64,000 nt of DNA, from the NCBI RefSeq assembly GCF_030028105.1, contig NC_092370.1, positions 119,190,221 to 119,254,220 of the forward strand. The letters run 5' to 3'. The number at the start of each line of letters is the position of its first letter. The stretch's first letter is position 1. Position numbers and translations under genes: made by a program. The notes under the pieces are model-generated. The model was given only the letters and a program-made list of their open reading frames with translations. It searched no databases and was not told the origin of the DNA. Shown here one piece after another: positions 1 to 64,000 of this stretch. The DNA is from Mobula birostris (Eukaryota).

Positions 1-1068
1 GGTTTTGGGGGAGTCGATGCTGCTGTTCTGTTTTGTGCGGTGGAGGGGGGTTTTGGGGGAGTCGATGCTGCTGTTCTGTTTTGTGCGGTGGAGGGGGGTT
101 TTGGGGGAGTCGATGCTGCTGTTCTGTTTTGTGCGGTGGAGGGGGGTTTTGGGGGAGTCGATGCTGCTGTTCTGTTTTGTGCGGTGGAGGGGGGTTTTGG
201 GGGAGTCGATGCTGCTGTTCTGTTTTGTGCGGTGGAGGGGGGTTTTGGGGGAGTCGATGCTGCTGTTCTGTTTTGTGCGGTGGAGGGGGGTTTTGGGGGA
301 GTCGATGCTGCTGTTCTGTTTTGTGCGGTGGAGGGGGGTTTTGGGGGAGTCGATGCTGCTGTTCTGTTTTGTGCGGTGGAGGGGGGTTTTGGGGGAGTCG
401 ATGCTGCTGTTCTGTTTTGTGCGGTGGAGGGGGGTTTTGGGGGAGTCGATGCTGCTGTTCTGTTTTGTGCGGTGGAGGGGGGTTTTGGGGGAGTCGATGC
501 TGCTGTTCTGTTTTGTGCGGTGGAGGGGGGTTTTGGGGGAGTCGATGCTGCTGTTCTGTTTTGTGCGGTGGAGGGGGGTTTTGGGGGAGTCGATGCTGCT
601 GTTCTGTTTTGTGCGGTGGAGGGGGGTTTTGGGGGAGTCGATGCTGCTGTTCTGTTTTGTGCGGTGGAGGGGGGTTTTGGGGGAGTCGATGCTGCTGTTC
701 TGTTTTGTGCGGTGGAGGGGGGTTTTGGGGGAGTCGATGCTGCTGTTCTGTTTTGTGCGGTGGAGGGGGGTTTTGGGGGAGTCGATGCTGCTGTTCTGTT
801 TTGTGCGGTGGAGGGGGGTTTTGGGGGAGTCGATGCTGCTGTTCTGTTTTGTGCGGTGGAGGGGGGTTTTGGGGGAGTCGATGCTGCTGTTCTGTTTTGT
901 GCGGTGGAGGGGGGTTTTGGGGGAGTCGATGCTGCTGTTCTGTTTTGTGCGGTGGAGGGGGGTTTTGGGGGAGTCGATGCTGCTGTTCTGTTTTGTGCGG
1001 TGGAGGGGGGTTTTGGGGGAGTCGATGCTGCTGTTCTGTTTTGTGCGGTGGAGGGGGGGTTTTGGGGA
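1..1068. repeat. 48-bp G-rich tandem satellite, ~22 identical copies, runs off the left edge of the window
   Basis: Unit GGTTTTGGGGGAGTCGATGCTGCTGTTCTGTTTTGTGCGGTGGAGGGG recurs with exact period 48 from position 1. Confidence 0.98.
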
Positions 1069-1243
1069 GGATTGATGATCAAGACGCCATTCATTTTTGT
1101 ATGGGGGAGGCATGGGTTTGATGTTTCTCGTTGAACAACATTCATATTCTTTCTTGTTTTTGTGGGTTATCTGGAGAATACAAATTTGAAGTTGTATATG
1201 GATACTTGCTTTGATGATAAATGAACCTTTGAAACCTTGAAAC
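1069..1243 (+). mobile_element. 3' tail of a non-autonomous retroelement, same family as 13890-14765
   Basis: Ends in CTTTGATGATAAATGAACCTTTGAAACCTTGAA, matching CTTTGATAATAAAAATGAACCTTTGAACCTTTGAA at 14731-14765. Confidence 0.7.
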
Positions 1244-1363
1244 TGATCTTGTTTATTGTCGTGTTTAAAGAGTATAAAACATTGAGTCAGAAAAATTAGA
1301 TTTGCTTGGACTCTCTGTTGTGAAGGTTTACTGTGTGAATAAAGATTTCTACATTTTGCAATC

Positions 1364-1595
1364 ACAAACAAGAGAAAATCTGCAGATGCTGGAAATCCGA
1401 GCAACACACACAAAATGCTGCAGGAACTCAGCAGGCCAGGCAGCATCTAGGAAAAGAGTACAGTCGACGTTTCCAATGCTGGCCTAAAACATCAACTGTT
1501 TATTCATTTCCATAGAAGCTACCTGACTTCCTGAGTTCTTACAGCACTTTGCATGTTTCTCTGGGTTTCCGGCATCTGCAGAACCTCTTGTGTTT
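1364..1595. mobile_element. Fold-back short element derived from the Penelope-like terminus
   Basis: Left arm ACAAGAGAAAATCTGCAGATGCTGGAAAT...CAGTCGACGTTTC resembles 44628-44737; right arm ...CATCTGCAGAACCTCTTGTGTTT is an imperfect reverse complement. Confidence 0.8.
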
Positions 1596-1994
1596 ATATT
1601 TTCCAGTTACAGTGACTCAGTTTTAGTGAGTCACAACAGTATAATGAAGTTGCCCCCAACAGAGTAAGAGTTGCACATCCCAACTAGCAGAACTTCTTTG
1701 AATGGTCAATACTGGTGCCTGTTGTGGAGGAAGCCCCAGAGACTTCATGTAAGGACATTGAAGTAGGAGCCTACTTGCCTCTGGAGCTTGCTCCGCCTTT
1801 CAGTGTGATCAATGCTAACATGATTGTTGGATTCACCCACACTCCCCCATTCAATCCCCAGGAGTCAAAGTCTATCAGAGCCTTGGATACATTCAGTGGC
1901 TCGGCATTCTCAGATCTTAGGCTACAGCATCCAAAACTTTGCAACACTTCAGAGAAAACGTCTTCATCTGAGGAGAACCTTCACCCTATGAGCG

Positions 1995-2157
1995 ACACAG
2001 AAAGAACTGGAGGAGCTCAGCAGATCAGGCAGCGTCTCAGGAGGGAAATAGATAATCATTGTATTGGGTCCAGAAGAAGGGTCTTGGCCCAAAACATCAA
2101 CTGCCCATTTTCTTCTGTATTTGTTGTCTGACCTGCTACAATTCTCCATGACTTTGT
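1995..2157. mobile_element. Degenerate Penelope-derived fold-back element with decayed hammerhead core
   Basis: GGAGGAGCTCAGCAGATCAGGCAGC, then GTCCAGAAGAAGGGTCTTGGCCCAAAACATCAACTG, then CTGACCTGCTACAATTCTCC. Confidence 0.65.
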
Positions 2158-2424
2158 CATTGCCCCCTAATTCTAGGCTCCTGCCTGTCAGAGGAAACAT
2201 CTTCACCATATCTTCTCTGTCAAGCTCTATCAGAACTGTTAATATTTCAGTGGCTTGTCTTTCATCTGGTGGACATTCGGACACTGTCCATTCAAGACCA
2301 TAAGAGCATAAGACATAGGAGTAGAATTAGGCCATCCAGCCCATCGAGTCTGCTCTGCCATTCGATCATAGCTGATCCTTTCTTTCCCCTCCTCAATCCC
2401 AGTTCCCAGCCTTCTTTGATGCCA

Positions 2425-2806
2425 TGCCATTCTAAAGGGGGAGGGTGAGCAGCCAGTTGTCTTGGCACATGTTGGTACCAATGACATAGAAAGGACAAAG
2501 GAGGAGGTCCTGAAGAGAGATTTCCAGGAGTTAGGAAGGAAGCTGAGAAGCAGGACCTCCAGGGTAGTAATCTCAGGATTGCTACCTGTGCCACGTGCTA
2601 GCGAGGGCAAGAATAGTCGGATCAGGCAGATGAATGCGTGGCTGAGAGACTGGTGCAGGGGGCAGGGCTTCAGATTCTTGGATAATTGGGATCTCTTCTG
2701 GGGGAAGTATGACCTGTTCAAAAAGGACAGGTTACACCTGAACCCGAAGGGGACCAACATCCTGGCGGGAAGGTTTAATAGAGCTGTTAGAGAGGGTTTA
2801 AACTAA
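2425..2806 (+). pseudogene. CR1 ORF1 C-terminal SGNH/GDSL esterase fragment
   Basis: AHVGTNDI (block III GxND) and DRLHLN (block V DxxH) motifs. Confidence 0.9.
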
Positions 2807-2874
2807 TTTGGCAGGGGGATGGGAACCAGAATGACAGAGCGGAGGAAGGGGAAAACAGAAATAAATCTAAGATA

Positions 2875-5765
2875 GTGAGCAGTAAAGATGTCAGGAAAGT
2901 CAGGCAGGTGATGGGGCAAATTTGTAGCCATTGGGATGAGTTGCAGTGCAATAAAGTTGCAGTGAAATCAAAGCGAAAAGTATCAAATACTGGTCTTAAG
3001 GTGTTGTACTTAAATGCACGCAGCATAAGGAATAAGGTGGATGATCTTGTCGTACAGCTACAGATTGGCAGATATGATATTGTGGCCGTCACTGAGACCT
3101 GGCTAAAGGATGCATGTCTCTGGGAGCTGAATGTCCAAGGATACACGGTGTATCGGAAGGATGGGAAGTTAGGCAGAGGGGGAGGCGTGGCTTTATTGGT
3201 AAGAAATGATATTAAATCATTAGAAAGAGGTGATATAGGGTCGAAAGATGCAGAATCTTTATGGGTTGAGCTAAGGAATAGCAGGGGTAAAAGGACCGTG
3301 ATGGCAGTTATTTATAGGCCTCCAAACAGCTGCAGGGCTGTGGACTACAAATTACAACTGGAAATAGAAAAGGCTTGTCAGAAGGGCAGTGTTATGATAA
3401 TTGTGGGGGATTTTAACATGCGAGTGGATTGGGAAAATCAGGTCGGCACTGGATCTCAAGAGACAGAATTTGTAGAATGTCTGCAAGATGGCTTTTTAGA
3501 ACAGCTTGTTGTTGAGCCCACTAGGGGATCGGCTGTACTGGATTGGGTATTGTGTAATGAACCGGACGCGATTAGAGAGATTGAGGTGAAGGAACCCTTA
3601 GGAGGCAGTGATCATAACATGATCGAGTTCACTGTGAAATTTGAAAAAGAGAAGCCGAAATCTGATGTGTCGGTATTTCAGTGGAGTAAGGGAAATTACA
3701 GTGGCATGAGAGAGGAACTGGCCAAAGTTGACTGGAAAGAGACACTGGCAGGAAAGACAGTAGAGCAGCAGTGGCTGGAGTTTATGTGAGAAATGAGGAA
3801 GGTGCAAGACAGGTATATTCCAAAAAAGAAGAAATTTTCGAGTGGAAAAAGGATGCAACCGTGGTTGACAAGAGAAGTCAAAGCCAAAGTTAAAGCGAAG
3901 GAGAGGGCATACAAGGAGGCAAAAATTAGTGGGAAGACAGAGGATTGGGAAGTTTTTAAAACCTTACAAAAGGAAACCAAGAAGGTCATTAAGAGGGAAA
4001 AGATTAACTATGAAAGGAAGCTAGCAAATAATATCAAAGAGGATACTAAAAGCTTTTTCAAGTATATAAAGAGTAAAAGACAGGTGAGAGTAGATATAGG
4101 ACCGATAGAAAATGATGCTGGAGAAATTGTAATGGGAGATGAGGAGATGGCAGAGGGACCGAACAAGTATTTTGCATCAGTCTTCACTGAAGAAGACATC
4201 AGCAATATACCGGACACTCAAGGGTGGCAGGGAAAAGAAGTGTGCACAGTCACAATTACAACAGAGAAAGTACTCAGGAAGCTGAATAGGCTAAAGGTAA
4301 ATAAATCTCCTGGACCAGATGGAATGCACCCTCGTGTTCTGAAGGAAGTAGCTGTGGAGATTGCGGAGGCATTAGCGATGATCTTTCAAAAGTCGATAGA
4401 TTCTGGCATGGTTCCGGAGGACTGGAAGATTGCAAATGTCACTCCGCTACTTAAGAAAGGAGCAAGGAAGCAAAAAGGAAATTATAGACCTGTTAGCTTG
4501 ACATCGGTGGTTGGGAAGTTGTTGGAGTCGATTGTCAAGGATGAGGTTACAGAGTACCTGGAGGCATATGACAAGACAGGCAGAACTCAGCATGGATTCC
4601 TTAAAGGAAAATGCTGCCTGACAAACCTAATACAATTTTTTGAGGAAATTACCAGTAGGCTAGACAAGGGAGATGCAGTAGATGTTGTATATTTGGATTT
4701 TCAGAACGCCTTTGACAAGGTGCCACACATGAGGCTACTTAACAAGATAAGAGCCCATGGAATTATGGGAAAGTTACATACGTGGATAGAGCGTTGGCTG
4801 ATTGTCAGGAAACAGAGAGTGGGAATAAAGGGATCCTATTCTGGTTGGCTGCTAGTTACCAGTGGTGTTCCACAGGGATCAGTGTTGGGACCGCTTCTTT
4901 TTACATTGTACATCAACGATTTGGATTATGGAATAGATGGCTTTGTGGTTAAGTTTGCTGACGATACGAAGATAGGTGGAGGGGCCGGTAGTGCTGAGGA
5001 AATGGAGAGTCTGCAGAGAGACTTGGATAGATTGGAAGAATGGGCAGAGAAGTGGCAAATGAAGTACAATGTTGGAAAGTGTATGGTTATGCACTTTGGC
5101 AGAAAAAATAAACGGGCAGACTATTATTTAAATGGGGAAAGAATTCAAAGTTCTGAGATGCAACGGGACTTGGGAGTCCTCGTACAGGATACCCTTAAAG
5201 TTAACCTCCAGGTTGAGTCGGTAGTGAAGAAGGCGAATGCAATGTTGGCATTCATTTCTAGAGGAATAGAGTATAGGAGCAGGGATGTGATGTTGAGGCT
5301 CCATAAGGCGCTGGTGAGACCTCACTTGCAGTACTGTGGGCAGTTTTGGTCTCCTTATTTAAGAAAGGATGTGCTGACGTAAGAGAGTACAGAGAACATT
5401 CACTAGAATGATTCCGAGAATGAGAGGGTTAACATATGAGGAACATTTGTCCGCTCTTGGACTGTATTCCTTGGAGTTTAGAAGAATGAGGTGAGACCTC
5501 ATAGAAACATTTCGAATGTTAAAAGGCATGGACAGAGTGGATGTGGCAAAGTTGTTTCCCATGATGGGGGAGTGTAGTACGAGAGGGCATGATTAAGGAT
5601 TGAAGAGCGCCCATTCAGAACAGAAATGCGAAGAAATTTTTTTAGTCAGAGGGTGGTGAATCTATGGAATTTGTTGCCACGGGCAGCAGTGAAGGCCAAA
5701 CCATTGGGTGTATTTAAGGCAGAGATTGATAGGTATCTGATTAGCCAGGGCATCAAAGGTTATGG
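2875..5765 (+). pseudogene. CR1 ORF2 (APE endonuclease + reverse transcriptase) with premature stops
   Basis: YLNARS, VTETW, GDFN, GSDH endonuclease motifs; [32 protein letters not shown] motifs; in-frame stops at 3787 and 5380. Confidence 0.95.
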
Positions 5766-5881
5766 TGAGAAGGTGGGGGAGTGGGACTAAATGGGAGAAT
5801 GGATCAGCTCATGATAAAATGGTGGAGCAGACTCGATGGGCCGAATGGCCGACTTCTGCTCCTTTGTCTTATGGTCTTATG

Positions 5882-6748
5882 TCCAATTACGAACCTATCA
5901 ATCTCTGCCTTAAATACACTCAATGACCTGACCCCCACTGTTGCATGTGGCAACAAATTCCACAAATTCACCACCCCTTGAGTAAAGAAATTTCTCCACA
6001 TCTCTGATTTGAAAGGGCGCCCTTCTATCCTGAGGCTGTGCCCTCTTGTCCTAGACTCTCCCACCATGGAAAACATACTTTCCACATCTACTCTGTCTAG
6101 GCCTTTCAACATTCGAAAGGTTTCAATGAGATCCTCCCTCATCCTTCTGAATTCCAACAAGTACAGACTCAGAGCTATCAAACGTTCCTCGTATGATAAC
6201 CCTTTCATTCCTGGAATCATCCTTGTGAATCTCCCCTGGACCCTCTCCAATGCCAGCACATCTTTTCTAAGATGAGGGGCCCAAAACTGTTCACAATACT
6301 CAAGGTTCACAATACTGTTCACCAGTGCCTTATAAAGCCTCAGCATCACATCCTTTCTCTTGTATTCTAGACCTCTTGAAATGAATGCTAACATGGCATT
6401 TGCCTTCCTCACTACCGACTCAGCCTGCAAGTTAACCTTCAGGGTGTTCTGCACAAGAACTCCCAAGTCCCTCTGCATCTCAGATTCCTGTGTTTTCTCC
6501 CTGTTTGGAAAATAGTCCGCACATTTATTTCTACTACCAAAGTGCATGACCATGCATTTTCCAACATTGTATTTCATTTCCACTTCCTTGCCCATTCTCC
6601 TAATCTCACTAAGTCCTTCTGCATCCTACTTGTTTCTTCAACACTACCTGTCCCTCCATCAATCTTTGTATCACCTGCAAACTTGGCAACAAAGCCATCT
6701 ATTCCATCATCTAAATCACTGATATACAGCATAAAAAGAAGCGGTCAT
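5882..6748 (-). mobile_element. CR1 LINE 3' part, host of the 2425-5881 insertion; its tail is at 2295-2424
   Basis: ORF 5804..6595 encodes the CR1 ORF2 C-terminus (KCMVMHFG, RDLGVLV, LERVQGRFTRMIPG, FFTQGVVNLWNLLP). Confidence 0.92.
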
Positions 6749-7384
6749 ATACATATGACCAGTTCTTCATCCCGGGCTAATGAACCTATGTTAGAAGAAT
6801 ATCCTTTGCATTGGTGATGAGGGAGCCAGCCTCCCATCCATTGACTCCACCTACACCTCCCGCTGCCTTGGGAAAGCAGCAACACAGTCAAGGACTCCTC
6901 CTACCCCATTCATTTTCTCATCTTACCCTCTCATCAAGCAGAAGATACAAAAGCACACATACAAGGCTCGAGGACAGCTTTTATCCTGCTTCTGTTAGAC
7001 TACTGAACAGTCCCCTGGTATGATAAGATGGACTCGTAATCTCAATTTTTTCTTCATCACGGCCTTGCTCCTTGTCTACCTGCACTGTACTTCCTCTGAA
7101 ACAGTAGCACTCTATTCTGCATACTGTTATGTAGTTTTCCTTTTCTATTACTCTGATGACTGGACTGAACTGTCTGGAAGGAATGTAAACAAAAGCTTTT
7201 AACTGTATCGCAGTCCGTATGACAATAAACCAACCAACAGTGATGAATGTTCAGATTGGAGTGTCTATCACAGAATATTCTTGTGTGCTTGTTGCCCTGG
7301 TCCTTCTTGTTGATAGAGGTGTGTTAGAGAACCCTGGGTAAGTAACTGCACACTCCAGCCACTGTGTACTGGTGACATCTCCAG

Positions 7385-7494
7385 AGACCGCAGATCCTAG
7401 AAAATGGAGCAACACACAAGACACTAGAGGAACTCAGCAGTTCAGGCAGCATCTACGGAGTCAACATTTCAGGTCGAGTCCCTTCATCTGGACT
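7385..7494 (-). mobile_element. Penelope-like 3' terminal fragment with mutated hammerhead core
   Basis: GGAACTCAGCAGTTCAGGCAGCATCTA...AGTCAACATTTCAGGTCGAGTCCCTTCATCTGGACT is similar to 44690-44761. Confidence 0.7.
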
Positions 7495-9042
7495 CAAGGA
7501 CCCTTGCAGACTCGGCACCCAGAGAGGAAGGTGCTAATGAACAAAGAGACTTCAAATTCAAAGTAGCAAATGCTTAATCATTTATAATCAAAAACAGGAG
7601 GACAACAGAGCTCTCCAAAACTTCCATCTGCTCCTCAAATCCAAGGCTTTATCCAGACTTTTTGTCTCCTGTCTTCTGTAGTTTGGTGTTAATTTTTATC
7701 TGAAAATACCCCCTCTCCTCGTTCAGAGCAGCACTGGTTGATTATTTTGTGCATAATGAAGTGGTGCTGAGAATATTCTGTTAGCTCACATGACAACAAA
7801 AGAGCAAAAAAGAGATAATGTGAGATAAATTATTAGGCAAAAATTCAAAGAAAAGAAGGAGACAGTCAGCTTCCATTGCTTCAGGATATAGTCAGTAATA
7901 GCCTGGCAAAATCTCATGGAAAGGTTAAAACAATAAACCATCCATTAGATATGCTGTTTGTGAAAGATCTCTTAGCACGATTCTGTCAGAATTTCCCCAC
8001 AAATGATAAGCCGTATCCAATATGACTCCACAGCTTGGCTAGAAGCCGGGAAAACCTTGAAACTTCAGCAGGACAACATCTTTGCCACTTTGATTGGAAA
8101 TCTTGACCTTTATTCTATGCCCGGATAGAGAGAAAGAGCCTCACAGCACACGAGACAGCTCTGGCACAGTGTGTATCCTGAGGCTGCTCCGTGAGAATTG
8201 GTCCCTCTTCCAATCACGCCTGCGATCTAAGTTCCTGGGTTTTTCCCAGTTATAAGGCAGTACTGAGGAAATCAAAGGACGTGAATTTCACAAGTACCAT
8301 TCATGACCTCACAACAACTGAAAGTGCCTCACGGCCAACGACACATTTCTTTGAGCTGTTGTGTGGCAGTGATAGCAAGTGGAAAATGTGTCTGACAAAT
8401 GGTATGGAATGTTTTGACTCTGAGGCTTTCTTCCCTACACAAAACCGCTTCCTGCCTTGTCCTGCCAAGCTCTGCTCCATTTGCAGACTTATCTGCATAT
8501 CCTTCATTGTCACATCTTCCTCAGGGTTTTACAATCAAGTGTCAAACCCGCCCATCCCAGTACCACGAGAGAACTTCTTTATCCACTATTGAGGCCTTGT
8601 CCACCTTTCCTGAACCATTCTTCAACCCCTGCCGGCCAGCTGGGGAGCTATTCATCCAGTTCCCTATTCAATTGCCATCCAGGTCCTGCTACTCTAAATG
8701 AACTGCTGCTTAGCTTGCTGCTTAATGCCCCTGCACAGTACACTACCTACCTCTTACCAGCACCCACCATACCCACCTCCTACTCCATTTCTCCAGAGCG
8801 CTCCCGGCTGAGGGGAGAGCTGATGAAATTTATAGAACTACGAGAGGCATAGGTAGGGTAGACAGTCAGAATCTTTTTCCCAAGGTAGAAACGTCATGTA
8901 CTGGTGGACATGCTTTCAAGGGACAGTTTAAAGGAGACGTAACAAGTGGAGGGAGTCTGAAACTGGCTGCCGGGATGGCTGTGGAAGCAGGTAAAATAGT
9001 ACGGGAAGTGGAGGGATATTGATCATGTACAGGCACGAAATC

Positions 9043-9447
9043 TTAGAAGAATGAGGGGAGACCTCATAGAAGCATTTTGAATGTTGAAAGGCATGGACAG
9101 AGTGGATGTGGCAAAGTTGTTTCCCATGATGGGGGAGTCTAGTACAAGAGGGGATGACTTAAGGATTGAAGGACGCCCATTCAGAACAGAAATGCAAAGA
9201 AATTTTTTTAGTCAGAGGGTGGTGAATCTACGGAATTTGTTGCCACGGGCAGCAGTGGAGGCCTAGTCATTGGGTGTATTTAAGGCAGAGATTGATAGGT
9301 ATCTGAGTAGCCAGGGCATCAAAGGTTATGGTGAGAAGGTGGGGGAGTGGGACTAAATGGGAGAATGGATCAGCTCATGATAAAATGGTGGAGCAGACTC
9401 GATGGGCCGAATGGCCGACTTCTGCTCCTTTGTCTTATGGTCTTATG
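9043..9447 (+). mobile_element. Young CR1 3' fragment inside an older CR1 tail (~8790-9530)
   Basis: Nearly identical to 5478-5881, with the same CTTATGGTCTTATG end. Confidence 0.92.
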
Positions 9448-9639
9448 TAATTCAGCATTGTGTTCGGTATGGACATTGAGGGCCAAACGGCCTGTTCCTG
9501 TGCTGTACTCCTCAGCGTTGCATGTTCTATGCAGAGGTTCCGTTTATGACATTCAGGTAAATAATCCATAATTTAATTGTGGCCTACATTGCCAGAACAG
9601 GATAAAGATGGCTACGGGGTGGTAGAGAATGTTGCGAGG

Positions 9640-10125
9640 GAGCCTGTCATGGTTCATCCCGAGCAGCTGATGACGACAGCCTGATCTACGGTTCGCTCCC
9701 AGAGGCACAAGCCGAGAAGGGCAACAAGTGCTGCTGAGAGATCATCATCTTGATGAAAGACAGTCTGCCTGAACCTTGTTGGACTTCCATCACAACAAGA
9801 TGCCACAGAGACTGCCGCATTCCTGACATGCCCAGGGATGCACTGATGGTGGGTACAACCAATGCAAAGGCCTCCACTGGGAAGAATCACAGAAATAGGG
9901 CTCTGCTGCTACAGGACATTGAGGGGCTGGACCCAATGAGGAAACGCCTCAGAGAAAGGATGGATGCCCCAGGGAGTCAAATGAGTGGCAAGGAAACTGT
10001 AATAAGATGTGTTAATTCTACTGAATGTGTTGACCAAGTGACACCAAGAATGCAAAGAGCTTTGCTCAGTATTAATTCCCCTATAGATATTTCTAATATG
10101 AATGAAGTTTATTTTTGAAATAAAG
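9640..10125 (+). mobile_element. Degraded Tx1/L1-type LINE 3' end; related tails at ~10140-10340 and ~11190-11470
   Basis: RDALMVGTTNAKA resembles the Tx1-type ORF2 C-terminus; tail ATGAATGAAGTTTATTTTTGAAATAAA. Confidence 0.5.
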
Positions 10126-10423
10126 GTTAAGGGACTACTACTGAAGGCCCTGTCATCACAGGACACAGAGGGACTGGGCTCTGTGAAACAGCCCAAAAAA
10201 CCCTTTATCAATGTATTGTTCAAAGAGACCACATGAGTGGCAGCCATTGGTGCTTTATCTTATGAATGTATAGACCAGACAACACTGTGAATGTGAATAG
10301 AGACATGCACCACTTTGATTTTCTGGTATATTTTTTCAATAAAATTTATTTTTAAAATTATAACAAAACTGGCCAGAGAACGGTGCCGACTGGAACATCC
10401 TTAACTTGTTCCACCTTGGTCTA

Positions 10424-10854
10424 TGTTACGTGCCTGCGCACTGCATATCTGTGTGCGCCCGTGCTTTTGTTCTCTGTTCTCCCTCTCTGTCCTGCTTTCC
10501 TTGTTTCAGCTGTGCCGAGCCGCTGTCAGGACGCCGCTGGACCGGCCCCCTTGTCAGGACAGCTCCATTCGGGATTTGGAGCGCACAATTTCCAGAAGCT
10601 GGCATCCGGGAAGCGGGACAGCCACTGAGGAGGATCAACTGTTAAGGAATCATGCTAGTTTCCATATTAACGAACTTGTGGTCTTCATGTTCTGACCTGG
10701 GTTTTCGTGTTGCGGATTTGGGCTTTTGGAATACCCCCTTGGATTTGGTTGCCCGGGATCACTTCTGTAAACACGTGTAAATACTGTAAATAAACTGCAG
10801 ATAGGTCCACCTGTGTCAGCCTTGTCCATTTCCTGCCACAAACAACACACAACA
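10424..10854 (+). mobile_element. Probable solo LTR
   Basis: Starts TGTT, ends AACA, CpG-rich 431 bp with AATAAA ~65 nt before the end; only a 3-bp flank match (CTA). Confidence 0.45.
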
Positions 10855-12069
10855 CTAAGGGTGGGCTCGTTATGTTGCTTCCCCGACACCCCTAGACTAG
10901 AGCAGCAGTCTGTTAGGGTAATTTGAATGTGCAGGGACGCAAGAGACTACAGAGAGTGGTGGGCTCAGACTAGTACATCGCGGGCACATTTCTCTTGACC
11001 ATCATAAGTACCAGCATGAGGGGCTGCCTCAAGAAGGCAAAGTACATCACCAGGGTACAGAAGCCTGCGGTCCCACACCACCAGGTTCAAGATCAGCTAC
11101 TTCCCTTCGGCAACCGGAGTTGCGCCTGTTGGTTCTTGTGCATATATGACAACAAACCTGACATCGACTTTGACTTTCCAGGCAGTAGGAGCCTGTGCTG
11201 AGGGACACATTGAAGCCTATGTCAGTCCCCGGAAAGGACTGCAGCCCTACCACTACTAAACACTGAGGGACTATTTCCTGTATAACAGCCTCCAAACACT
11301 TTGAAGATGAATTGTTTAAAGAGAAAATAAGAGTGGCATTGATATTGTAAGATGTGTTGATGCACTGTAAGATGTAATGTATATTAACTTAATCTAAAGA
11401 AAGCTGTACTCTGAATGTGTTGCATTTTTTAGATGTATTTTTATGACTAATGTCTATTTTTTTTAAAGATCCACCACATGTGGTAAGTTATTCAGAAATA
11501 TATTGGGGCATGCAAAGATAGGTTAGGAGCCAGAGTAGGTCTCTTGGCCCTTCATGCCGGCCCCACCATTCAGTTGACTGTAACTATAGCTCCATATTCC
11601 TGCCCAATACCAGTAATCTTTCATCCTCTCACTTATCAAAAATCCAAGTTGCTCAAAGACTCAGCTTCCACCACCTGCTACAAAACCCACTGAGAAAGGA
11701 CATCTTGCCTCCTCTTAGTCTGAAGTAAGCAACTGCGTTATTCCAAGCAAGTGCACCAAGTTCCAGAGGTACCTCTGAATTTCATAATGGGTCATCAGTT
11801 TGCTCTGATAACACCACAATCAATCAGAGTGCTGGACTCTGCCCAAAGCAGGCGCAGCCCTCTCCACATTGGCAGTTCCTGCTGAAGGCACTGCTTCATC
11901 AAAGATCCCCATCGTTGGGTCCATGTCATCTTCTTACAACTACATTCAGGGCAGAAGGTACAGAACTCTGAAGTCCCACACCACCAGGTTCAAGTACAGG
12001 CACTTCGCTTCAACCATCCGACTTACACAACCTTAATCATGGCGCAGTATAGCAACCCAATGATCATTT

Positions 12070-12905
12070 TGTTGGAGTACAGAGAGAAGTGGAGCGGCTG
12101 GTGTGAGAGGAACAGCTGAAGTCTGAACGTGGAGAAGAATAAGGGAATCATTGTGGACTTCAGAAAGATGGAGATGAACCATCTCCCTCTGTGATTACAT
12201 GACTCCTCTGTAAAGAGACTTAAGTGCACCAAGTTCCTAGAGGTTAACACCACGGATGACCTCACCTGGTCCCTTAGCACAGCAGTTCCTAAGAAGATTG
12301 AGGCAAGCAAGGCGCCCTTCCCCAACTTAACTGTATTTTACAGGAGCAACATTGGGAGCGTCCTGACAAATTTCATCTCCATCTGGTATGGGAGCAGCGA
12401 ACATTGGACCATAAGTCCCTACAAAGGACTGTGAGAATATTTGTAAGGATCATAGGGGTCTCCTACCATTCATCAGAGACATTTATCAGGAGTGCTGTGT
12501 ACACAGGGACCTTTATATTATTAAGGATCCCACCCATCCATCCAGAATCCTCTTTGACTTTCTACCATCAGGCAGGAGACTACGATGTATAAAATCAAGA
12601 ATAGTCAGGATGAGAAATAGCTTCTTCCCCCAGGCCATTAAGCTTCTGAACTCCCGGCCACATTGTATTTGAAGTGTCACTGGTTAATCTGTTCCGTACA
12701 TTACAATATTTAACTTAAGCACTTTAGTTTGTTATTCATGCGTGATTCATTTGCAGACTTCGTAAGTTATTGTGGGTGATGTGTATTACTGTGCTTTACA
12801 GCCTAGATCAGAGAAATGTTGTCTCATTTCTATATACAGTACATGGTTATATACTTTATATACCTGTATATAGTTAAATGACAATAAACTGGACCTGATT
12901 TGACT
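12070..12905 (+). mobile_element. Degraded Rex1/Babar-type LINE 3' fragment
   Basis: Remnants of LNV.K..E.IVDFRK, KFL and DDLTWS; tail ATGACAATAAACTGGACCTGATTTGAC. Confidence 0.75.
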
Positions 12906-13597
12906 AATGTATCTTTGTAGATAATCAGAATGATTTTGCATGTGCCAAAATGCCAATTAGGAATAATGTCTCAACTGGCTTCTTTCTCTCTGTTAAGAAT
13001 GGGAACTTGGCAAAGAACCAGAGAATTATTGGCACAGACGAGATTCTTCACTGTAGGAATCTCCTTCTTCAAAATGGTTGTGATAAGATTGTAATAAACG
13101 ATGCATTCGTGAAGGAGGCCATTTAACTCATCATGCTTATGCTGGCTCCTTGAAATCAGGTTATTGCTGCCCGGTAGACCACAAGTCTGAGTTCTTGATC
13201 TTCTTCTCCTTAGCTAGTGCATCTTATTATCAACATCTGCTTTTGTTGGGAGAAGCTCCTGAACCCGTTGCTAACCTGCTTCCACCTTCTCAGTGGCTCC
13301 TGATGGATCACAGTAGCCGGCTGCACAAATGGGATGATCCCAACTCCTCCTGGTTCTTATGTGGACCCCCTACCCTGCAGGTCTTCTGGTCACCGCCCCC
13401 CCCCCCCCAAAAGTGAAAACTCATTCACCCAAACTCCTTTCATGATTTCATGATATTTTTGGCGGCAAATCCTGGTGTCGTAAAACTGGAATTAATAAAC
13501 TTCAAATTGGAGGATAATGGAATTCTTATTTTAACATGGAATAGGTGTTGCTGAAGTCCTTAGGACCAAGGCCAAATACTCTCTCCTGAACTATGCT

Positions 13598-13880
13598 ACG
13601 CAGCACAGTGGAGTAGTGGTTAGTGTCACACTTTACAGCGTCAACAATCAGAAGATCGAAGTTCAATTCTTGTTTCTGTCTGTGTGGAGTTAATAATATC
13701 TTCCTGTGACCATGTGTGTTTCCCTTGGGTGCTCCAGTTTCTTTCCTCATTCCAAAGACGTACAGTTAGGGTTAGTGAATTGTGGACATGCAAGCTTGGC
13801 ACCAGAAGCATGTTAGCTTTTGCGGCCTGCCGGCACTTGCATACGGACTGATGCAAACGATGTATTTCAATGCATGCCTT
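13598..13880 (+). mobile_element. tRNA-derived V-domain SINE
   Basis: Head GCAGCACAGTGGAGTAGTGGTTAG...GTTCAATTC (A/B boxes), then CTGTGTGGAGTT...GGGTGCTCCAGTTTCTTTCC V-domain. Confidence 0.75.
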
Positions 13881-13889
13881 AATTGACCA

Positions 13890-14765
13890 GTCAAGATGGC
13901 ACCTGTGTAAACGCTCCTTCAGTCAACATCTTCAGGGTAGATCATGAAACCATATATTTCACTTCTTTTACATTTGTTTTTCATCTTGAATGTGATTCTG
14001 GAACTGTTGGAGCCCATGAGTTGCAGTTTGGAGATTGTTTGGCTGTTTCAGCACTCTGCAATCTCCGAGACGATTCTGGGAGACAGAAGCAGTGAGTGGG
14101 AGCCTCATGGCAAGAAGTCTGTGGGAAGGGGCGCGAGCCGATTTTCAACTCCATTTTGCCAAATAAAGCCTCCGTTAGTTGCCGATTAAAGCAACGAGGA
14201 GGATTGACACATCAAGGTGAATGCAGAAGGTGAGCGCCAGCTGCCTGCATTTTGATTGTTGGGGGAATTGCTCTGCTGTCAGAGAGGGGGAGACTGCCTT
14301 TTGATCTCTGGTGGAATCACTCTGCTACGGAGAGGGGAGACTGTCTTTTGATCACTGGTGGAATCACTCTGCTATGGAAAGGGGAGACTGCCTTTTGATC
14401 ACTGGTGGGATCACTCACAGCCAGAGAGGAATAGGCCTGTCGCTGTGCCCAGAGAATGTTACGCAGGTTTTCATCGTTTTGGATATGGACTTGGACTATA
14501 GACTCTTCTTTTCAGTCTTATGGTTTTTTGTATTCTGTGTTTTCCACCTGATCTTTCTCATTTTTTTTTGAGTATGGGGGAGGGGGATTTGGGTGTTGAT
14601 GTTGCCTGTTCCATTTTTGTCCAGTATTTTTGGGCAGGGAGGAGGGATTTGGGGGCTGATGATCGTGCTGCGGCTCTTTTCTTTCTTGGCTTCGTGGCTA
14701 TCTGAAGAAGAAGAATTTCAGAATTGTACACTTTGATAATAAAAATGAACCTTTGAACCTTTGAA
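13890..14765 (+). mobile_element. Non-coding non-autonomous retroelement starting CAAGATGGC, with an internal 47-49 bp x3 tandem repeat (14271-14413)
   Basis: No credible ORF; AATAAA followed by a (TGAACCTT)n tail; tail shared with 1069-1243. Confidence 0.6.
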
Positions 14766-14849
14766 GCTTAATAAAGCCAATCTGAGGATATGCTTGGATA
14801 TTTTTCCAACAACTGCCTACTGACCATTCATCATCTGAGAGGGAGCTGG

Positions 14850-16251
14850 ATGACTATCAACCTGTGGCTCTGACATCAATTGCTATGAAGTGCTTTGAGA
14901 GATTGGTTATGGCACACATCAACCACAGCCTACCGGTCAACCTCGATGCTTTGCAATTCGCCTACCGGAGCAACAGGTCAACAGCAGATGCCACCTCTCT
15001 GGTCCTACATTCCTCCTTAGAACACCTGGAGAATAAAGACGCATACGTAAGGCTCCTTTCATTGACTACAGCTCTGCCTTTAATACCATCATTCCAAATA
15101 AACTGATTCCTAAGCTCCGGAACCTGGGCCTTAGCACCCAGATCTGCAGCTGGATCTTCAACTTCCTCACAGACAGGACCCAGGCTGTCAAAATAGGGGA
15201 CAAGCTCTCCTCTACAATCACTCTGAGCACCGGTGCCCCACAAGGCTCTGTACTCAGCCCCCAGCTGTACTCACTGTACACCCATGATTGTGTAGCCAAG
15301 TTTCCATCAAACTCAATATGTAAGTTTGCTGATGACACAACAATTGTAGGCCATATCTCGGGTAATGATGAGCTTGAGTACAGAGAGGAAATTAAGAACC
15401 TGGTGGGATGGTGCGAAGACAATAACCTATCCCTCAACGTCAGCAAGACGAAGGAATTGGTTGTTGACTTCAGAAGGAATAGCGGACCGCACGATCCCAT
15501 TTACATCGGTGGTGCGCAAGTGGAACAGGTCAAAAGCTTTAAGTTCCTCAGGGTTAATATCACAAATGACCTGACTTGGTCCAACCAAGCAGAGTTCACT
15601 GCCAAGAAGGCCCACCAGCGCCTTTATTTCCTGAGAAAACTAAAGAAATTTGTCTTGTTCTCCTAAAACCCTCGCTAATTTTTATAGATGCACCGTAGAA
15701 AGCATTCTTCTAGGGTGCATCACAACCTGGTATGGAAGTTGTCCTGTCCAAGACTGGAAGGAGCTGCAGAAGATTGTGAACACAGTGCAGCATATCACAC
15801 AAACCAATCTTCCATCCTTGGACTCACTTTACGCCGCACGCTGTCGGAGCAGTGCTGCCAAGATAATCAAGGACACGACCCACCCAGCCAACAGACTTTT
15901 TGTCCCTCTTCCCTCCAGGAGAAGGCTCAGGTGCTTGAAGACTCGTATGGCCAGATTTGGGAACAGCTTCTTTCCAGTTGTGATAAGACTGCTGAGCGGA
16001 TGCTGACCCGGATCTGGGTCGTACCCTCCAAATATCCGGACCTGCCTCTTGGTTTTTTTTGCACTACCTTACTTTCCATTTTTCTATTTTCTATTTATGA
16101 TTTATAATTTAAATTTTTAATATTTACTAATTTTTACTATTTTTAATATTTAATATTTGTAATCCAAGGAGCAGGAAGCGCAGAATCAAATATCGCTGTA
16201 ATGATTGTACATTCTAGTATGAGTTGTTTGGTGACAATAAAGTATAAAGTA
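14850..16251 (+). mobile_element. 5'-truncated Rex1/Babar-clade LINE (RT, frameshifted)
   Basis: [55 protein letters not shown]; tail GACAATAAAGTATAAAGTAT. Confidence 0.92.
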
Positions 16252-16369
16252 TCTTTACATAATCTGTTTCCTATAACCCTGTTGGTGGAGACCCTCTCGG
16301 TTACTGGCACAGATAAAAATGCCCAAAAGCTTTCACCGTGGAATGATACACATTAGGACAGCATATCAG

Positions 16370-16700
16370 AGAATTATAGAGAGATACAGCAGTGAATCAG
16401 GCCCTTTGGCCCACTGAGCTTGTGCTAACCATCAACCACCCCTTTACATTCATCCTACCCTCTCCCTCTATTCTCCCCACATTCCCATCATCTCCCCCCA
16501 AATTCTAACACTTACGCACACACTAAGGAGCCGTTTGCAGTGGGCACCCCGGCCTGCATGTCCCTGAGGTGTGGGATGAAACCAGAGGGTCTGGAGGAAA
16601 CCCATGCGATCACAGGGAAAACTCCCCACACAGGCAGCACCAAAGGTCAGGATTAAAGCTGGGGCACTGGAGCTGTGAGTCAGTGGCTCTACCAGCTGAG
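16370..16700 (-). mobile_element. V-domain SINE with CR1-like tail
   Basis: GGAGGAAACCCATGCGATCACAGGGAAAACTCCCCACACAG is the reverse complement of the V-domain. Confidence 0.7.
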
Positions 16701-18425
16701 GCCTAGTAACACCCCTCTTTCTTGCTGCCATGTTCCTGATAGCTCGCACTCACCCAGAGGTGAACCTGACCCATTGACTCGGTGTAGTTCTATAATAAAG
16801 TCATACATGTTTGGTGTGGCGTTTTGTGGTATTTCGAGCTGGCGAGTAACCCTCGTCTGTTTCAGGCTTTTCCTCTGCTATCTCAGCCTGTCATCACCTG
16901 GGTCCTGTTCGAGGCATCCACTCCCTGATGCCAGCCAGACTGCCTCCTGCCTATCTCAGGAGGTTTCCGAGTGCGTCATTGTGCACTCTTTGTGGGTAGC
17001 TGTGGGAAAATTCTCCGCAGAGATACCAGCAGAAGTTTTCCACTGGCCTTTATCCTGCTTCTGGCAAGCAAACATGTCTCATCCTTGAAACTCCAGGCAC
17101 GTTTCCCAAGACCCCATGAAAGGCAGCCAGCTCTCACACTTCCAGACGTGCTGGTACACCAGCACCCAGTAGCAGTATTATTCTGGGATGCTTCTGACCG
17201 CAGTGGGTATGCTGAGGTCTTGAAGCAGTTTTACAACTGCTTTGGAACAAGCATGGAGAATTTTGCCACTTGTTTTTTGAATTGTAACCAATACACTGCA
17301 TACTCCCCATTAGATTTATAATTAAATCAATAGGGAGTGATAAAGCGTTAAGTTACAAAGAAAACCAAGGAGCAAAGGCCCTGCTGCTGAGTGTTGAGAG
17401 TGATAAAGCTGTTGGGCTGCCTGATAGGAGTGGGGAAGACTGGATAAGTTTCGATGTTGCTGTGACAACCGTGGAAGGGTAGCAGTGAAAGCTGAGCATT
17501 GTGTGCAACATGGTTCGGGTCCCGTTTAGGAGGCAGGCAGCAAGGTAAAGGTAATCTGAAATGCAAAGAATGTAGATGCTGGAAAATTGAAATATTAACA
17601 GAAATTGTTTCAACAGAATGACAGTGACCTTGGGCGTTATCTGTTTCTCCACTGCCCCCCCACCTCCAGAAATACTGCACAACCCAGTGAGTGTTTCCAA
17701 CATTTGTGTTTAAAACCTATTCATCTTTAAGCACACATTTACATCTATCGCCTATCCATATTTGGCCTTGAACTTAATGACTTGCTGGGCTACTTTAAGA
17801 AGGCATTTAACAATCATCTCCTTTGATGTGTCTGCAATCTTGAATCAACAGACTGGGCGAGGAGGCAGATTTCCTCGCCCTGAAAAACATTATCAAGGTT
17901 CATACAACAATGCAGTGGTTTTATGGTCACCATTACAGAGCTGAGTTGGGGTCAGGTGCTTTGTACTTTTTAAAATTTCGCAGCTGCTGTGGGGAGACTG
18001 GGACTTGTAAATCCAGAACCCTGCACCCATGGAGAAGGGAAGAGCGAGGGGGGGCGGAGTAGGTGGATTGCCAACATTCTTTATGTGTGATGGGATGCCA
18101 CATATCTAAATGGGAAATTGGGTGCCCTACACAATTACGACTTTGTAATCCTTTCACTATATAGTTTCAGTGACCCAAGCGCTTGGCCCGCACACATTTA
18201 TTCTCAGGTGGTCCCAAACTGAATGATGTTGACACACTATGTGCTTTGGAGTCCCACACAAGTAACAAGATGATAAATTGGTCATTGGCCTATTCATGTC
18301 ACATGTACAGAGGTAGAGTGAAAACTTCCTTCTGTATACCTTCCATAAAGATAATTTCATCTCATCATTTCATACATTTGTCATTTGTAGGTTTAATTCC
18401 TACTTTCCTAAGTTATTGTGTTTTA

Positions 18426-18453
18426 TGTGTGTGTGTGTGTGTGTGTGTGTGTG
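18426..18453. repeat. (TG)n microsatellite within a Rex1-type tail
   Basis: Direct reading. Confidence 0.95.
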
Positions 18454-19708
18454 ATCGCGTGCGTGTGCGTGCGCATATGTGCACTACCGTGCTTTATACC
18501 CTGCTCTGGAGAAACATTGTCTCACTTGACGGTATATGTGTATATAGTTAAATGACAATAAACTTGACTTGACTTGACATCTGTGCATTGAGATGGTAGA
18601 AGGGGAAAACAATAACAGAATGCAGAATGGAGTCTTACACTTCCAGAGAGAGCGTGGTATAGGCAGACAGTAAGATGCAAAGCCAAGGCATTAGTGCCTT
18701 AGTAGCGAGGTCCAGAATCCAGCTTATCGTACTAGGGGCACATTCATTTGTATTATAACAGTGGGCTAGAAGCTGTCCTTCGATCTGGTAGTGCTTACTT
18801 TCAGGCTTTTGTATCTTCTGTCCAATGGGATTGCAAAGAAAAGAGAATGTCTGGGGTGGTCATACTGAGGTTTTCTGGCTTCCTCCTACGTTGACTGCTT
18901 TACCGAGGCAGCGAAAAGTGTAGACAGAGTCCACAGAGGGTAATCTGTTATCTGTGATCTGCTGAGCTGTGTCCACAACTCTCTGCAGTTTACCGGCACA
19001 GCAGTTGTCATACCGAGTTGTGATGTATTCAGATAGGATGGTTTACCTCTATGGTGAGGGTCAAAGGAGATAATGGCAAATCACTTTAACAGCTTGAGGA
19101 AGCAGAGGTGATGCTGTGTTTTCTTAACCGTGACAATGGATACATGGTTTGAACTAGGACAGGCTACTGGTGATGTTCACTCTTCAACGCCAGGCTCAGT
19201 ATTGTGCCACGGTCAGTGGGAAATAGGGGGTGAGAACTCTTGGCTCACTGCTCACCTCCAAACCCACGATAATGCACCTCAGAGTGGTCAGCTGAATGGG
19301 TACTTCTGGGAACTGCACAGAGCAAACTATAACCTCAAGCAACCTTGCTCACAGCTGCTGGCATTCCAGCATTTCGGTTATGATTATATTTATTGTAATT
19401 TTAGCATCTGCTAACATTTACTGTCCTTCTATGATGGCCCTTGAACTAAATGGCCATTTAGTGTTAGGCCATTTTAGACGACAGGGACAAAATAAAAATA
19501 TACCCCATTTCAAGTTTTAACATAAGTGGCCTACAAAATGAAAGCTACATCTGCTATGATGTTTAATAGTCAGAAATGGGAAATTTAAAGAAAGTAAAAC
19601 AAAAGATAGAGACCAAATGAACAGTCACCTGAATTGGAACAACTGGGGCCTGGACTGTTCAAGATGTGAGTCAGAATATAATATCACTTGATGAGATTTT
19701 TTTAAGTA

Positions 19709-20523
19709 CAGTGGATTCCGGTAAATTGGGCTATCGGTTAATGGGGCTGCCTATTATTTGGGACAACTCTTAAAGAACAAAAACTAATTGAGAAAATTGC
19801 CAGAATTCCCCTATTTTATTTGGGATATTATGCCAGTTAATTGGGGCAGGAGACTGTTGCTGAACAGACTCTAACTAACATCAGACCTGCATAATTGTGT
19901 GATTGTTAGGCACTAGACCATGCTAAGCACAAGTAGTTTTTAAGTAGTGTCATTTGCATGTATTTGTGTTCAAGTAGCAGTGATTTTTGTCGCTGACAGT
20001 CAGCGAGAAATAAGCAGTAAAACAATTCCAAATTGTTCTGCTCACTGCGGTTTCAAGCATTCAGGCTTGGATATGCCAGAAATGGCCGGGAGTGAAAGTA
20101 AAGCAATATCATTACTTCAACAAATTAGGAACTATGAAGAATTTGAAGAAAATGAAAATAATCTTGAATGTTACAATGAAAATGAAGATTTGGAGGATGT
20201 AATCAGTGATAGCATGATATGAAGGAAGTCCATTAGGTGTCTGGATTAGCATTAGGTGTCTACACTGATTTTGTTCATTGCATACACTCGATGAATTCCT
20301 CCATTGATAACTATCAGGAACTAATACACAGTTTTATAGCACTGTAGTCCTATTGGTGGTGTTCTAATTTGGTCTGTATTTCAGTTAAATACATAATTTG
20401 TTACTCAGTTTGTCTTTTTTATACCTTTTTAACCATTTCCATTAAATTCAGCTAATTGTGACAGCCACTTAATTGGGCCAAAATGTACTGGGCCTGACAT
20501 TTACCAATTAACCAGAATCCACT
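19709..20523 (+). mobile_element. Tigger/pogo (Tc1-mariner) non-autonomous DNA transposon
   Basis: TA|CAGTGGATTCCGGTAAATTGG ... CCAATTAACCAGAATCCACT|TA termini; internal pogo-like remnant ISSKTIPNCSAHCGF. Confidence 0.85.
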
Positions 20524-23500
20524 TATTTAAGTATTATCTTCTTGATTCTGGATACCGTTTTGTATTCTTCTGAGGTCCAGTATTAGCCCATCCTACTCAA
20601 CCCCTCCTTCAGGGGATCCAATCCAGTGAATCTACACAGCACTGATTCCAAGGTGCCTCCTTGTCTGCCCACACTGCTCTCAATGTGGGCCTTTACATGT
20701 TAGCAAAGCATTATTGTTGAACCTTGGACATCTGTCACAAGGTATGAGCCTTCTAATGTCTATGAATTCCACTATCTTAGATAGTATTCACACAAAGCTG
20801 GATACATACTTGAAAGAGAAAGTGATAGGCTAGTGTGGGAAGAGCTTTCTGTGGAATATGGTCTGATTAGACCGATTTGTTTCATTACTACTACACAACA
20901 GTGTGCTTGAGCAATCTTTCAGCAGCGTTTGTAAACCATCCTGTTTGTCCGTGACCTCTAGAGCTCAAGGCATGGTACTGGGCCCAGTGAGATAGCATAA
21001 TGTTTCACTAAATAAACACTGTCACTACCAGCAGTACCATATCGAATCTGTTCTTAATCGAGGATGACACTGAATGATTGGGTGCAGGTTTCTCATTTAC
21101 CCGAAGGAGCTCTTGCCCCAGGAAAAGGCTCTACTCCTTTTTCAGCCAAGCCGAATTGTTTACATCATCTAAAATATCTCAATGCAAACAAAGTAGACAT
21201 CAGTACGTTCCCATATCTGCACCACCACCAGCACTTTCAAAATGCAACTAACATTCTTGGAGCTAGTTTAGTCTGATTTTGCAATTGCAATGTCCATTGA
21301 TAAAATGAACAGACAGAGGAATCGGTAATTGGTTTATTCCTGTCACTTGTACTGAGGTACAGTAAAAAGTTCGGTTTACAAAGTTCCAACTAAATGTACT
21401 ATCAAACTACTTATAAGTCACCAAGTTGCATACATCCATACAGATTATTTCATCACATGGGTATATTAAAGTAGTAAAAGCAAGAAACAATAACAGAATG
21501 CAGAATATAGTGTTACAGAAAAGGTGCAGTGAAGGCAGATAATAACATGCAAAACTATGACAAGAGAGGCTTTAAAGTCAAGACTCAGTGGGATAGAAGC
21601 TGTTCTTGACCCTGATGATATGTGCTTTCAAGCTTTTTTATCTTCTACCCAATGGGAGGGGAAGAAGAGAGAATGGCAGTGGTGGGTGGGTCTCTGATCA
21701 TGTTGGCTGCTTTACCAAGCTGGCAAGAAAAGTATACAGAGTCCATGGAGGAGAGGACGATTTACATGACAAAGTGGGTTGCATTCATGACTCTCTGAAA
21801 GTTCTTGCAGTATTGAGCAGAACAGTCCCCACACCAAGCCGTGATGTTTTCTATGGTGCATCAGGGACATGCCAAATTTCCTTAGGTGCACCTCTTTGGC
21901 AGTAATATCTATGTGGCTGGACCAAGACAAGGTGTTGCTAATACTTGAACCTAAAGCTCTCAACCACAAACCACAAGTCACCTGCAGGAACAGCTGAGCT
22001 TTTGTAACATCTGCTTTCATTTCAGATTTCCAGCATCTGCAGAGTTTTACCTTGCCAGCCCCGTTGTAAGCTTGAGCTGTGGGAGATGCGGACAGGGTGG
22101 TGTAGATTCAGCAGCAGAAGATTTGATGAATTTGTAGGTTTTAATCATTTCTGATGCAAAATCAAACTTTTCAGCTACAAAAATTGCTAAATTTGATGAC
22201 TGTGCTAACGTTTTAGATGTGATAGGAATTCTGGGAATGAATTTTGCATGTGCAGTGAGAAGATAACAAGGTGACCTCATTAGAAGCTACAAAGGTTAGG
22301 AAGAGGAACACTGCGGACCAACTCTTGCACTACCATAGACTTCTGTTTGTTGTGCACTATTACCTTGTTTTGAAGTCTTCACTGTCTTGTACAATTTATG
22401 TATAATTTATGTTCTGTACACTACCTGTACCTAACATGCCTGCAATGCTGCTAAAAGCAAGTTATTCATTGTACCGGTACCTCATCATATTTATAGACAT
22501 ACCTATAAACTTGGCCATGGCTCTGTCTCATAAATGACCTATCTGGCCTGTATTTATTGTATAGAGCCTTAAGTCAAACTCCTCTGTGAATCTGCACTGA
22601 TAATATAAGAGCTCTAGTCTAATATAATCTTCTTCTTCGGCTGTCCATCAATTTTTAAGTTAATTGAGGCCTGGGCAAGGTTGTATGGAAGACCGGCAGT
22701 TGCCCATGCTGCAAATCTCCCCTCTCCATGCCACCGATGTTGTCCAGGGGAAGGGCACTAGGACCCATACAGTTTGGCACCGGTGTCATCGCAGAGCAAT
22801 GTGTGGTTAAATGCCTTGCTCAAGGACACAACACGCTGCACCACTCTAATATAATAAGCAATAAGCAGCAATTGAAAGCACAAGGAAATCTTTTCTACGG
22901 GGAGAACACTTCCTGGCGAACACTCAATATTGGTGAGCTCCAATAAGTCAACATGGTGGCAAATCAACATTGCACAGTGATTGGCATCAGAATATCGCGG
23001 CTGTGAGCCTGATTCCATTCGGGAGATTGAGAGAATCTTCCCATTGAAGGACCAGGGGTTGCAGATTCAAAATGGGGGTAAAACCTCCACAGGCCAGAAG
23101 GTATTGTGACCTGGAACTCGCTAGCAGCGAGTGGATTGAAGCAGAACCATCAGGGCTTTCAGGGGTAGTGTGGGAACGTCGCCTGCAGAGAAACAAGGGA
23201 AGAATTGAGAAAGTGCATTTTGTTGACATGAGTTCGATGGGAAGAATGATCTCAACGTCCAACGTAAATTTTATTATCGATGTATATACGTGTCACCATC
23301 TACAACCCTAAGATACACTTCGTGCGGGCATACTCAGCAAATCTATACAATAGTAACTAGAACAGGATCAATGAAAGATCAACCAGAGTGCAGATCACAA
23401 CAAGCTGTGCAAATGTAAATATAAATAAATAGCAATAAATAGCGAGAACATGAGATAACAAGGTAAAGAGCCCTTAAAGTGAGTAAATTGGCTGTGGGAC

Positions 23501-23569
23501 ATCTCAATGGATGAGTAAGTGAGTGTAGTTTTTCCCTTTTTGCAATGCACAATCTGTACTGTAGATTAA

Positions 23570-23800
23570 GGCAGCACAGTAACACAGTGGTTAGAGGAAT
23601 GCCATTAGGTTGCTAGTGGCTCGGGCTTTAATTCTGCCGCTGAATGTAAGGAGTTCGTACGTTTCCCCCCATGACCACTGGTGCTCCAGTTTCCTCCCAC
23701 GTTCCAAAGACATGTGAGTTAGTAGGTTAATTAGTTGCATGGGTGTAATTGGACAGTTCATTGGGCCAGAGGGGCCTGATACTGTACTAAATCTCTAAAC
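23570..23800 (+). mobile_element. V-domain SINE
   Basis: GGCAGCACAGTAACACAGTGGTTAG head; GGTGCTCCAGTTTCCTCCCACGTTCCAAAGAC V-domain. Confidence 0.7.
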
Positions 23801-24771
23801 GAATCTGTGCTCAAGCCAGCACCAAAGATTTTTTTTCTTTTGAATCAAAGGTACAGTTTTAAACAGCAGACATAGCAATGCAATAAATTGCTAGACACCA
23901 GTAAATGTAAATCAGCTCCCATCATAATCAGAGCACTTCACCCAGTTCAGCAGCTCCTTTCACACAGTCTCCCACTGCTGCCACTGTTGTTTCTGTACTG
24001 CTCTTTTTTATTTGGGTCTATTATCACTCAATCCAGTAACACAAATTTCCCTTTTAATTTAAAGGTCTCGGGTCAGCTACTAAGGCAGTAAAGTGGTAAC
24101 TAAAGCTGGTCAAAAAGGGCAGGTACTTGAAAAGGCCACCCAAGGTCAGCAAAGCCCTTCTCATTGAACAGCAAAGTGGAGAGGAAATCAGCGCATGGGT
24201 CTTTTATGACAGAGCCATGGCTGGTATCTTGGTAAAATGCTACAACGTGGCAGCCTAATCTCTTTGGGAGATCATTACAGGATGTGCCACCTGTCAGTTG
24301 CTGGTTGTCCTCTTGTTCTGTTGTCCTGACATTCTTTTTCCACAAGCTCATTGGTAAAGCTGATGTGTGAGAGTTCAAACGTGTACGTACTGTGCAGCAG
24401 ACTCAAGTGCAGCTACTTCCCATCAACCATCTGGTTCTAAAATCAACTGACACCTGAATCGATACAGTCTACCAACACCAAGATGACACTGACCACGTTG
24501 CAGTATTTCTGTTCATAATTGTGTCCTCTTTTGTAATGCTTGTGTGTAACTTACGCTTCATTTATGTATCTGCGATGCTGCAAGTAAGCTTTTTCTTCAC
24601 CTGTGCATACATGCTCTCGTGCATATGGCAATAAACTAACTTTTTTTTGACTTTGATGTACACACATGTGTTCACACAAAGAGACATGTATGGACACACA
24701 GACACGTACTGTATCTGTTTTATCAGAGGGCTACCCATAAGGCTTTGAAGGCATTAGCAGCTGTTAAATTA

Positions 24772-24772
<1 letters not shown>

Positions 24773-24810
<38 letters not shown>
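24773..24810. repeat. (CA)n microsatellite
   Basis: Direct reading. Confidence 0.97.
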
Positions 24811-24812
<2 letters not shown>

Positions 24813-26221
24813 CATTTGCACTTTCGAAGAAGCAACTGCAAACATAGACACAAGTATACAGTATTTATAAAACCATATTCCAAGTATTTTGTAAGGAGCA
24901 AAATTCCAGTGTTTAAGTTTTCCCCTCCTCACAGGTGATACTTTGCCAGACAGTTGTGATTTTCCTAATGCTGACATTACAGTTGTCCAGACGGATCAGT
25001 TTCTCTCATTCTGGGACTTGGCCCAGAGATGTTTCCTGGTCCAGAGACATCCTTTGTATCACCCATAGACTTCAAGATTGGGGTGTATGTGCTGATGACT
25101 GCTGGGAACTGATTCCTTGTTAGAGTGAGCTGGAGGATCAGAAGACATTTCTGATTCCCCAGAGGGAGTCAACAAGACCACCAGATAGCTCAGTCCGAAT
25201 GGCAAGGACCATCCTGCGAAGACAGCGTTCTGCGCTACTACTGAGTGATTGTGAGTTGCCTCCTATGCAGTGTAAGTGGGAGGTGTTTGGTTCAAGGACC
25301 TGCAGTGAACCAGGCTTCTCCTTAACTGTTCTCTGCAATCCAAGATCTCTGAGGAACATAGAAACATAACAAAACCAGAGCTGGATTAAGTGCAAGTTTG
25401 CAGTGCAAATGGACACTGTGGTATTTATCTCAATACCTGCTCTTTCTTTCCCAGATGCCCTTTGTGTCCAGTAGTCGGTGCATCTCCTCTTTAAGAATTT
25501 CCTCCAACTTGATCTCGACAGATCTATGGGTTCACCACTTTCTGGGTTGAAGAGCTTTCTCCTCATTCTTTTAAATGTCTTAGCCTGACACAATCATGCT
25601 AGACCCACCCAGTCGGATTAAAATACCCTGCCTATACCCAGGTTGTTGAGTTTTGTCAGTACTTTGTACATTTCACTGAGATAATTGAAACTCTAGTAAA
25701 TGAAAGCAAAGTCAACTCAGCCACTGCTCATACAAATGTTCCCCAAAATGCCCCCCCACTACTACCACCCACCAATCCAGCAATCAGTCTGCTGTAACTT
25801 GATTGACAGGTATCTCCCTTCTTAGGGAAGGCCACCAGATATGGTTTCATTTACACAGGACTCAACAACTCTTGCAAGAAAGGCCAACATACCATTTATC
25901 TTCCCAACAGCCTGTTCACCTGTTTATTCTCAGTTAGCGACTGGTGAATAAGGCCACCCAGATTAGTGCCCACAATGAACTTACTAAATCACCTTGAAGC
26001 CTCTTTGCATCCTCCTCTCAACTTACAGCCCTATCCAGTTCTGTGTTGCTGGGTAAATTAGGAGCAAGGCATTCAGTTCTCTCATCCAAATCATTGATAT
26101 AGACCGTGAGTAGCTGGGTCCCAAGCACTGACCTGTTCAGTAGCCCTCTACTTACAGCCTGCGACCCCATTTACTCATAGTCTCAGCCAATTTTTCATCC
26201 ATGTTCATGTATTACTTCCAG

Positions 26222-26940
26222 AGATTCTGAAGGTGCTGAAAATCTCGAGCAACACACACACTGGGGAAACTCTGCAGGCCTGGGGGCATCTATGGATAGG
26301 GTTGCCAAATGTCCCGTATCAGCCAGTACATCCCGTATATTGGGCTAAATTGGTTTGTCCCATACGGGACCGCTCTTGTTCCGTATTTCCCCTGCTAAGG
26401 TAGAGCGTTCCTATGAATCCTTTCGTGTTGAAATGGCGTAAAGTGAAGAAGCAATTACCGTTAATTTATATGGGAAAAATTTTTGAGCATTCCCAGACCC
26501 AAAAAATAACCTACCAAATCATACCAAATAACACATAAAACCTAAAATAACACTAACATATAGTAAAAGCAGGAGTGATATGATAAATACACAGCCTATA
26601 TAAAGTAGAAATAATGTATGTACAGTGTAGTTTCACTGAACAGGATCGCCAAAACCGATTTGTAGAAAAAAATGGGCACGTACATGTGTGCACACGTCAT
26701 GTATGCGCACGTCATGTATGCGCACGTCACGCATGCACACACAGGCGCATACGCAAGGCTTCATGGTCATGGTAGTCTTTCTCGGGATAAACACAAGTGC
26801 TCCGTACTTGACTGCTACTTTTGTCCCTTATTTGGGAGTGAGAAAGTTGGCAACCCTATCTATGGAGGAGAATAAACAGTCGATGCTTCGGGCTGAGGCC
26901 CTTCATCAGGACTCGACTTCCTCCAGCATTTTGTGTGTTT
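26222..26940 (-). mobile_element. Penelope-derived short element (terminus + hammerhead + short inverted arm), split by a hAT MITE
   Basis: Joining 26222-26296 to 26867-26940 restores GCATCTATGGAGGAGAATAAACAGTCGATGCTTCGGGCTGAGGCCCTTCATCAGGACT, followed by inverted TTCCTCCAGCATTTTGTGTG. Confidence 0.8.
26297..26858. mobile_element. Complete 562-bp hAT MITE
   Basis: Perfect 12-bp TIRs TAGGGTTGCCAA/TTGGCAACCCTA; perfect 8-bp TSD TCTATGGA at 26289-26296 and 26859-26866. Confidence 0.95.
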
Positions 26941-26949
26941 ATTACTTCT

Positions 26950-27881
26950 GATCCCACAATCTCTTATCCGAAATCCTTGGGACCAGTTGCATTTCGGAAT
27001 TCAGAATTTTTTGGATTTCAGAAAATCCATAATTATATTGATAATTAACCTGTTTCAGCCGGTGGACTTTAGGACCCNNNNNNNNNNNNNNNNNNNNNNN
27101 NNNNNNNNNNNNNNNNNNNNNNNNNNNNNNNNNNNNNNNNNNNNNNNNNNNNNNNNNNNNNNNNNNNNNNNNNNNNNNNNNNNNNNNNNNNNNNNNNNNN
27201 NNNNNNNNNNNNNNNNNNNNNNNNNNNNNNNNNNNNNNNNNNNNAGAGAACTTCCGGGTTTTCCTGATCCACGCTCTTTTACAAATGCTATTACAGTTTA
27301 TTTATAGAGTAATATACTGATAAATGAAATAGTGGGATAATTATAGACCATAAATACACTAGTACATTTTATTTCCAACAAAAACATTCAATAAAATATA
27401 AAAATATACAGCTTCAAACGAACCGAATCAAACACATGGTAAATGACTTATTGGAATAAATGTAGAACGTAAATTCTCTAGGACATATACAGGTTCAAGC
27501 TAAGCTAAATATGTACAGGTACCTCTAGTTAAGTTGCATTACGTCTGGCAAACAAAGCTAAGTACTCTACAGATACCTGATGGGCCTGGAACAGGATTCT
27601 CAAGTTATGAAGCAGCACTACGACAGACGGCGTTTTTAAAGATTTCTTCAACTGTCATCTGTCTCACTAACATAGGTTTACGTCTAAGCAATCTCTCTTT
27701 AACTGAGTAAACTGCCATAATCTCTTACTCACTGATAAATGCACATTGCTCAATTAACTTGAATTGAGTGACGTCAGCTGTTGGCACGCCAAACAAGCCT
27801 TGTTACGACACCCTCCACACTCCACTTTGGTTTTTGGAGCTTTTCAGTTTTCAGAATTTCAGATAGGGGATTGTGGACCCG
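26950..27881. mobile_element. Tigger-like non-autonomous DNA transposon spanning the assembly gap
   Basis: Inverted ends CCACAATCTCTTATCCGAAAT ... ATTTCAGATAGGGGATTGTGGACCCG|TA. Confidence 0.65.
27078..27244. other. Assembly gap (167 N)
   Basis: Run of n characters. Confidence 1.
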
Positions 27882-27887
27882 TACTAG

Positions 27888-28152
27888 GGCACAGAAACAT
27901 GCCCTTCGGCCCATCCTGTCCATACCAACCTGATCATCTACTTGTACCCAAACCCCACTCATCCATGTACTTATCCAAACTTCCCTTAAATGTTTCAAAT
28001 AAACCCACCTCTACCACTTCCACTGGCAGGTTATTCCATTCTTCCACCACCCTCTGAGTGAAGAAGTTTCCCTTCACACTTCCCCTGAATTTTCGGCCTT
28101 TCACCAGAAACCTATGACCTCTAGTTCTAGCTTCATCCAACCTGAGGGGAAA
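27888..28152 (-). mobile_element. CR1 3' tail fragment
   Basis: RTRGHRF...NFFTQRVVEEWNNLP...FKGSLDKYM. Confidence 0.85.
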
Positions 28153-29074
28153 AGTAATATTCGGAAAACCATGAGGCACACTGCTTCCCTGTTCATACAA
28201 GAATACTTTAATCCTATCTGAAACGTTGATTTGAAAACACAAAATTAGAAGGAAGTGAAGACAATATAATAGCCTTCAGACACAGCACAACCTCACTTTC
28301 CATGTAACAGCATTAAATGGCCTTTACGATGTAGTCAGTGTGGTTGCAAAAACCCACCACAGGATCAGGAAATTGCTGTGGTGCCTTTGTTAAATGCAAG
28401 GATTTTTTTGTGGCATGTTACTGCATTAAATATACACTCTTTCAAGTTTGTTTTAAAGGTTCAGCATGTTGAGAACTACATCCAGCAGGTCTTGTGATTT
28501 AGTCTTCTCCGTGTTGACCTTGATGCCTGGAGTGTGCAGAGATGCTGCAAAAGGTCCTTGGCTTATCCACGCCAAATCAGTTTCTAAAGGTGGTGTGAAA
28601 GACCGGGACACACAAACACTTTTGCCTGAAACACAGTCATGTTTTTCAATCTGATGAACAGAGGGCAAGGATAAAGAGAGTGTCGGTGAGAGATAGTCAT
28701 CCACAGGCTAACCAGGCACAGGTTCCTTCTGATAACAAGGAAAGCCAATACTCCTTCAGTTGAGCAGCTTCCAACAGCAGCACCCTACCAGGTGAAGGAG
28801 AATCTCTCGGTGATGTCTTGATATCAGCTCTGGTATTCTCTCAGTGCTGTTCTGATAATGGGCCCAGTTCTCCCATGGTGAAGTCTTGGAAGAATTCTGT
28901 AAGAAAATAACTGAATTAGATGTGTTGGTAACAGTGCAGGGGAACCACCCTGGCAGATGTTCTACATTACATCACACCGATCATCCAGATTATCCGATCA
29001 TTACCATCTGTTTCTATTACTTGATGAATGTCAGATGGAGAGCTGCCTTCATTTGTTCCATCACCCACTGAAGT

Positions 29075-29528
29075 GGTGTGTCCCACATATGTTCCACTAC
29101 ATATTGGTATAGTGTATCTCATTTTTGTCCCACTACGGTGGGTTTGTTAAACGTGCTCCATCACATGCTGAGGTAATGTGTCCCACATATATTGCATTAC
29201 ATGCTAAGAGTGTATCCCACATAAGTTCCATCATACCTTAGGCCATGTGTCCCACATAAGTTCCATCATACCCTAGGGCATGTGTCCCACATATGTTCCA
29301 TCAGTTGGTGGAGTACTGCATCCCACAAGTATTCCATCAGATGGTGGGGTAGCATGTCCCACACGTGTTCTATGAAATTGAGGGTGTATGTCCCACACAT
29401 GTTCCATCATACACTGGGCTAGTGTGTCCTACACATGTTCCATCACACACACCAGGGAAGTGTGTCCCACACGTGTTCCATCACACATGCCAGGGAAGTT
29501 TGTTCCACACATGTTCTATCACACACTA
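29075..29528. repeat. Degenerate ~33-35 bp minisatellite, ~13 copies
   Basis: Recurring core GTGTCCCACA(C/T)ATGTTCCATCA. Confidence 0.85.
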
Positions 29529-29532
29529 TGGC

Positions 29533-31050
29533 AGCCTTTCTCAACCTTCTTGCCCTGGAGGAATCCTTGAAATAATTTTCACGTCTCAGGGAACCCCTGC
29601 ATAAAAATTATTATGTCTGCAGGTCATGGTACGCTAGAATGATCAGTAAGTTGTAGATATAATAATCCAAAAATAATTGCCTCTGCTATTTTGAATAGAG
29701 AATGAAATTTTAGCTTACCTTTCTTGAAATTAATCTCTTTCTTTCCCTTTCATAAATTGAAAAAAATTTATAAGGCAAACATATAAATGTCTCAATTCTG
29801 GGTCAAACTTGAGATAAGTAAGCATGGATTTCACCTTCAACTGAAATTAGACGATTTCTATCCTTGCTCTTGAAGCTTGTTAAACAAGAAAAAGCTTGCT
29901 CACACATGTAAGAAGTTGAAAACTGTAGCAAAATGTTCATTGCTTTTCTGTGAATGGCAGGATACTGTTCTTTTGCAGAATCCAGAACTTGTCCAGGGGC
30001 AGTTTAGTAAATCTCGTCTTGAGTGCATGATCAGAGTGCAGTTCACAAAGTTCTTCCTCTTCTCTCAAAGTCAAGTGATCAGGCTGAGTGGAAGATACAG
30101 AGAAAGGGTCCCTCACCCAGCCATACACGTGTTGAAAGGGAGGAAAAATACTATTCAACTTTGTTCTACAGTTCTTCCAGGTGGCTTTCAATAAGACTCG
30201 AGACTTCCTTATATCCTTCTTCACTCTCAAGCCCAGGCAGCAGTGGAAACATTTCAGGATTTCCTCTTGCAACATGATTTTTCCAAAGATTCTGTTTCTT
30301 TTTCAATTCAAGAATCATGTCACTTGAAGTCAAAATGTTTTCCCTAGGGCCTTGTAGAGACTTGTTTAACTGGTTCATATGATGAAACATGTCTGTTAAA
30401 TAGACTAGTTTCTTCAGCCATTCTTCATCTTCAAAGCACTCAGCAAAATTTGGTCTACAATTTTCCTGAAATTACTCCTTCAATTCACCTGTCAGCTCAA
30501 AGACCTTGTTGAGAACTCTTCCTCGCTAAGCCAACAGATTTCCGTATGTAGCAGGAGATATGTGTGCTCTTTGTTTAGGTTTTCACACAGTTTTATAAAC
30601 ATTCTCTTGTGAACTGGTCTTAAAGCTACTAAATAATTTGCTTCCTGAGTCCTTTTACTGACTGAGACTTTATTTTCAAAAGCTTTAATCTGCTTGTTTT
30701 GAGATTCCAATAGTCATATAAAATAATCAGCACTTTTATGTTTCATATAGCTGTCATTTATAGTTAAGTATCTTTTCAATTTTGCCTGAGTCGTTGCTAC
30801 ACTTGTACGTTGTTTGCCACAGTCTAGGCACAATGGAATAGGACAACTTGGATCTCCAGTCCATGTAAAACCTATTGATAAGTAGCTTTCATTGTAAGGA
30901 CGGACTTGTTTTGTGTCTGTTGGACTAGTGCAGTGAAATAACTCAGAAGATTGTAATTCTTCACCACTAACGTTATCAGAGTTGTCCATAGGCACACAAC
31001 CCCTTAAATTTGTAAATTTGGAAGAGACTTACTGAAATGAACTTGTGTGA
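29533..31050 (-). mobile_element. Decayed hAT Charlie/Buster transposon (ZBED5/FAM200-like transposase fragments)
   Basis: BED-finger remnant RPYNESYLSIGFTWTGDPSCPIPLCLDC..KLKRYL; LLLHTEICWLS; NQLNKSLQG; terminal CAGCCTTTCTCAACC at 29533. Confidence 0.88.
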
Positions 31051-33937
31051 TGATAAATCAGAATCAGGTTTTTTTTTTCACTGACTTAAATGACATAAAA
31101 TTTGTTTTGTGGCAGCAGGACAGTGCAGAGATATAAAATTGCTTTAAATTACAAAAATTATATATTTTATAATTATATAAAAGGAAGGAATAATGAGGGA
31201 TTGTTCACGGGTTCATGGACCATTGAGAATCTGATTTTGGAAAGGAAGAAGCTGTTTCTGAATCATTGAGTGTGAATCTTCTGGCTCATATACCTTCTCT
31301 GCAATAGTAGTAATGAAAAGATGATGTGCTCTGGATGGTGAGGATTCTTTGTAATGGAAGCTGTCTTCTTGGAGCACTACCCCTTAATGATATCCTTGAT
31401 GGTGTGTAAGTTTGTGCCCATGACAGACATTAGTTCTGTGCATAGACCAGCGAAGACGAGTTTGTTCTTCCTGGAACACAGGAGGTTGTGAGGAGATCTC
31501 CAAGGAGTCTATATTCACAAACGGTATACTCTGTGGATGGAGAGCACCTTTGCACACTTGTGGAGAGGTGAATCAAGGAACAGAGATGAAGGTGATTGAC
31601 AAAAAAAAAGATCATAAAGTGAGGAAAAGCATTCTTTACAGAGCAAATGGCGAGGGCTCAGAGTGCACTCTCCAGTGGTACTGGGGCAGGTTCGACAGTG
31701 GCATTCAAAAGGGAGCTGTATAAATACTGTATCTGAAAGGAAAGAATTTGCTGGGCTCTGAGTTTGGACCAGTACAAACTCGACAGGCTGAATGACCTAC
31801 TTTTGTACAGCTACCATTTTATAAGGCTGTAAATTGGCAGCTTCATTTTGCATATTACAGGGACTAGACTTCTGAAATAGCTTCATTGGTCTTGAATGCT
31901 CAGGGTACCTAAGGATTGGAGAAATGCTGTAGAAATGCAGAGTTCACTCATTCATGACTTAGTTTTAAAATTTTAATATAGATTTCCACTTCTGAGACTG
32001 AAACCAATAGTCCAGACCAGCCCCTTTCATTGAGTACAGCACTCTACCAATCTCATTCCACAAGTTAATCTGTTTGACAAATTTTGCAGGCTTAAAAATA
32101 AACACAGCTCCATTTCCTAAAATGGTTTGTCTGTAATTGACTCTTTCTTGAAGTGATAGTCTAGTATCAGATTAAAGTTTTCAAAAAAAGCAATACTGGG
32201 CAGGCAACAGCTTCTATTCAAAGCCTATAATTTTTAAACATGTCATTCTTGGATCAGACAACTATTGGCAAAGATATGACTGAACAAGGTTACGATGAGC
32301 AGTTTTAAAACTATTACAAGTCAGACTGATTGCACCAGATATGGATGTTGGAATTTTGTCTGTGATTTCAGTCTTTCTTTTTCCCTTTCAATGAGTGATG
32401 AGTAAGAAGCTGATGACGTGAGTCTTTGGCCATGAGAAGACTGTATATATGGTTGGAGACTCACAATAGATCTCAGTGAGTGTTTTAGGATAAAGGCTGT
32501 CTCATTATCTCTTCAAAGTATCCATGTGGTATCTCTGTTAGTGAAGTTTGTAATCCTGTTTAGAACAGGACTGGGCCATGAGTGAGTAAAGATCAAACAT
32601 TGTACTGCTCTCTGTAGACAAGACAGATTAAGGAAAGCTTTGTCCAGCTATTGCGATTACTTTCAGAATACACGAGTATGAAGGCAAACGTGGTACATCT
32701 CACAAGATGAATGATGAGCTAAAAGCAATGCCTATGTTACATAAGGATTCTCTTCTTGAGAAATGTCTGCAAACTGATTTATCTTTAAGTCCAAAACACG
32801 TGTATGTGTATTGTGTTGCTTTACATTCACTTACTATAGTTCATTATTTCATAGAACATAGAACACGCCAGCACAGGAACAAACCTTCCAGACCATTATG
32901 TTGTGCCAAAATAATAACGCAAATCATGCCCAGCAAATCTAATCCCTTCAATTAAATTCCATTGAATAACCCCCTAACATTACCTACAATTAAACTGTAT
33001 ATACTATAATCATTCATTAATGAATACTATGAAATATTTTATGATTCGTATTAGTATCTTGTAAAATGCTTGGGAGAATCTGCATAGAGTCAAATTTCTG
33101 TAAGTCAGGTCATTTGTAAACTGGGAAGATCAGTTTATAAATTCAGTTTATAACTTGAGTGTTATGAACATGAAAAATAGGAGCAGGACCATTCAGCCTC
33201 TCAAAGCTGCTCTAGGATCCAATGGAGATTATGGCTGATCTTCCACTTCTCTGGCACTTTCCTGCTCTTTCTCCATAACCCTTACAGTGGTGCTGGTCAA
33301 GTCTGCCAAGGTATCAGATGTTCTCCTATATCGAATGTAATGGCATCCACTCAAAACCAGAGAGCAGGGCCTCAGCTGAACACCTCACTCTGTGTGCCTA
33401 ACAATGACCAAATCCTGCTCCTGCTGTATATCCATCTCAGCACAGGGGCCACCACCTTTCTAATGTAGATGCAGCAGGGCAGCCCACTGAACTGCACACA
33501 CCATTAATACGCCTTGGTTTAACAACACCTTACACTAACAACATGCCCCTAGATTCCTGCGTCAGCCAGATGCATTTCAGATCAACACTTATAGAGTTTA
33601 TAGAGTCATACAACACAGAAACAGGCCCCTTGGCCCAACTCATCCATGTCAACCAAAATACCCACATGAACTAGCCTCATTTATCCCCATTTACCCCATA
33701 TCCCTCTAAAAGTTTCCTATTCATATAATTCTTTCCCTTCCCACCTTAAACCTATGCCCTCGAGTTTTTGATTCCCTTTCCTGAGCTAGAAAGACTGTCT
33801 ATGCCCCTCACAATTTTGTGCATCTCTATAAAGTCACTCCACAGTCTCTGTGCTCCAAGCAAAACATGATGAGAGCATCACGTGTATTATAGGAAGGGCA
33901 TGAAACAAACTGAAATCTTCTCACTAGAACACTATAT

Positions 33938-36170
33938 TGTTCCCTCCACAATACTCTGCATCAGCAACCTCGAGGACAGTGAGGAAATGGTCGGAGGAGG
34001 CTTATGAGGCGCTCCAGGGTTGTTTTGAGGTGACAGACTGGCAGGCACTCTGTGAGCCACATGGAGAGGATATTGATGGGCTCACAGAGTGCATCACTGA
34101 TTACATCAACTTCTGTGTGGACTGCAATGTTCCGGCAAGAACTGTCCTTTGTTATACAAATAGCAAGCCATGGGTGACAAAGGACATTAAGGACATACTG
34201 AACACTAAAAAGAGGGCGTTTAGAGATGGAAATAGGGAGGCACTGGGGTCAATACAGAGGGACCTGAAAGCCAGGATCAGGGAGGCTAAAGACAGGTACA
34301 GGAGGAAGCTTAAGTGGAAACTCCAACAGAACAACATGAGAGAGGTCTGGAGGGGGATGAGGACCATCACTGGGTTCCAGCAAACTAGCAACAGAGGAGC
34401 GGAAGGCAATGTGGACAGGGCCAATGAACTTAACCTGTTCTTGAACAGAATTGACATTGTGGCCCCTGCCCATCTCCCACATGAGCCATCTGTTGTCGAC
34501 CCCCAACCAACACATATTCCACTCTCCCCTCCTACCCCTCCTCACAGTCCCTCACCCTGCTCTCATGACTATACCCCTTCCCCACACGAAGCCACCACGG
34601 TGGGCTTCATAACTGAACAGGTGAGAAGACAGCTGAAACATCTCAACCCAAGCAAGGCTGTAGGACTGGATGGTGTCAGTACCAGGGTGCTCAAAGCCTG
34701 TGCCCCTCAGCTATGTGGAGTACTTCGCCATGTATTCAACCTGAGCCTCCGGAGGGTTCCTGTACTGTGGAAGACGTCCTGCCTTGTCCCTGTGCCGAAG
34801 ACGCCGTGCCCCAGATGCCTCAATGACTACAGACCAGTGGCATTGACCTCCCACATCATGAAGACCCTGGAGAGACTTGTTCTGGAGCTGCTCCAGTCTA
34901 TGGTCAGGTCACATTTAGATCCCCTCCAGTTCGCCTACCAGCCCCGACTAGGAGTTGAGGATGCCACCGTCTACCTGCTGAACCGTGTCTACGCCCACCT
35001 GGACAAGCCAGCGAGCACTGTGAGGGTCATGTTTTTTGACTTCTCCAGTACGTTCAACATCATCCGCCCTGCTCTGCTGGGGGAGAAGCTGACAGCGATG
35101 CAGGTGAATGCTTCCCTGGTATCATGGATTCTTGATTACCTGACTGGCGGACCACAGTACGTGTGCTTGCAACACTGTGTGTCCGACAGAGTGGTCAGCA
35201 GCATTAGGGCTCCACAGAGGACTGTCTTGTCTCCATTTCTCTTCACCATTTACACCTCGGACTTCAACTACTGCACAGAGTCTTGTCTCTTCAGAAGTTT
35301 TCGGATGACTCTGCCATAGTTGGATGCATCAGCAAGGGAGATGAGGCTGAGTACAGGGCTACAGTGGGAAACTTTGTCACATGGTGTGAGCAGAATTATC
35401 TGCAGCTTAATGTGAAAAAGACTAAGGAGCAGGTGGTAGACCTGAGGAGAGCTAATGTACCGGTGACCCCTGTTTCCATCCAGGGGTTCAGTGTGAATAT
35501 GGTGGAGGATTACAAATATCTGGGGATACGAATTGACAATAAACTGGACTGGTCAAAGAACACTGAGGCTGTCTACAAGAAGGGTCAGAGCCGTCTCTAT
35601 TTCCTGAGGAGACTGAGGTCCTTTAACATCTGCCGGACAATGCTGAGGATGTTCTACGAGTCTGTGGTGGCCAGTGCTATCATGTTTGCTGTTGTGTGCT
35701 GGAGCAGCAGGCTGAGGGTAGCAGACACCAACAGAATCAACAAACTCATTCGTAAGGCCAGTGATGTTGTGGGGATGGAACTGGACTCTCTCACGGTGGT
35801 GTCTGAAAAGAGGATGCTGTCTAAGTTGCATGCCATCTTGGTCAATGTCTCCCATCCACTACATAATGTATTGGGTGGGCACAGGAGTACATTCAGCCAG
35901 AGACTCATTCCACCGAGATGCAGCACAGAGCGTCATAGGAAGTCATTCCTGCCTGTGGCCATCAAACTTTACAACCCCTCCCTTGGAGGGTCAGACACCC
36001 TGAGCCAATAGGCTGGTCCTGACTTATTTCATAATTTACTGGCATAACTTACATATTACTATTTAGCTATTTATGGTAATATTACTATTTATTATTTATG
36101 GTGCAACTGTAACGAAAACCAATTTCCCCCGGGATCAATAAAGTATGATTATGACTATGACTATGACTAC
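33938..36170 (+). mobile_element. Young 5'-truncated Rex1 LINE (RT with one frameshift near 35290)
   Basis: NDYRPVALTSHIMKTLERL, DPLQFAYQP, MFFDFSSTFN, KFSDD, RLYFLRRLRSF; (ATGACT)n tail; possible CTATAT TSD. Confidence 0.95.
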
Positions 36171-36514
36171 CTATATAGCACTATTTGAATAATGAATAAT
36201 CACAAGGAGCACCACATAATCAGGAAAACTGAGTCTGAGCTGCTCAAGAAGAGACGAAGGTGGGCCAAAAGCCCGGAGAAAGCTTTTCAGGGAGCACTTT
36301 AGATCTCTGAGGCAATCGGCTTCAGAAAGCTTCACCTTATTCAGTAAACAATGCCCTTTCAGTAGACCAGGAGAAGCCAAGAAAGGGAACAATGGACTGA
36401 GGAGAATTCAGGGGAAATTCACACCTTCAACTGATTTACAAACGCCATGGTATAAAGAGTAAACGCAGATGAGGCCCTTCAACAGGAGCAGGTGGTACAA
36501 GTGATGCTGTCAAT

Positions 36515-37160
36515 ACCCTGGGGGTTACCATTAATATGAAACTGAACTGTAGTAGCCATATACACTGAGTGGTTACATGAACAGCTCAGAGGCTAAGAAT
36601 TCCACAGTCAGCAACTCACCTCCTAACTCCACAAAGCCAGTCCACCATCTGCAAAGCTTAAGTGTGAAGATCCACTCTCAACCTGCCCGGATAAACATAG
36701 CTTCATCAAGAAACAAGAAGCTTTGACACCATCCAGGCTGTAGCAGTCAGCCTGAGGGACAGCGCATCTGCAATCATACACTCACTCCACCACCGACACA
36801 CATTAACAGCAGCGTGTGCCATCTGCAGGATGTATTGCCAAAACTCATGAAGAATCCTTGGACAGCATTTTCCAAATCCATTACCTATACCAGCTAGAAG
36901 GACAAAAGCAGTAAAAGCAAGGGGACCAGCACCAAATGGAAGTTGCTCTCCAAGCCACACACCATCCTGACTTGGAAATATATCACTGTTCTGTCACTAT
37001 CAGAGAGTCAAATTCCTGGGACTCCTTCCTTAACAGGACAGTAGGTGTACCCAGCCTTCAAGGTCTGCAGCTGCTCTGCACCACATTCTTGAGGGCAACT
37101 AGGGAGGGGCAATTAAATGCTGGCCCCATCTGAAAAGCCCCCAGCACTTGAATGAATAAA
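36515..37160 (+). mobile_element. Old L2/CR1-group LINE 3' fragment; a related piece is at ~55460-55760 on the minus strand
   Basis: Tail GGGCAACTAGGGAGGGGCAATTAAATGCTGGCC...GAATGAATAAA. Confidence 0.55.
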
Positions 37161-39105
37161 TAATTCTAATATGTGGTTTAAAGTGAGGGGAGAGATTTAA
37201 TAAGAACTTAAGGGGCAACTTCTTTTTACACAGAGGGTTAAGAATGAGCTGCCAGGGGAAGTGGTTGAGACAGGTACAACATCAACTTGTGAAACACAGT
37301 GGGACGGTTACATAGATTGAAATGGTTGTGTGCCAAGTGCTGGCAAATAGGGCTTGCTTGGATGGGCATCTTGGCTTGTGCTGTGTTCCAGTCTCTGAGG
37401 GCTCCTTTATCTTGTCCACCACTCCCACTGGCTGCTCAGAAATCTTCCTATTTCTTCTCCATGCTTCCAAACACTTACAACTTCCAAACTGAAGCCATAA
37501 CCCCTTGCTTGACCTTAAAAATCGACAGGAAGAGTTCACCACTCTGCCCGTTCATTGCCTGTTTGCTTCATTCACTAATAACCCCATGAGAGTGTGTGTT
37601 CATCACTGGCTTAGCCTCCGTCACTTTCCCTTCTGTTCCTCTGTAATTCTACCCTCCACCCACAAGCCGGATCTGGCTCCACTCATTAGCAACCGACACC
37701 AGAGAATTTCACAAGGATTTTTGCCGAATGCCTTTTGAACGAAAAGTGTGTTACATAAACTGTACTGAGTTCATTTACTGCCCTCATTCAGTTACTGTTT
37801 CAGGTAATTGCACCAGCTAGCAAAGGACAATCCCATTGCATCTACAACTCTACATGACTGGAGATAATACCTAAAATTGACACCATTGTCTTTGGGCATC
37901 TCTACCTCACCTGTCTCGGGTTCAAAGGTTAATTGGAATTGATTATGTATTGTCACATATACCGAGATATAGTAACAAGCTTTGCATGCCACCCAGACAG
38001 ATCGTTCCATACGTAAGAGCATAAGTCTTAAGTTCCCAGCGTGGTCTGACTTTTAAACCTTCAACATTCCATCCTTGCTTTTAAATTCTACTCCTCCTGA
38101 AATGGATGATAACATTGCATTTGCCTTGCTTACTACAGACTCAACCTCCAAGTTAACCTTTAGGGAATCCTGCACTGGAACTCCCAAGTCCCTTTACACA
38201 TCTGATTTCTGAATTCACCCTTCATTTAGAAAAATAGGCTCTGGCTTCATTCCTTCTATCAAAGTGCATGACCATCCACTTCCCTGGACTGTATTCCATC
38301 TACCATGTCTTTGCCCTTTGTCCTCACCTGTCCAATTCCTTCTGCAGGCTCCACGCTTCCTGAATACTATCTGCCCCCCCTCCTATTTTTGCAACATTTG
38401 CCAACTTGGCCACAAAACCATCAATTCTGCCATCCAGATCATTAGCATGTGCAATAGATTCTGGCTATTTGGGACACATGGGGACGAGTAAATCTTGGCC
38501 CAATTAAGCGGCTACCTCAATTAGCCGAAATTTCATGGAAAAAGGTATAAAAAAGATTAGTATTTAACTGATTAACAAATTATATATTTAAATAAAATTT
38601 TACCTTTAAATAAAATTATATTTTAAATTAAAATACCACTGGTGGTTGTCCATCGACTCTGACGATGACAGGAAACCTATGCAGGAGGGTTTTACAGTGG
38701 AGAAGCTGCTGCACTGAGGCAGTTCCACTCTCTTGACCTCAGAAGTTTGGGTCCAGTGGAAGCTGTAGACATTATAACTGGCGTCTTCCGTGGTTGCAAA
38801 GGATGACCATGGTTTCTTCTGTGCCTCGTTGTGCACTTCGGTCTCCACGAAGTGATGCAAAAGTGCCTTCTCATTGCAGATCTCATCCACTCAGTCCTAT
38901 GGAGATTACTTTGCATGCTAGGACAGGCATGGGGGTTTGGAGGCATCTCATGGGAGTATGAGCCTCGTTGGCTACTCTCACCTGGTTTAGCCTCCCTGCC
39001 ACAGCATTGTACCAGGGTGTCGCCACGGTCACAAGCAAACAGCAATTTGGATCCATAAGTGGGAGCTGAGTGTTTGGTGGGGATCAAAGGTAACTAACAT
39101 TCAAG

Positions 39106-40250
39106 ATAGAAACATAGAAACATAGTAAATAGGTGCAGGAGTAGGCCATTCAGTCCTTCGAGCCTGCACTGCCATTCATTACGGTCATGGCTGATCATCC
39201 AACTCAGAACCCTATACCTGCCTTCTCTCCATACTCCCTGATCCCTTTAGCCACAAAGGCCTTATCTAACTCCCTCTTAAATATAGCCAATGAACTGGCC
39301 TCAACTGTTTCCTGTGGCAGAGAATTCCACAGATTCACCACTCTCTGTGTGAAGAAGTTTTTCCTCACCTCAGTCCTAAAAGGCTTCCCCTTTATCCTCA
39401 AACTGTGACCCCTCATTCTGGACTTTCCCAACATCGGGAACAATCTTCCTCATCTAGCCTGTCCAATCCCTTTAGAATTTTATACGTTTCAATCAGATCC
39501 CCCCTCAATCTTCTAAATTCCAGAGAGTATAAGCCTAGTCGATCCAGTCTTTCATCATATGAAAGTCCTGCCATCCCAGGAATCAATCTGGTGAACCTTT
39601 GTACTCCCTCTATGGCAAGAATGTCTTTCCTCAGATTAGGGGACCAAAACTGCACACAATACTCCAGGTGTGGTCTCACCAAGCCCTTGTACAACTGCAG
39701 TAGAACCTCCCTGCTCCTGTACTCAAATCCTCTTGCTATGAAAGCCAGCATACCATTCGCCTTTTTCACCGCCTGCTGTACCTACATGCCCACTTTCAAT
39801 GACTGGTGTATAATGACACCCAGGTCTCGTTGCACCTCCCCTTTTCCTAATTGGCCACCATTCAGATAATAATCTGTTTTCCTGTTCTTGCCACCAAAGT
39901 GGATAACCTCACATTTATCCACATTAAATTACATCTGCCATTAATTTGCCCACTCACCTAACCTATCCAAGTCACCCTGCATCCTCTTAGCATCCTCCTC
40001 ACAGCTAACACTGCCGCCCAGCTTTGTGTCATCCGCAAACTTGGAGATGTTGCATTTAATTCCCTCATCTAAGTCATTAATATATATTGTAAACAACTGG
40101 GGTCCCAGCACTGAGCCTTGCGGTACCCCACTAGTCACTGCCTGCCATTCTGAAAAGGTCCTGTTTATTCCCACTCTTTGCTTCCTGTCTGCCAACCAAT
40201 TCTCTATCCACATCAATACCATACCCGCAATACCGTGTGCTTTAAGTTTG
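39106..40250 (-). mobile_element. Young CR1 3' fragment
   Basis: [39 protein letters not shown]; (TTTCTATG)n tail. Confidence 0.95.
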
Positions 40251-40284
40251 CTTTAAGATGATTGCCGATATCCTCACATTCTTT

Positions 40285-42020
40285 TCAAGAGCAACAGGAT
40301 AACTAGGGAGATGGTGGGACCACTCAAGTGTAAAGAGGGGAACATTTGCTTGGATGCGGAGACTGTGTACCTTGTGTAATGAGCACTTTGCTTCAGTATT
40401 TAGCAAGGAAAAGGATATGGAGGACCAGGAGATCAGTTAAAGTGTTTAGAGGTCAAGGTGGAGGAAGTGATGGGCCTCTTAATAAGTATTAAGGTGGATA
40501 AGTAGCCAGGGCCTGATGGAATTTACCCCAGGTTATTGAAGGAGGTAAGAGATGAGATTTCTGGGCCCTTAAACAGTATCTTAGTGTCCTCTCCAGCCAC
40601 AGGCAAGATCCCGGAGGACTGGCTAGTGTTGCATCTCTTGTTGTAGAGAAATCGCTGGAGAAAATTCTTAGGGATAGGGTAGATGAGCATTTGAAAACCC
40701 ATGGCCTAATTAGGGAGAGACAGTATGGCTATCTGCATGGCAGGTTGTTTCTTACCAACTTGATTGAGTTTTTTGATAAGGAGACAAGAGAGATTGATGA
40801 GGGTAGAGCAGTGGATGTTGTCTATATGGATTTTAGTATGGTGTTTATTAGAGTCCCTCATGGGAGGATAATCCAGAAGATTAAGACGTGTGGGATCCAT
40901 GGCGAATTCGCTGTTTGGATTCAGAACTGTCTTGCGCATAGAAGACAGGGTACAGTAGTTGAAGGGTCTTATTCGAGCAGAGGTCTGTAATTACTGGTGT
41001 TCCACAGAGGTCTGTGCTGGGACCGCTGCTGTTTGTGATGTAAGTAAATGACCTGGATGAAAATGTAGATGGGTGGGTTAGTAAGTTTGTGGATGATACC
41101 AAGATTGCTGGAGTTGTGGATATTGTAGAAGACTGGCAAAGAATACAACGCGATATAGATCATTTGCAGATATGAGCTGAGAAATGGCAGATGGAGTTTA
41201 ACCCAGATAAATGTGAAGTGTTGCATCTTGGTCGAGCAAATGCAATGAGACAGTACACTGTTCAGGGCAAGATCCTTAATAGTGTTGCTGAGCAGAGAGA
41301 TCTTGGGATCCAAGTTCATACTCCTTGAAACTGGCTACACAGGTCAATAAGGTGGTCAGGAAGGCTTATGGAATGCTTGATTTTATTAGTTGAGGCACTG
41401 AGTTCAAAAGCCAGGAGGTTATGTTGCAACTTTATAAAAGTCTGGTTAGGCCACATCTGGAGTATTGCGTACAGTTCTGGTAACTGCACTATAGGAAGGA
41501 TGTTGAGGCTTTGGAGAGGATACAGAAGAGGTTTACCACAATGCTGCCTGGTTTGGAGGGCGTGAGCTGTCACGAAAGGCTGGATCAACTTGGGTGTTTT
41601 CTCCGGAGCATCAGGGGCTGAAGGGAGGCCTGAAAGAGATTTACAAGATTATGAGAGGCATAGACAGGGTTGACATAGAGTACCTGTTTCCCAGGGTTGA
41701 AATGTCTAATACCAGAGGGCATGCATTGAAGGTGAGAGGGGGTAGACTCAATGGGGATGTGAGGGGTGTTTTTACTCAGAGACTTGGATGCCTGGAATGT
41801 GCTGCCTGGTATGGTGGTAGAGACAAATACATTAGAGGCTTTGAAGAGATGTTTGGATAGGCACATGGATGTAAGGAAGATGGAGTGATAGGACATGGTG
41901 TAAATAGGAGAGATTAGTGGTTGGAGTTTCTGATTTGATTTTTAGCTGGTTCAGCACAACATTATAGGCTGAGTGGCCTGTTCCTGTGCTGTACTGTTCT
42001 ATGTTCTATGTTCTATGTTC
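40285..42020 (+). mobile_element. CR1 LINE of a different subfamily, 5'-truncated and decayed
   Basis: LTNLIEFF, VDVVYMDFS; (TTCTATG)n tail at ~41996-42020. Confidence 0.92.
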
Positions 42021-43964
42021 TTTGTAGTTTCTAACTTGTTGAAGTAGTGAAATGGTTTTATTTTCTCTCCTGGCTGTTTCAGGCATTTCCAAGTCTGAAT
42101 GCTTGAAATCATATAGAGCAAAACAATTCTGAATTGTCTTGCTGCTTATTTCTCACCATCTATCAGTGACAAAAATCACTGCATTTTGAACTCAGACACA
42201 TGCAGCTGACACTATTTAAAAACTATTCGCTCAGTACAGTGTAATGTCTAACAGCCACACGTCTTATACGTGGCTAATGCTAGTTAGAAAATGTTTGGCA
42301 ACAGTCTCCCACCCCAATTAAGAAGCATATTGTCCTAAACAAATGAAGGGAATCCTGGCTAATTTCTCAATTTGTTTTTGTTCTTTAACAGTTCTCCCAA
42401 ATAAGCAGCTGCACCATTTAACCGATGGCCCAATTAATCAGAATCCACTGTAATGTGAAAAGTAGCAGACCCAACACGAACCCCCGCAAAACACCACTAA
42501 TCACCAGCAGCCAATCATAAAAGGCCCCTTTTCTTTCCTCTCTTTACCGTCTACTAGTTAGCCAAATTTCTGTCGGTGCTAATGTCTTCCCTGTAATATT
42601 ATCAGCTCTTATCTGGTTCGGAAGCCTCATATGTGGCACCTTGTCAAAGACCCTCTGAACATACAAGTACACAACTTCCACTGACTCACCTTTGTCTACT
42701 CCACCTGCTATTTCCTCTAAGAATTCCAACAGATTTGTCAGGCGAGATTTCCCCTCAAGAAAGCCAGGCTGATTTCCATCTATTTAGTTGTGTGCCTCCA
42801 AGTCCCCTGAAACCTCATCCTTAGTAATGGACTTGTAATGGACAAGGTGAACTTAGTAACACCTTGACAATCTTTGAAATCAGGCAACACAGGAACATAA
42901 GAACGTAAAAAATAGGAGCAGGAGTAGGCCATCTGGCCCATCAAGCCTGCTCCGCCATTCAATAAGATCATGGCTGATCTGCCTGTAAACTCAACTCCAC
43001 CTACCTGCCTTTTCCCCGTAGGCAAACGGGCCTATCACTTCCTTTCTTTTGTCTCCCTCCCTTCTTACAGAGTGGAGCGAGATCTATGATTTTCCAATCC
43101 TCTTGGACCATTCCAGAATCTAGTTGTTCTTGAATGTTCACTACTTCTGTCTTCAGCTACCTTTCTCAGAAAGCTGTGGTGTAGTCCAGCTAGGCCAGAC
43201 GACTCACTACCTTTAGACCTTTCAGCTTCCCAAGCACCTCGCCTTAGTGCTAGTGACTACACTCACTTCTGTCCCCTGAGGCTCTCAAATTTCTGGCATG
43301 CTGCTAGAGTCTTCCACAGTAAGGACAGGTGCAAAATACTTATTCAGTTTGTCCACCATTTCTTTGCTCCCCATTACTATTGCTCCAGCATCATTTTCCA
43401 ACAGTCCGATGTCCACTTTTGCTTTTCTTTTACTCTTTTTATATCTGGAAAAAGCTTTTGGCGTCATCGTTAGTTTATTAGCAAGCTTTTCTTCATATAT
43501 CATCTTTTCTCTCATTAGTTTTTTAGTTACCTTCTATTGATTTTTAAAAGCTTCCGAATTGTCTAGCTTTCCACTAATCTTTGCTATATTATGTGATCTC
43601 CCTTTTGCTTCTATGATGTTTTTGACTTCCCTAGCCAGCCACAGTTGCTCGTCCTCTCTTTAGAATGCCCCTTCTTCTTCAGGCTGAACTGATCCTGCAA
43701 TTTCCAAATTACTCTCAGAATCTCCAGCCATTGCTGCTCTACCATCATCCCTGCTAGTGTTCCCTTCTAATCAGCTTTGGCCAGTTCCTTTCTCATGCAC
43801 CTTTAGTTATTTTCACTCCACTGTAATGCTGATACATCCGATTTTAACCTCTCCCTCTCAAACGGCAGGGTGAATTCTATCATCTTACGATCACTGCCTC
43901 CTAATCAAATCTTGTTTATTACATGACACCCAATCCCGAATCGCCTTGCCCAAGTGGGCTTGAC

Positions 43965-44235
43965 CATTAGCTGCTCTATCCTTGTAGGCTTCCTTATCTC
44001 TGTAAAGTCCTGTCCTACATCCACCCCTATCTCTGTCAAGTCCTCCAGCTCCTACACCCCTCTGTATCTCTGTAAGCTTTTGTCTTAGACCCCTCAGTAT
44101 CTCTGGAAAGTCCTGTCCTACACCCTTTCCTACACCCTTTCCTATCTCTGTAACCTCCTCTAGCTCCTGCACCCTTTCCTATTATTTCACACCTCCAATA
44201 TCCCTCCTTATTATTATAAACCAGTCTAGGCCCTA
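43965..44235. repeat. Degenerate minisatellite of a CCCTATCTCTGTAA..CCTCCAGC.CCTACA motif
   Basis: About 7 imperfect 25-35 bp units. Confidence 0.75.
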
Positions 44236-44724
44236 CACTCATTGTGATCTCTTTCTGAAGGGATTGAGGAGGGTAGGGAATAAAGGATGATAGTGTGGAG
44301 AGATGCTCTGGGTTAGAAGAAAGGTAAAGTAGCCATAATATTTTATCAGCAGATAATGGAGAATAGAATGACTGCTGCTTTGCTTTAGAGTGGAAGTGAC
44401 TGTAGTCAAAGTAAAGATACGACAAGCAACTTATCAGTGTGTTCAGATGTTTGCCTTGCATCTCCAACAACTTGGGTTCAATCCTGATCCTTGGAGATTT
44501 CTGTGTGGAGCTTGCATATTCTCTCTGTAACCACCTGGGTTTCTTCTGGATCCTCCAGTTTCCTGCCACATCCCTAAGAAGTGCACGTCTATAGATTTTA
44601 TGGGAATGTGGGGAGAATAAAATATCAAACAAACAGGAATTCTGCAGATGCTGGAAATTCAAGCAACACACATCAAAGTTGCTGGTGAACGCAGCAGGCC
44701 AGGCAGCATCTCTAGGAAGAGGTG

Positions 44725-44762
44725 CAGTCGACGTTTCAGGCCGAGACCCTTCGTCAGGACTA
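44725..44762 (-). ncRNA. Minimal type I hammerhead ribozyme with intact core
   Basis: Minus strand UAGUC-CUGACGA-AGG(GUCUCGG)CCU-GAAAC-GUC^GACUG: helix I UAGUC/GACUG, helix II AGG/CCU, palindromic ACGU as helix III, GUC triplet. Confidence 0.85.
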
Positions 44763-45057
44763 ACTGAAGGAAGAGTGAGTAAGGGATTTGAAAGTTGGAG
44801 GGGGAGGGGGAGATCCAAAATGATAGGAGAAGACAGGAGGGGGAGGGATAGAGCCAAGAGCTGGACAGGTGATAGGCAAAAGGGGATACGATAGGATCAT
44901 GGGACAGGAGGTCCGGGAAGAAAGACAAGGCGGGGGGGGGGACCCAGAGGATGGGCAAGAGGTATATTCGGAGGGACAGAGGGAGAAAAAGGAGAGTGAG
45001 AGAAAGAATGTGTGCATAAAAATAAGTAACAGATGGGGTAGGAGGAGGAGGTGGGGC

Positions 45058-45831
45058 CTAGCAGAAGTTAGAGAAGTCGATGTTCATGCCATCAGGTTGG
45101 AGGCTACCCAGACGGAATATAAGGTGTTGTTCCTCCAACCTGAGTGTGGCTTCATCTTTACAGTAGAGGAGGCCGTGGATAGACATGTCAGAATGGGAAT
45201 GGGATGTGGAATTAAAATGTGTGGCCACTGGGAGATCCTGCTTTCTCTGGCGGACAGAGTGTAGATGTTCAGCAAAGCCGTCTCCCAGTCTGCGTCGGGT
45301 CTCGCCAATATATAAAAGGCCACACCGGGAGCACCAGACGCAGTATATCACCCCAGTCGACTCACAGATGAAGTGTTGCCTCACCTGGAAGGACTGTTTG
45401 GGGCCCTGAATGGTGGTAAGGGAGGAAGTGTAAGGGCATGTGTAGCACTTGTTCCGCTTACACGGATAAGTGCCAGGAGGGTGATCAGTGGGGAGGGATG
45501 GGGGGGACGAATGGACAAGGGAGTTGTGTAGGGAGCGATCCCTGCGGAATGCAGAGAGAGGGGGGGAGGGAAAGATGTGCTTAGTGGTGGGATCCCGTTG
45601 GAGGTGGCGGAAGTTACAGAGAATAGTATGTTGGACCCGGAGGCTGGTGGGGTGGTAGGTGAGGACCAGGGGAACCCTATTCCTAGTGGGGTGGCGGGAG
45701 GATGGAGTGAGAGCAGATGTACGTGAAATGGGGGAGATGCGTTTAAGAGCAGAGTTGATAGTGGAGGAAGGGAAGCCCCTTTCTTTAAAAAAGGAAGACA
45801 TCTCCCTCGTCCTAGAATGAAAAGCCTCATC
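45058..45831 (-). pseudogene. Penelope-like ORF C-terminus: end of RT thumb, Cys-rich linker, GIY-YIG endonuclease (open frame)
   Basis: FFKERGFP, LVLTYHP, CKRNKCYTC linker, VIYCVWCSRCGLLYIGETRRRL..FAEH, VATHFN, EQHLIFRLGSLQPDGMN. Confidence 0.93.
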
Positions 45832-46343
45832 CTGAACATCTACGCTCTGTCCGCCAGAGAAAGCAGGATCTCCCAGTGGCCACACATTTTAATTCCACAT
45901 CCCATTCCCATTCTGACATGTCTATCCATGGCCTCCTTTACTGTAAAGATGAAGCCACACTCAGGTTGGAGGAACAACACCTTATATTCCGTCTGGGTAG
46001 CCTCCAACCTGATGGCATGAACATCAACTTCTCTAACTTCCGCTAGGCTCCACCTCCCCCTCCTACCCCATCTGTTACTTATTTTTATGCACACATTCTT
46101 TCTCTCACTCTCCTTTTTCTCCCTCTGTCCCTCTGAATATACCTCTTGCCCATCCTCTGGGTTCCCCCCCCCCCGCCTTGTCTTTCTTCCCGGACCTCCT
46201 GTCCCATGATCCTCTCGTATCCCCTTTTGCCAATCACCTGTCCAGCTCTTGGCTCTATCCCTCCCCCTCCTGTCTTCTCCTATCATTTTGGATCTCCCCC
46301 TCCCCCTCCAACTTTCAAATCCCTTACTCACTCTTCCTTCAGT

Positions 46344-46381
46344 TAGTCCTGACGAAGGGTCTCGGCCTGAAACGTTGACTG
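46344..46381 (+). ncRNA. Minimal type I hammerhead ribozyme with GUU triplet
   Basis: TAGTC-CTGACGA-AGGGTCTCGGCCT-GAAAC-GTT^GACTG. Confidence 0.8.
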
Positions 46382-47884
46382 CACCTCTTCCTAGAGATGC
46401 TGCTTGGCCTGCTGCGTTCACCAGAATAAAATATCAGACCAGTTTCTGATGGTTGGTGAAAACTGGCTGGGCTGAAGGGTTTGTTTCTGTGCTGTAGGAC
46501 TCTGTGAGTTTATGAATTTGTCTGCCTACATAGCCCCAGCCAAAGGATCATGTCATCTCAAACCTCTCAGGAGTTTTGTAAGAACACTTATTTATCTGAT
46601 GCAGTTCCTGGTGTAACACAGGCAAGCCAGCAACTAGTCTCAAGTGCATTGTGAAAGACTTTCCAGACTTATAGGATACATTGACTCAATGGGTAACAAA
46701 TAATGAAAGCTTGTTAGTTCAAGTATCATTCCAGAAATCTACCTAGGCTACCACATGCCGTACCAGTAACTGTGGAGTGTTAATCTGTTGGGAAAATATT
46801 AAACTAGACCCCATCTACAAGATCCACCCAGCCTTCTACAACAGCTTCCAAAAGACAGTAGGCACAGGGAACATCATTCCTTGCATCCCTCCTGGTCACT
46901 CCTCACCATGAACTGAAAATGGATCTGCAATGAATACTAGTTCTAGATCTGGAGAATCCCTCAGTGAGAGGTACAGGAACCTGAAGGCCTGTACTTAGTG
47001 ATTTGGAAATGGCCTTTTCCATTCTGCCATCAGATTTCTGAACAGCTCAAGAACCTATGAATGCTACATTGTTATTCCTTTTATTAGGACTTTATTTTTT
47101 GTAATTTATAGTATTTTTATGTATTTACATTGCATTTCACACCATATACAGTGAGTGAGTGGTGATAAATCTGATTCTGATTCAACACTGGGCTAATGAA
47201 GATGGCTCACCACTTCCTTCTCCAGTTGGTGGTGAGACAATATCCTAAATAAGCAAAAAGAACAGCTACTTTGTAGGAATTTGAAGAGTGAAGGAATTCT
47301 CCAAGTAATATTTATCCACAAGCAACATCACTAAAAGCAGGCAATTATCTGTCCATTATCTCACAATTGTCTGTGGACTTCAGCTGTGCGCAAATGGACT
47401 ACAAATACAAGCCTCTCCCTTGAACTAATGTCAACCATAAACAGCTGTGTCTGAAAATGAGTGTACATTAGTGGTGAGCTATGAGATTTCCTCATGCAAG
47501 TGTAATATTTGAATTGACACAAAAGGTCTATTTTGTGTATATTTCCCACCAGCCATAGCAACATCACTTCTAGGCTGCTGACTTAGAATGACATATATTC
47601 TCTCCTCACCATCAAAATATCTAACTTAATCAGCATTCCCACCAGTTTTAAGACAAAATGATGGGTAATGGGTGACTTCACTATTACCACAGTCAATGTG
47701 CAGTTCATCTGTTTGGGTTTTCCGACATGGGCCAAAGTCAAAGTCAAGTTTGTTGTCCTGTGCATAAGTACATATACACACAAGTGCAATGAAGAACTTA
47801 CTTGCAAAAGACATCATAACACCATGGACAAAGTAACCTACTATGCTCTATGACACCTCCACTCAGCCACTCTTCCATTGATTT

Positions 47885-48298
47885 TATCGACCTGCTCCCT
47901 GCTCTACTTGGTTTATCCTTATGACTGTGTGACTAAGCACAACTCCAATGCCATATTTAAGTTTTCCAATGAGACCATTGTCATTGTGGTGACGAATTGG
48001 CATACAGGAGGGAGATTGAAAATCTGGCTGAGTGGTGCCACAACAACAACTTCTCGCTCAATGTCAGCAAGAACAAGGAGCTGATTATTGATTTGAGGAA
48101 GAGGAAACCAGAGGTCCATGAGCCAATCCTCATCAGGGCATCTGAGATAGTGAGGGTCAGCAACTCCTTGGTGTTAACATTTCAGAGGATCTGTCCTGGA
48201 TTACGTGTAATGACAATTACAAAGAAAGCACAGCAGCACCTCTACTTTCTTAGATATTTGCGAAAATTCAGCATTTCATCTAAATCTTTGACAAACAC
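47885..48298 (+). mobile_element. Rex1-type RT fragment, truncated at the hAT element
   Basis: YRREIENLAEWCHNNNFSLNVSKNKELIIDLRK. Confidence 0.8.
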
Positions 48299-48299
48299 C

Positions 48300-50823
48300 T
48301 AGCAAGCATTATTTTTATGATTGGTATTAACTTACAGTCATAGACTACAAGATAGTTGTGATGAGAGAGAGAACAAAATGATGCTATTTTGGCTAAGATT
48401 GTTTTGGGAGCCACATCCTTTCCATTAATAAACCATTTGAAATCGAACATTAGCAGACACAAATGTAGACCTAACTAACGAAACGAATTGTAAATGTAAA
48501 TAATACGACTGCACTTAATTTTTATTAGCCTGCTTCCAGCAATAAAACTCAGACAATGGACACAGTTAGCCTCTAATTTTTATTGAAGTGATCACATTTA
48601 CAATAATAGAATAGTCAGATTATGAATGAATCACAATGTTATGACACAATATTTCATAATGCATTTTTGCTTACTTGTTGAGGTGCATCGAAGAGTGTCA
48701 CTCATTTTTCACTTGCTGCTTCCAGACACCTGATATCTCTTGGCTTTAACCAGTCTGTCAACATCAGGGACCAGTTTCTGGGCAGTTGTGAGTTTCATAA
48801 TGTCATTTAGATGTCCATGTGTCAGCTGCGAGCGCAGTTTGGATTTGTTAATGTTCATTATAGAGAACGCTTGCTCACAGAGATATGTTGTCCCGAACAT
48901 GCAAAGGATCTTTGAGGCAAAGTCTGTCATCTTGGGGTACATCGGTCCCAGGTATTTATAGAATGAGTCCAGACCCACAGTCTCAAATTTATATTTCAAA
49001 GCCGAGTTACACTGAATTTCAATTAGTTCCATTTGGAGTTCCTCCGGCACATCTGATGCTGCGTTGACGGCAAACGGCGAGCAAAATAGTGAGAATTCCT
49101 TCTCGAGCTGAGTGAAGACTTGAAAACAATTCTGAGACTCACTTTTCAGCCGTGATATTTTGTCCTTGTACCTGTCCATGTTGTCATTACTCCCACGAGC
49201 GACACGCACAGACTGCAAAGAGGGGAAATGAGCTGGGTTTCTCCAGGATAGTTGCATCTCCCACAGGTCTAATTTAATTTGAAAGGCACGATTGACGTCG
49301 TAGTATTCCATAACAAGTTTGTTGCGGCCTTGCACGTTAACATTAAGCACATTTAAGTGCTCTGTTATATCCACCAAAAATGCACTGGCTTCCCTCTCTT
49401 GTTCATGAATAGTCCAATTTCCGCACGTAATTGAAAAAAACGTTTGAGCACAACCCCTCTGCTCAACCAGCGGACTTCAGTGTGGTAGGGTAGGCCGTGT
49501 CCAATATTACTTTCGGACAAAAGGGTGTCAAATTGCTGATGGTTGAGTCCCTTGGCTCCAATAAAATTAACCGTTTTGATTACTACATCCATGACATTGT
49601 CCATTTTCAGGCTACTGCTATATAACGTCTCTTGGTGTATAATGCAATGAAAATTCCAGAGTTCCTGCTCTGGATTCCCTGTCTGAACTTTCTCACTGAG
49701 TTTCACAACAACACCTGCATTTTCCCCGACCATGGACGGTGCGCTATCTGTTGCCACGCTGACAGCGTGACTCCAGTCAACCCCCAGTCTGTCCAAGGCC
49801 TCGATGAGGCTGGAGAAAATGTCGTTCGCCGTGGTGGTGTTTGTCATGGGCACCATCTCCGCAAACTCCTCGGTGACGGTCAAAGATGCATCAACGCCAT
49901 GAATAAATATTCCCAAATGAGCTACATCAGTCACGTCGGTGCTCTCACCAATTGCAATAGAGAAGGCAATAAATGACTTTTCCTTGTCTTTTAGTTGACT
50001 GTTCAAATCTCCTGCAAGATCCCCGATTCTCTCTGCCACAGTATTTCTTGACAAGCTGATATTACCAAAAGCCTGTCTCTTCTCTGGGCACACCAGCTCA
50101 GCTGCCATCAGCATGTATGCTTTGATGAATTCCCCCTCTGAGTATGGCTTCGACGCAGCAGCTATTTTGTTGGCAATAATATAGCTGGCCTTGACAGCTC
50201 CATCATGAGTCTCTCAACGTTTGGTGAACACTGATTGCTGTTTTTTCAGAGCTGCTTCAAGCTCGTTTACCTTTTGCGTTCTGAGTCGTCCTGCATACTT
50301 GTCATATTTTTCTCTGTGTGACATCTTGTAGTGTTGTTTGATATTGTACTCTTTTGCCACAGCCACATGTTGCGAGCATATCAGACACACAGGTTTGCCG
50401 TTGACCTCACAGAAGAAAAAGCGATCTTTCCAATTATCATTGAATATCCGACCTTTGATGTCAACTTTTCTATTCGTGGAAAGCATTTTGAACCACAGCA
50501 GCAAACAGTCTCAATCTTGCTACAGGTGTTACTTACCTGAGTACTCTGTGTGTTTATATGTGTCTGATGACATAAGTGGGGCCCTAGTGGTCTTCAGTGC
50601 AGGGTGGTAGATGCTTATGCACAGCGGGTGGTTAACTGCACCCTATTGTTTTCTAATTGCACACAACAAGCTGCCGGCACAGCAGGCAGCACAGACAGCG
50701 GTGGGAGAGAGAGTGGCTGCCTTACAGATACAGAATAAATGGTTGTGAATATGGTTTTTCTCCCCCAAATCATCCCGCAGGCTGGATTGGACCCCTTCGC
50801 AGGCCGGTAGTTTGACACCACTG
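48300..50823 (-). mobile_element. SPIN/GTF2IRD2-like hAT (Charlie/Buster) transposon with a nearly full transposase pseudogene (50504-48709)
   Basis: BED finger (W..RFFF...KPVCLIC...KEYNIKQHY), SLSRNTVAERI, GESTD, ATDSAPSM, HCIIHQE, VRWLSRG, MFGTTYLCEQAFS, KSKLRSQLT; 5' TIR CAGTGGTGTCAAAC at 50823; other TIR not found. Confidence 0.93.
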
Positions 50824-51174
50824 GCTTAGATGGATCTTTGACCAATAAAGATGAACTCTTGCTGTCCCAATCTATGTCATTGTGGCCCCTTATTTTAATT
50901 GTCTACCTGCAGTACACATTCTCTGTAGCTGCTACTCTACAGTATATTCTGCAATCCGACTTTCTCAATGCATGGAATAATCTTTCTCATGGCAGGAAAA
51001 ACAAAACCTTGGTGTAGTACAGTATCTCAGGACAGGTGACAGTACAGAACTGACACTCTAAGGACAGGACCACTGAGAGAGCAGACTTCCCCCAAGCATT
51101 GCCACAGGAGGGTCAGTATTTGCATTGAGATTTTGAACACCAACACCAACAGAGAGCAATGTGTTCCTTTAAAA

Positions 51175-51925
51175 CAAACTCCCTGAAAGTGGCTGCACAA
51201 GTTGACAGGGTGATAGAGAAGGCCTGTGGTATGCTTGCCTGTATTAGTCGGGACACTGAGTTCAATAGTCGGAAAGTTGCATGCAGCTTTGTAAAACTCT
51301 AGTCACATCTAGAGCATTGCATTTCATTATAGGATGGATGTGGAGGTTTTGGAGACAGTGCAGAAGAGTGTTACCGGGCTGTTGCTTAGAGTAGAAGGCC
51401 AGTACTATAAGGAGAGGTTGGACAAATTAGTGTTGTTTTCATGCAGCATCAAAGGCTGAGTGGGTATCTGATCAAGGTTTATGAGATTATGAGGGGCATA
51501 GATGGAGTAGAGAGCTGGTATCTTTTATCCAGTGCCAAGATGTCTTATACTAAAGGGCATGCATTTAAGTGAAGAGGAGGTTAAATTCAAAGGAAATGTG
51601 TAGGGCAATTTGGTTTCTCACACAGAGTGATGGGGGACGTGAAATGAACTGCCTGGGGTATTGCTAGAGGCAAATATGATAGCAATATACACAAAATGCT
51701 GGAGAAACTCAGCAGGTCAGGCAGCATCGAAGGAAAAGAGTACAGTCAACGTTTTGGGCTGAGACCCTTTTCTCTTGTTTGCAAATATGATAGTGCTGTT
51801 TAAGAGGTTCATAGAGAAGCATGGGATGAAGGGATTTGGATGTTGTGGAGGCCAATGGATTATTTTAGTTAATTCGGTATAACGTATGGTGCCCGTTCCT
51901 CTGCTGCACTGTTCTATGCTCTATG
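51175..51925 (+). mobile_element. Decayed CR1 3' fragment
   Basis: Colinear with 41320-42020; ends GTTCTATGCTCTATG. Confidence 0.85.
51683..51780. mobile_element. 98-bp Penelope-terminus insertion with inverted structure and 13-bp TSD
   Basis: GCAAATATGATAG at 51670-51682 and 51781-51793; insert is the terminus fragment plus the inverted end TTCTCTTGTTT. Confidence 0.85.
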
Positions 51926-52733
51926 TTGAGTACATGTGCACATTTGGCTTTTGAACAGGAACTGCAGAGCGGTTCTGTATCCTGGAGTCTGCGGAAACAG
52001 ATGACTGCTCAGTCAGAAAAGAGGAGTTGATGAAACTAGGCAAGGCACTAGTCAGATAGAGGAGTGTAAAGAACCTGCCGAACTGTGTTTCAGTACAGCT
52101 CCAACATTTAGTCAGCAAATAGCAATTGTTGTCTTCACGGCAATTAACTCAAAATAAAGGATCATGGCAGTAGAGCACGCACTATCGGCTTCTCCTAAAG
52201 GACTCTTACAAGTACTTAATCAAATTGTTCACTCAGTCTGTGCCAGTGCACTGTTACGCATGCTCTAGTGATGGCTCAGCGTCACCGTGACAACACTAGA
52301 GGTGGGGAACACCATTAAAAAAAAGATAATACAATTAAAAAAAAACTCAGATGCCAGAAATCTGAAATAAAAACTGAAAATCCTTAAAAAAAATCTCAGC
52401 AGGTCAACAACATCTATAGAGAGACAAATAGTCAGTGTTTCAGTTCTGTAAACAGGTGGAGTAACAGGTCAAAGGCACAGAATGTTGCCTCTTCTTCTCT
52501 CTCTGTAGACACTTCCTGACCTGATGAGTTTTTCCAAATGTTGCTGTTTTCTGCTTAGGATAAAATGTCAGCATTTGAGAAGCCCAGCTAAAGACAGAGC
52601 ATAATGTGAGACAATTAGCCTGCCGACAGGACAAAGTTTCCTACACTGGCTCTAGTCTTTGTTTAAATGGTATGCTCCCAAATTCTGATCATACACTTGT
52701 GCAATGCAAAGGCTATTTCAATTAGATTATTGG

Positions 52734-53185
52734 ATTAGATTAGGTTATGAGGACACGCAGTCCTCTTTTATTGTCATTTAGTAACGCATGCATTAAGAAA
52801 TGATACAATGTTCCTACAGTATGGTATCACAGAAACACAAGACAGACTAAGACTGAAAAACTGACAAAAACCACATAATTATAACATATAGTTACAACAG
52901 TGCAAATTCTTTACCATAATTTGATAAAGAGCAGGCCATGGGCACGGTTAAAAATAGTCTCAAAGTCTCTCGAAAGTCCCGTCACCTCACGCAGACGGTA
53001 GAAGGAAGAAAACTCTCCCTGCCGTGAACCTCCAGCGCCGCAAACTTGCCGATGCAGCACCCTGGAAGCACCCGACTACAGCAGACTCTTGAGTCCGTCC
53101 GAAAACTTCGAGGCTCCGACCAGACCTCCGACACCGAGCACCATCTCTGCCAAGCGCTCCGACCCCAGCCCCGGCCGCCAAGCAA
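52734..53185 (-). mobile_element. CpG-rich non-coding retroposon with a Rex1-like tail
   Basis: Minus strand ends AATGACAATAAAAGAGGACTGCGTGTCCTCATAACCTAATCTAATC; no credible ORF. Confidence 0.6.
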
Positions 53186-53289
53186 CATTACATTAAGGGT
53201 GTCATGAATTGTGGCTTTTTTATGTCAAACAATGTCCCTAAGTTGATAGATCTGGAAAATCCACTCACTAATAAAGTCTAGGACTGCGA

Positions 53290-55040
53290 CATTCAAATCA
53301 GGTGACAGTGACCTTCACAGGAAATTGAGAAGCCAGCTATCAGGGATGGCAAGAGACGATCCCAGTCTAAAACCAGCCATTTGTTATGCTAGGCCAGGGT
53401 TTACATGCTATAAAGGGCTACAAAATAAAGTCAGGCAACTTCGCCAACAGCACGCTTCTTCCCGATTAACTTAATGCATTCCATGCATGTTTTGTGCAGA
53501 CGAGGACTGTATTATCACCACCCACACCAACACCAACAACCTCCTATGACCCCGAATGCTGTAATAAGATCAGTTTTCTGGACAGTGAACCCATAGAAAG
53601 CATTTGGCCCAGATGGTGTCTCTGGCTGTGCCCTTAGATCCTACGTACCATCATCTGGCAGGAGTATTTGCAGACACTTTTAACCTCTTCCTGCTCCAGT
53701 ATGACTTTTTCACTTGCTTTAAGAAGACAACTATCATCTTGCTACCTCAGAAAATCAAAGTAATGTACTTTATGACTGACACCTGCTGGTTCTGACATCC
53801 ACTAACGTGAACAGCTTTAGAAGCTAATATTGTCTCGCATTAACTCCAGCCTCCACTCTCTGCAATCTGCCTACCGCTGAATAAGGTCTGCAGCAAACAC
53901 CATTTCTGGAGCAACTGGGTGGTAAAAGCACTTACATTAGACTATTATTTATTGACTACAGGTCTTCCTTCAATACCATAATTCCAAGCAAACTCTGAGA
54001 CCTGGTACTCAACTTCTTCCTTTGTAACAGGGTCCTTGATTTGCTGACCGACAGACCACAGTCAGAAAGGGTAGGGAACAATACCTTCAGCATGATGATC
54101 CTCAACACCAGTGCCCCATGAGGCTGTGTCCTCAGACTTTTACTCTATTCCCAGTACACTCAAGAAAGCATGGCCAGATTCTGCTGTAACTCCATCTACA
54201 AGTTTGCAGGTGATACCACCACAAGAAGGAGAGAGTGAGCTTAGTAACATGGTGTCATGACAACAATTTTCCCTCAATGTCAGCAAAACAGAAGAGCTGG
54301 TTATTGACTTCAGGAAGGAAGCTTCCGTAAATCCTCCTGTCTACATCAAGGATGTTAAGGTTGACAGGGTTGAGAGCTTCAAGTTCCTAGGAGTGAACAC
54401 CACCAATAGTCTGTGCTGGCTCAACCACATTGATGTCGTGACCAACAAAGCTTACTGGCGCCTTTACTTCAGAAGGCTAGAGAAATTTGTCATGATCCCA
54501 CAGACTCTTACCAAGTTTTATTGATGCACCATAAAAGCACCCTACCTGGATGCATAAGAGATTGATATGGTACCTGCTCTGCACATGACCGTAAGAACCT
54601 GCGGAGTACTGTGGACACAACTCAGCACACCACAAAACCAGTCTCCCCTATATGAACCCTGCCCACACTTCGCACTGCCTCAGTAAAGCAGCCAGCAAAA
54701 TTCAAAGACCACACCCACCCAGACTTCCTCTCTCTGTCAGGTAGAAGATACAAAGCCTGAAAGCACAGACAACCAAGCTCAAGGACAGCTTCTATCCTGC
54801 TGTTCTAAGGCTATCATTGAATAGTTTTCTAGTCCTATAAGACTGACTCTTGACTTTATAATGCCCTTGCACCTTATTGATTACTTGCACTATATTTTCT
54901 CTGAAGTTGTTGCACTATATTCTGCATACTGTTGTTGTTCTACCCTGTACTACCTCAATGTACTGTGTAATGAATTGATCTGCATGAAACGTATGCAAAA
55001 CAAGCTCAGTACGTGTGACAATAATAAACCAATTCTAATT
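53290..55040 (+). mobile_element. Old decayed Rex1-type LINE
   Basis: Colinear with 14850-16000 (IDY.SSFNTIIPSK, GAP.GCVL, KFAGD, LNVSKTEELVIDFRK); tail GACAATAATAAACCAATTCTAATTC. Confidence 0.8.
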
Positions 55041-55783
55041 CTAGTTTCAAAGAGCTGATATCTCAGGGAGGCAACATCCATAATAAAGGACATTCAACAT
55101 CTGGGTCATGCCCTTTTCTCAATCCTGTCATCAGGCAGGAGGTACAGGAGCCTGAAGAACCTCTCCTCAAGGTTCAACAACTGCTTCTTCCCCACTGCTA
55201 TCAGGTTCTTGGACCGACCGACTTTGGATAATATGTGCCTCAACTTACAGTCAGGTCATTATGTGCATTTTAGTCTATTGTATTGCATAAATTATGCATT
55301 GTTTATGTCAATTTATTATATTAAAATCTGTCATATTTGTAATATACCATACTGCTGCAAAAAGCCAACTTTCATGGCATTTACACCCTGGGTATGTAAA
55401 CTGCGTACGCTACGATCTGCAGCCTCTCTCAATCCCATGCATTGAAATTGCCACACCAACCAGTCTGACCCCGAGGAGGTGGGTGTCAGTGGCATGGCCT
55501 TCAAGGAAGTGGGGGAGCATGTGCCATCATCTTGACTGCTCTAGACCTTCTGGTGAACGTGTTTCTACAGCACTGCTGGGGAAGGAGTGTCACGATTCAA
55601 ACCCAGTGACAATGGAGAACTGGTGTACATCTCCAAGTCAGAACGGTGTGCAATGTGCAAGGGAACCTGCAGGTGATAGGGCCTCCATAATGGTTCTTCT
55701 TGCTGGTGGAGGTGACGGGCTTGGTTTGCTGTTCAAGTCGCCTTGGTAGTTTGATGCATTGAACCAATGAAGATTGGTGGTTG

Positions 55784-55862
55784 TGTATGTGTATGTATGT
55801 GTGTGTGAGTGTGTGTGAGTGTGTGTGTGTGTACACATGTGTGTGTGTGTGTGTGTGTGTGT
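55784..55862. repeat. Interrupted (TG)n microsatellite
   Basis: Direct reading. Confidence 0.93.
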
Positions 55863-56974
55863 TTTTATGTGCTAACCAACATGATCTCAGACACTGGCAG
55901 GGGTTTTCCACTCTTCTCCCCACTTTCTGTGGGGACGACACTTGCCCTTGAGATCATTTCGCTACACGCTGGATTTCTTTGGTGACTAGCAAATTTAAAC
56001 CACTCTCTTGTCATTGCTAATTCTGGATTGATTTCACCATTATGCAAGTGGCAAAGGCACTATTACAGAAGTAGAATAAGAAATAGTGCATAAATTGCAG
56101 GAAAGCCCACATTAGTTACAAAATGATACAAATCACAGTGTTAAAAAGTGCAAAAATAAACATGGGTTGAATGTTATCTTTCAGCCCACTGACAAAGGCC
56201 ACCCAGTTTGCAGCCGTCAGTCTCACCAGGCACATGGGTCCCTGGAGTTTTGGGCTAGCTTTGACTATGTACAGAGTCATTATTTTTACATCTGTGTTTT
56301 ACATTAATAGAAAACAAGTCGCTGTTTACAGAAGATCGCTTTTGTTTAAACCCTCTGAAGGAGACTGATTGACTTCCTTGAAGACTTTCACAAGGGAAAC
56401 TTTTTTACCCTGCATATAGAGGCACCTTGACACCCCCCACTCTCCTCGGCCCATTAGCCTTTGGTTAATCTGACCGGCAGGAATACTGGAAGCTGTAGCC
56501 CAGTATCCACTGAGCAAAGTTTAATACACAACAGTGAGGGAGCACACCATAAAGTGACACACACTTCATTTATCTTCATTCTGTGATGTAGCTCCAAGAT
56601 TAATTTACACCAGGGGATATGAGTAACACACCTTTATCAGTCCATAAGATATAGATGTACACACAATATAATTACAATTATTACTCCAGATCCCTTGTTA
56701 AAATGACTATCAATACAAAGGCTCTTAAAGTGAGAGACCCTGTGTGCGTAGGGGTCTTAGTGGTAGAATTCAGTACCTGGCATTAATGGGACTTAATTTG
56801 CCAGGCTGGCTTGAGGACCCCTTCCTGACATCTTGATTCTGGTTCATTTACAGGACATGGCCAGTATTCATCACCCATCCCGAACTGTCCTCACGCCTCC
56901 GAGGAGGGGCAATTCCTCATCTCCAAGTTCCAACTGAACGACGGCACCTCCGAATCCCATGATTGGAGCTATTG

Positions 56975-57460
56975 AACATCAAAAGCAGAACAGTCCCTTT
57001 TATCCACAATCCACAATGATACCAAAGTAAACTAAATTCATTCTGCCAGTACATATCCCTCCTCCCTTGTATATTCATGTGTCTACTTAGCGTCTTTCAA
57101 ACACCACCATTGTATCTGCTTCCACCATTACCACTGGCAATCCATTGTAGGCACCCACTAGTCTCTGTGCAAAAACTTGCTCACCCTAGTTTTCCTGTCT
57201 GCTTTAAATATACGTCCTCTAGTATTTGATATTTCTGTGGGGGGAGAAAAGACTCTGACTGCCTATCTATATCCCTCATAATTTTCTAAACTTCTATCAA
57301 ATCTGCCCTCAGCCTCTGGCACTCCAGGAAAAACAACCCAAGTTTGTCCAACTATGGCTTATAGCTCATACCCTCTAATCTAGACAGCATCCTGGTAAAC
57401 CTCTTCTGCACCCTTTCCAAAGCCCCCACATCCTTCCTGTAGTGGGATGACCAGAATTGC
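56975..57460 (-). mobile_element. CR1 3' fragment; a similar one is at ~59885-60280
   Basis: QFWSSHYRKDVGALERVQKRFTRML. Confidence 0.82.
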
Positions 57461-57554
57461 CTCACCTTATCTTCCTGAGCAACATGAGAGCTGCACAGTA
57501 CATGGCAGCTTCTCTGTCTGCAGTGGGCAATTGTTTCAGAAAGTTTCATAGGGA

Positions 57555-57855
57555 GAAAGAGCACAGAAACAGGCCCTTCGGCCCACCGAGTCTGTGCCGG
57601 CCATCAATCATCAACAGTCATCCTCTTTGATTTCCCTCTAATTCCAATGAACTCCCCCCCCCAAAAAAAATTCTAACATCTACCTACACACTAGGGGCAA
57701 TTTGCAGTGGCCATGGAACCTCCTAATCCAAAGAGCTTTGAGATCTGAGAGGAAACCAATGCCCATAGGTGGTCACAGGGAGAATGTGCAAACTCCACTC
57801 GGCACTGGAGGTTAGATTGAACCTGGGAGCACAGAGGTAGCTGCACTATGGCACT
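57555..57855 (-). mobile_element. V-domain SINE with CR1-like tail
   Basis: GGTCACAGGGAGAATGTGCAAACTCCAC...GATTGAACCTGGG is the reverse complement of V-domain and B box. Confidence 0.75.
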
Positions 57856-58035
57856 GCTCTGTGGGGGAAGGGTGCAAAGCTAATAAATTTATTCCAGGGT
57901 ATCTGGATGACCTTTCATCTTTCTGATGGCAGTTGATACCTCGGATGTACCAATGTCATAAATCCAGGACTTGATGAATACTCAACTTTCAAACTTCCGT
58001 CAAGGGCTTTGCACAAACTGTGTTTCTGTAAACAA

Positions 58036-58590
58036 CTACTACGACGTCAACTCAGGTCTAGGGGGCCGGCGTCGCGCACGATGACGGACTCTCCACTTCT
58101 CCCTCTCCCTCATCAGTGTGTTCAGTTCATCTACATTAGCCACGCCGCTGTCTTCTAGGAGCATGTTGACCATAGTCTTGGGAGGGCGCCCAGGGTTCAT
58201 CCTCCCATGCTTGGGCTCCCATATGATGACTAGGTTGGCAGGTAGCTCGGGGTGGCGTAGATGGTGCCCCGCTAGTTGCAGTCTTTTCACCTCGATTTTG
58301 GTGGTGAGCATCGGTAGGTCATTATAGAGCTCGACGTTCATCGTGTGCTGTTGCCAACTCACGTCAAGAGCCATCCGAAGCATTCGTGTATAGCAACCAT
58401 CGCATAGTCTTGGTGCGTGTCCACGTCTCACATCCGTACGTGAGAATGGACTCTATGACTGCTATGAAGATCCTCTTTTTAAGCCCTCTGGTCAGGTTCG
58501 ACTTCCAGATTTCTTTCATGTCTTTCATAGCCCTCCACACCAGCGCCTTCCGTATCTTTATGTCCTTCTCCGAACTCATCATTCTTGACC
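58036..58590 (-). mobile_element. RTE-clade LINE 3' fragment
   Basis: SSEKDIKIRKALVWRAM...IESILTYGCETWT...RRLQLAGH...GRPPKT; (TAG)n-like tail. Confidence 0.85.
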
Positions 58591-60309
58591 CGTGGTACAT
58601 TCAGCACCAAAGTAATGGATGCAATAGGCAGGTTATCTAATGGGGGATGGTCGTGAAGATAAGGCTTGAGCCCACTGCAACGGAAGAGTGAAAGGGGGCG
58701 TGGCTGAAACAGGTAAGATCCTGAGGGATCTCAGGAGTGTGCATGCACAGAGGACATTCCCTCTTGAGGGAGGATCTAAAATTAGGATTAATGGCTTAAA
58801 AATAATGGTCACCATGTAGCGAAAGTGAAAATTGTCCCTCTGATTGTTGTGAGCTTTTGGAACTCTCTCTTTTATCGAGCCTTGGATCTTTCAATGGCAA
58901 CTGTAGATAGATATATGATAAGTAAGGCGGGGTGTTGTGAAAGGTTACTGGGATTGAAGGGAATAAAGAATTTGGGCTATAATTAGATCAGGCTACTTGA
59001 ATGGTGGAGCAGGCTTAAGGAGGTGAGTAGCCGACGCCTGTTCATAGCTCACTCTTCCGTATGTACACAAGACAGGTTTGGAAAGACCGAGATGAATGTC
59101 TGGAAGTCTCAAGGGACGATGATGTCATGTATCCTTAGTTCTGCGAACAGATTAAGTCACTGCTGCCTACAATGGAGCTGTTGAAACTGCCGATCGACAA
59201 GATGACCTAGCCCTATCCACAGCTAACATCACCAGCACATGTACTCTCTCACTTGTCATAATTAATCTCAGAGTCTTTCACATTGCTTGCACATTGACAG
59301 TGGAAATTTGGGAGACCTGTTTCTTGGCAGCTGTCTGTAGTCCAAGGTCTACTGCCGCCCTGAGGTGTCCTAGCAATGGTAATGGAACAAGGAATGTAAG
59401 GGATAGAAGCAGCAGCAGTTTGTACAACCCCAAGAGCAGCCAATGATGTGTAGCTGAGTTTTATAGCTTAACAAGACTATGACTTGGCAAATTTTACTAA
59501 ACTAGTTTATTACTGTCACATGTACTGAGGTAGAGTGAAAAACTTCGTTCTGCATGCCATCCATACAGATCATTTCAACACATCACTACATCGAGGTGGT
59601 GTAAGGGGAAAGCAGTAACAGGATGCAGAATAGAGTGTTACAGTAACAGAGAAAGTGCAGTGCGGGCATTTCAGCGCAAGGCCATGACGAAGTAGACTGT
59701 GAAATCAAGAGTCCATCTTGGTGTACAGGAGATCTATTCCATAGTCTAACAACAGCTGAACAGAAGCTGTCCCTCAGCATGGTGCTATGTGATTTCAGGC
59801 TCTAGAATTTTCTGCCCAATGTTGGGGGGGGGGCGGAATGTGCAGAGAAGAGTAGGTTTTGCTAGAGTAATTGAAAAGAGTGCTCAGAACTGTACAGCAA
59901 AGGAGTAGGTTCTTCAGCACACTGTATCTGTGACAACCACAATGCCAGTTTAAACTTGGCCCATCTGCCAGTACAAGATCTATATCCCTCCATTCCCTGC
60001 CTGCCATATGCTAGTCTGCATGCCTCTTAAACATTGTTATCATATCTGCTTCCACTTCTTGACTCAGCAGCACTCTACAGACACCTCCTAGCCTCTGTGC
60101 AAAAAACTTGTTTCATAAACTTTTTTTAAACCTTCACCCTCACATCTTAAAGCTACACCCACCGCTATTTGACATTTTCATCTCAGGGAAATGGATTCTG
60201 ACTGTCTACCTCTTTCTAGGTCTCACATAATTTTTTATACTTCCAGCAGGTTGTCCATCAGCCTTTGATGCTCCGGAGACCCTTATCCACCCTCCTCTCA
60301 TAAGCAGTC

Positions 60310-63300
60310 AGTGTAGGGTTCCCCCGTGGCCGTTTACCTCAGCAACAAGTGTGCCCCTTTGGGTATTGCTGGTGGAGATGACCAATCAGGGCACAGCAGC
60401 AGCAGCCAGGGAAGTGGCAGCTCGGCCAGCGCTAAGACTCAGAGAGAAAGAGTAAATTCGGGCAGAACAATAGTGACAGCAGACTCAACAGTTAGGGGAC
60501 AGACAGCAGATTCTGTGGTTGCGAAAGAGAAGCCAGAATGGTGTGTTGCCTCCTGAGTTCTTTCCACGATATCTCAGAGCGGCTGCAGAAGGTTTTCAGG
60601 ACAAAGGGTGAGCAGCCAGAAGTCGTGGTGTACATTAACACCAATGACGTAGATAGAAAGGGGGAAGAGGTCCTGGCCAATGAGTATAGGGAGTTAGGGA
60701 AGAGGCTGAGAAGCAGGACCTTCAAGGTAGTAATCTCTGGATTACTTCCAGTGGTATTATCTGGTAGTCAGGGCAGGAATAGGATGATAGCACAGATGAA
60801 TGAATGAATGGTTGAGGGAGTGGTGTAGGCCGCAGGGTTTCTGGATCATTGGGTCTCTTCTGGGGAAGGTATCGACCTGTTCAAAAAGGATGGGTTACAC
60901 CCGAACCAGAGGGGGATAAATATCCTCATGGGAAAACCTGCTTGAGTTTTTTTTTGGGGGGGGAAGGATTTAAACTAACCTATCAGGAGGATGGGGCAGT
61001 TGGTATACAACTAGATGCAGTGTTCACTGTGATTGTCAAGAAGGACAAGCAGATGATAGGGTGAAATTGCAGTCAGTGGGATGAGTTGCAAAGTAACATA
61101 GGGACAAAATCGAAAAGGGTGGACGAATATAGGATTAAAGGTGTCAAAATTGAATACATGCAGTATACGGAATAAGGTAGATAATCCTGTAGCACAGTTA
61201 GAGATTGGTAAGTATGACGATGTGGGCCTCACTGAGTCATGGCTGAAAGAAGATCATAGTTGGGAGTTTAACACTCAGAATCAGATTTGTTATTACCGGC
61301 ATGTGTCATGAAATTTGTTAACTTAGGAGCAGCAATTCAATGCAATACGTAATATAGAAGAAAATAAAATAATAAATAAATAAATAAATAAATACACCAA
61401 TTACAGTATACATATATTGAAAAGATTAAAAATCATGCAAATCAGCACTGGTGCACCTCAGGGATGTGTGCTTAGCCCACTGCTCTACTCTCTGTATACC
61501 CATGACTGTGTGGCTAGGCATAGCTCAAATACCATCTATAAATTTGCTGATGATACAGCCATTGTTGGTAGAATCTCAGATGGAGACCAGAGGGCGTACA
61601 GGCGTGAGATATGCCAACTAGCGGAGTGGTGCCGCAGCAACAACCTGGCACTCAACGTCAGTAAGCCGAAAGAGCTGATTGTGGACTTCAGGAAGGGTAA
61701 AACGAAGGAACACATACCAATCCACATAAAGGAGTCAGAAGTGGAGAGAGTGAGCAGTTTCAAGTTCCTGGGTGTCAGGATCTCTAAGGATCTAACCTGG
61801 TCCCAAAATATCGATGCAGTTATAAAGAAGGCAAGATAGTGACTATACTTCATTAGGAGTTTGAAGAGATTTGGCATGTCAACAATACACTCAAAAACTT
61901 CTATAGATGTACCGTGGAGAGCATTCTGACAGGCTGCATCACTGTCTGGTATGGGGGGTGGGGGGGGCTACTGCACAGGACCGAAAGAAGTTGCAGAGGG
62001 TTGTAAATCTAGTCAGCTCCATCTTGGTTACTTGCCTACAAAGTACCCAGGACATCTTCAAGAAGCGGTGTCCATTATTAAGGGCCTCCAGCACCCAGGC
62101 ATGCCCTTTTCTCACTGTTACCATCAGGTAGGAAGCACAGAAGCCTGAATGCACACACTCAGCAATTCAGGAATCACTTCTTCCCCTCTGCACCTAGTAT
62201 CAAAAGGAGGCAGGTAGACAGAGGGGGTGGGGTGCCTCTGTTGGTAAAAAATAAAATAAAATCTTTAGAAGGTGCTGACATAGGATGGAAAGATGTAGAA
62301 TCTTTGGAGAAAATAAAAAGGCAAAGAGACCCTGATGGAAGTTATATATAGACCTCTGAACATTAGCCAGGCTGTGGGCTACAAATTACAATGGGAGATA
62401 GAAAAGGCATGTAAAAGGAGCATTGTTGCATTAGTCATGGGGGATTTCATTATGCAGGTAGATTGGGCATATGAGGTTTGTGTTGGATGTCAAAAGAGGG
62501 AATGTGTAGAATGCCTACGAGATGGCTTTTTAGAGCAGCTGGTGGTTGAACCCACTTGGGGAACGTCAATTCTCGACTGGGTGTTATGTAATGACCAGGC
62601 TTAATTAGGGAGCTTAAGGCAAAGCAACCCTTAGGAGACGGTGATCATAATGTGATAGAATTCATCCTACAGTTTGAGAAGGAGAAGCTAAAGCCATATG
62701 TATCAGTATTACAGTGGGGTAAAGGGAACTACAGAGGCACAAGAGAGGAGCTGGACAAAGTTGATTGGTCGAGGACGCTAACGGGGAAGGGTGCCGAACA
62801 GCAATGGTTGGGGGTTCTGGGGACAATTCAGAAGGCACAGGAAACATACATCCCAAAGTTGAAGAAGTATTCTAAAGGGAGATTGGGGCAACCATGTTTG
62901 ACAAGGGAAGTCAAAGTCGGCATAAAAGCAAAAGAAAAGACATAAAATATAGCAAAAATTAGCGGGAAATTAGAGGATTAGGAAGCTTTTAAAAATCAAC
63001 AGAAGACTATTAAAAAAGCCATAAAAAGCCAAACTGAAATATGAAGGTAAGCTAGCCAGTAATATCAAAGAAGTAACCAGAAGTTTTTTCAGATATATAA
63101 AGAGTAAAAGAGAGGCAAGAGTAAATATCAGACTACTGGAAAACAGAAAAGGAGAGGTAGTAATGGAAATAAGGAAATGGCGGATGAACTGAATAAGTAT
63201 TTTGCATCAATATTCACTGTGCAAGACACTAGCAGTATGCCGGGTATTTGAGTGTGTCAGGGGACAGAGGTTGGAAAAGTTGCTATTACTAAGGAGGAGG

Positions 63301-63400
63301 TGCTTGGGAAGCTGAAAGGTCTGAAGGTAGATAAGTCACCTGGACCAGCTGGACTACAGCTCAGGTTTCTGAGAAAGGTAACTGAAGAGACTGCAGAAAC
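60310..63400 (+). mobile_element. Older CR1 LINE 5' half (ORF1 esterase and ORF2 endonuclease), interrupted at 61275-62190
   Basis: PEVVVYINTNDV...RSRTFKVVISGLLPV; IYRPLN, MGDF, LEQLVVEPT, LDWVLCN; colinear with 2425-4370. Confidence 0.9.
61275..62190. mobile_element. Rex1-type LINE with 5' inversion: tail on the minus strand (61275-61437), body on the plus strand (61438-62190)
   Basis: [28 protein letters not shown] on plus; TCAGAATCAGATTTGTTATTACCGGCATGTG is the reverse complement of a Rex1-type tail. Confidence 0.8.
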
Positions 63401-63404
63401 ATGT

Positions 63405-63697
63405 ATTTAATTATTTATTTAGTGAGCTACAGTGTAGAATAGGACCTTCTGGCTTTTTGAGCCATGTCACCCAGCAATCCACAGATTTAACCCTAGTCTA
63501 ATCATGGGTCAATTTACAATGACCAACAAACCGACCAATCATTATGTTTTTGGACTGACGGAGGAAACCAGAGCTCCCGGAGGAAACTCACACGGCCACG
63601 GGGAGAAAATATGAACTCCTTACAGGCAGCGGCAAGAATTGAACGTGGGTCGCCTGTACTATAAAGTGTTGTGTTAATCACTATGCTACTGTGCCAT
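63405..63697 (-). mobile_element. tRNA-derived V-domain SINE
   Basis: GGAGGAAACCAGAGCTCCCGGAGGAAACTCACACGGCCACGGGGAGAA...GAATTGAAC...TAATCACTATGCTACTGTGCC. Confidence 0.8.
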
Positions 63698-64000
63698 TCC
63701 TGAAGCACACAAGTGAACTTAGGTGGGTTCTTAAGACAATCGGGTCAATTCATGATCACTATTTACTGATATTGGCTTTACTTAATTAAATTATTTAAAG
63801 TTAATTATCCAAAATCCCTGATGGGGCTTAAACTTTTGTTTCTGGTTCATTAGCTTCAATCTTTGCCTCTGCTAGTTCACCATATTAACTCCACAGTACT
63901 GCACAGCAGATGATTACAGACTAGGGAACACACACTACAAGTGATAGGCAAAAGTTGTAAGGAAGATGCTCTCCAATGCTCTGCACTTCAGCATTGCCAA

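Follow-up and report, generated by a model that had tools for sequence, protein, structure and literature searches.

The 64-kb window analyzed here (the whole stretch of 64,000 nucleotides from Mobula birostris) contains short fold-back stubs built from the terminus of a Penelope-like retrotransposon (PLE), and raises the question of whether these hairpins propagate as a family in their own right or are left behind directly by integration of their parent. A preliminary description had placed the same terminus at eight sites and offered both answers: that tiny inverted products are a routine outcome of PLE integration, or that the PLE enzyme amplifies a non-autonomous hairpin RNA whose ends are set by the ribozyme. 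A profile made from genome copies matched all eight sites; the same profile gave 258 matches in a random 1.09 Mb of the genome and none in the reversed control. The features of the window are listed below.

1364-1595: fold-back stub, both arms with tail (arm 1, 1364-1474; inverted arm 2, 1481-1595)
1991-2157: decayed fold-back stub, two opposed arms, both without tail (profile; duplication sought, none found)
7385-7498, reverse strand: single-arm stub running from the tail to the hammerhead 5' edge (second arm and duplication sought, none found)
17560-17710: probable fold-back, very decayed (weak; one arm scored, E 0.007)
21983-22047, forward strand: decayed single arm with tail (profile E 5e-4)
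26219-26939: fold-back stub, tail arm plus short inverted arm without tail (profile and duplication)
26297-26858: unrelated 562-bp insert splitting the preceding stub (12-bp perfect terminal inverted repeats, 8-bp duplication), which we take to be hAT-like
44628-46422: young inverted insertion, 1.8 kb long, from the parent PLE (arm with tail, 44628 to ~45820; inverted tail-less arm to 46422)
44726-44761, reverse strand: predicted minimal hammerhead (4-bp stem I, CUGACGA, stem II, GAAA-CG-UC, no loop 3)
45058-45818, reverse strand: 3' part of the PLE ORF, GIY-YIG region (Pfam GIY-YIG E 0.061)
46345-46380, forward strand: another hammerhead motif, with triplet GUU, on the long copy's inverted arm (sequence pattern only)
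51683-51780: arm without tail (51683-51770) plus inverted 11-12-nt tail stub (profile and duplication)
52348-52577: decayed fold-back, tail reached by both arms (profile; no clear duplication)

The earlier view that most copies are two-armed holds for 1364-1595, 1991-2157, 26219-26939 and 52348-52577, and for 51683-51780 by way of its tail stub only; it is weak for 17560-17710, where the second arm was recognized by eye and as a 46-nt repeat, and fails for the single-armed stubs at 7385-7498 and 21983-22047. Junctions had been placed at or within the hammerhead, and several do lie in or near it, at positions that differ from copy to copy. In the stub at 1364-1595, arm 1 ends within the hammerhead, six extra bases separate the arms, and the catalytic CUGANGA box is missing from both; its hairpin has a folding z of -11.8, with equally good folds in 0 of 200 shuffles, and when compared with its nearest relatives arm 1 is 94-96% alike and arm 2 only 79-83%. 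The tail arm of 26219-26939 ends at 26913, the hammerhead 5' edge. Target-site duplications are clean at three copies in the window (9 bp at 26210-26218 / 26940-26948, 13 bp at 51670-51682 / 51781-51793, and 14 bp at 44614-44627 / 46423-46436 around the long copy), marginal at 1364-1595 (score 7, against null 95th and 99th percentiles of 6.5 and 9.0), and absent at five copies.

The parent is, from its sequence, an endonuclease-bearing PLE. Its ORF runs from reverse transcriptase (RT) to a GIY-YIG endonuclease, collinear with the terminus found in the stubs; in a longer copy (L299:2741-4432), a 563-aa frame matches RVT_1 (E 6e-6, residues 78-215) and GIY-YIG (E 0.0032, residues 466-539), both scores being under the Pfam curated cut-offs. 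Copies retaining both pseudo-LTRs were not recovered; the longest end at about 2.3 kb, within the ORF.

Beyond the window we assembled a young set of 90 tail-bearing copies, drawn from the initial 10 Mb of a single contig, of which 57 contain an inverted segment. These inverted insertions span 77-2,940 bp, crowding below 270 bp, and no gap sets the short class apart from the parent. The second arm lacks the ~30-45-nt tail in 38 of the 39 short fold-backs, which were selected by a tail on arm 1 (the 38 ending at q25 or beyond), and 37 of the 39 carry a duplication of 10-19 bp, with a mode of 14; at a score of at least 10, duplications flank 63 of 90 young copies versus 1 of 90 in the null. The long, variable duplications described earlier are borne out in the young set. 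On the outside, the two ends of a stub match the two 3' termini of the parent and lie directly next to the duplication. Junctions are nearly all distinct: 34 were found among the 39 short fold-backs, none more than twice, and all 33 fold-backs in the random 1.09 Mb, from which we extrapolate ~120,000 genome-wide, differ in their junctions. All-against-all extension of old copies was too noisy for dating their ends. The fold-backs are very probably the shortest inverted insertions of the endonuclease-bearing PLE, and each was likely made anew at its own site instead of being copied from another fold-back. The first of the two earlier answers, that PLE integration routinely produces tiny inverted products, is supported by the continuum of lengths, the varied junctions and the duplications.

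The inner ends of the stubs bear on the role of the ribozyme. The predicted hammerhead at 44726-44761 would, from sequence pattern alone, be cut between 44730 and 44729, and its first base, 44761, corresponds to q134. A pyrimidine tract with an AG is present at the 5' end of helix I in this element. A strict minimal-hammerhead descriptor matched both arms of 44628-46422 and none of the short window copies, no relevant Rfam family was matched, and folding of the hammerhead-region monomer was uninformative (z -0.03). The commonest end position of genome copies is q134: 31 ends lie within 3 nt of it (p 7.5e-14) versus 2 at the predicted cut. Inner ends at q101-103, the predicted cut, account for 2 of 129 in the young set, about the flanking rate, and for 1 of 66 in the random set. 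In these two sets ribozyme cutting is an unlikely source of the junctions; inner ends avoid the predicted cut site, and the ribozyme-defined ends proposed earlier are not supported. Many stubs stop at the hammerhead first base, likely where the element RNA begins; the pile-up itself may reflect either an RNA 5' end or a block to the RT, for instance by a factor bound at the pyrimidine tract and AG. A cap-like signal after q134 is weak (C:T 802:799 versus 93:129 at q139; odds ratio 1.39, p 0.026) and was not accepted as proof that RNA starts there. Copies of spliced RNA would link the ORF end directly to the hammerhead; the single such exon join tried matched the genome 12 times, by eye never as a clean splice, and it was absent among 108 ORF ends. 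Three single-contig joints, from 44761 to 45062, 45083 and 45122, found in runs presumed to be RNA and spanning unknown letters, are too weak for use.

A mechanism can be proposed in which the PLE enzyme would make a staggered cut of ~14 bp and cDNA would be primed from both target ends, at two internal start sites on the RNA, one giving the arm with a tail and the other the tail-less arm. Both cDNAs would stop early, often at the hammerhead first base, likely the RNA 5' end, and their 3' ends would then be joined head to head through end-joining. The ribozyme would be a passenger, copied through uncut, with its stems and palindromes supplying microhomology. At family-diagnostic sites the two arms are discordant in 4 of 43, 8 of 38 and 7 of 39 inverted copies (9-21%), which fits two templates; they also agree above chance (p 0.0017, 0.0047 and 0.0003), as a single template would give too, and this counts against the two-template explanation. 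Only tentatively, and as less likely than not, do we put forward the fuller reading that the stubs preserve, across the whole genome, a fossil record of Penelope integration: a defined RNA starting exactly at the hammerhead first base would be copied twice, from both cut strands and on two templates, before the run-off cDNAs are united head to head. If true, ~100,000 naturally formed products would show in vivo where the RNA has its 5' end, that the stagger is 14 bp and where the two start sites lie.

A single cDNA might instead prime itself by folding back, or switch to the other strand within the hammerhead region, where there are palindromes and stems, one template giving both arms. Self-priming has been proposed for inverted pLTRs with palindromic junctions (PMC3846280). 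Such an origin is consistent with junctions that recur inside stem II and at a 6-bp palindrome, with the concordance of most arms at diagnostic sites, and with the 1-6 nt of microhomology seen at 16 of 18 insert-free junctions. It accounts less readily for the extra bases at 21 of 39 junctions, for loops that are asymmetric in either direction, for second arms that are often longer than the first and may hold sequence missing from it, and for the diagnostic differences between arms. We consider this single-template origin very unlikely; it would in any case explain the geometry only and leave the independent origin of the stubs intact.

The second of the earlier answers, a non-autonomous hairpin RNA family or small subfamily amplified in trans by the PLE enzyme, draws on recurrence: five junction pairs recur among the 39 short fold-backs, 103 palindromic matches have junctions within stem II with some spellings recurring, and the commonest junction has 114 exact matches (18 among the first 100 matches of another search). 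Non-autonomous PLE derivatives are also known, namely MRC1 (PMC8557442) and retrozymes (bioRxiv 10.64898/2026.07.22.740005). However, the commonest junction lies at a hot-spot end with imperfect (4/5) microhomology, and its first 100 matches, counted by eye, divide among three parent haplotypes (45, 38 and 16, plus 1 other). One recurring pair (L281, L286) shares a 6-nt insert and reads as a second jump inside the element. The nearest neighbours of a fold-back lack its junction: among the best 30 whole-length matches to one of them junctions differ, except in 8 that share flanks and were thus duplicated together with their surroundings. Short fold-backs are spread across parent haplotypes like other copies (chi-square p 0.54), and we found neither a general sharing of junction and length across loci nor private diagnostic variants. 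A copied hairpin RNA would not be expected to give the parent terminus and a duplication on the 5' side, and the avoidance of the predicted cut site also stands against it. A propagating family is not supported on these grounds; even a small subfamily that copies itself, for which the 114 copies with the same junction might be an example, is far less likely than independent insertion, and we regard it as highly improbable. DNA-transposon MITEs are small, with inverted ends and high copy number, and the 120-270 bp size and inverted ends of the stubs are alike, but this reading is refuted, with a negligible chance of being right, by duplications of 10-19 bp instead of a fixed TA or 8 bp, as the preliminary description had anticipated, by asymmetric ends without uniform length or fixed internal structure, and by sequence that is the terminus of an RT/GIY-YIG retroelement with which the stubs form a continuum.

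No new class of parasite is needed; MITE-like hairpins can arise en masse straight from PLE integration, and in repeat annotation they should be filed under the parent element. As countable in vivo products, the stubs also offer a precise testable position, which is the hammerhead first base and not the cut site.

Among known systems, non-LTR retrozymes (bioRxiv 10.64898/2026.07.22.740005; PMC7229834) resemble the stubs in being non-coding, with a type I hammerhead and kinship to PLE pseudo-LTRs. They are head-to-tail tandems with a complete ribozyme per unit, whereas the stubs are head-to-head and variable in length; the catalytic core is missing from both arms in 10 of the 39 short fold-backs of the young set, and no short window copy holds the strict motif. 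The hammerhead itself matches those of PLE pseudo-LTRs (Cervera and De la Pena 2014, PMC4209133) in lacking loop 3, in its palindromic 15.2-16.2 positions and in a 4-5-bp stem I. The same work describes most metazoan PLE hammerheads as dispersed truncated PLE pieces, mentions opposite-strand pairs 100-700 bp apart, and places the D. virilis intron end at the 5' end of helix I. For the Anolis Poseidon PLE (PAc) in vitro, both target strands are cut and extended, the tail is defined by two RT start sites, and hammerhead cleavage is unneeded (Frangieh et al. 2024, PMC11167929); fold-back products and a preferred 5' end are absent from the examined sections of that paper. The closest likeness is to insertion units of endonuclease-bearing PLEs (Craig et al. 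2021, PMC8557442; Arkhipova et al. 2013, PMC3846280), whose parents likewise encode RT with a C-terminal GIY-YIG and which share head-to-head arms, one shorter by the tail, a target duplication and heavy 5' truncation. In those units the tail, 30-40 bp long, is confined to one side, and one copy is inverted and truncated at its 5' end. The inverted truncated copy, the one-sided tail and opposite-strand hammerheads are already published for PLEs, and the mechanism behind inverted copies and tails is an open question according to PMC8557442. Crowding of inner ends at the hammerhead first base was not found in the literature searched. Compared with the published units as described, the present products reach down to 77-270 bp and are very numerous (~120,000 by the above extrapolation), their duplications have a mode of 14 bp versus 8-10 bp in the Adineta examples, and their inner ends crowd at one position.

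We scored the window with a profile of the outer end, or terminus, of a Penelope-like element (PLE). All eight places (8/8) that the preliminary description had assigned to the same terminus were matched; its statement that most copies have two arms holds for five and more weakly for one, while the other two are single arms. Terminus positions are written as q, the window position minus 44627, where q1 is the outer end and the sense strand of the element runs from high to low q.

Features of the window
1-1068: tandem array, about 22 perfect 48-bp units
1364-1595: short fold-back of two opposed terminus arms
4889-6746: second large inverted structure, of another repeat family, arms about 80% complementary; its part 5478-5882 is repeated at 9043-9448 (94-97%)
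26219-26939: PLE stub, long only because a nested element sits inside it
26297-26858: the nested element, 562 bp, non-coding, with 12-bp terminal inverted repeats and its own 8-bp duplication, presumably hAT-like
29035-29533: degenerate tandem array, 35-38-bp units
44628-46422: young insertion of the parent element, inverted, GIY-YIG frame on the minus strand

Clean duplications of 9, 13 and 14 bp flank three of the window insertions. The fold-back at 1364-1595 folds much better than its shuffles (z -11.8), and its best other match aligns 193 of the 232 bases at 84%. Its arms stand at 94-96% versus 79-83% to the nearest relatives compared, an apparent age difference, with one marginal duplication; the cause may be gene conversion or a later insertion that landed in an older copy. 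An Rfam search returned nothing relevant. A minimal hammerhead motif occupies q99-134 (predicted cut q103|q102) and is of the type described for PLEs in PMC4209133. In a longer genome copy, a 563-aa frame matches RT and GIY-YIG, each below its Pfam cut-off; no copies extending to the 5' pseudo-LTR were found, the longest ending near 2.3 kb.

Across 109 evenly spaced 10-kb stretches of large contigs (the random set, 1.09 Mb of the 4.0-Gb genome), the profile gave 258 matches and a reversed control 0. Merging left 220 elements, including 33 short fold-backs of 124-259 bp, which extrapolates to about 0.8 million elements and 120,000 short fold-backs genome-wide. An exact 35-mer of the young tail, the outermost part of the terminus, occurs 23,427 times. 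Our young set comprises 90 of its first 100 places, all within the initial 10 Mb of a single contig (4 places inside a neighbour's stretch and the last 6 were omitted). An inverted segment is present in 57/90 (total length 77-2,940 bp); the short copies are 39 fold-backs and 14 single arms.

A propagating family had been expected to share junctions across loci; in the random set all 33 of 33 are distinct, and the 39 young short fold-backs have 34, five of them seen twice. Extra bases lie at 21/39 junctions; of the remaining 18, 16 show microhomology of 1-6 nt. No tail is present on the second arm in 38/39, and by eye the catalytic core is absent from both arms in 10/39. The short fold-backs have the same mix of haplotypes as other copies (p 0.54). 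The long, variable target-site duplications were borne out, at 10-19 bp with a mode of 14 in the young set; duplication scores of at least 10 were reached by 63/90 young copies and 37/39 short fold-backs (null 1/90). The 30 best matches to one young fold-back are alike in general shape and different in junction; its 8 identical matches also have 380 bp of flank in common and were duplicated together with it. One fold-back is present in eight copies whose flanks are near-identical (stretches L173-L178, L182 and L183; seven on contig C17), a multi-copy larger duplication.

Some junctions recur. Those internal to stem II have 103 palindromic matches in many spellings, some repeated. The q134-to-q118 junction, at a 4-of-5 microhomology, has 114 exact matches and, in another search, accounts for 18 among the first 100 rows; by eye, 100 of the exact matches spread over three haplotypes (45, 38 and 16, plus 1 other), and the parent splits 44:35 at one of the same sites. 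Judged from these sequences, its recurrence is probably better explained by repeated formation than by descent from one master. A jump from q134 to about q69 was seen at three unrelated loci (the junctions of L281 and L286, and L117:7150-7160), with a second jump after it in two. The long inversions of L283 and L287 occupy different target sites, and their junctions (reference 518 to 543) nearly coincide.

The ribozyme-defined ends that had been proposed are not supported: 2 young-set inner ends lie at the cut site, and 31 fall at q131-137 versus 37 across 62 flanking bases (p 7.5e-14). In the older random set the same positions take 14/66 (p 0.0009, or p 0.047 when only the downstream side serves as comparison). 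Over the whole genome, copies that depart from the template with C or T directly after q134 number 1,601, and those that do so after q139 number 222. Base q134, the first of hammerhead stem I, also fits the AG of a pyrimidine-tract acceptor and an initiator-like YYANWYY. An RNA 5' end is the cause towards which we lean; the cap signal after q134 is weak. RT being blocked by a protein or a structure is a less likely cause. One search pattern found no spliced genomic copies. Single contigs from runs presumed to be RNA appear to connect the first base of the hammerhead (44761) with the ORF end (45062-45122), which might be the pattern of an intron across a pyrimidine-rich stretch. In D. virilis the intron terminates at the helix I 5' end (PMC4209133), and the start is upstream of it (PMC2377424).

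The data establish the architecture, the asymmetry, the length of the duplications, the variety of junctions and the end hot spot. The mechanism that we infer is a staggered cut of the target, synthesis primed from both target ends at the two start sites, an early stop and end-joining. For the Anolis enzyme, PMC11167929 reports cutting and extension of both strands, two start sites bounding the tail, and no need for hammerhead cleavage in vitro. In 55 inverted copies the arms agree above chance at diagnostic sites, disagreeing at three in 4/43, 8/38 and 7/39 copies (at three more sites the pairs were too few to tell); this exceeds the later mutation expected in copies about 95-97% identical and is consistent with a time-limited pool supplying two templates. 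Between the arms of one insertion, L003:1069-1636 has five head-to-tail stutters of 27-47 bp (q139-185), suggesting repeated template jumps; L252 has a similar stutter.

The fold-backs are real, a known kind of element explains them, and the proposed new parasite class is not supported. A literature search, with subscription journals, supplements, Dfam and Repbase outside it, found no paper on MITE-sized PLE fold-backs or on ends that fall where the hammerhead begins. The hot spot of ends adds something modest that can be tested. Inverted, 5'-truncated copies with a one-sided tail are described for PLEs in PMC8557442, PMC3846280 and PMC8969392, as are hammerhead pairs on opposite strands in PMC4209133. 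Retrozymes, as characterized in bioRxiv 10.64898/2026.07.22.740005, are tandem, whereas the fold-backs are inverted.

What the first reader, a model, noticed from the sequence alone, without database searches (positions are those of the whole stretch)
44628..46422. Penelope-like insertion forming a ~590-bp inverted repeat with a hammerhead ribozyme on each strand
Seen: 44682-45272 and 45832-46424 are reverse complements (about 97% by eye) around a ~560-bp spacer. One exact 14-bp TSD brackets the whole structure, so it arose in one integration. The inverted arm stops ~54 nt short of the true 3' end. Known: Penelope-like elements (PLEs) have pseudo-LTRs that can be inverted and carry minimal hammerheads. 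Inference: unlike L1 twin priming, the two arms duplicate the same sequence, implying second-strand priming on a second pseudo-LTR copy or a second RNA. Read-through transcription from either direction would give a long dsRNA hairpin, a possible endo-siRNA or ADAR substrate against the family.
Basis: partly seen in the sequence, partly recalled or inferred. Interest (0 to 1): 0.7.

Follow-up and report, generated by a model that had tools for sequence, protein, structure and literature searches.

The report
Ordinary mirror-arm Penelope retrotransposon insertion
This is a real but ordinary dead copy of a Penelope-type jumping gene in its well-known mirror-image layout, shared by about half of the sampled copies of its family in this genome; its only added value is a hint that the two mirror halves were likely copied from two different RNA templates.

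Summary
In detail: 591-nt arms, 97.6% alike, one exact 14-bp TSD, and a minimal hammerhead motif on each strand. It is a 5'-truncated endonuclease-bearing Penelope-like element (Neptune-type linker motif) with a head-to-head inverted arm that lacks the 'tail'. This layout is described in PMC8557442 and PMC3846280. It is common here: 51 of 96 position-ordered copies have it, and the tail 21-mer has 40,559 exact matches. Only the arm length (3 of 96 overlap by 500 nt or more) and the arm's end (-41; most end at -17 to -34) are somewhat unusual. Added here: a 4-nt microhomology joins the arms; sister arms differ at family-polymorphic sites 68 of 552 times against 5 expected from mutation; and in 39 of 95 units simple fold-back is geometrically impossible. 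This favours priming from both nicks on two templates. The siRNA/ADAR idea is untested, and in a read-through RNA the hammerhead is predicted to be locked in the duplex. This scan noted the same layout before in other genomes.

The parts
44614..44627 (.). Target-site duplication, left copy (14 bp)
   Evidence: exact repeat of 46423-46436; family TSDs are mostly 12-15 bp (52 of 61 are 12-16)
44628..45835 (-). Main, tail-bearing copy: 5'-truncated 3' third (about 1.2 kb of a 3.5-kb unit) of the Penelope-like element
   Evidence: 97% to other genomic copies; unit length 3515 nt in L169
44628..44681 (-). 'Tail': 54 nt present only on the main copy
44725..44762 (-). Minimal type I hammerhead motif, family-majority sequence, predicted cut GUC between 44730 and 44729; no loop 3, so predicted to work only as a dimer
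   Evidence: sequence; commonest of 99 variants, 71 of 246 motif matches in the fetched loci; descriptor from PMC4209133 passages
45058..45835 (-). 3' end of the ORF: end of RT/thumb, C-x4-C-x2-C linker, GIY-YIG endonuclease with CCHH residues; stop at 45058-45060; no start, no RT core
   Evidence: translation; collinear with the 1042-residue frame of L174, which hits GIY-YIG and RVT_1 weakly
45273..45831 (-). Spacer between the arms: the part of the main copy that the inverted arm does not repeat
45832..45835 (.). 4-nt microhomology (CTGA) at the head-to-head junction
   Evidence: the family sequence leaves the window sequence after 45835 and before 45832 (loose ends)
45832..46424 (+). Inverted, tail-less arm (element positions -630 to -41, counted from the last base of the CTGCAGA motif near the 3' end)
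46344..46381 (+). Second minimal hammerhead motif; cut-site triplet decayed from GUC to GUU (CpG change at 46376)
46423..46436 (.). Target-site duplication, right copy; first 2 nt (AG) also match the element

Best explanation
This is one dead, 5'-truncated insertion of a Penelope-like retrotransposon in the usual head-to-head layout, likely made when the element's enzyme primed reverse transcription from both nicked strands of one target site on two non-identical RNA templates, with the two copies then likely joined at a 4-base match. Shown: element identity, both arms, TSD, one-sided tail, junction microhomology, and the frequency of the layout. Inferred: a staggered cut 14 nt apart; one 3'-OH primes at the tail start site (+13/14) and the other at the tail-less site (-41, an outlier of the -17 to -34 cluster); both cDNAs stop early (1.2 kb and 0.6 kb); their 3' ends pair through CTGA; fill-in makes the TSD. 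The two templates could be two RNA molecules held by a dimer or two units of one tandem transcript; these were not separated. The copy has no RT core and is likely inert.
For: Published: PAc from the green anole nicks and extends both strands, starts at two internal RNA sites whose distance is the tail, and is predicted to be a dimer (PMC11167929). Here: 51 of 96 position-ordered copies carry an inverted arm reaching -80 or beyond, 41 of the 51 with a called TSD. In 39 of 95 two-arm units the tail-less arm reaches more than 10 nt further 5' than the tailed arm, so neither arm can be a copy of the other. Sister arms differ at non-CpG family-polymorphic sites in 68 of 552 comparisons, against 5.4 expected from mutation; at transversion sites 33 of 195 against 0.7; 24 of 31 pairs with six or more such sites differ at one or more. 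This locus differs at 2 of 13 such sites (P about 0.007 from mutation alone). Among 38 clean junctions, 22 overlap by 2 nt or more against 5.9 by chance. CpG-type sites show little sister sharing (95 of 504 discordant, 119 expected if unrelated), which argues against strong homogenisation of the arms after insertion.
Against: Sister arms are much more alike than unrelated arms (68 discordant against 180 expected; 24 against 46 within the closest subfamily), so many units may have used one template or one source locus. For this locus the inverted arm is a subset of the main copy, so geometry does not exclude fold-back, and the case rests on two sites. 57 of 95 junctions carry extra or unmatched bases rather than a microhomology. 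Discordance is higher in the last 300 nt (51 of 303) than upstream (17 of 249), which template switching or later gene conversion from other copies could also give. The biochemistry comes from a Poseidon-clade element, not this family. 59 of the 175 loci were chosen as best hits, not at random.
Confidence: 0.6

Rival explanations
1. Self-priming (fold-back): the first cDNA, or an antisense template, folds back at the CTGA match and copies itself, giving the inverted arm, as hypothesised for head-to-head Penelope repeats.
For: Hypothesis in PMC3846280 (passages). At this locus the inverted arm lies wholly within the main copy and the junction has a 4-nt match. The 23 units whose arms start within 10 nt of each other show only 2 discordant of 69 diagnostic comparisons.
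Against: Impossible in its simple form for 39 of 95 units; the subset class that includes this locus still shows 31 discordant of 278 comparisons; this locus differs at 2 of 13 diagnostic sites.
Confidence: 0.12
2. Both nicks prime on the same RNA segment, one after the other (the RT has no RNase H, recalled), and the differences between arms came later from mutation or gene conversion by other copies.
For: Sister arms agree far more than unrelated arms; L043 has two arms of about 1970 nt with 24 of 25 sites concordant; tens of thousands of donors exist for conversion.
Against: Discordance is about 12 times the mutation expectation, about 45 times at transversion sites; conversion would have had to touch most long pairs (24 of 31).
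Confidence: 0.22
3. Two independent insertions, the second landing back to back at the 5' end of the first.
For: The arms differ at source-polymorphic sites.
Against: A single TSD brackets both arms, there is no second TSD at the junction, and the same asymmetric layout recurs in about half of the copies.
Confidence: 0.03
4. Assembly fold-back artefact.
For: No listed contig spans the whole unit or the inner junction; the contig at the right outer junction (46398-46575, no differences) has only 27 letters inside the element.
Against: 14 differences between arms, unequal arm ends, exact TSD on both sides, and the same structure in many other copies.
Confidence: 0.02
5. The locus works as a hairpin-RNA source (endo-siRNA or ADAR substrate) that restrains the family.
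For: Either strand folds into a duplex with 580-584 of 591 arm bases paired; long-armed units are a minority (8 of 96 overlap by 300 nt or more). Penelope small RNAs are reported in Adineta and Drosophila (PMC3846280 passage). This is a possible side effect, not an alternative origin.
Against: Nothing shows that this copy is transcribed or selected: no host exon in 101 frames of 75 codons or more between 27.7 and 64 kb (short exons would be missed), ordinary decay including a cut-site change, and by extrapolation on the order of a thousand copies with arms this long.
Confidence: 0.08

Closest known systems
EN+ Penelope-like insertions with inverted 5'-truncated pLTR, one-sided tail and TSD (Pen2a_Av and Pen2 scaffold 304 of Adineta vaga, PMC3846280; general scheme in PMC8557442 Fig. 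2 legend; Drosophila virilis Penelope in PMC2377424 Fig. 1 legend)
   Same: Head-to-head inverted truncated copy at the 5' end, tail on one end only, one TSD round the whole unit, overlap at the inverted junction, hammerhead motif in the pLTR.
   Different: No direct 5' pLTR or full ORF here; the asymmetry is 54 nt rather than 30-40; TSD 14 bp rather than 8-10; very high copy number.
PAc (Poseidon of Anolis carolinensis) in vitro, PMC11167929
   Same: Two start sites in the RNA separated by the tail; RNA continues past the tail; minimal hammerhead upstream; AT-rich target.
   Different: This family has the Neptune/Nematis-type linker; the parts of the paper that I read (1 and 2 of 4) do not address how inverted arms form or whether two RNAs are used.
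L1 twin priming (recalled, not read)
   Same: Both nicked strands prime; head-to-head inversion; microhomology at the inner junction; one TSD.
   Different: L1 pieces come from non-overlapping parts of one RNA; here both arms repeat the same 590 nt and the second start lies at a preferred site just upstream of the tail.
Minimal type I hammerheads of metazoan PLEs, PMC4209133
   Same: Conserved core, extra base after position 9, G10.1 pairing with position 11.1, palindromic AC-GU with no loop 3.
   Different: G10.1 pairs with U11.1 in most copies (C in a variant); the two motifs lie on opposite strands, so they cannot form the cis dimer described for tandem repeats.

Membership tests
EN+ Penelope-like element | Single ORF with RT followed by C-terminal GIY-YIG endonuclease | tested here: met
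   1042-residue open frame in the 97%-identical copy L174 hits RVT_1 (E 0.0028) and GIY-YIG (E 0.00097), both below Pfam's curated cut-offs; the window fragment alone has no Pfam hit but is collinear with it
EN+ Penelope-like element | CCHH motif in the endonuclease | tested here: met
   C-x2-C between the GIY- and YIG-like motifs and downstream histidines in the translation; motif name from PMC8557442 passages; read by eye, not aligned to references
EN+ Penelope-like element | Partial tandems forming pseudo-LTRs, direct or inverted | tested here: met
   direct partial tandems in L167, L169, L171, L173, L174; inverted arms in 51 of 96
EN+ Penelope-like element | 30-40 bp tail at one end | tested here: met
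   tail-less ends at -17 to -34 in 58 of 61 TSD-bearing units, tailed ends mostly near +9 to +25; this locus -41, giving 54 nt
EN+ Penelope-like element | Target-site duplication | tested here: met
   14 bp here; 9-16 bp in 61 units
EN+ Penelope-like element | RT groups with telomerase-like PLE RTs in a tree | not tested
   no reference RT sequences were fetched
Neptune clade (or Nematis) | CX2-5CxxC linker between RT and endonuclease | tested here: met
   C-KRNK-C-YT-C upstream of GIY-YIG; the motif is shared by Neptune and Nematis (PMC8557442)
Neptune clade (or Nematis) | Placement by RT phylogeny | not tested
   no tree built
Minimal type I hammerhead ribozyme of PLEs | Core CUGANGA, GAAA, UH with stems I and II and palindromic 15.2-16.2 | tested here: met
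   sequence and motif scan; stem II appears in the fold of the plus-strand copy; no Rfam hammerhead hit at E up to 5
Minimal type I hammerhead ribozyme of PLEs | Self-cleavage | not testable with these tools
   arm 5' ends do not pile up at the cut site: 7 of 147 within -95..-83 against 37 of 147 within -126..-114
L1-type twin-primed inversion | Inverted and direct parts come from non-overlapping segments of the RNA (recalled) | tested here: not met
   the arms repeat the same 590 nt

The most novel reading that the evidence does not exclude
Penelope-like elements routinely build one insertion from two different RNA templates: a dimeric enzyme primes both ends of a staggered cut at two fixed internal start sites, and the two cDNAs are joined head to head. 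The inverted pLTR and the one-sided tail would then be a single mechanism, distinct from TPRT of LINEs and from the published self-priming hypothesis, and readable at genome scale from sister-arm variants.
Probability: 0.5. Interest if true: 0.55.

Novelty: new member of a known kind. Interest (0 to 1): 0.24.

Why it matters
The locus itself is ordinary. The family, with tens of thousands of young two-armed copies, is a ready data set for an open question: how Penelope-like elements make inverted arms and tails. The sister-arm test gives a first count against simple self-priming and for two templates, and is easy to scale to the whole genome. I found no paper making this test in the searches; these cover only the open library, the key reviews in subscription journals were not seen, and no supplements were read.

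Tried and rejected
Rfam search gave no hammerhead hit and only chance matches. PDB sequence search with the full protein gave nothing meaningful. Pfam scan of 101 of 208 long frames (those from 27.7 to 64 kb) found only mobile-element domains, so no host gene or transcription direction was fixed. Sequencing-run search: no RNA holder listed. Laying contigs on 45273-47300 was swamped by other copies; no listed piece bridged the inner junction; a second species label (organism B) holds the right flank at 46467-47122, but whether the element is present there could not be told. The left junction and the empty site were not examined in reads. A test of the empty site through paralogous repeats that carry both flanks in order found one pair at the wrong spacing among 20 left and 19 right hits and was inconclusive. 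The alignment had mis-set coordinates for two of four rows and is used only for the two arms. L200 was dropped from the position-ordered sample because the fetch cut its motif (96 of the first 97 intended; 100 were listed). Rejected: assembly artefact, two independent insertions, L1-type twin priming, and a working cis-dimer of the two hammerheads.

Full report
Observation. The two arms lie at 44682-45272 and 45832-46424 and differ in 14 of 593 aligned columns; the 14-mer AGAATAAAATATCA flanks the unit at 44614-44627 and 46423-46436. Everything between the TSD copies is element sequence. On the minus strand 44628-45835 is the 3' 1.2 kb of one element; on the plus strand 45832-46424 is a second, shorter copy of the same 3' region. 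The copies meet head to head and share CTGA at the junction. Both 3' ends face outward; only the left one carries the last 54 nt.

Identity. The minus strand encodes the end of an RT, a C-x4-C-x2-C linker and a GIY-YIG endonuclease. Longer copies show a 3515-nt unit, partial tandems, and open frames up to 1042 residues with weak RVT_1 and GIY-YIG hits. This is an endonuclease-bearing Penelope-like element with the linker of the Neptune and Nematis clades (PMC8557442, passages); no tree was built. The genome is 4.0 Gb. The flanks look like an old SINE of cartilaginous fishes; that label is recalled and was not confirmed.

How common. An exact 21-mer of the tail occurs 40,559 times and an exact 21-mer just upstream, present in both arms, 75,383 times; the ratio fits many two-armed units, but subfamilies and CpG decay blur it. 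Among 96 copies taken in chromosome order, 56 have an adjacent inverted piece and 51 have one reaching -80 or beyond (positions count from the last base of CTGCAGA near the 3' end); median arm overlap is 76 nt, 8 overlap by 300 or more and 3 by 500 or more. A second position-ordered list selected for a longer tail end gave 26 of 30 by my count, and the 39 best hits about 19. In 61 units with a clear TSD the tail-less end lies at -17 to -34 in 58; this locus (-41) is one of three outliers. So the layout is the rule for about half of the family, and this copy is a long-armed example.

Published precedent. PMC8557442 (passages) describes an inverted 5'-truncated copy next to the 5' end and a 30-40 bp tail on one end. 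PMC3846280 (passages) shows Pen2a_Av with inverted pLTR, tail and TSD, and proposes self-priming. PMC2377424 (passages) notes inverted terminal repeats of variable size in Drosophila virilis Penelope. PMC11167929 (parts 1 and 2 of 4) shows that a purified PLE protein nicks and extends both strands and starts at two internal RNA sites whose distance is the tail. PMC4209133 (passages) defines the minimal dimer-type hammerheads. The preprint 10.64898/2026.07.22.740005 (passages) added nothing on inversions. No supplements were read.

Mechanism tests. Geometry: of 95 two-arm units in 175 loci, the tail-less arm reaches further 5' than the tailed arm in 39, is a subset in 30, starts within 10 nt in 23, and both arms are tailed in 3. 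In the first class neither arm can be copied from the other. Variants: in 76 of the 95 pairs (both arms at least 91% to the reference), sister arms differ at non-CpG, non-homopolymer polymorphic sites in 68 of 552 comparisons; mutation alone predicts 5.4 and unrelated arms 180. In the 25 long pairs closest to the window copy the count is 24 of 122 against 46 unrelated (two sites dropped there by a gap filter). This locus differs at 2 of 13 sites. So a large share of units used non-identical templates, while arms are still more alike than random, as expected if few source loci are active at one time or if some units use one template. Direct tandem pLTRs of five long copies also differ at 12 of 55 sites, so two units of one tandem transcript cannot be told from two RNAs. 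Junctions: 38 of 95 are clean, and these are enriched for overlaps of 2 nt or more (22 against 5.9); 57 carry extra or unmatched bases, some of them mapping noise.

Hammerheads. Both motifs have an intact core, a 5-bp stem I, a short stem II and no loop 3, the form predicted to cut only as a dimer. They lie on opposite strands, so one transcript holds only one in sense, always after its antisense copy; folding places 31 of 31 and 29 of 30 of its bases in the long duplex. Arm 5' ends across the family gather just upstream of the motif (37 of 147 at -126 to -114) and not at the cut site (7 of 147), which hints that the template RNA starts there uncut; two junctions (L174, L232) sit on the palindrome at the cut site.

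Hairpin RNA idea. The fold is real in principle, but nothing here shows transcription of this copy; no host exon was found, and the contigs laid could not be assigned to this locus.

Earlier notes of this scan describe the same layout, twin priming, mismatched arms and the 5'-end cluster in other genomes. They are unchecked AI notes and are not counted as support; my counts were made before reading them, and they led me to two of the papers.

Verdict. A real, ordinary insertion of a known architecture. Interest 0.24, carried mainly by the family-level evidence for two templates.

Noticed in passing
L100-L129, L074-L080, L180-L239 (own genome): Most family copies are tiny (100-250 bp) one- or two-armed units whose 5' ends cluster at the upstream edge of the hammerhead, like run-off products from an RNA start near -120.
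   Followed up: partly
L070-L099 against L100-L129 and L180-L239: Copies whose tail runs a few bases longer are two-armed more often (26 of 30) than copies sampled without that condition (51 of 96); unexplained, may be subfamily or age.
   Followed up: no
L164, L166, L168, L171, L172, L173, L174, L178: Long copies often end at the tail-less site in the sense direction, and in L166 the inverted arm carries the tail, so either arm can use either start site.
   Followed up: partly
L167:3246-6077, L168:3536-6340, L173:3271-6009, L174:3331-6456 (oriented coordinates): Open frames of 913-1042 codons show that the family is young.
   Followed up: partly
L081, L092, L094: Short tandems: pLTR, tail, 80-170 nt of the downstream unit, then another pLTR, with an inverted arm in front; miniature versions of the full layout.
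   Followed up: no
window 48712-50510 (minus): hAT-type DNA transposon remnant (Spin-doc zinc finger and hAT dimerisation domain).
   Followed up: no
window 33928-36008, 39944-40987, 47973-48299, 61384-61836: LINE-type RT fragments; 39944-40252 (minus) and 40556-40987 (plus) are on opposite strands, possibly another inversion.
   Followed up: no
window 1365-1473, 7390-7494, 51681-51769: Three older, 69-84% identical short fragments of related Penelope-like ends.
   Followed up: no
window 43994-44174: Degenerate 33-37 nt repeat about 440 nt left of the insertion.
   Followed up: no
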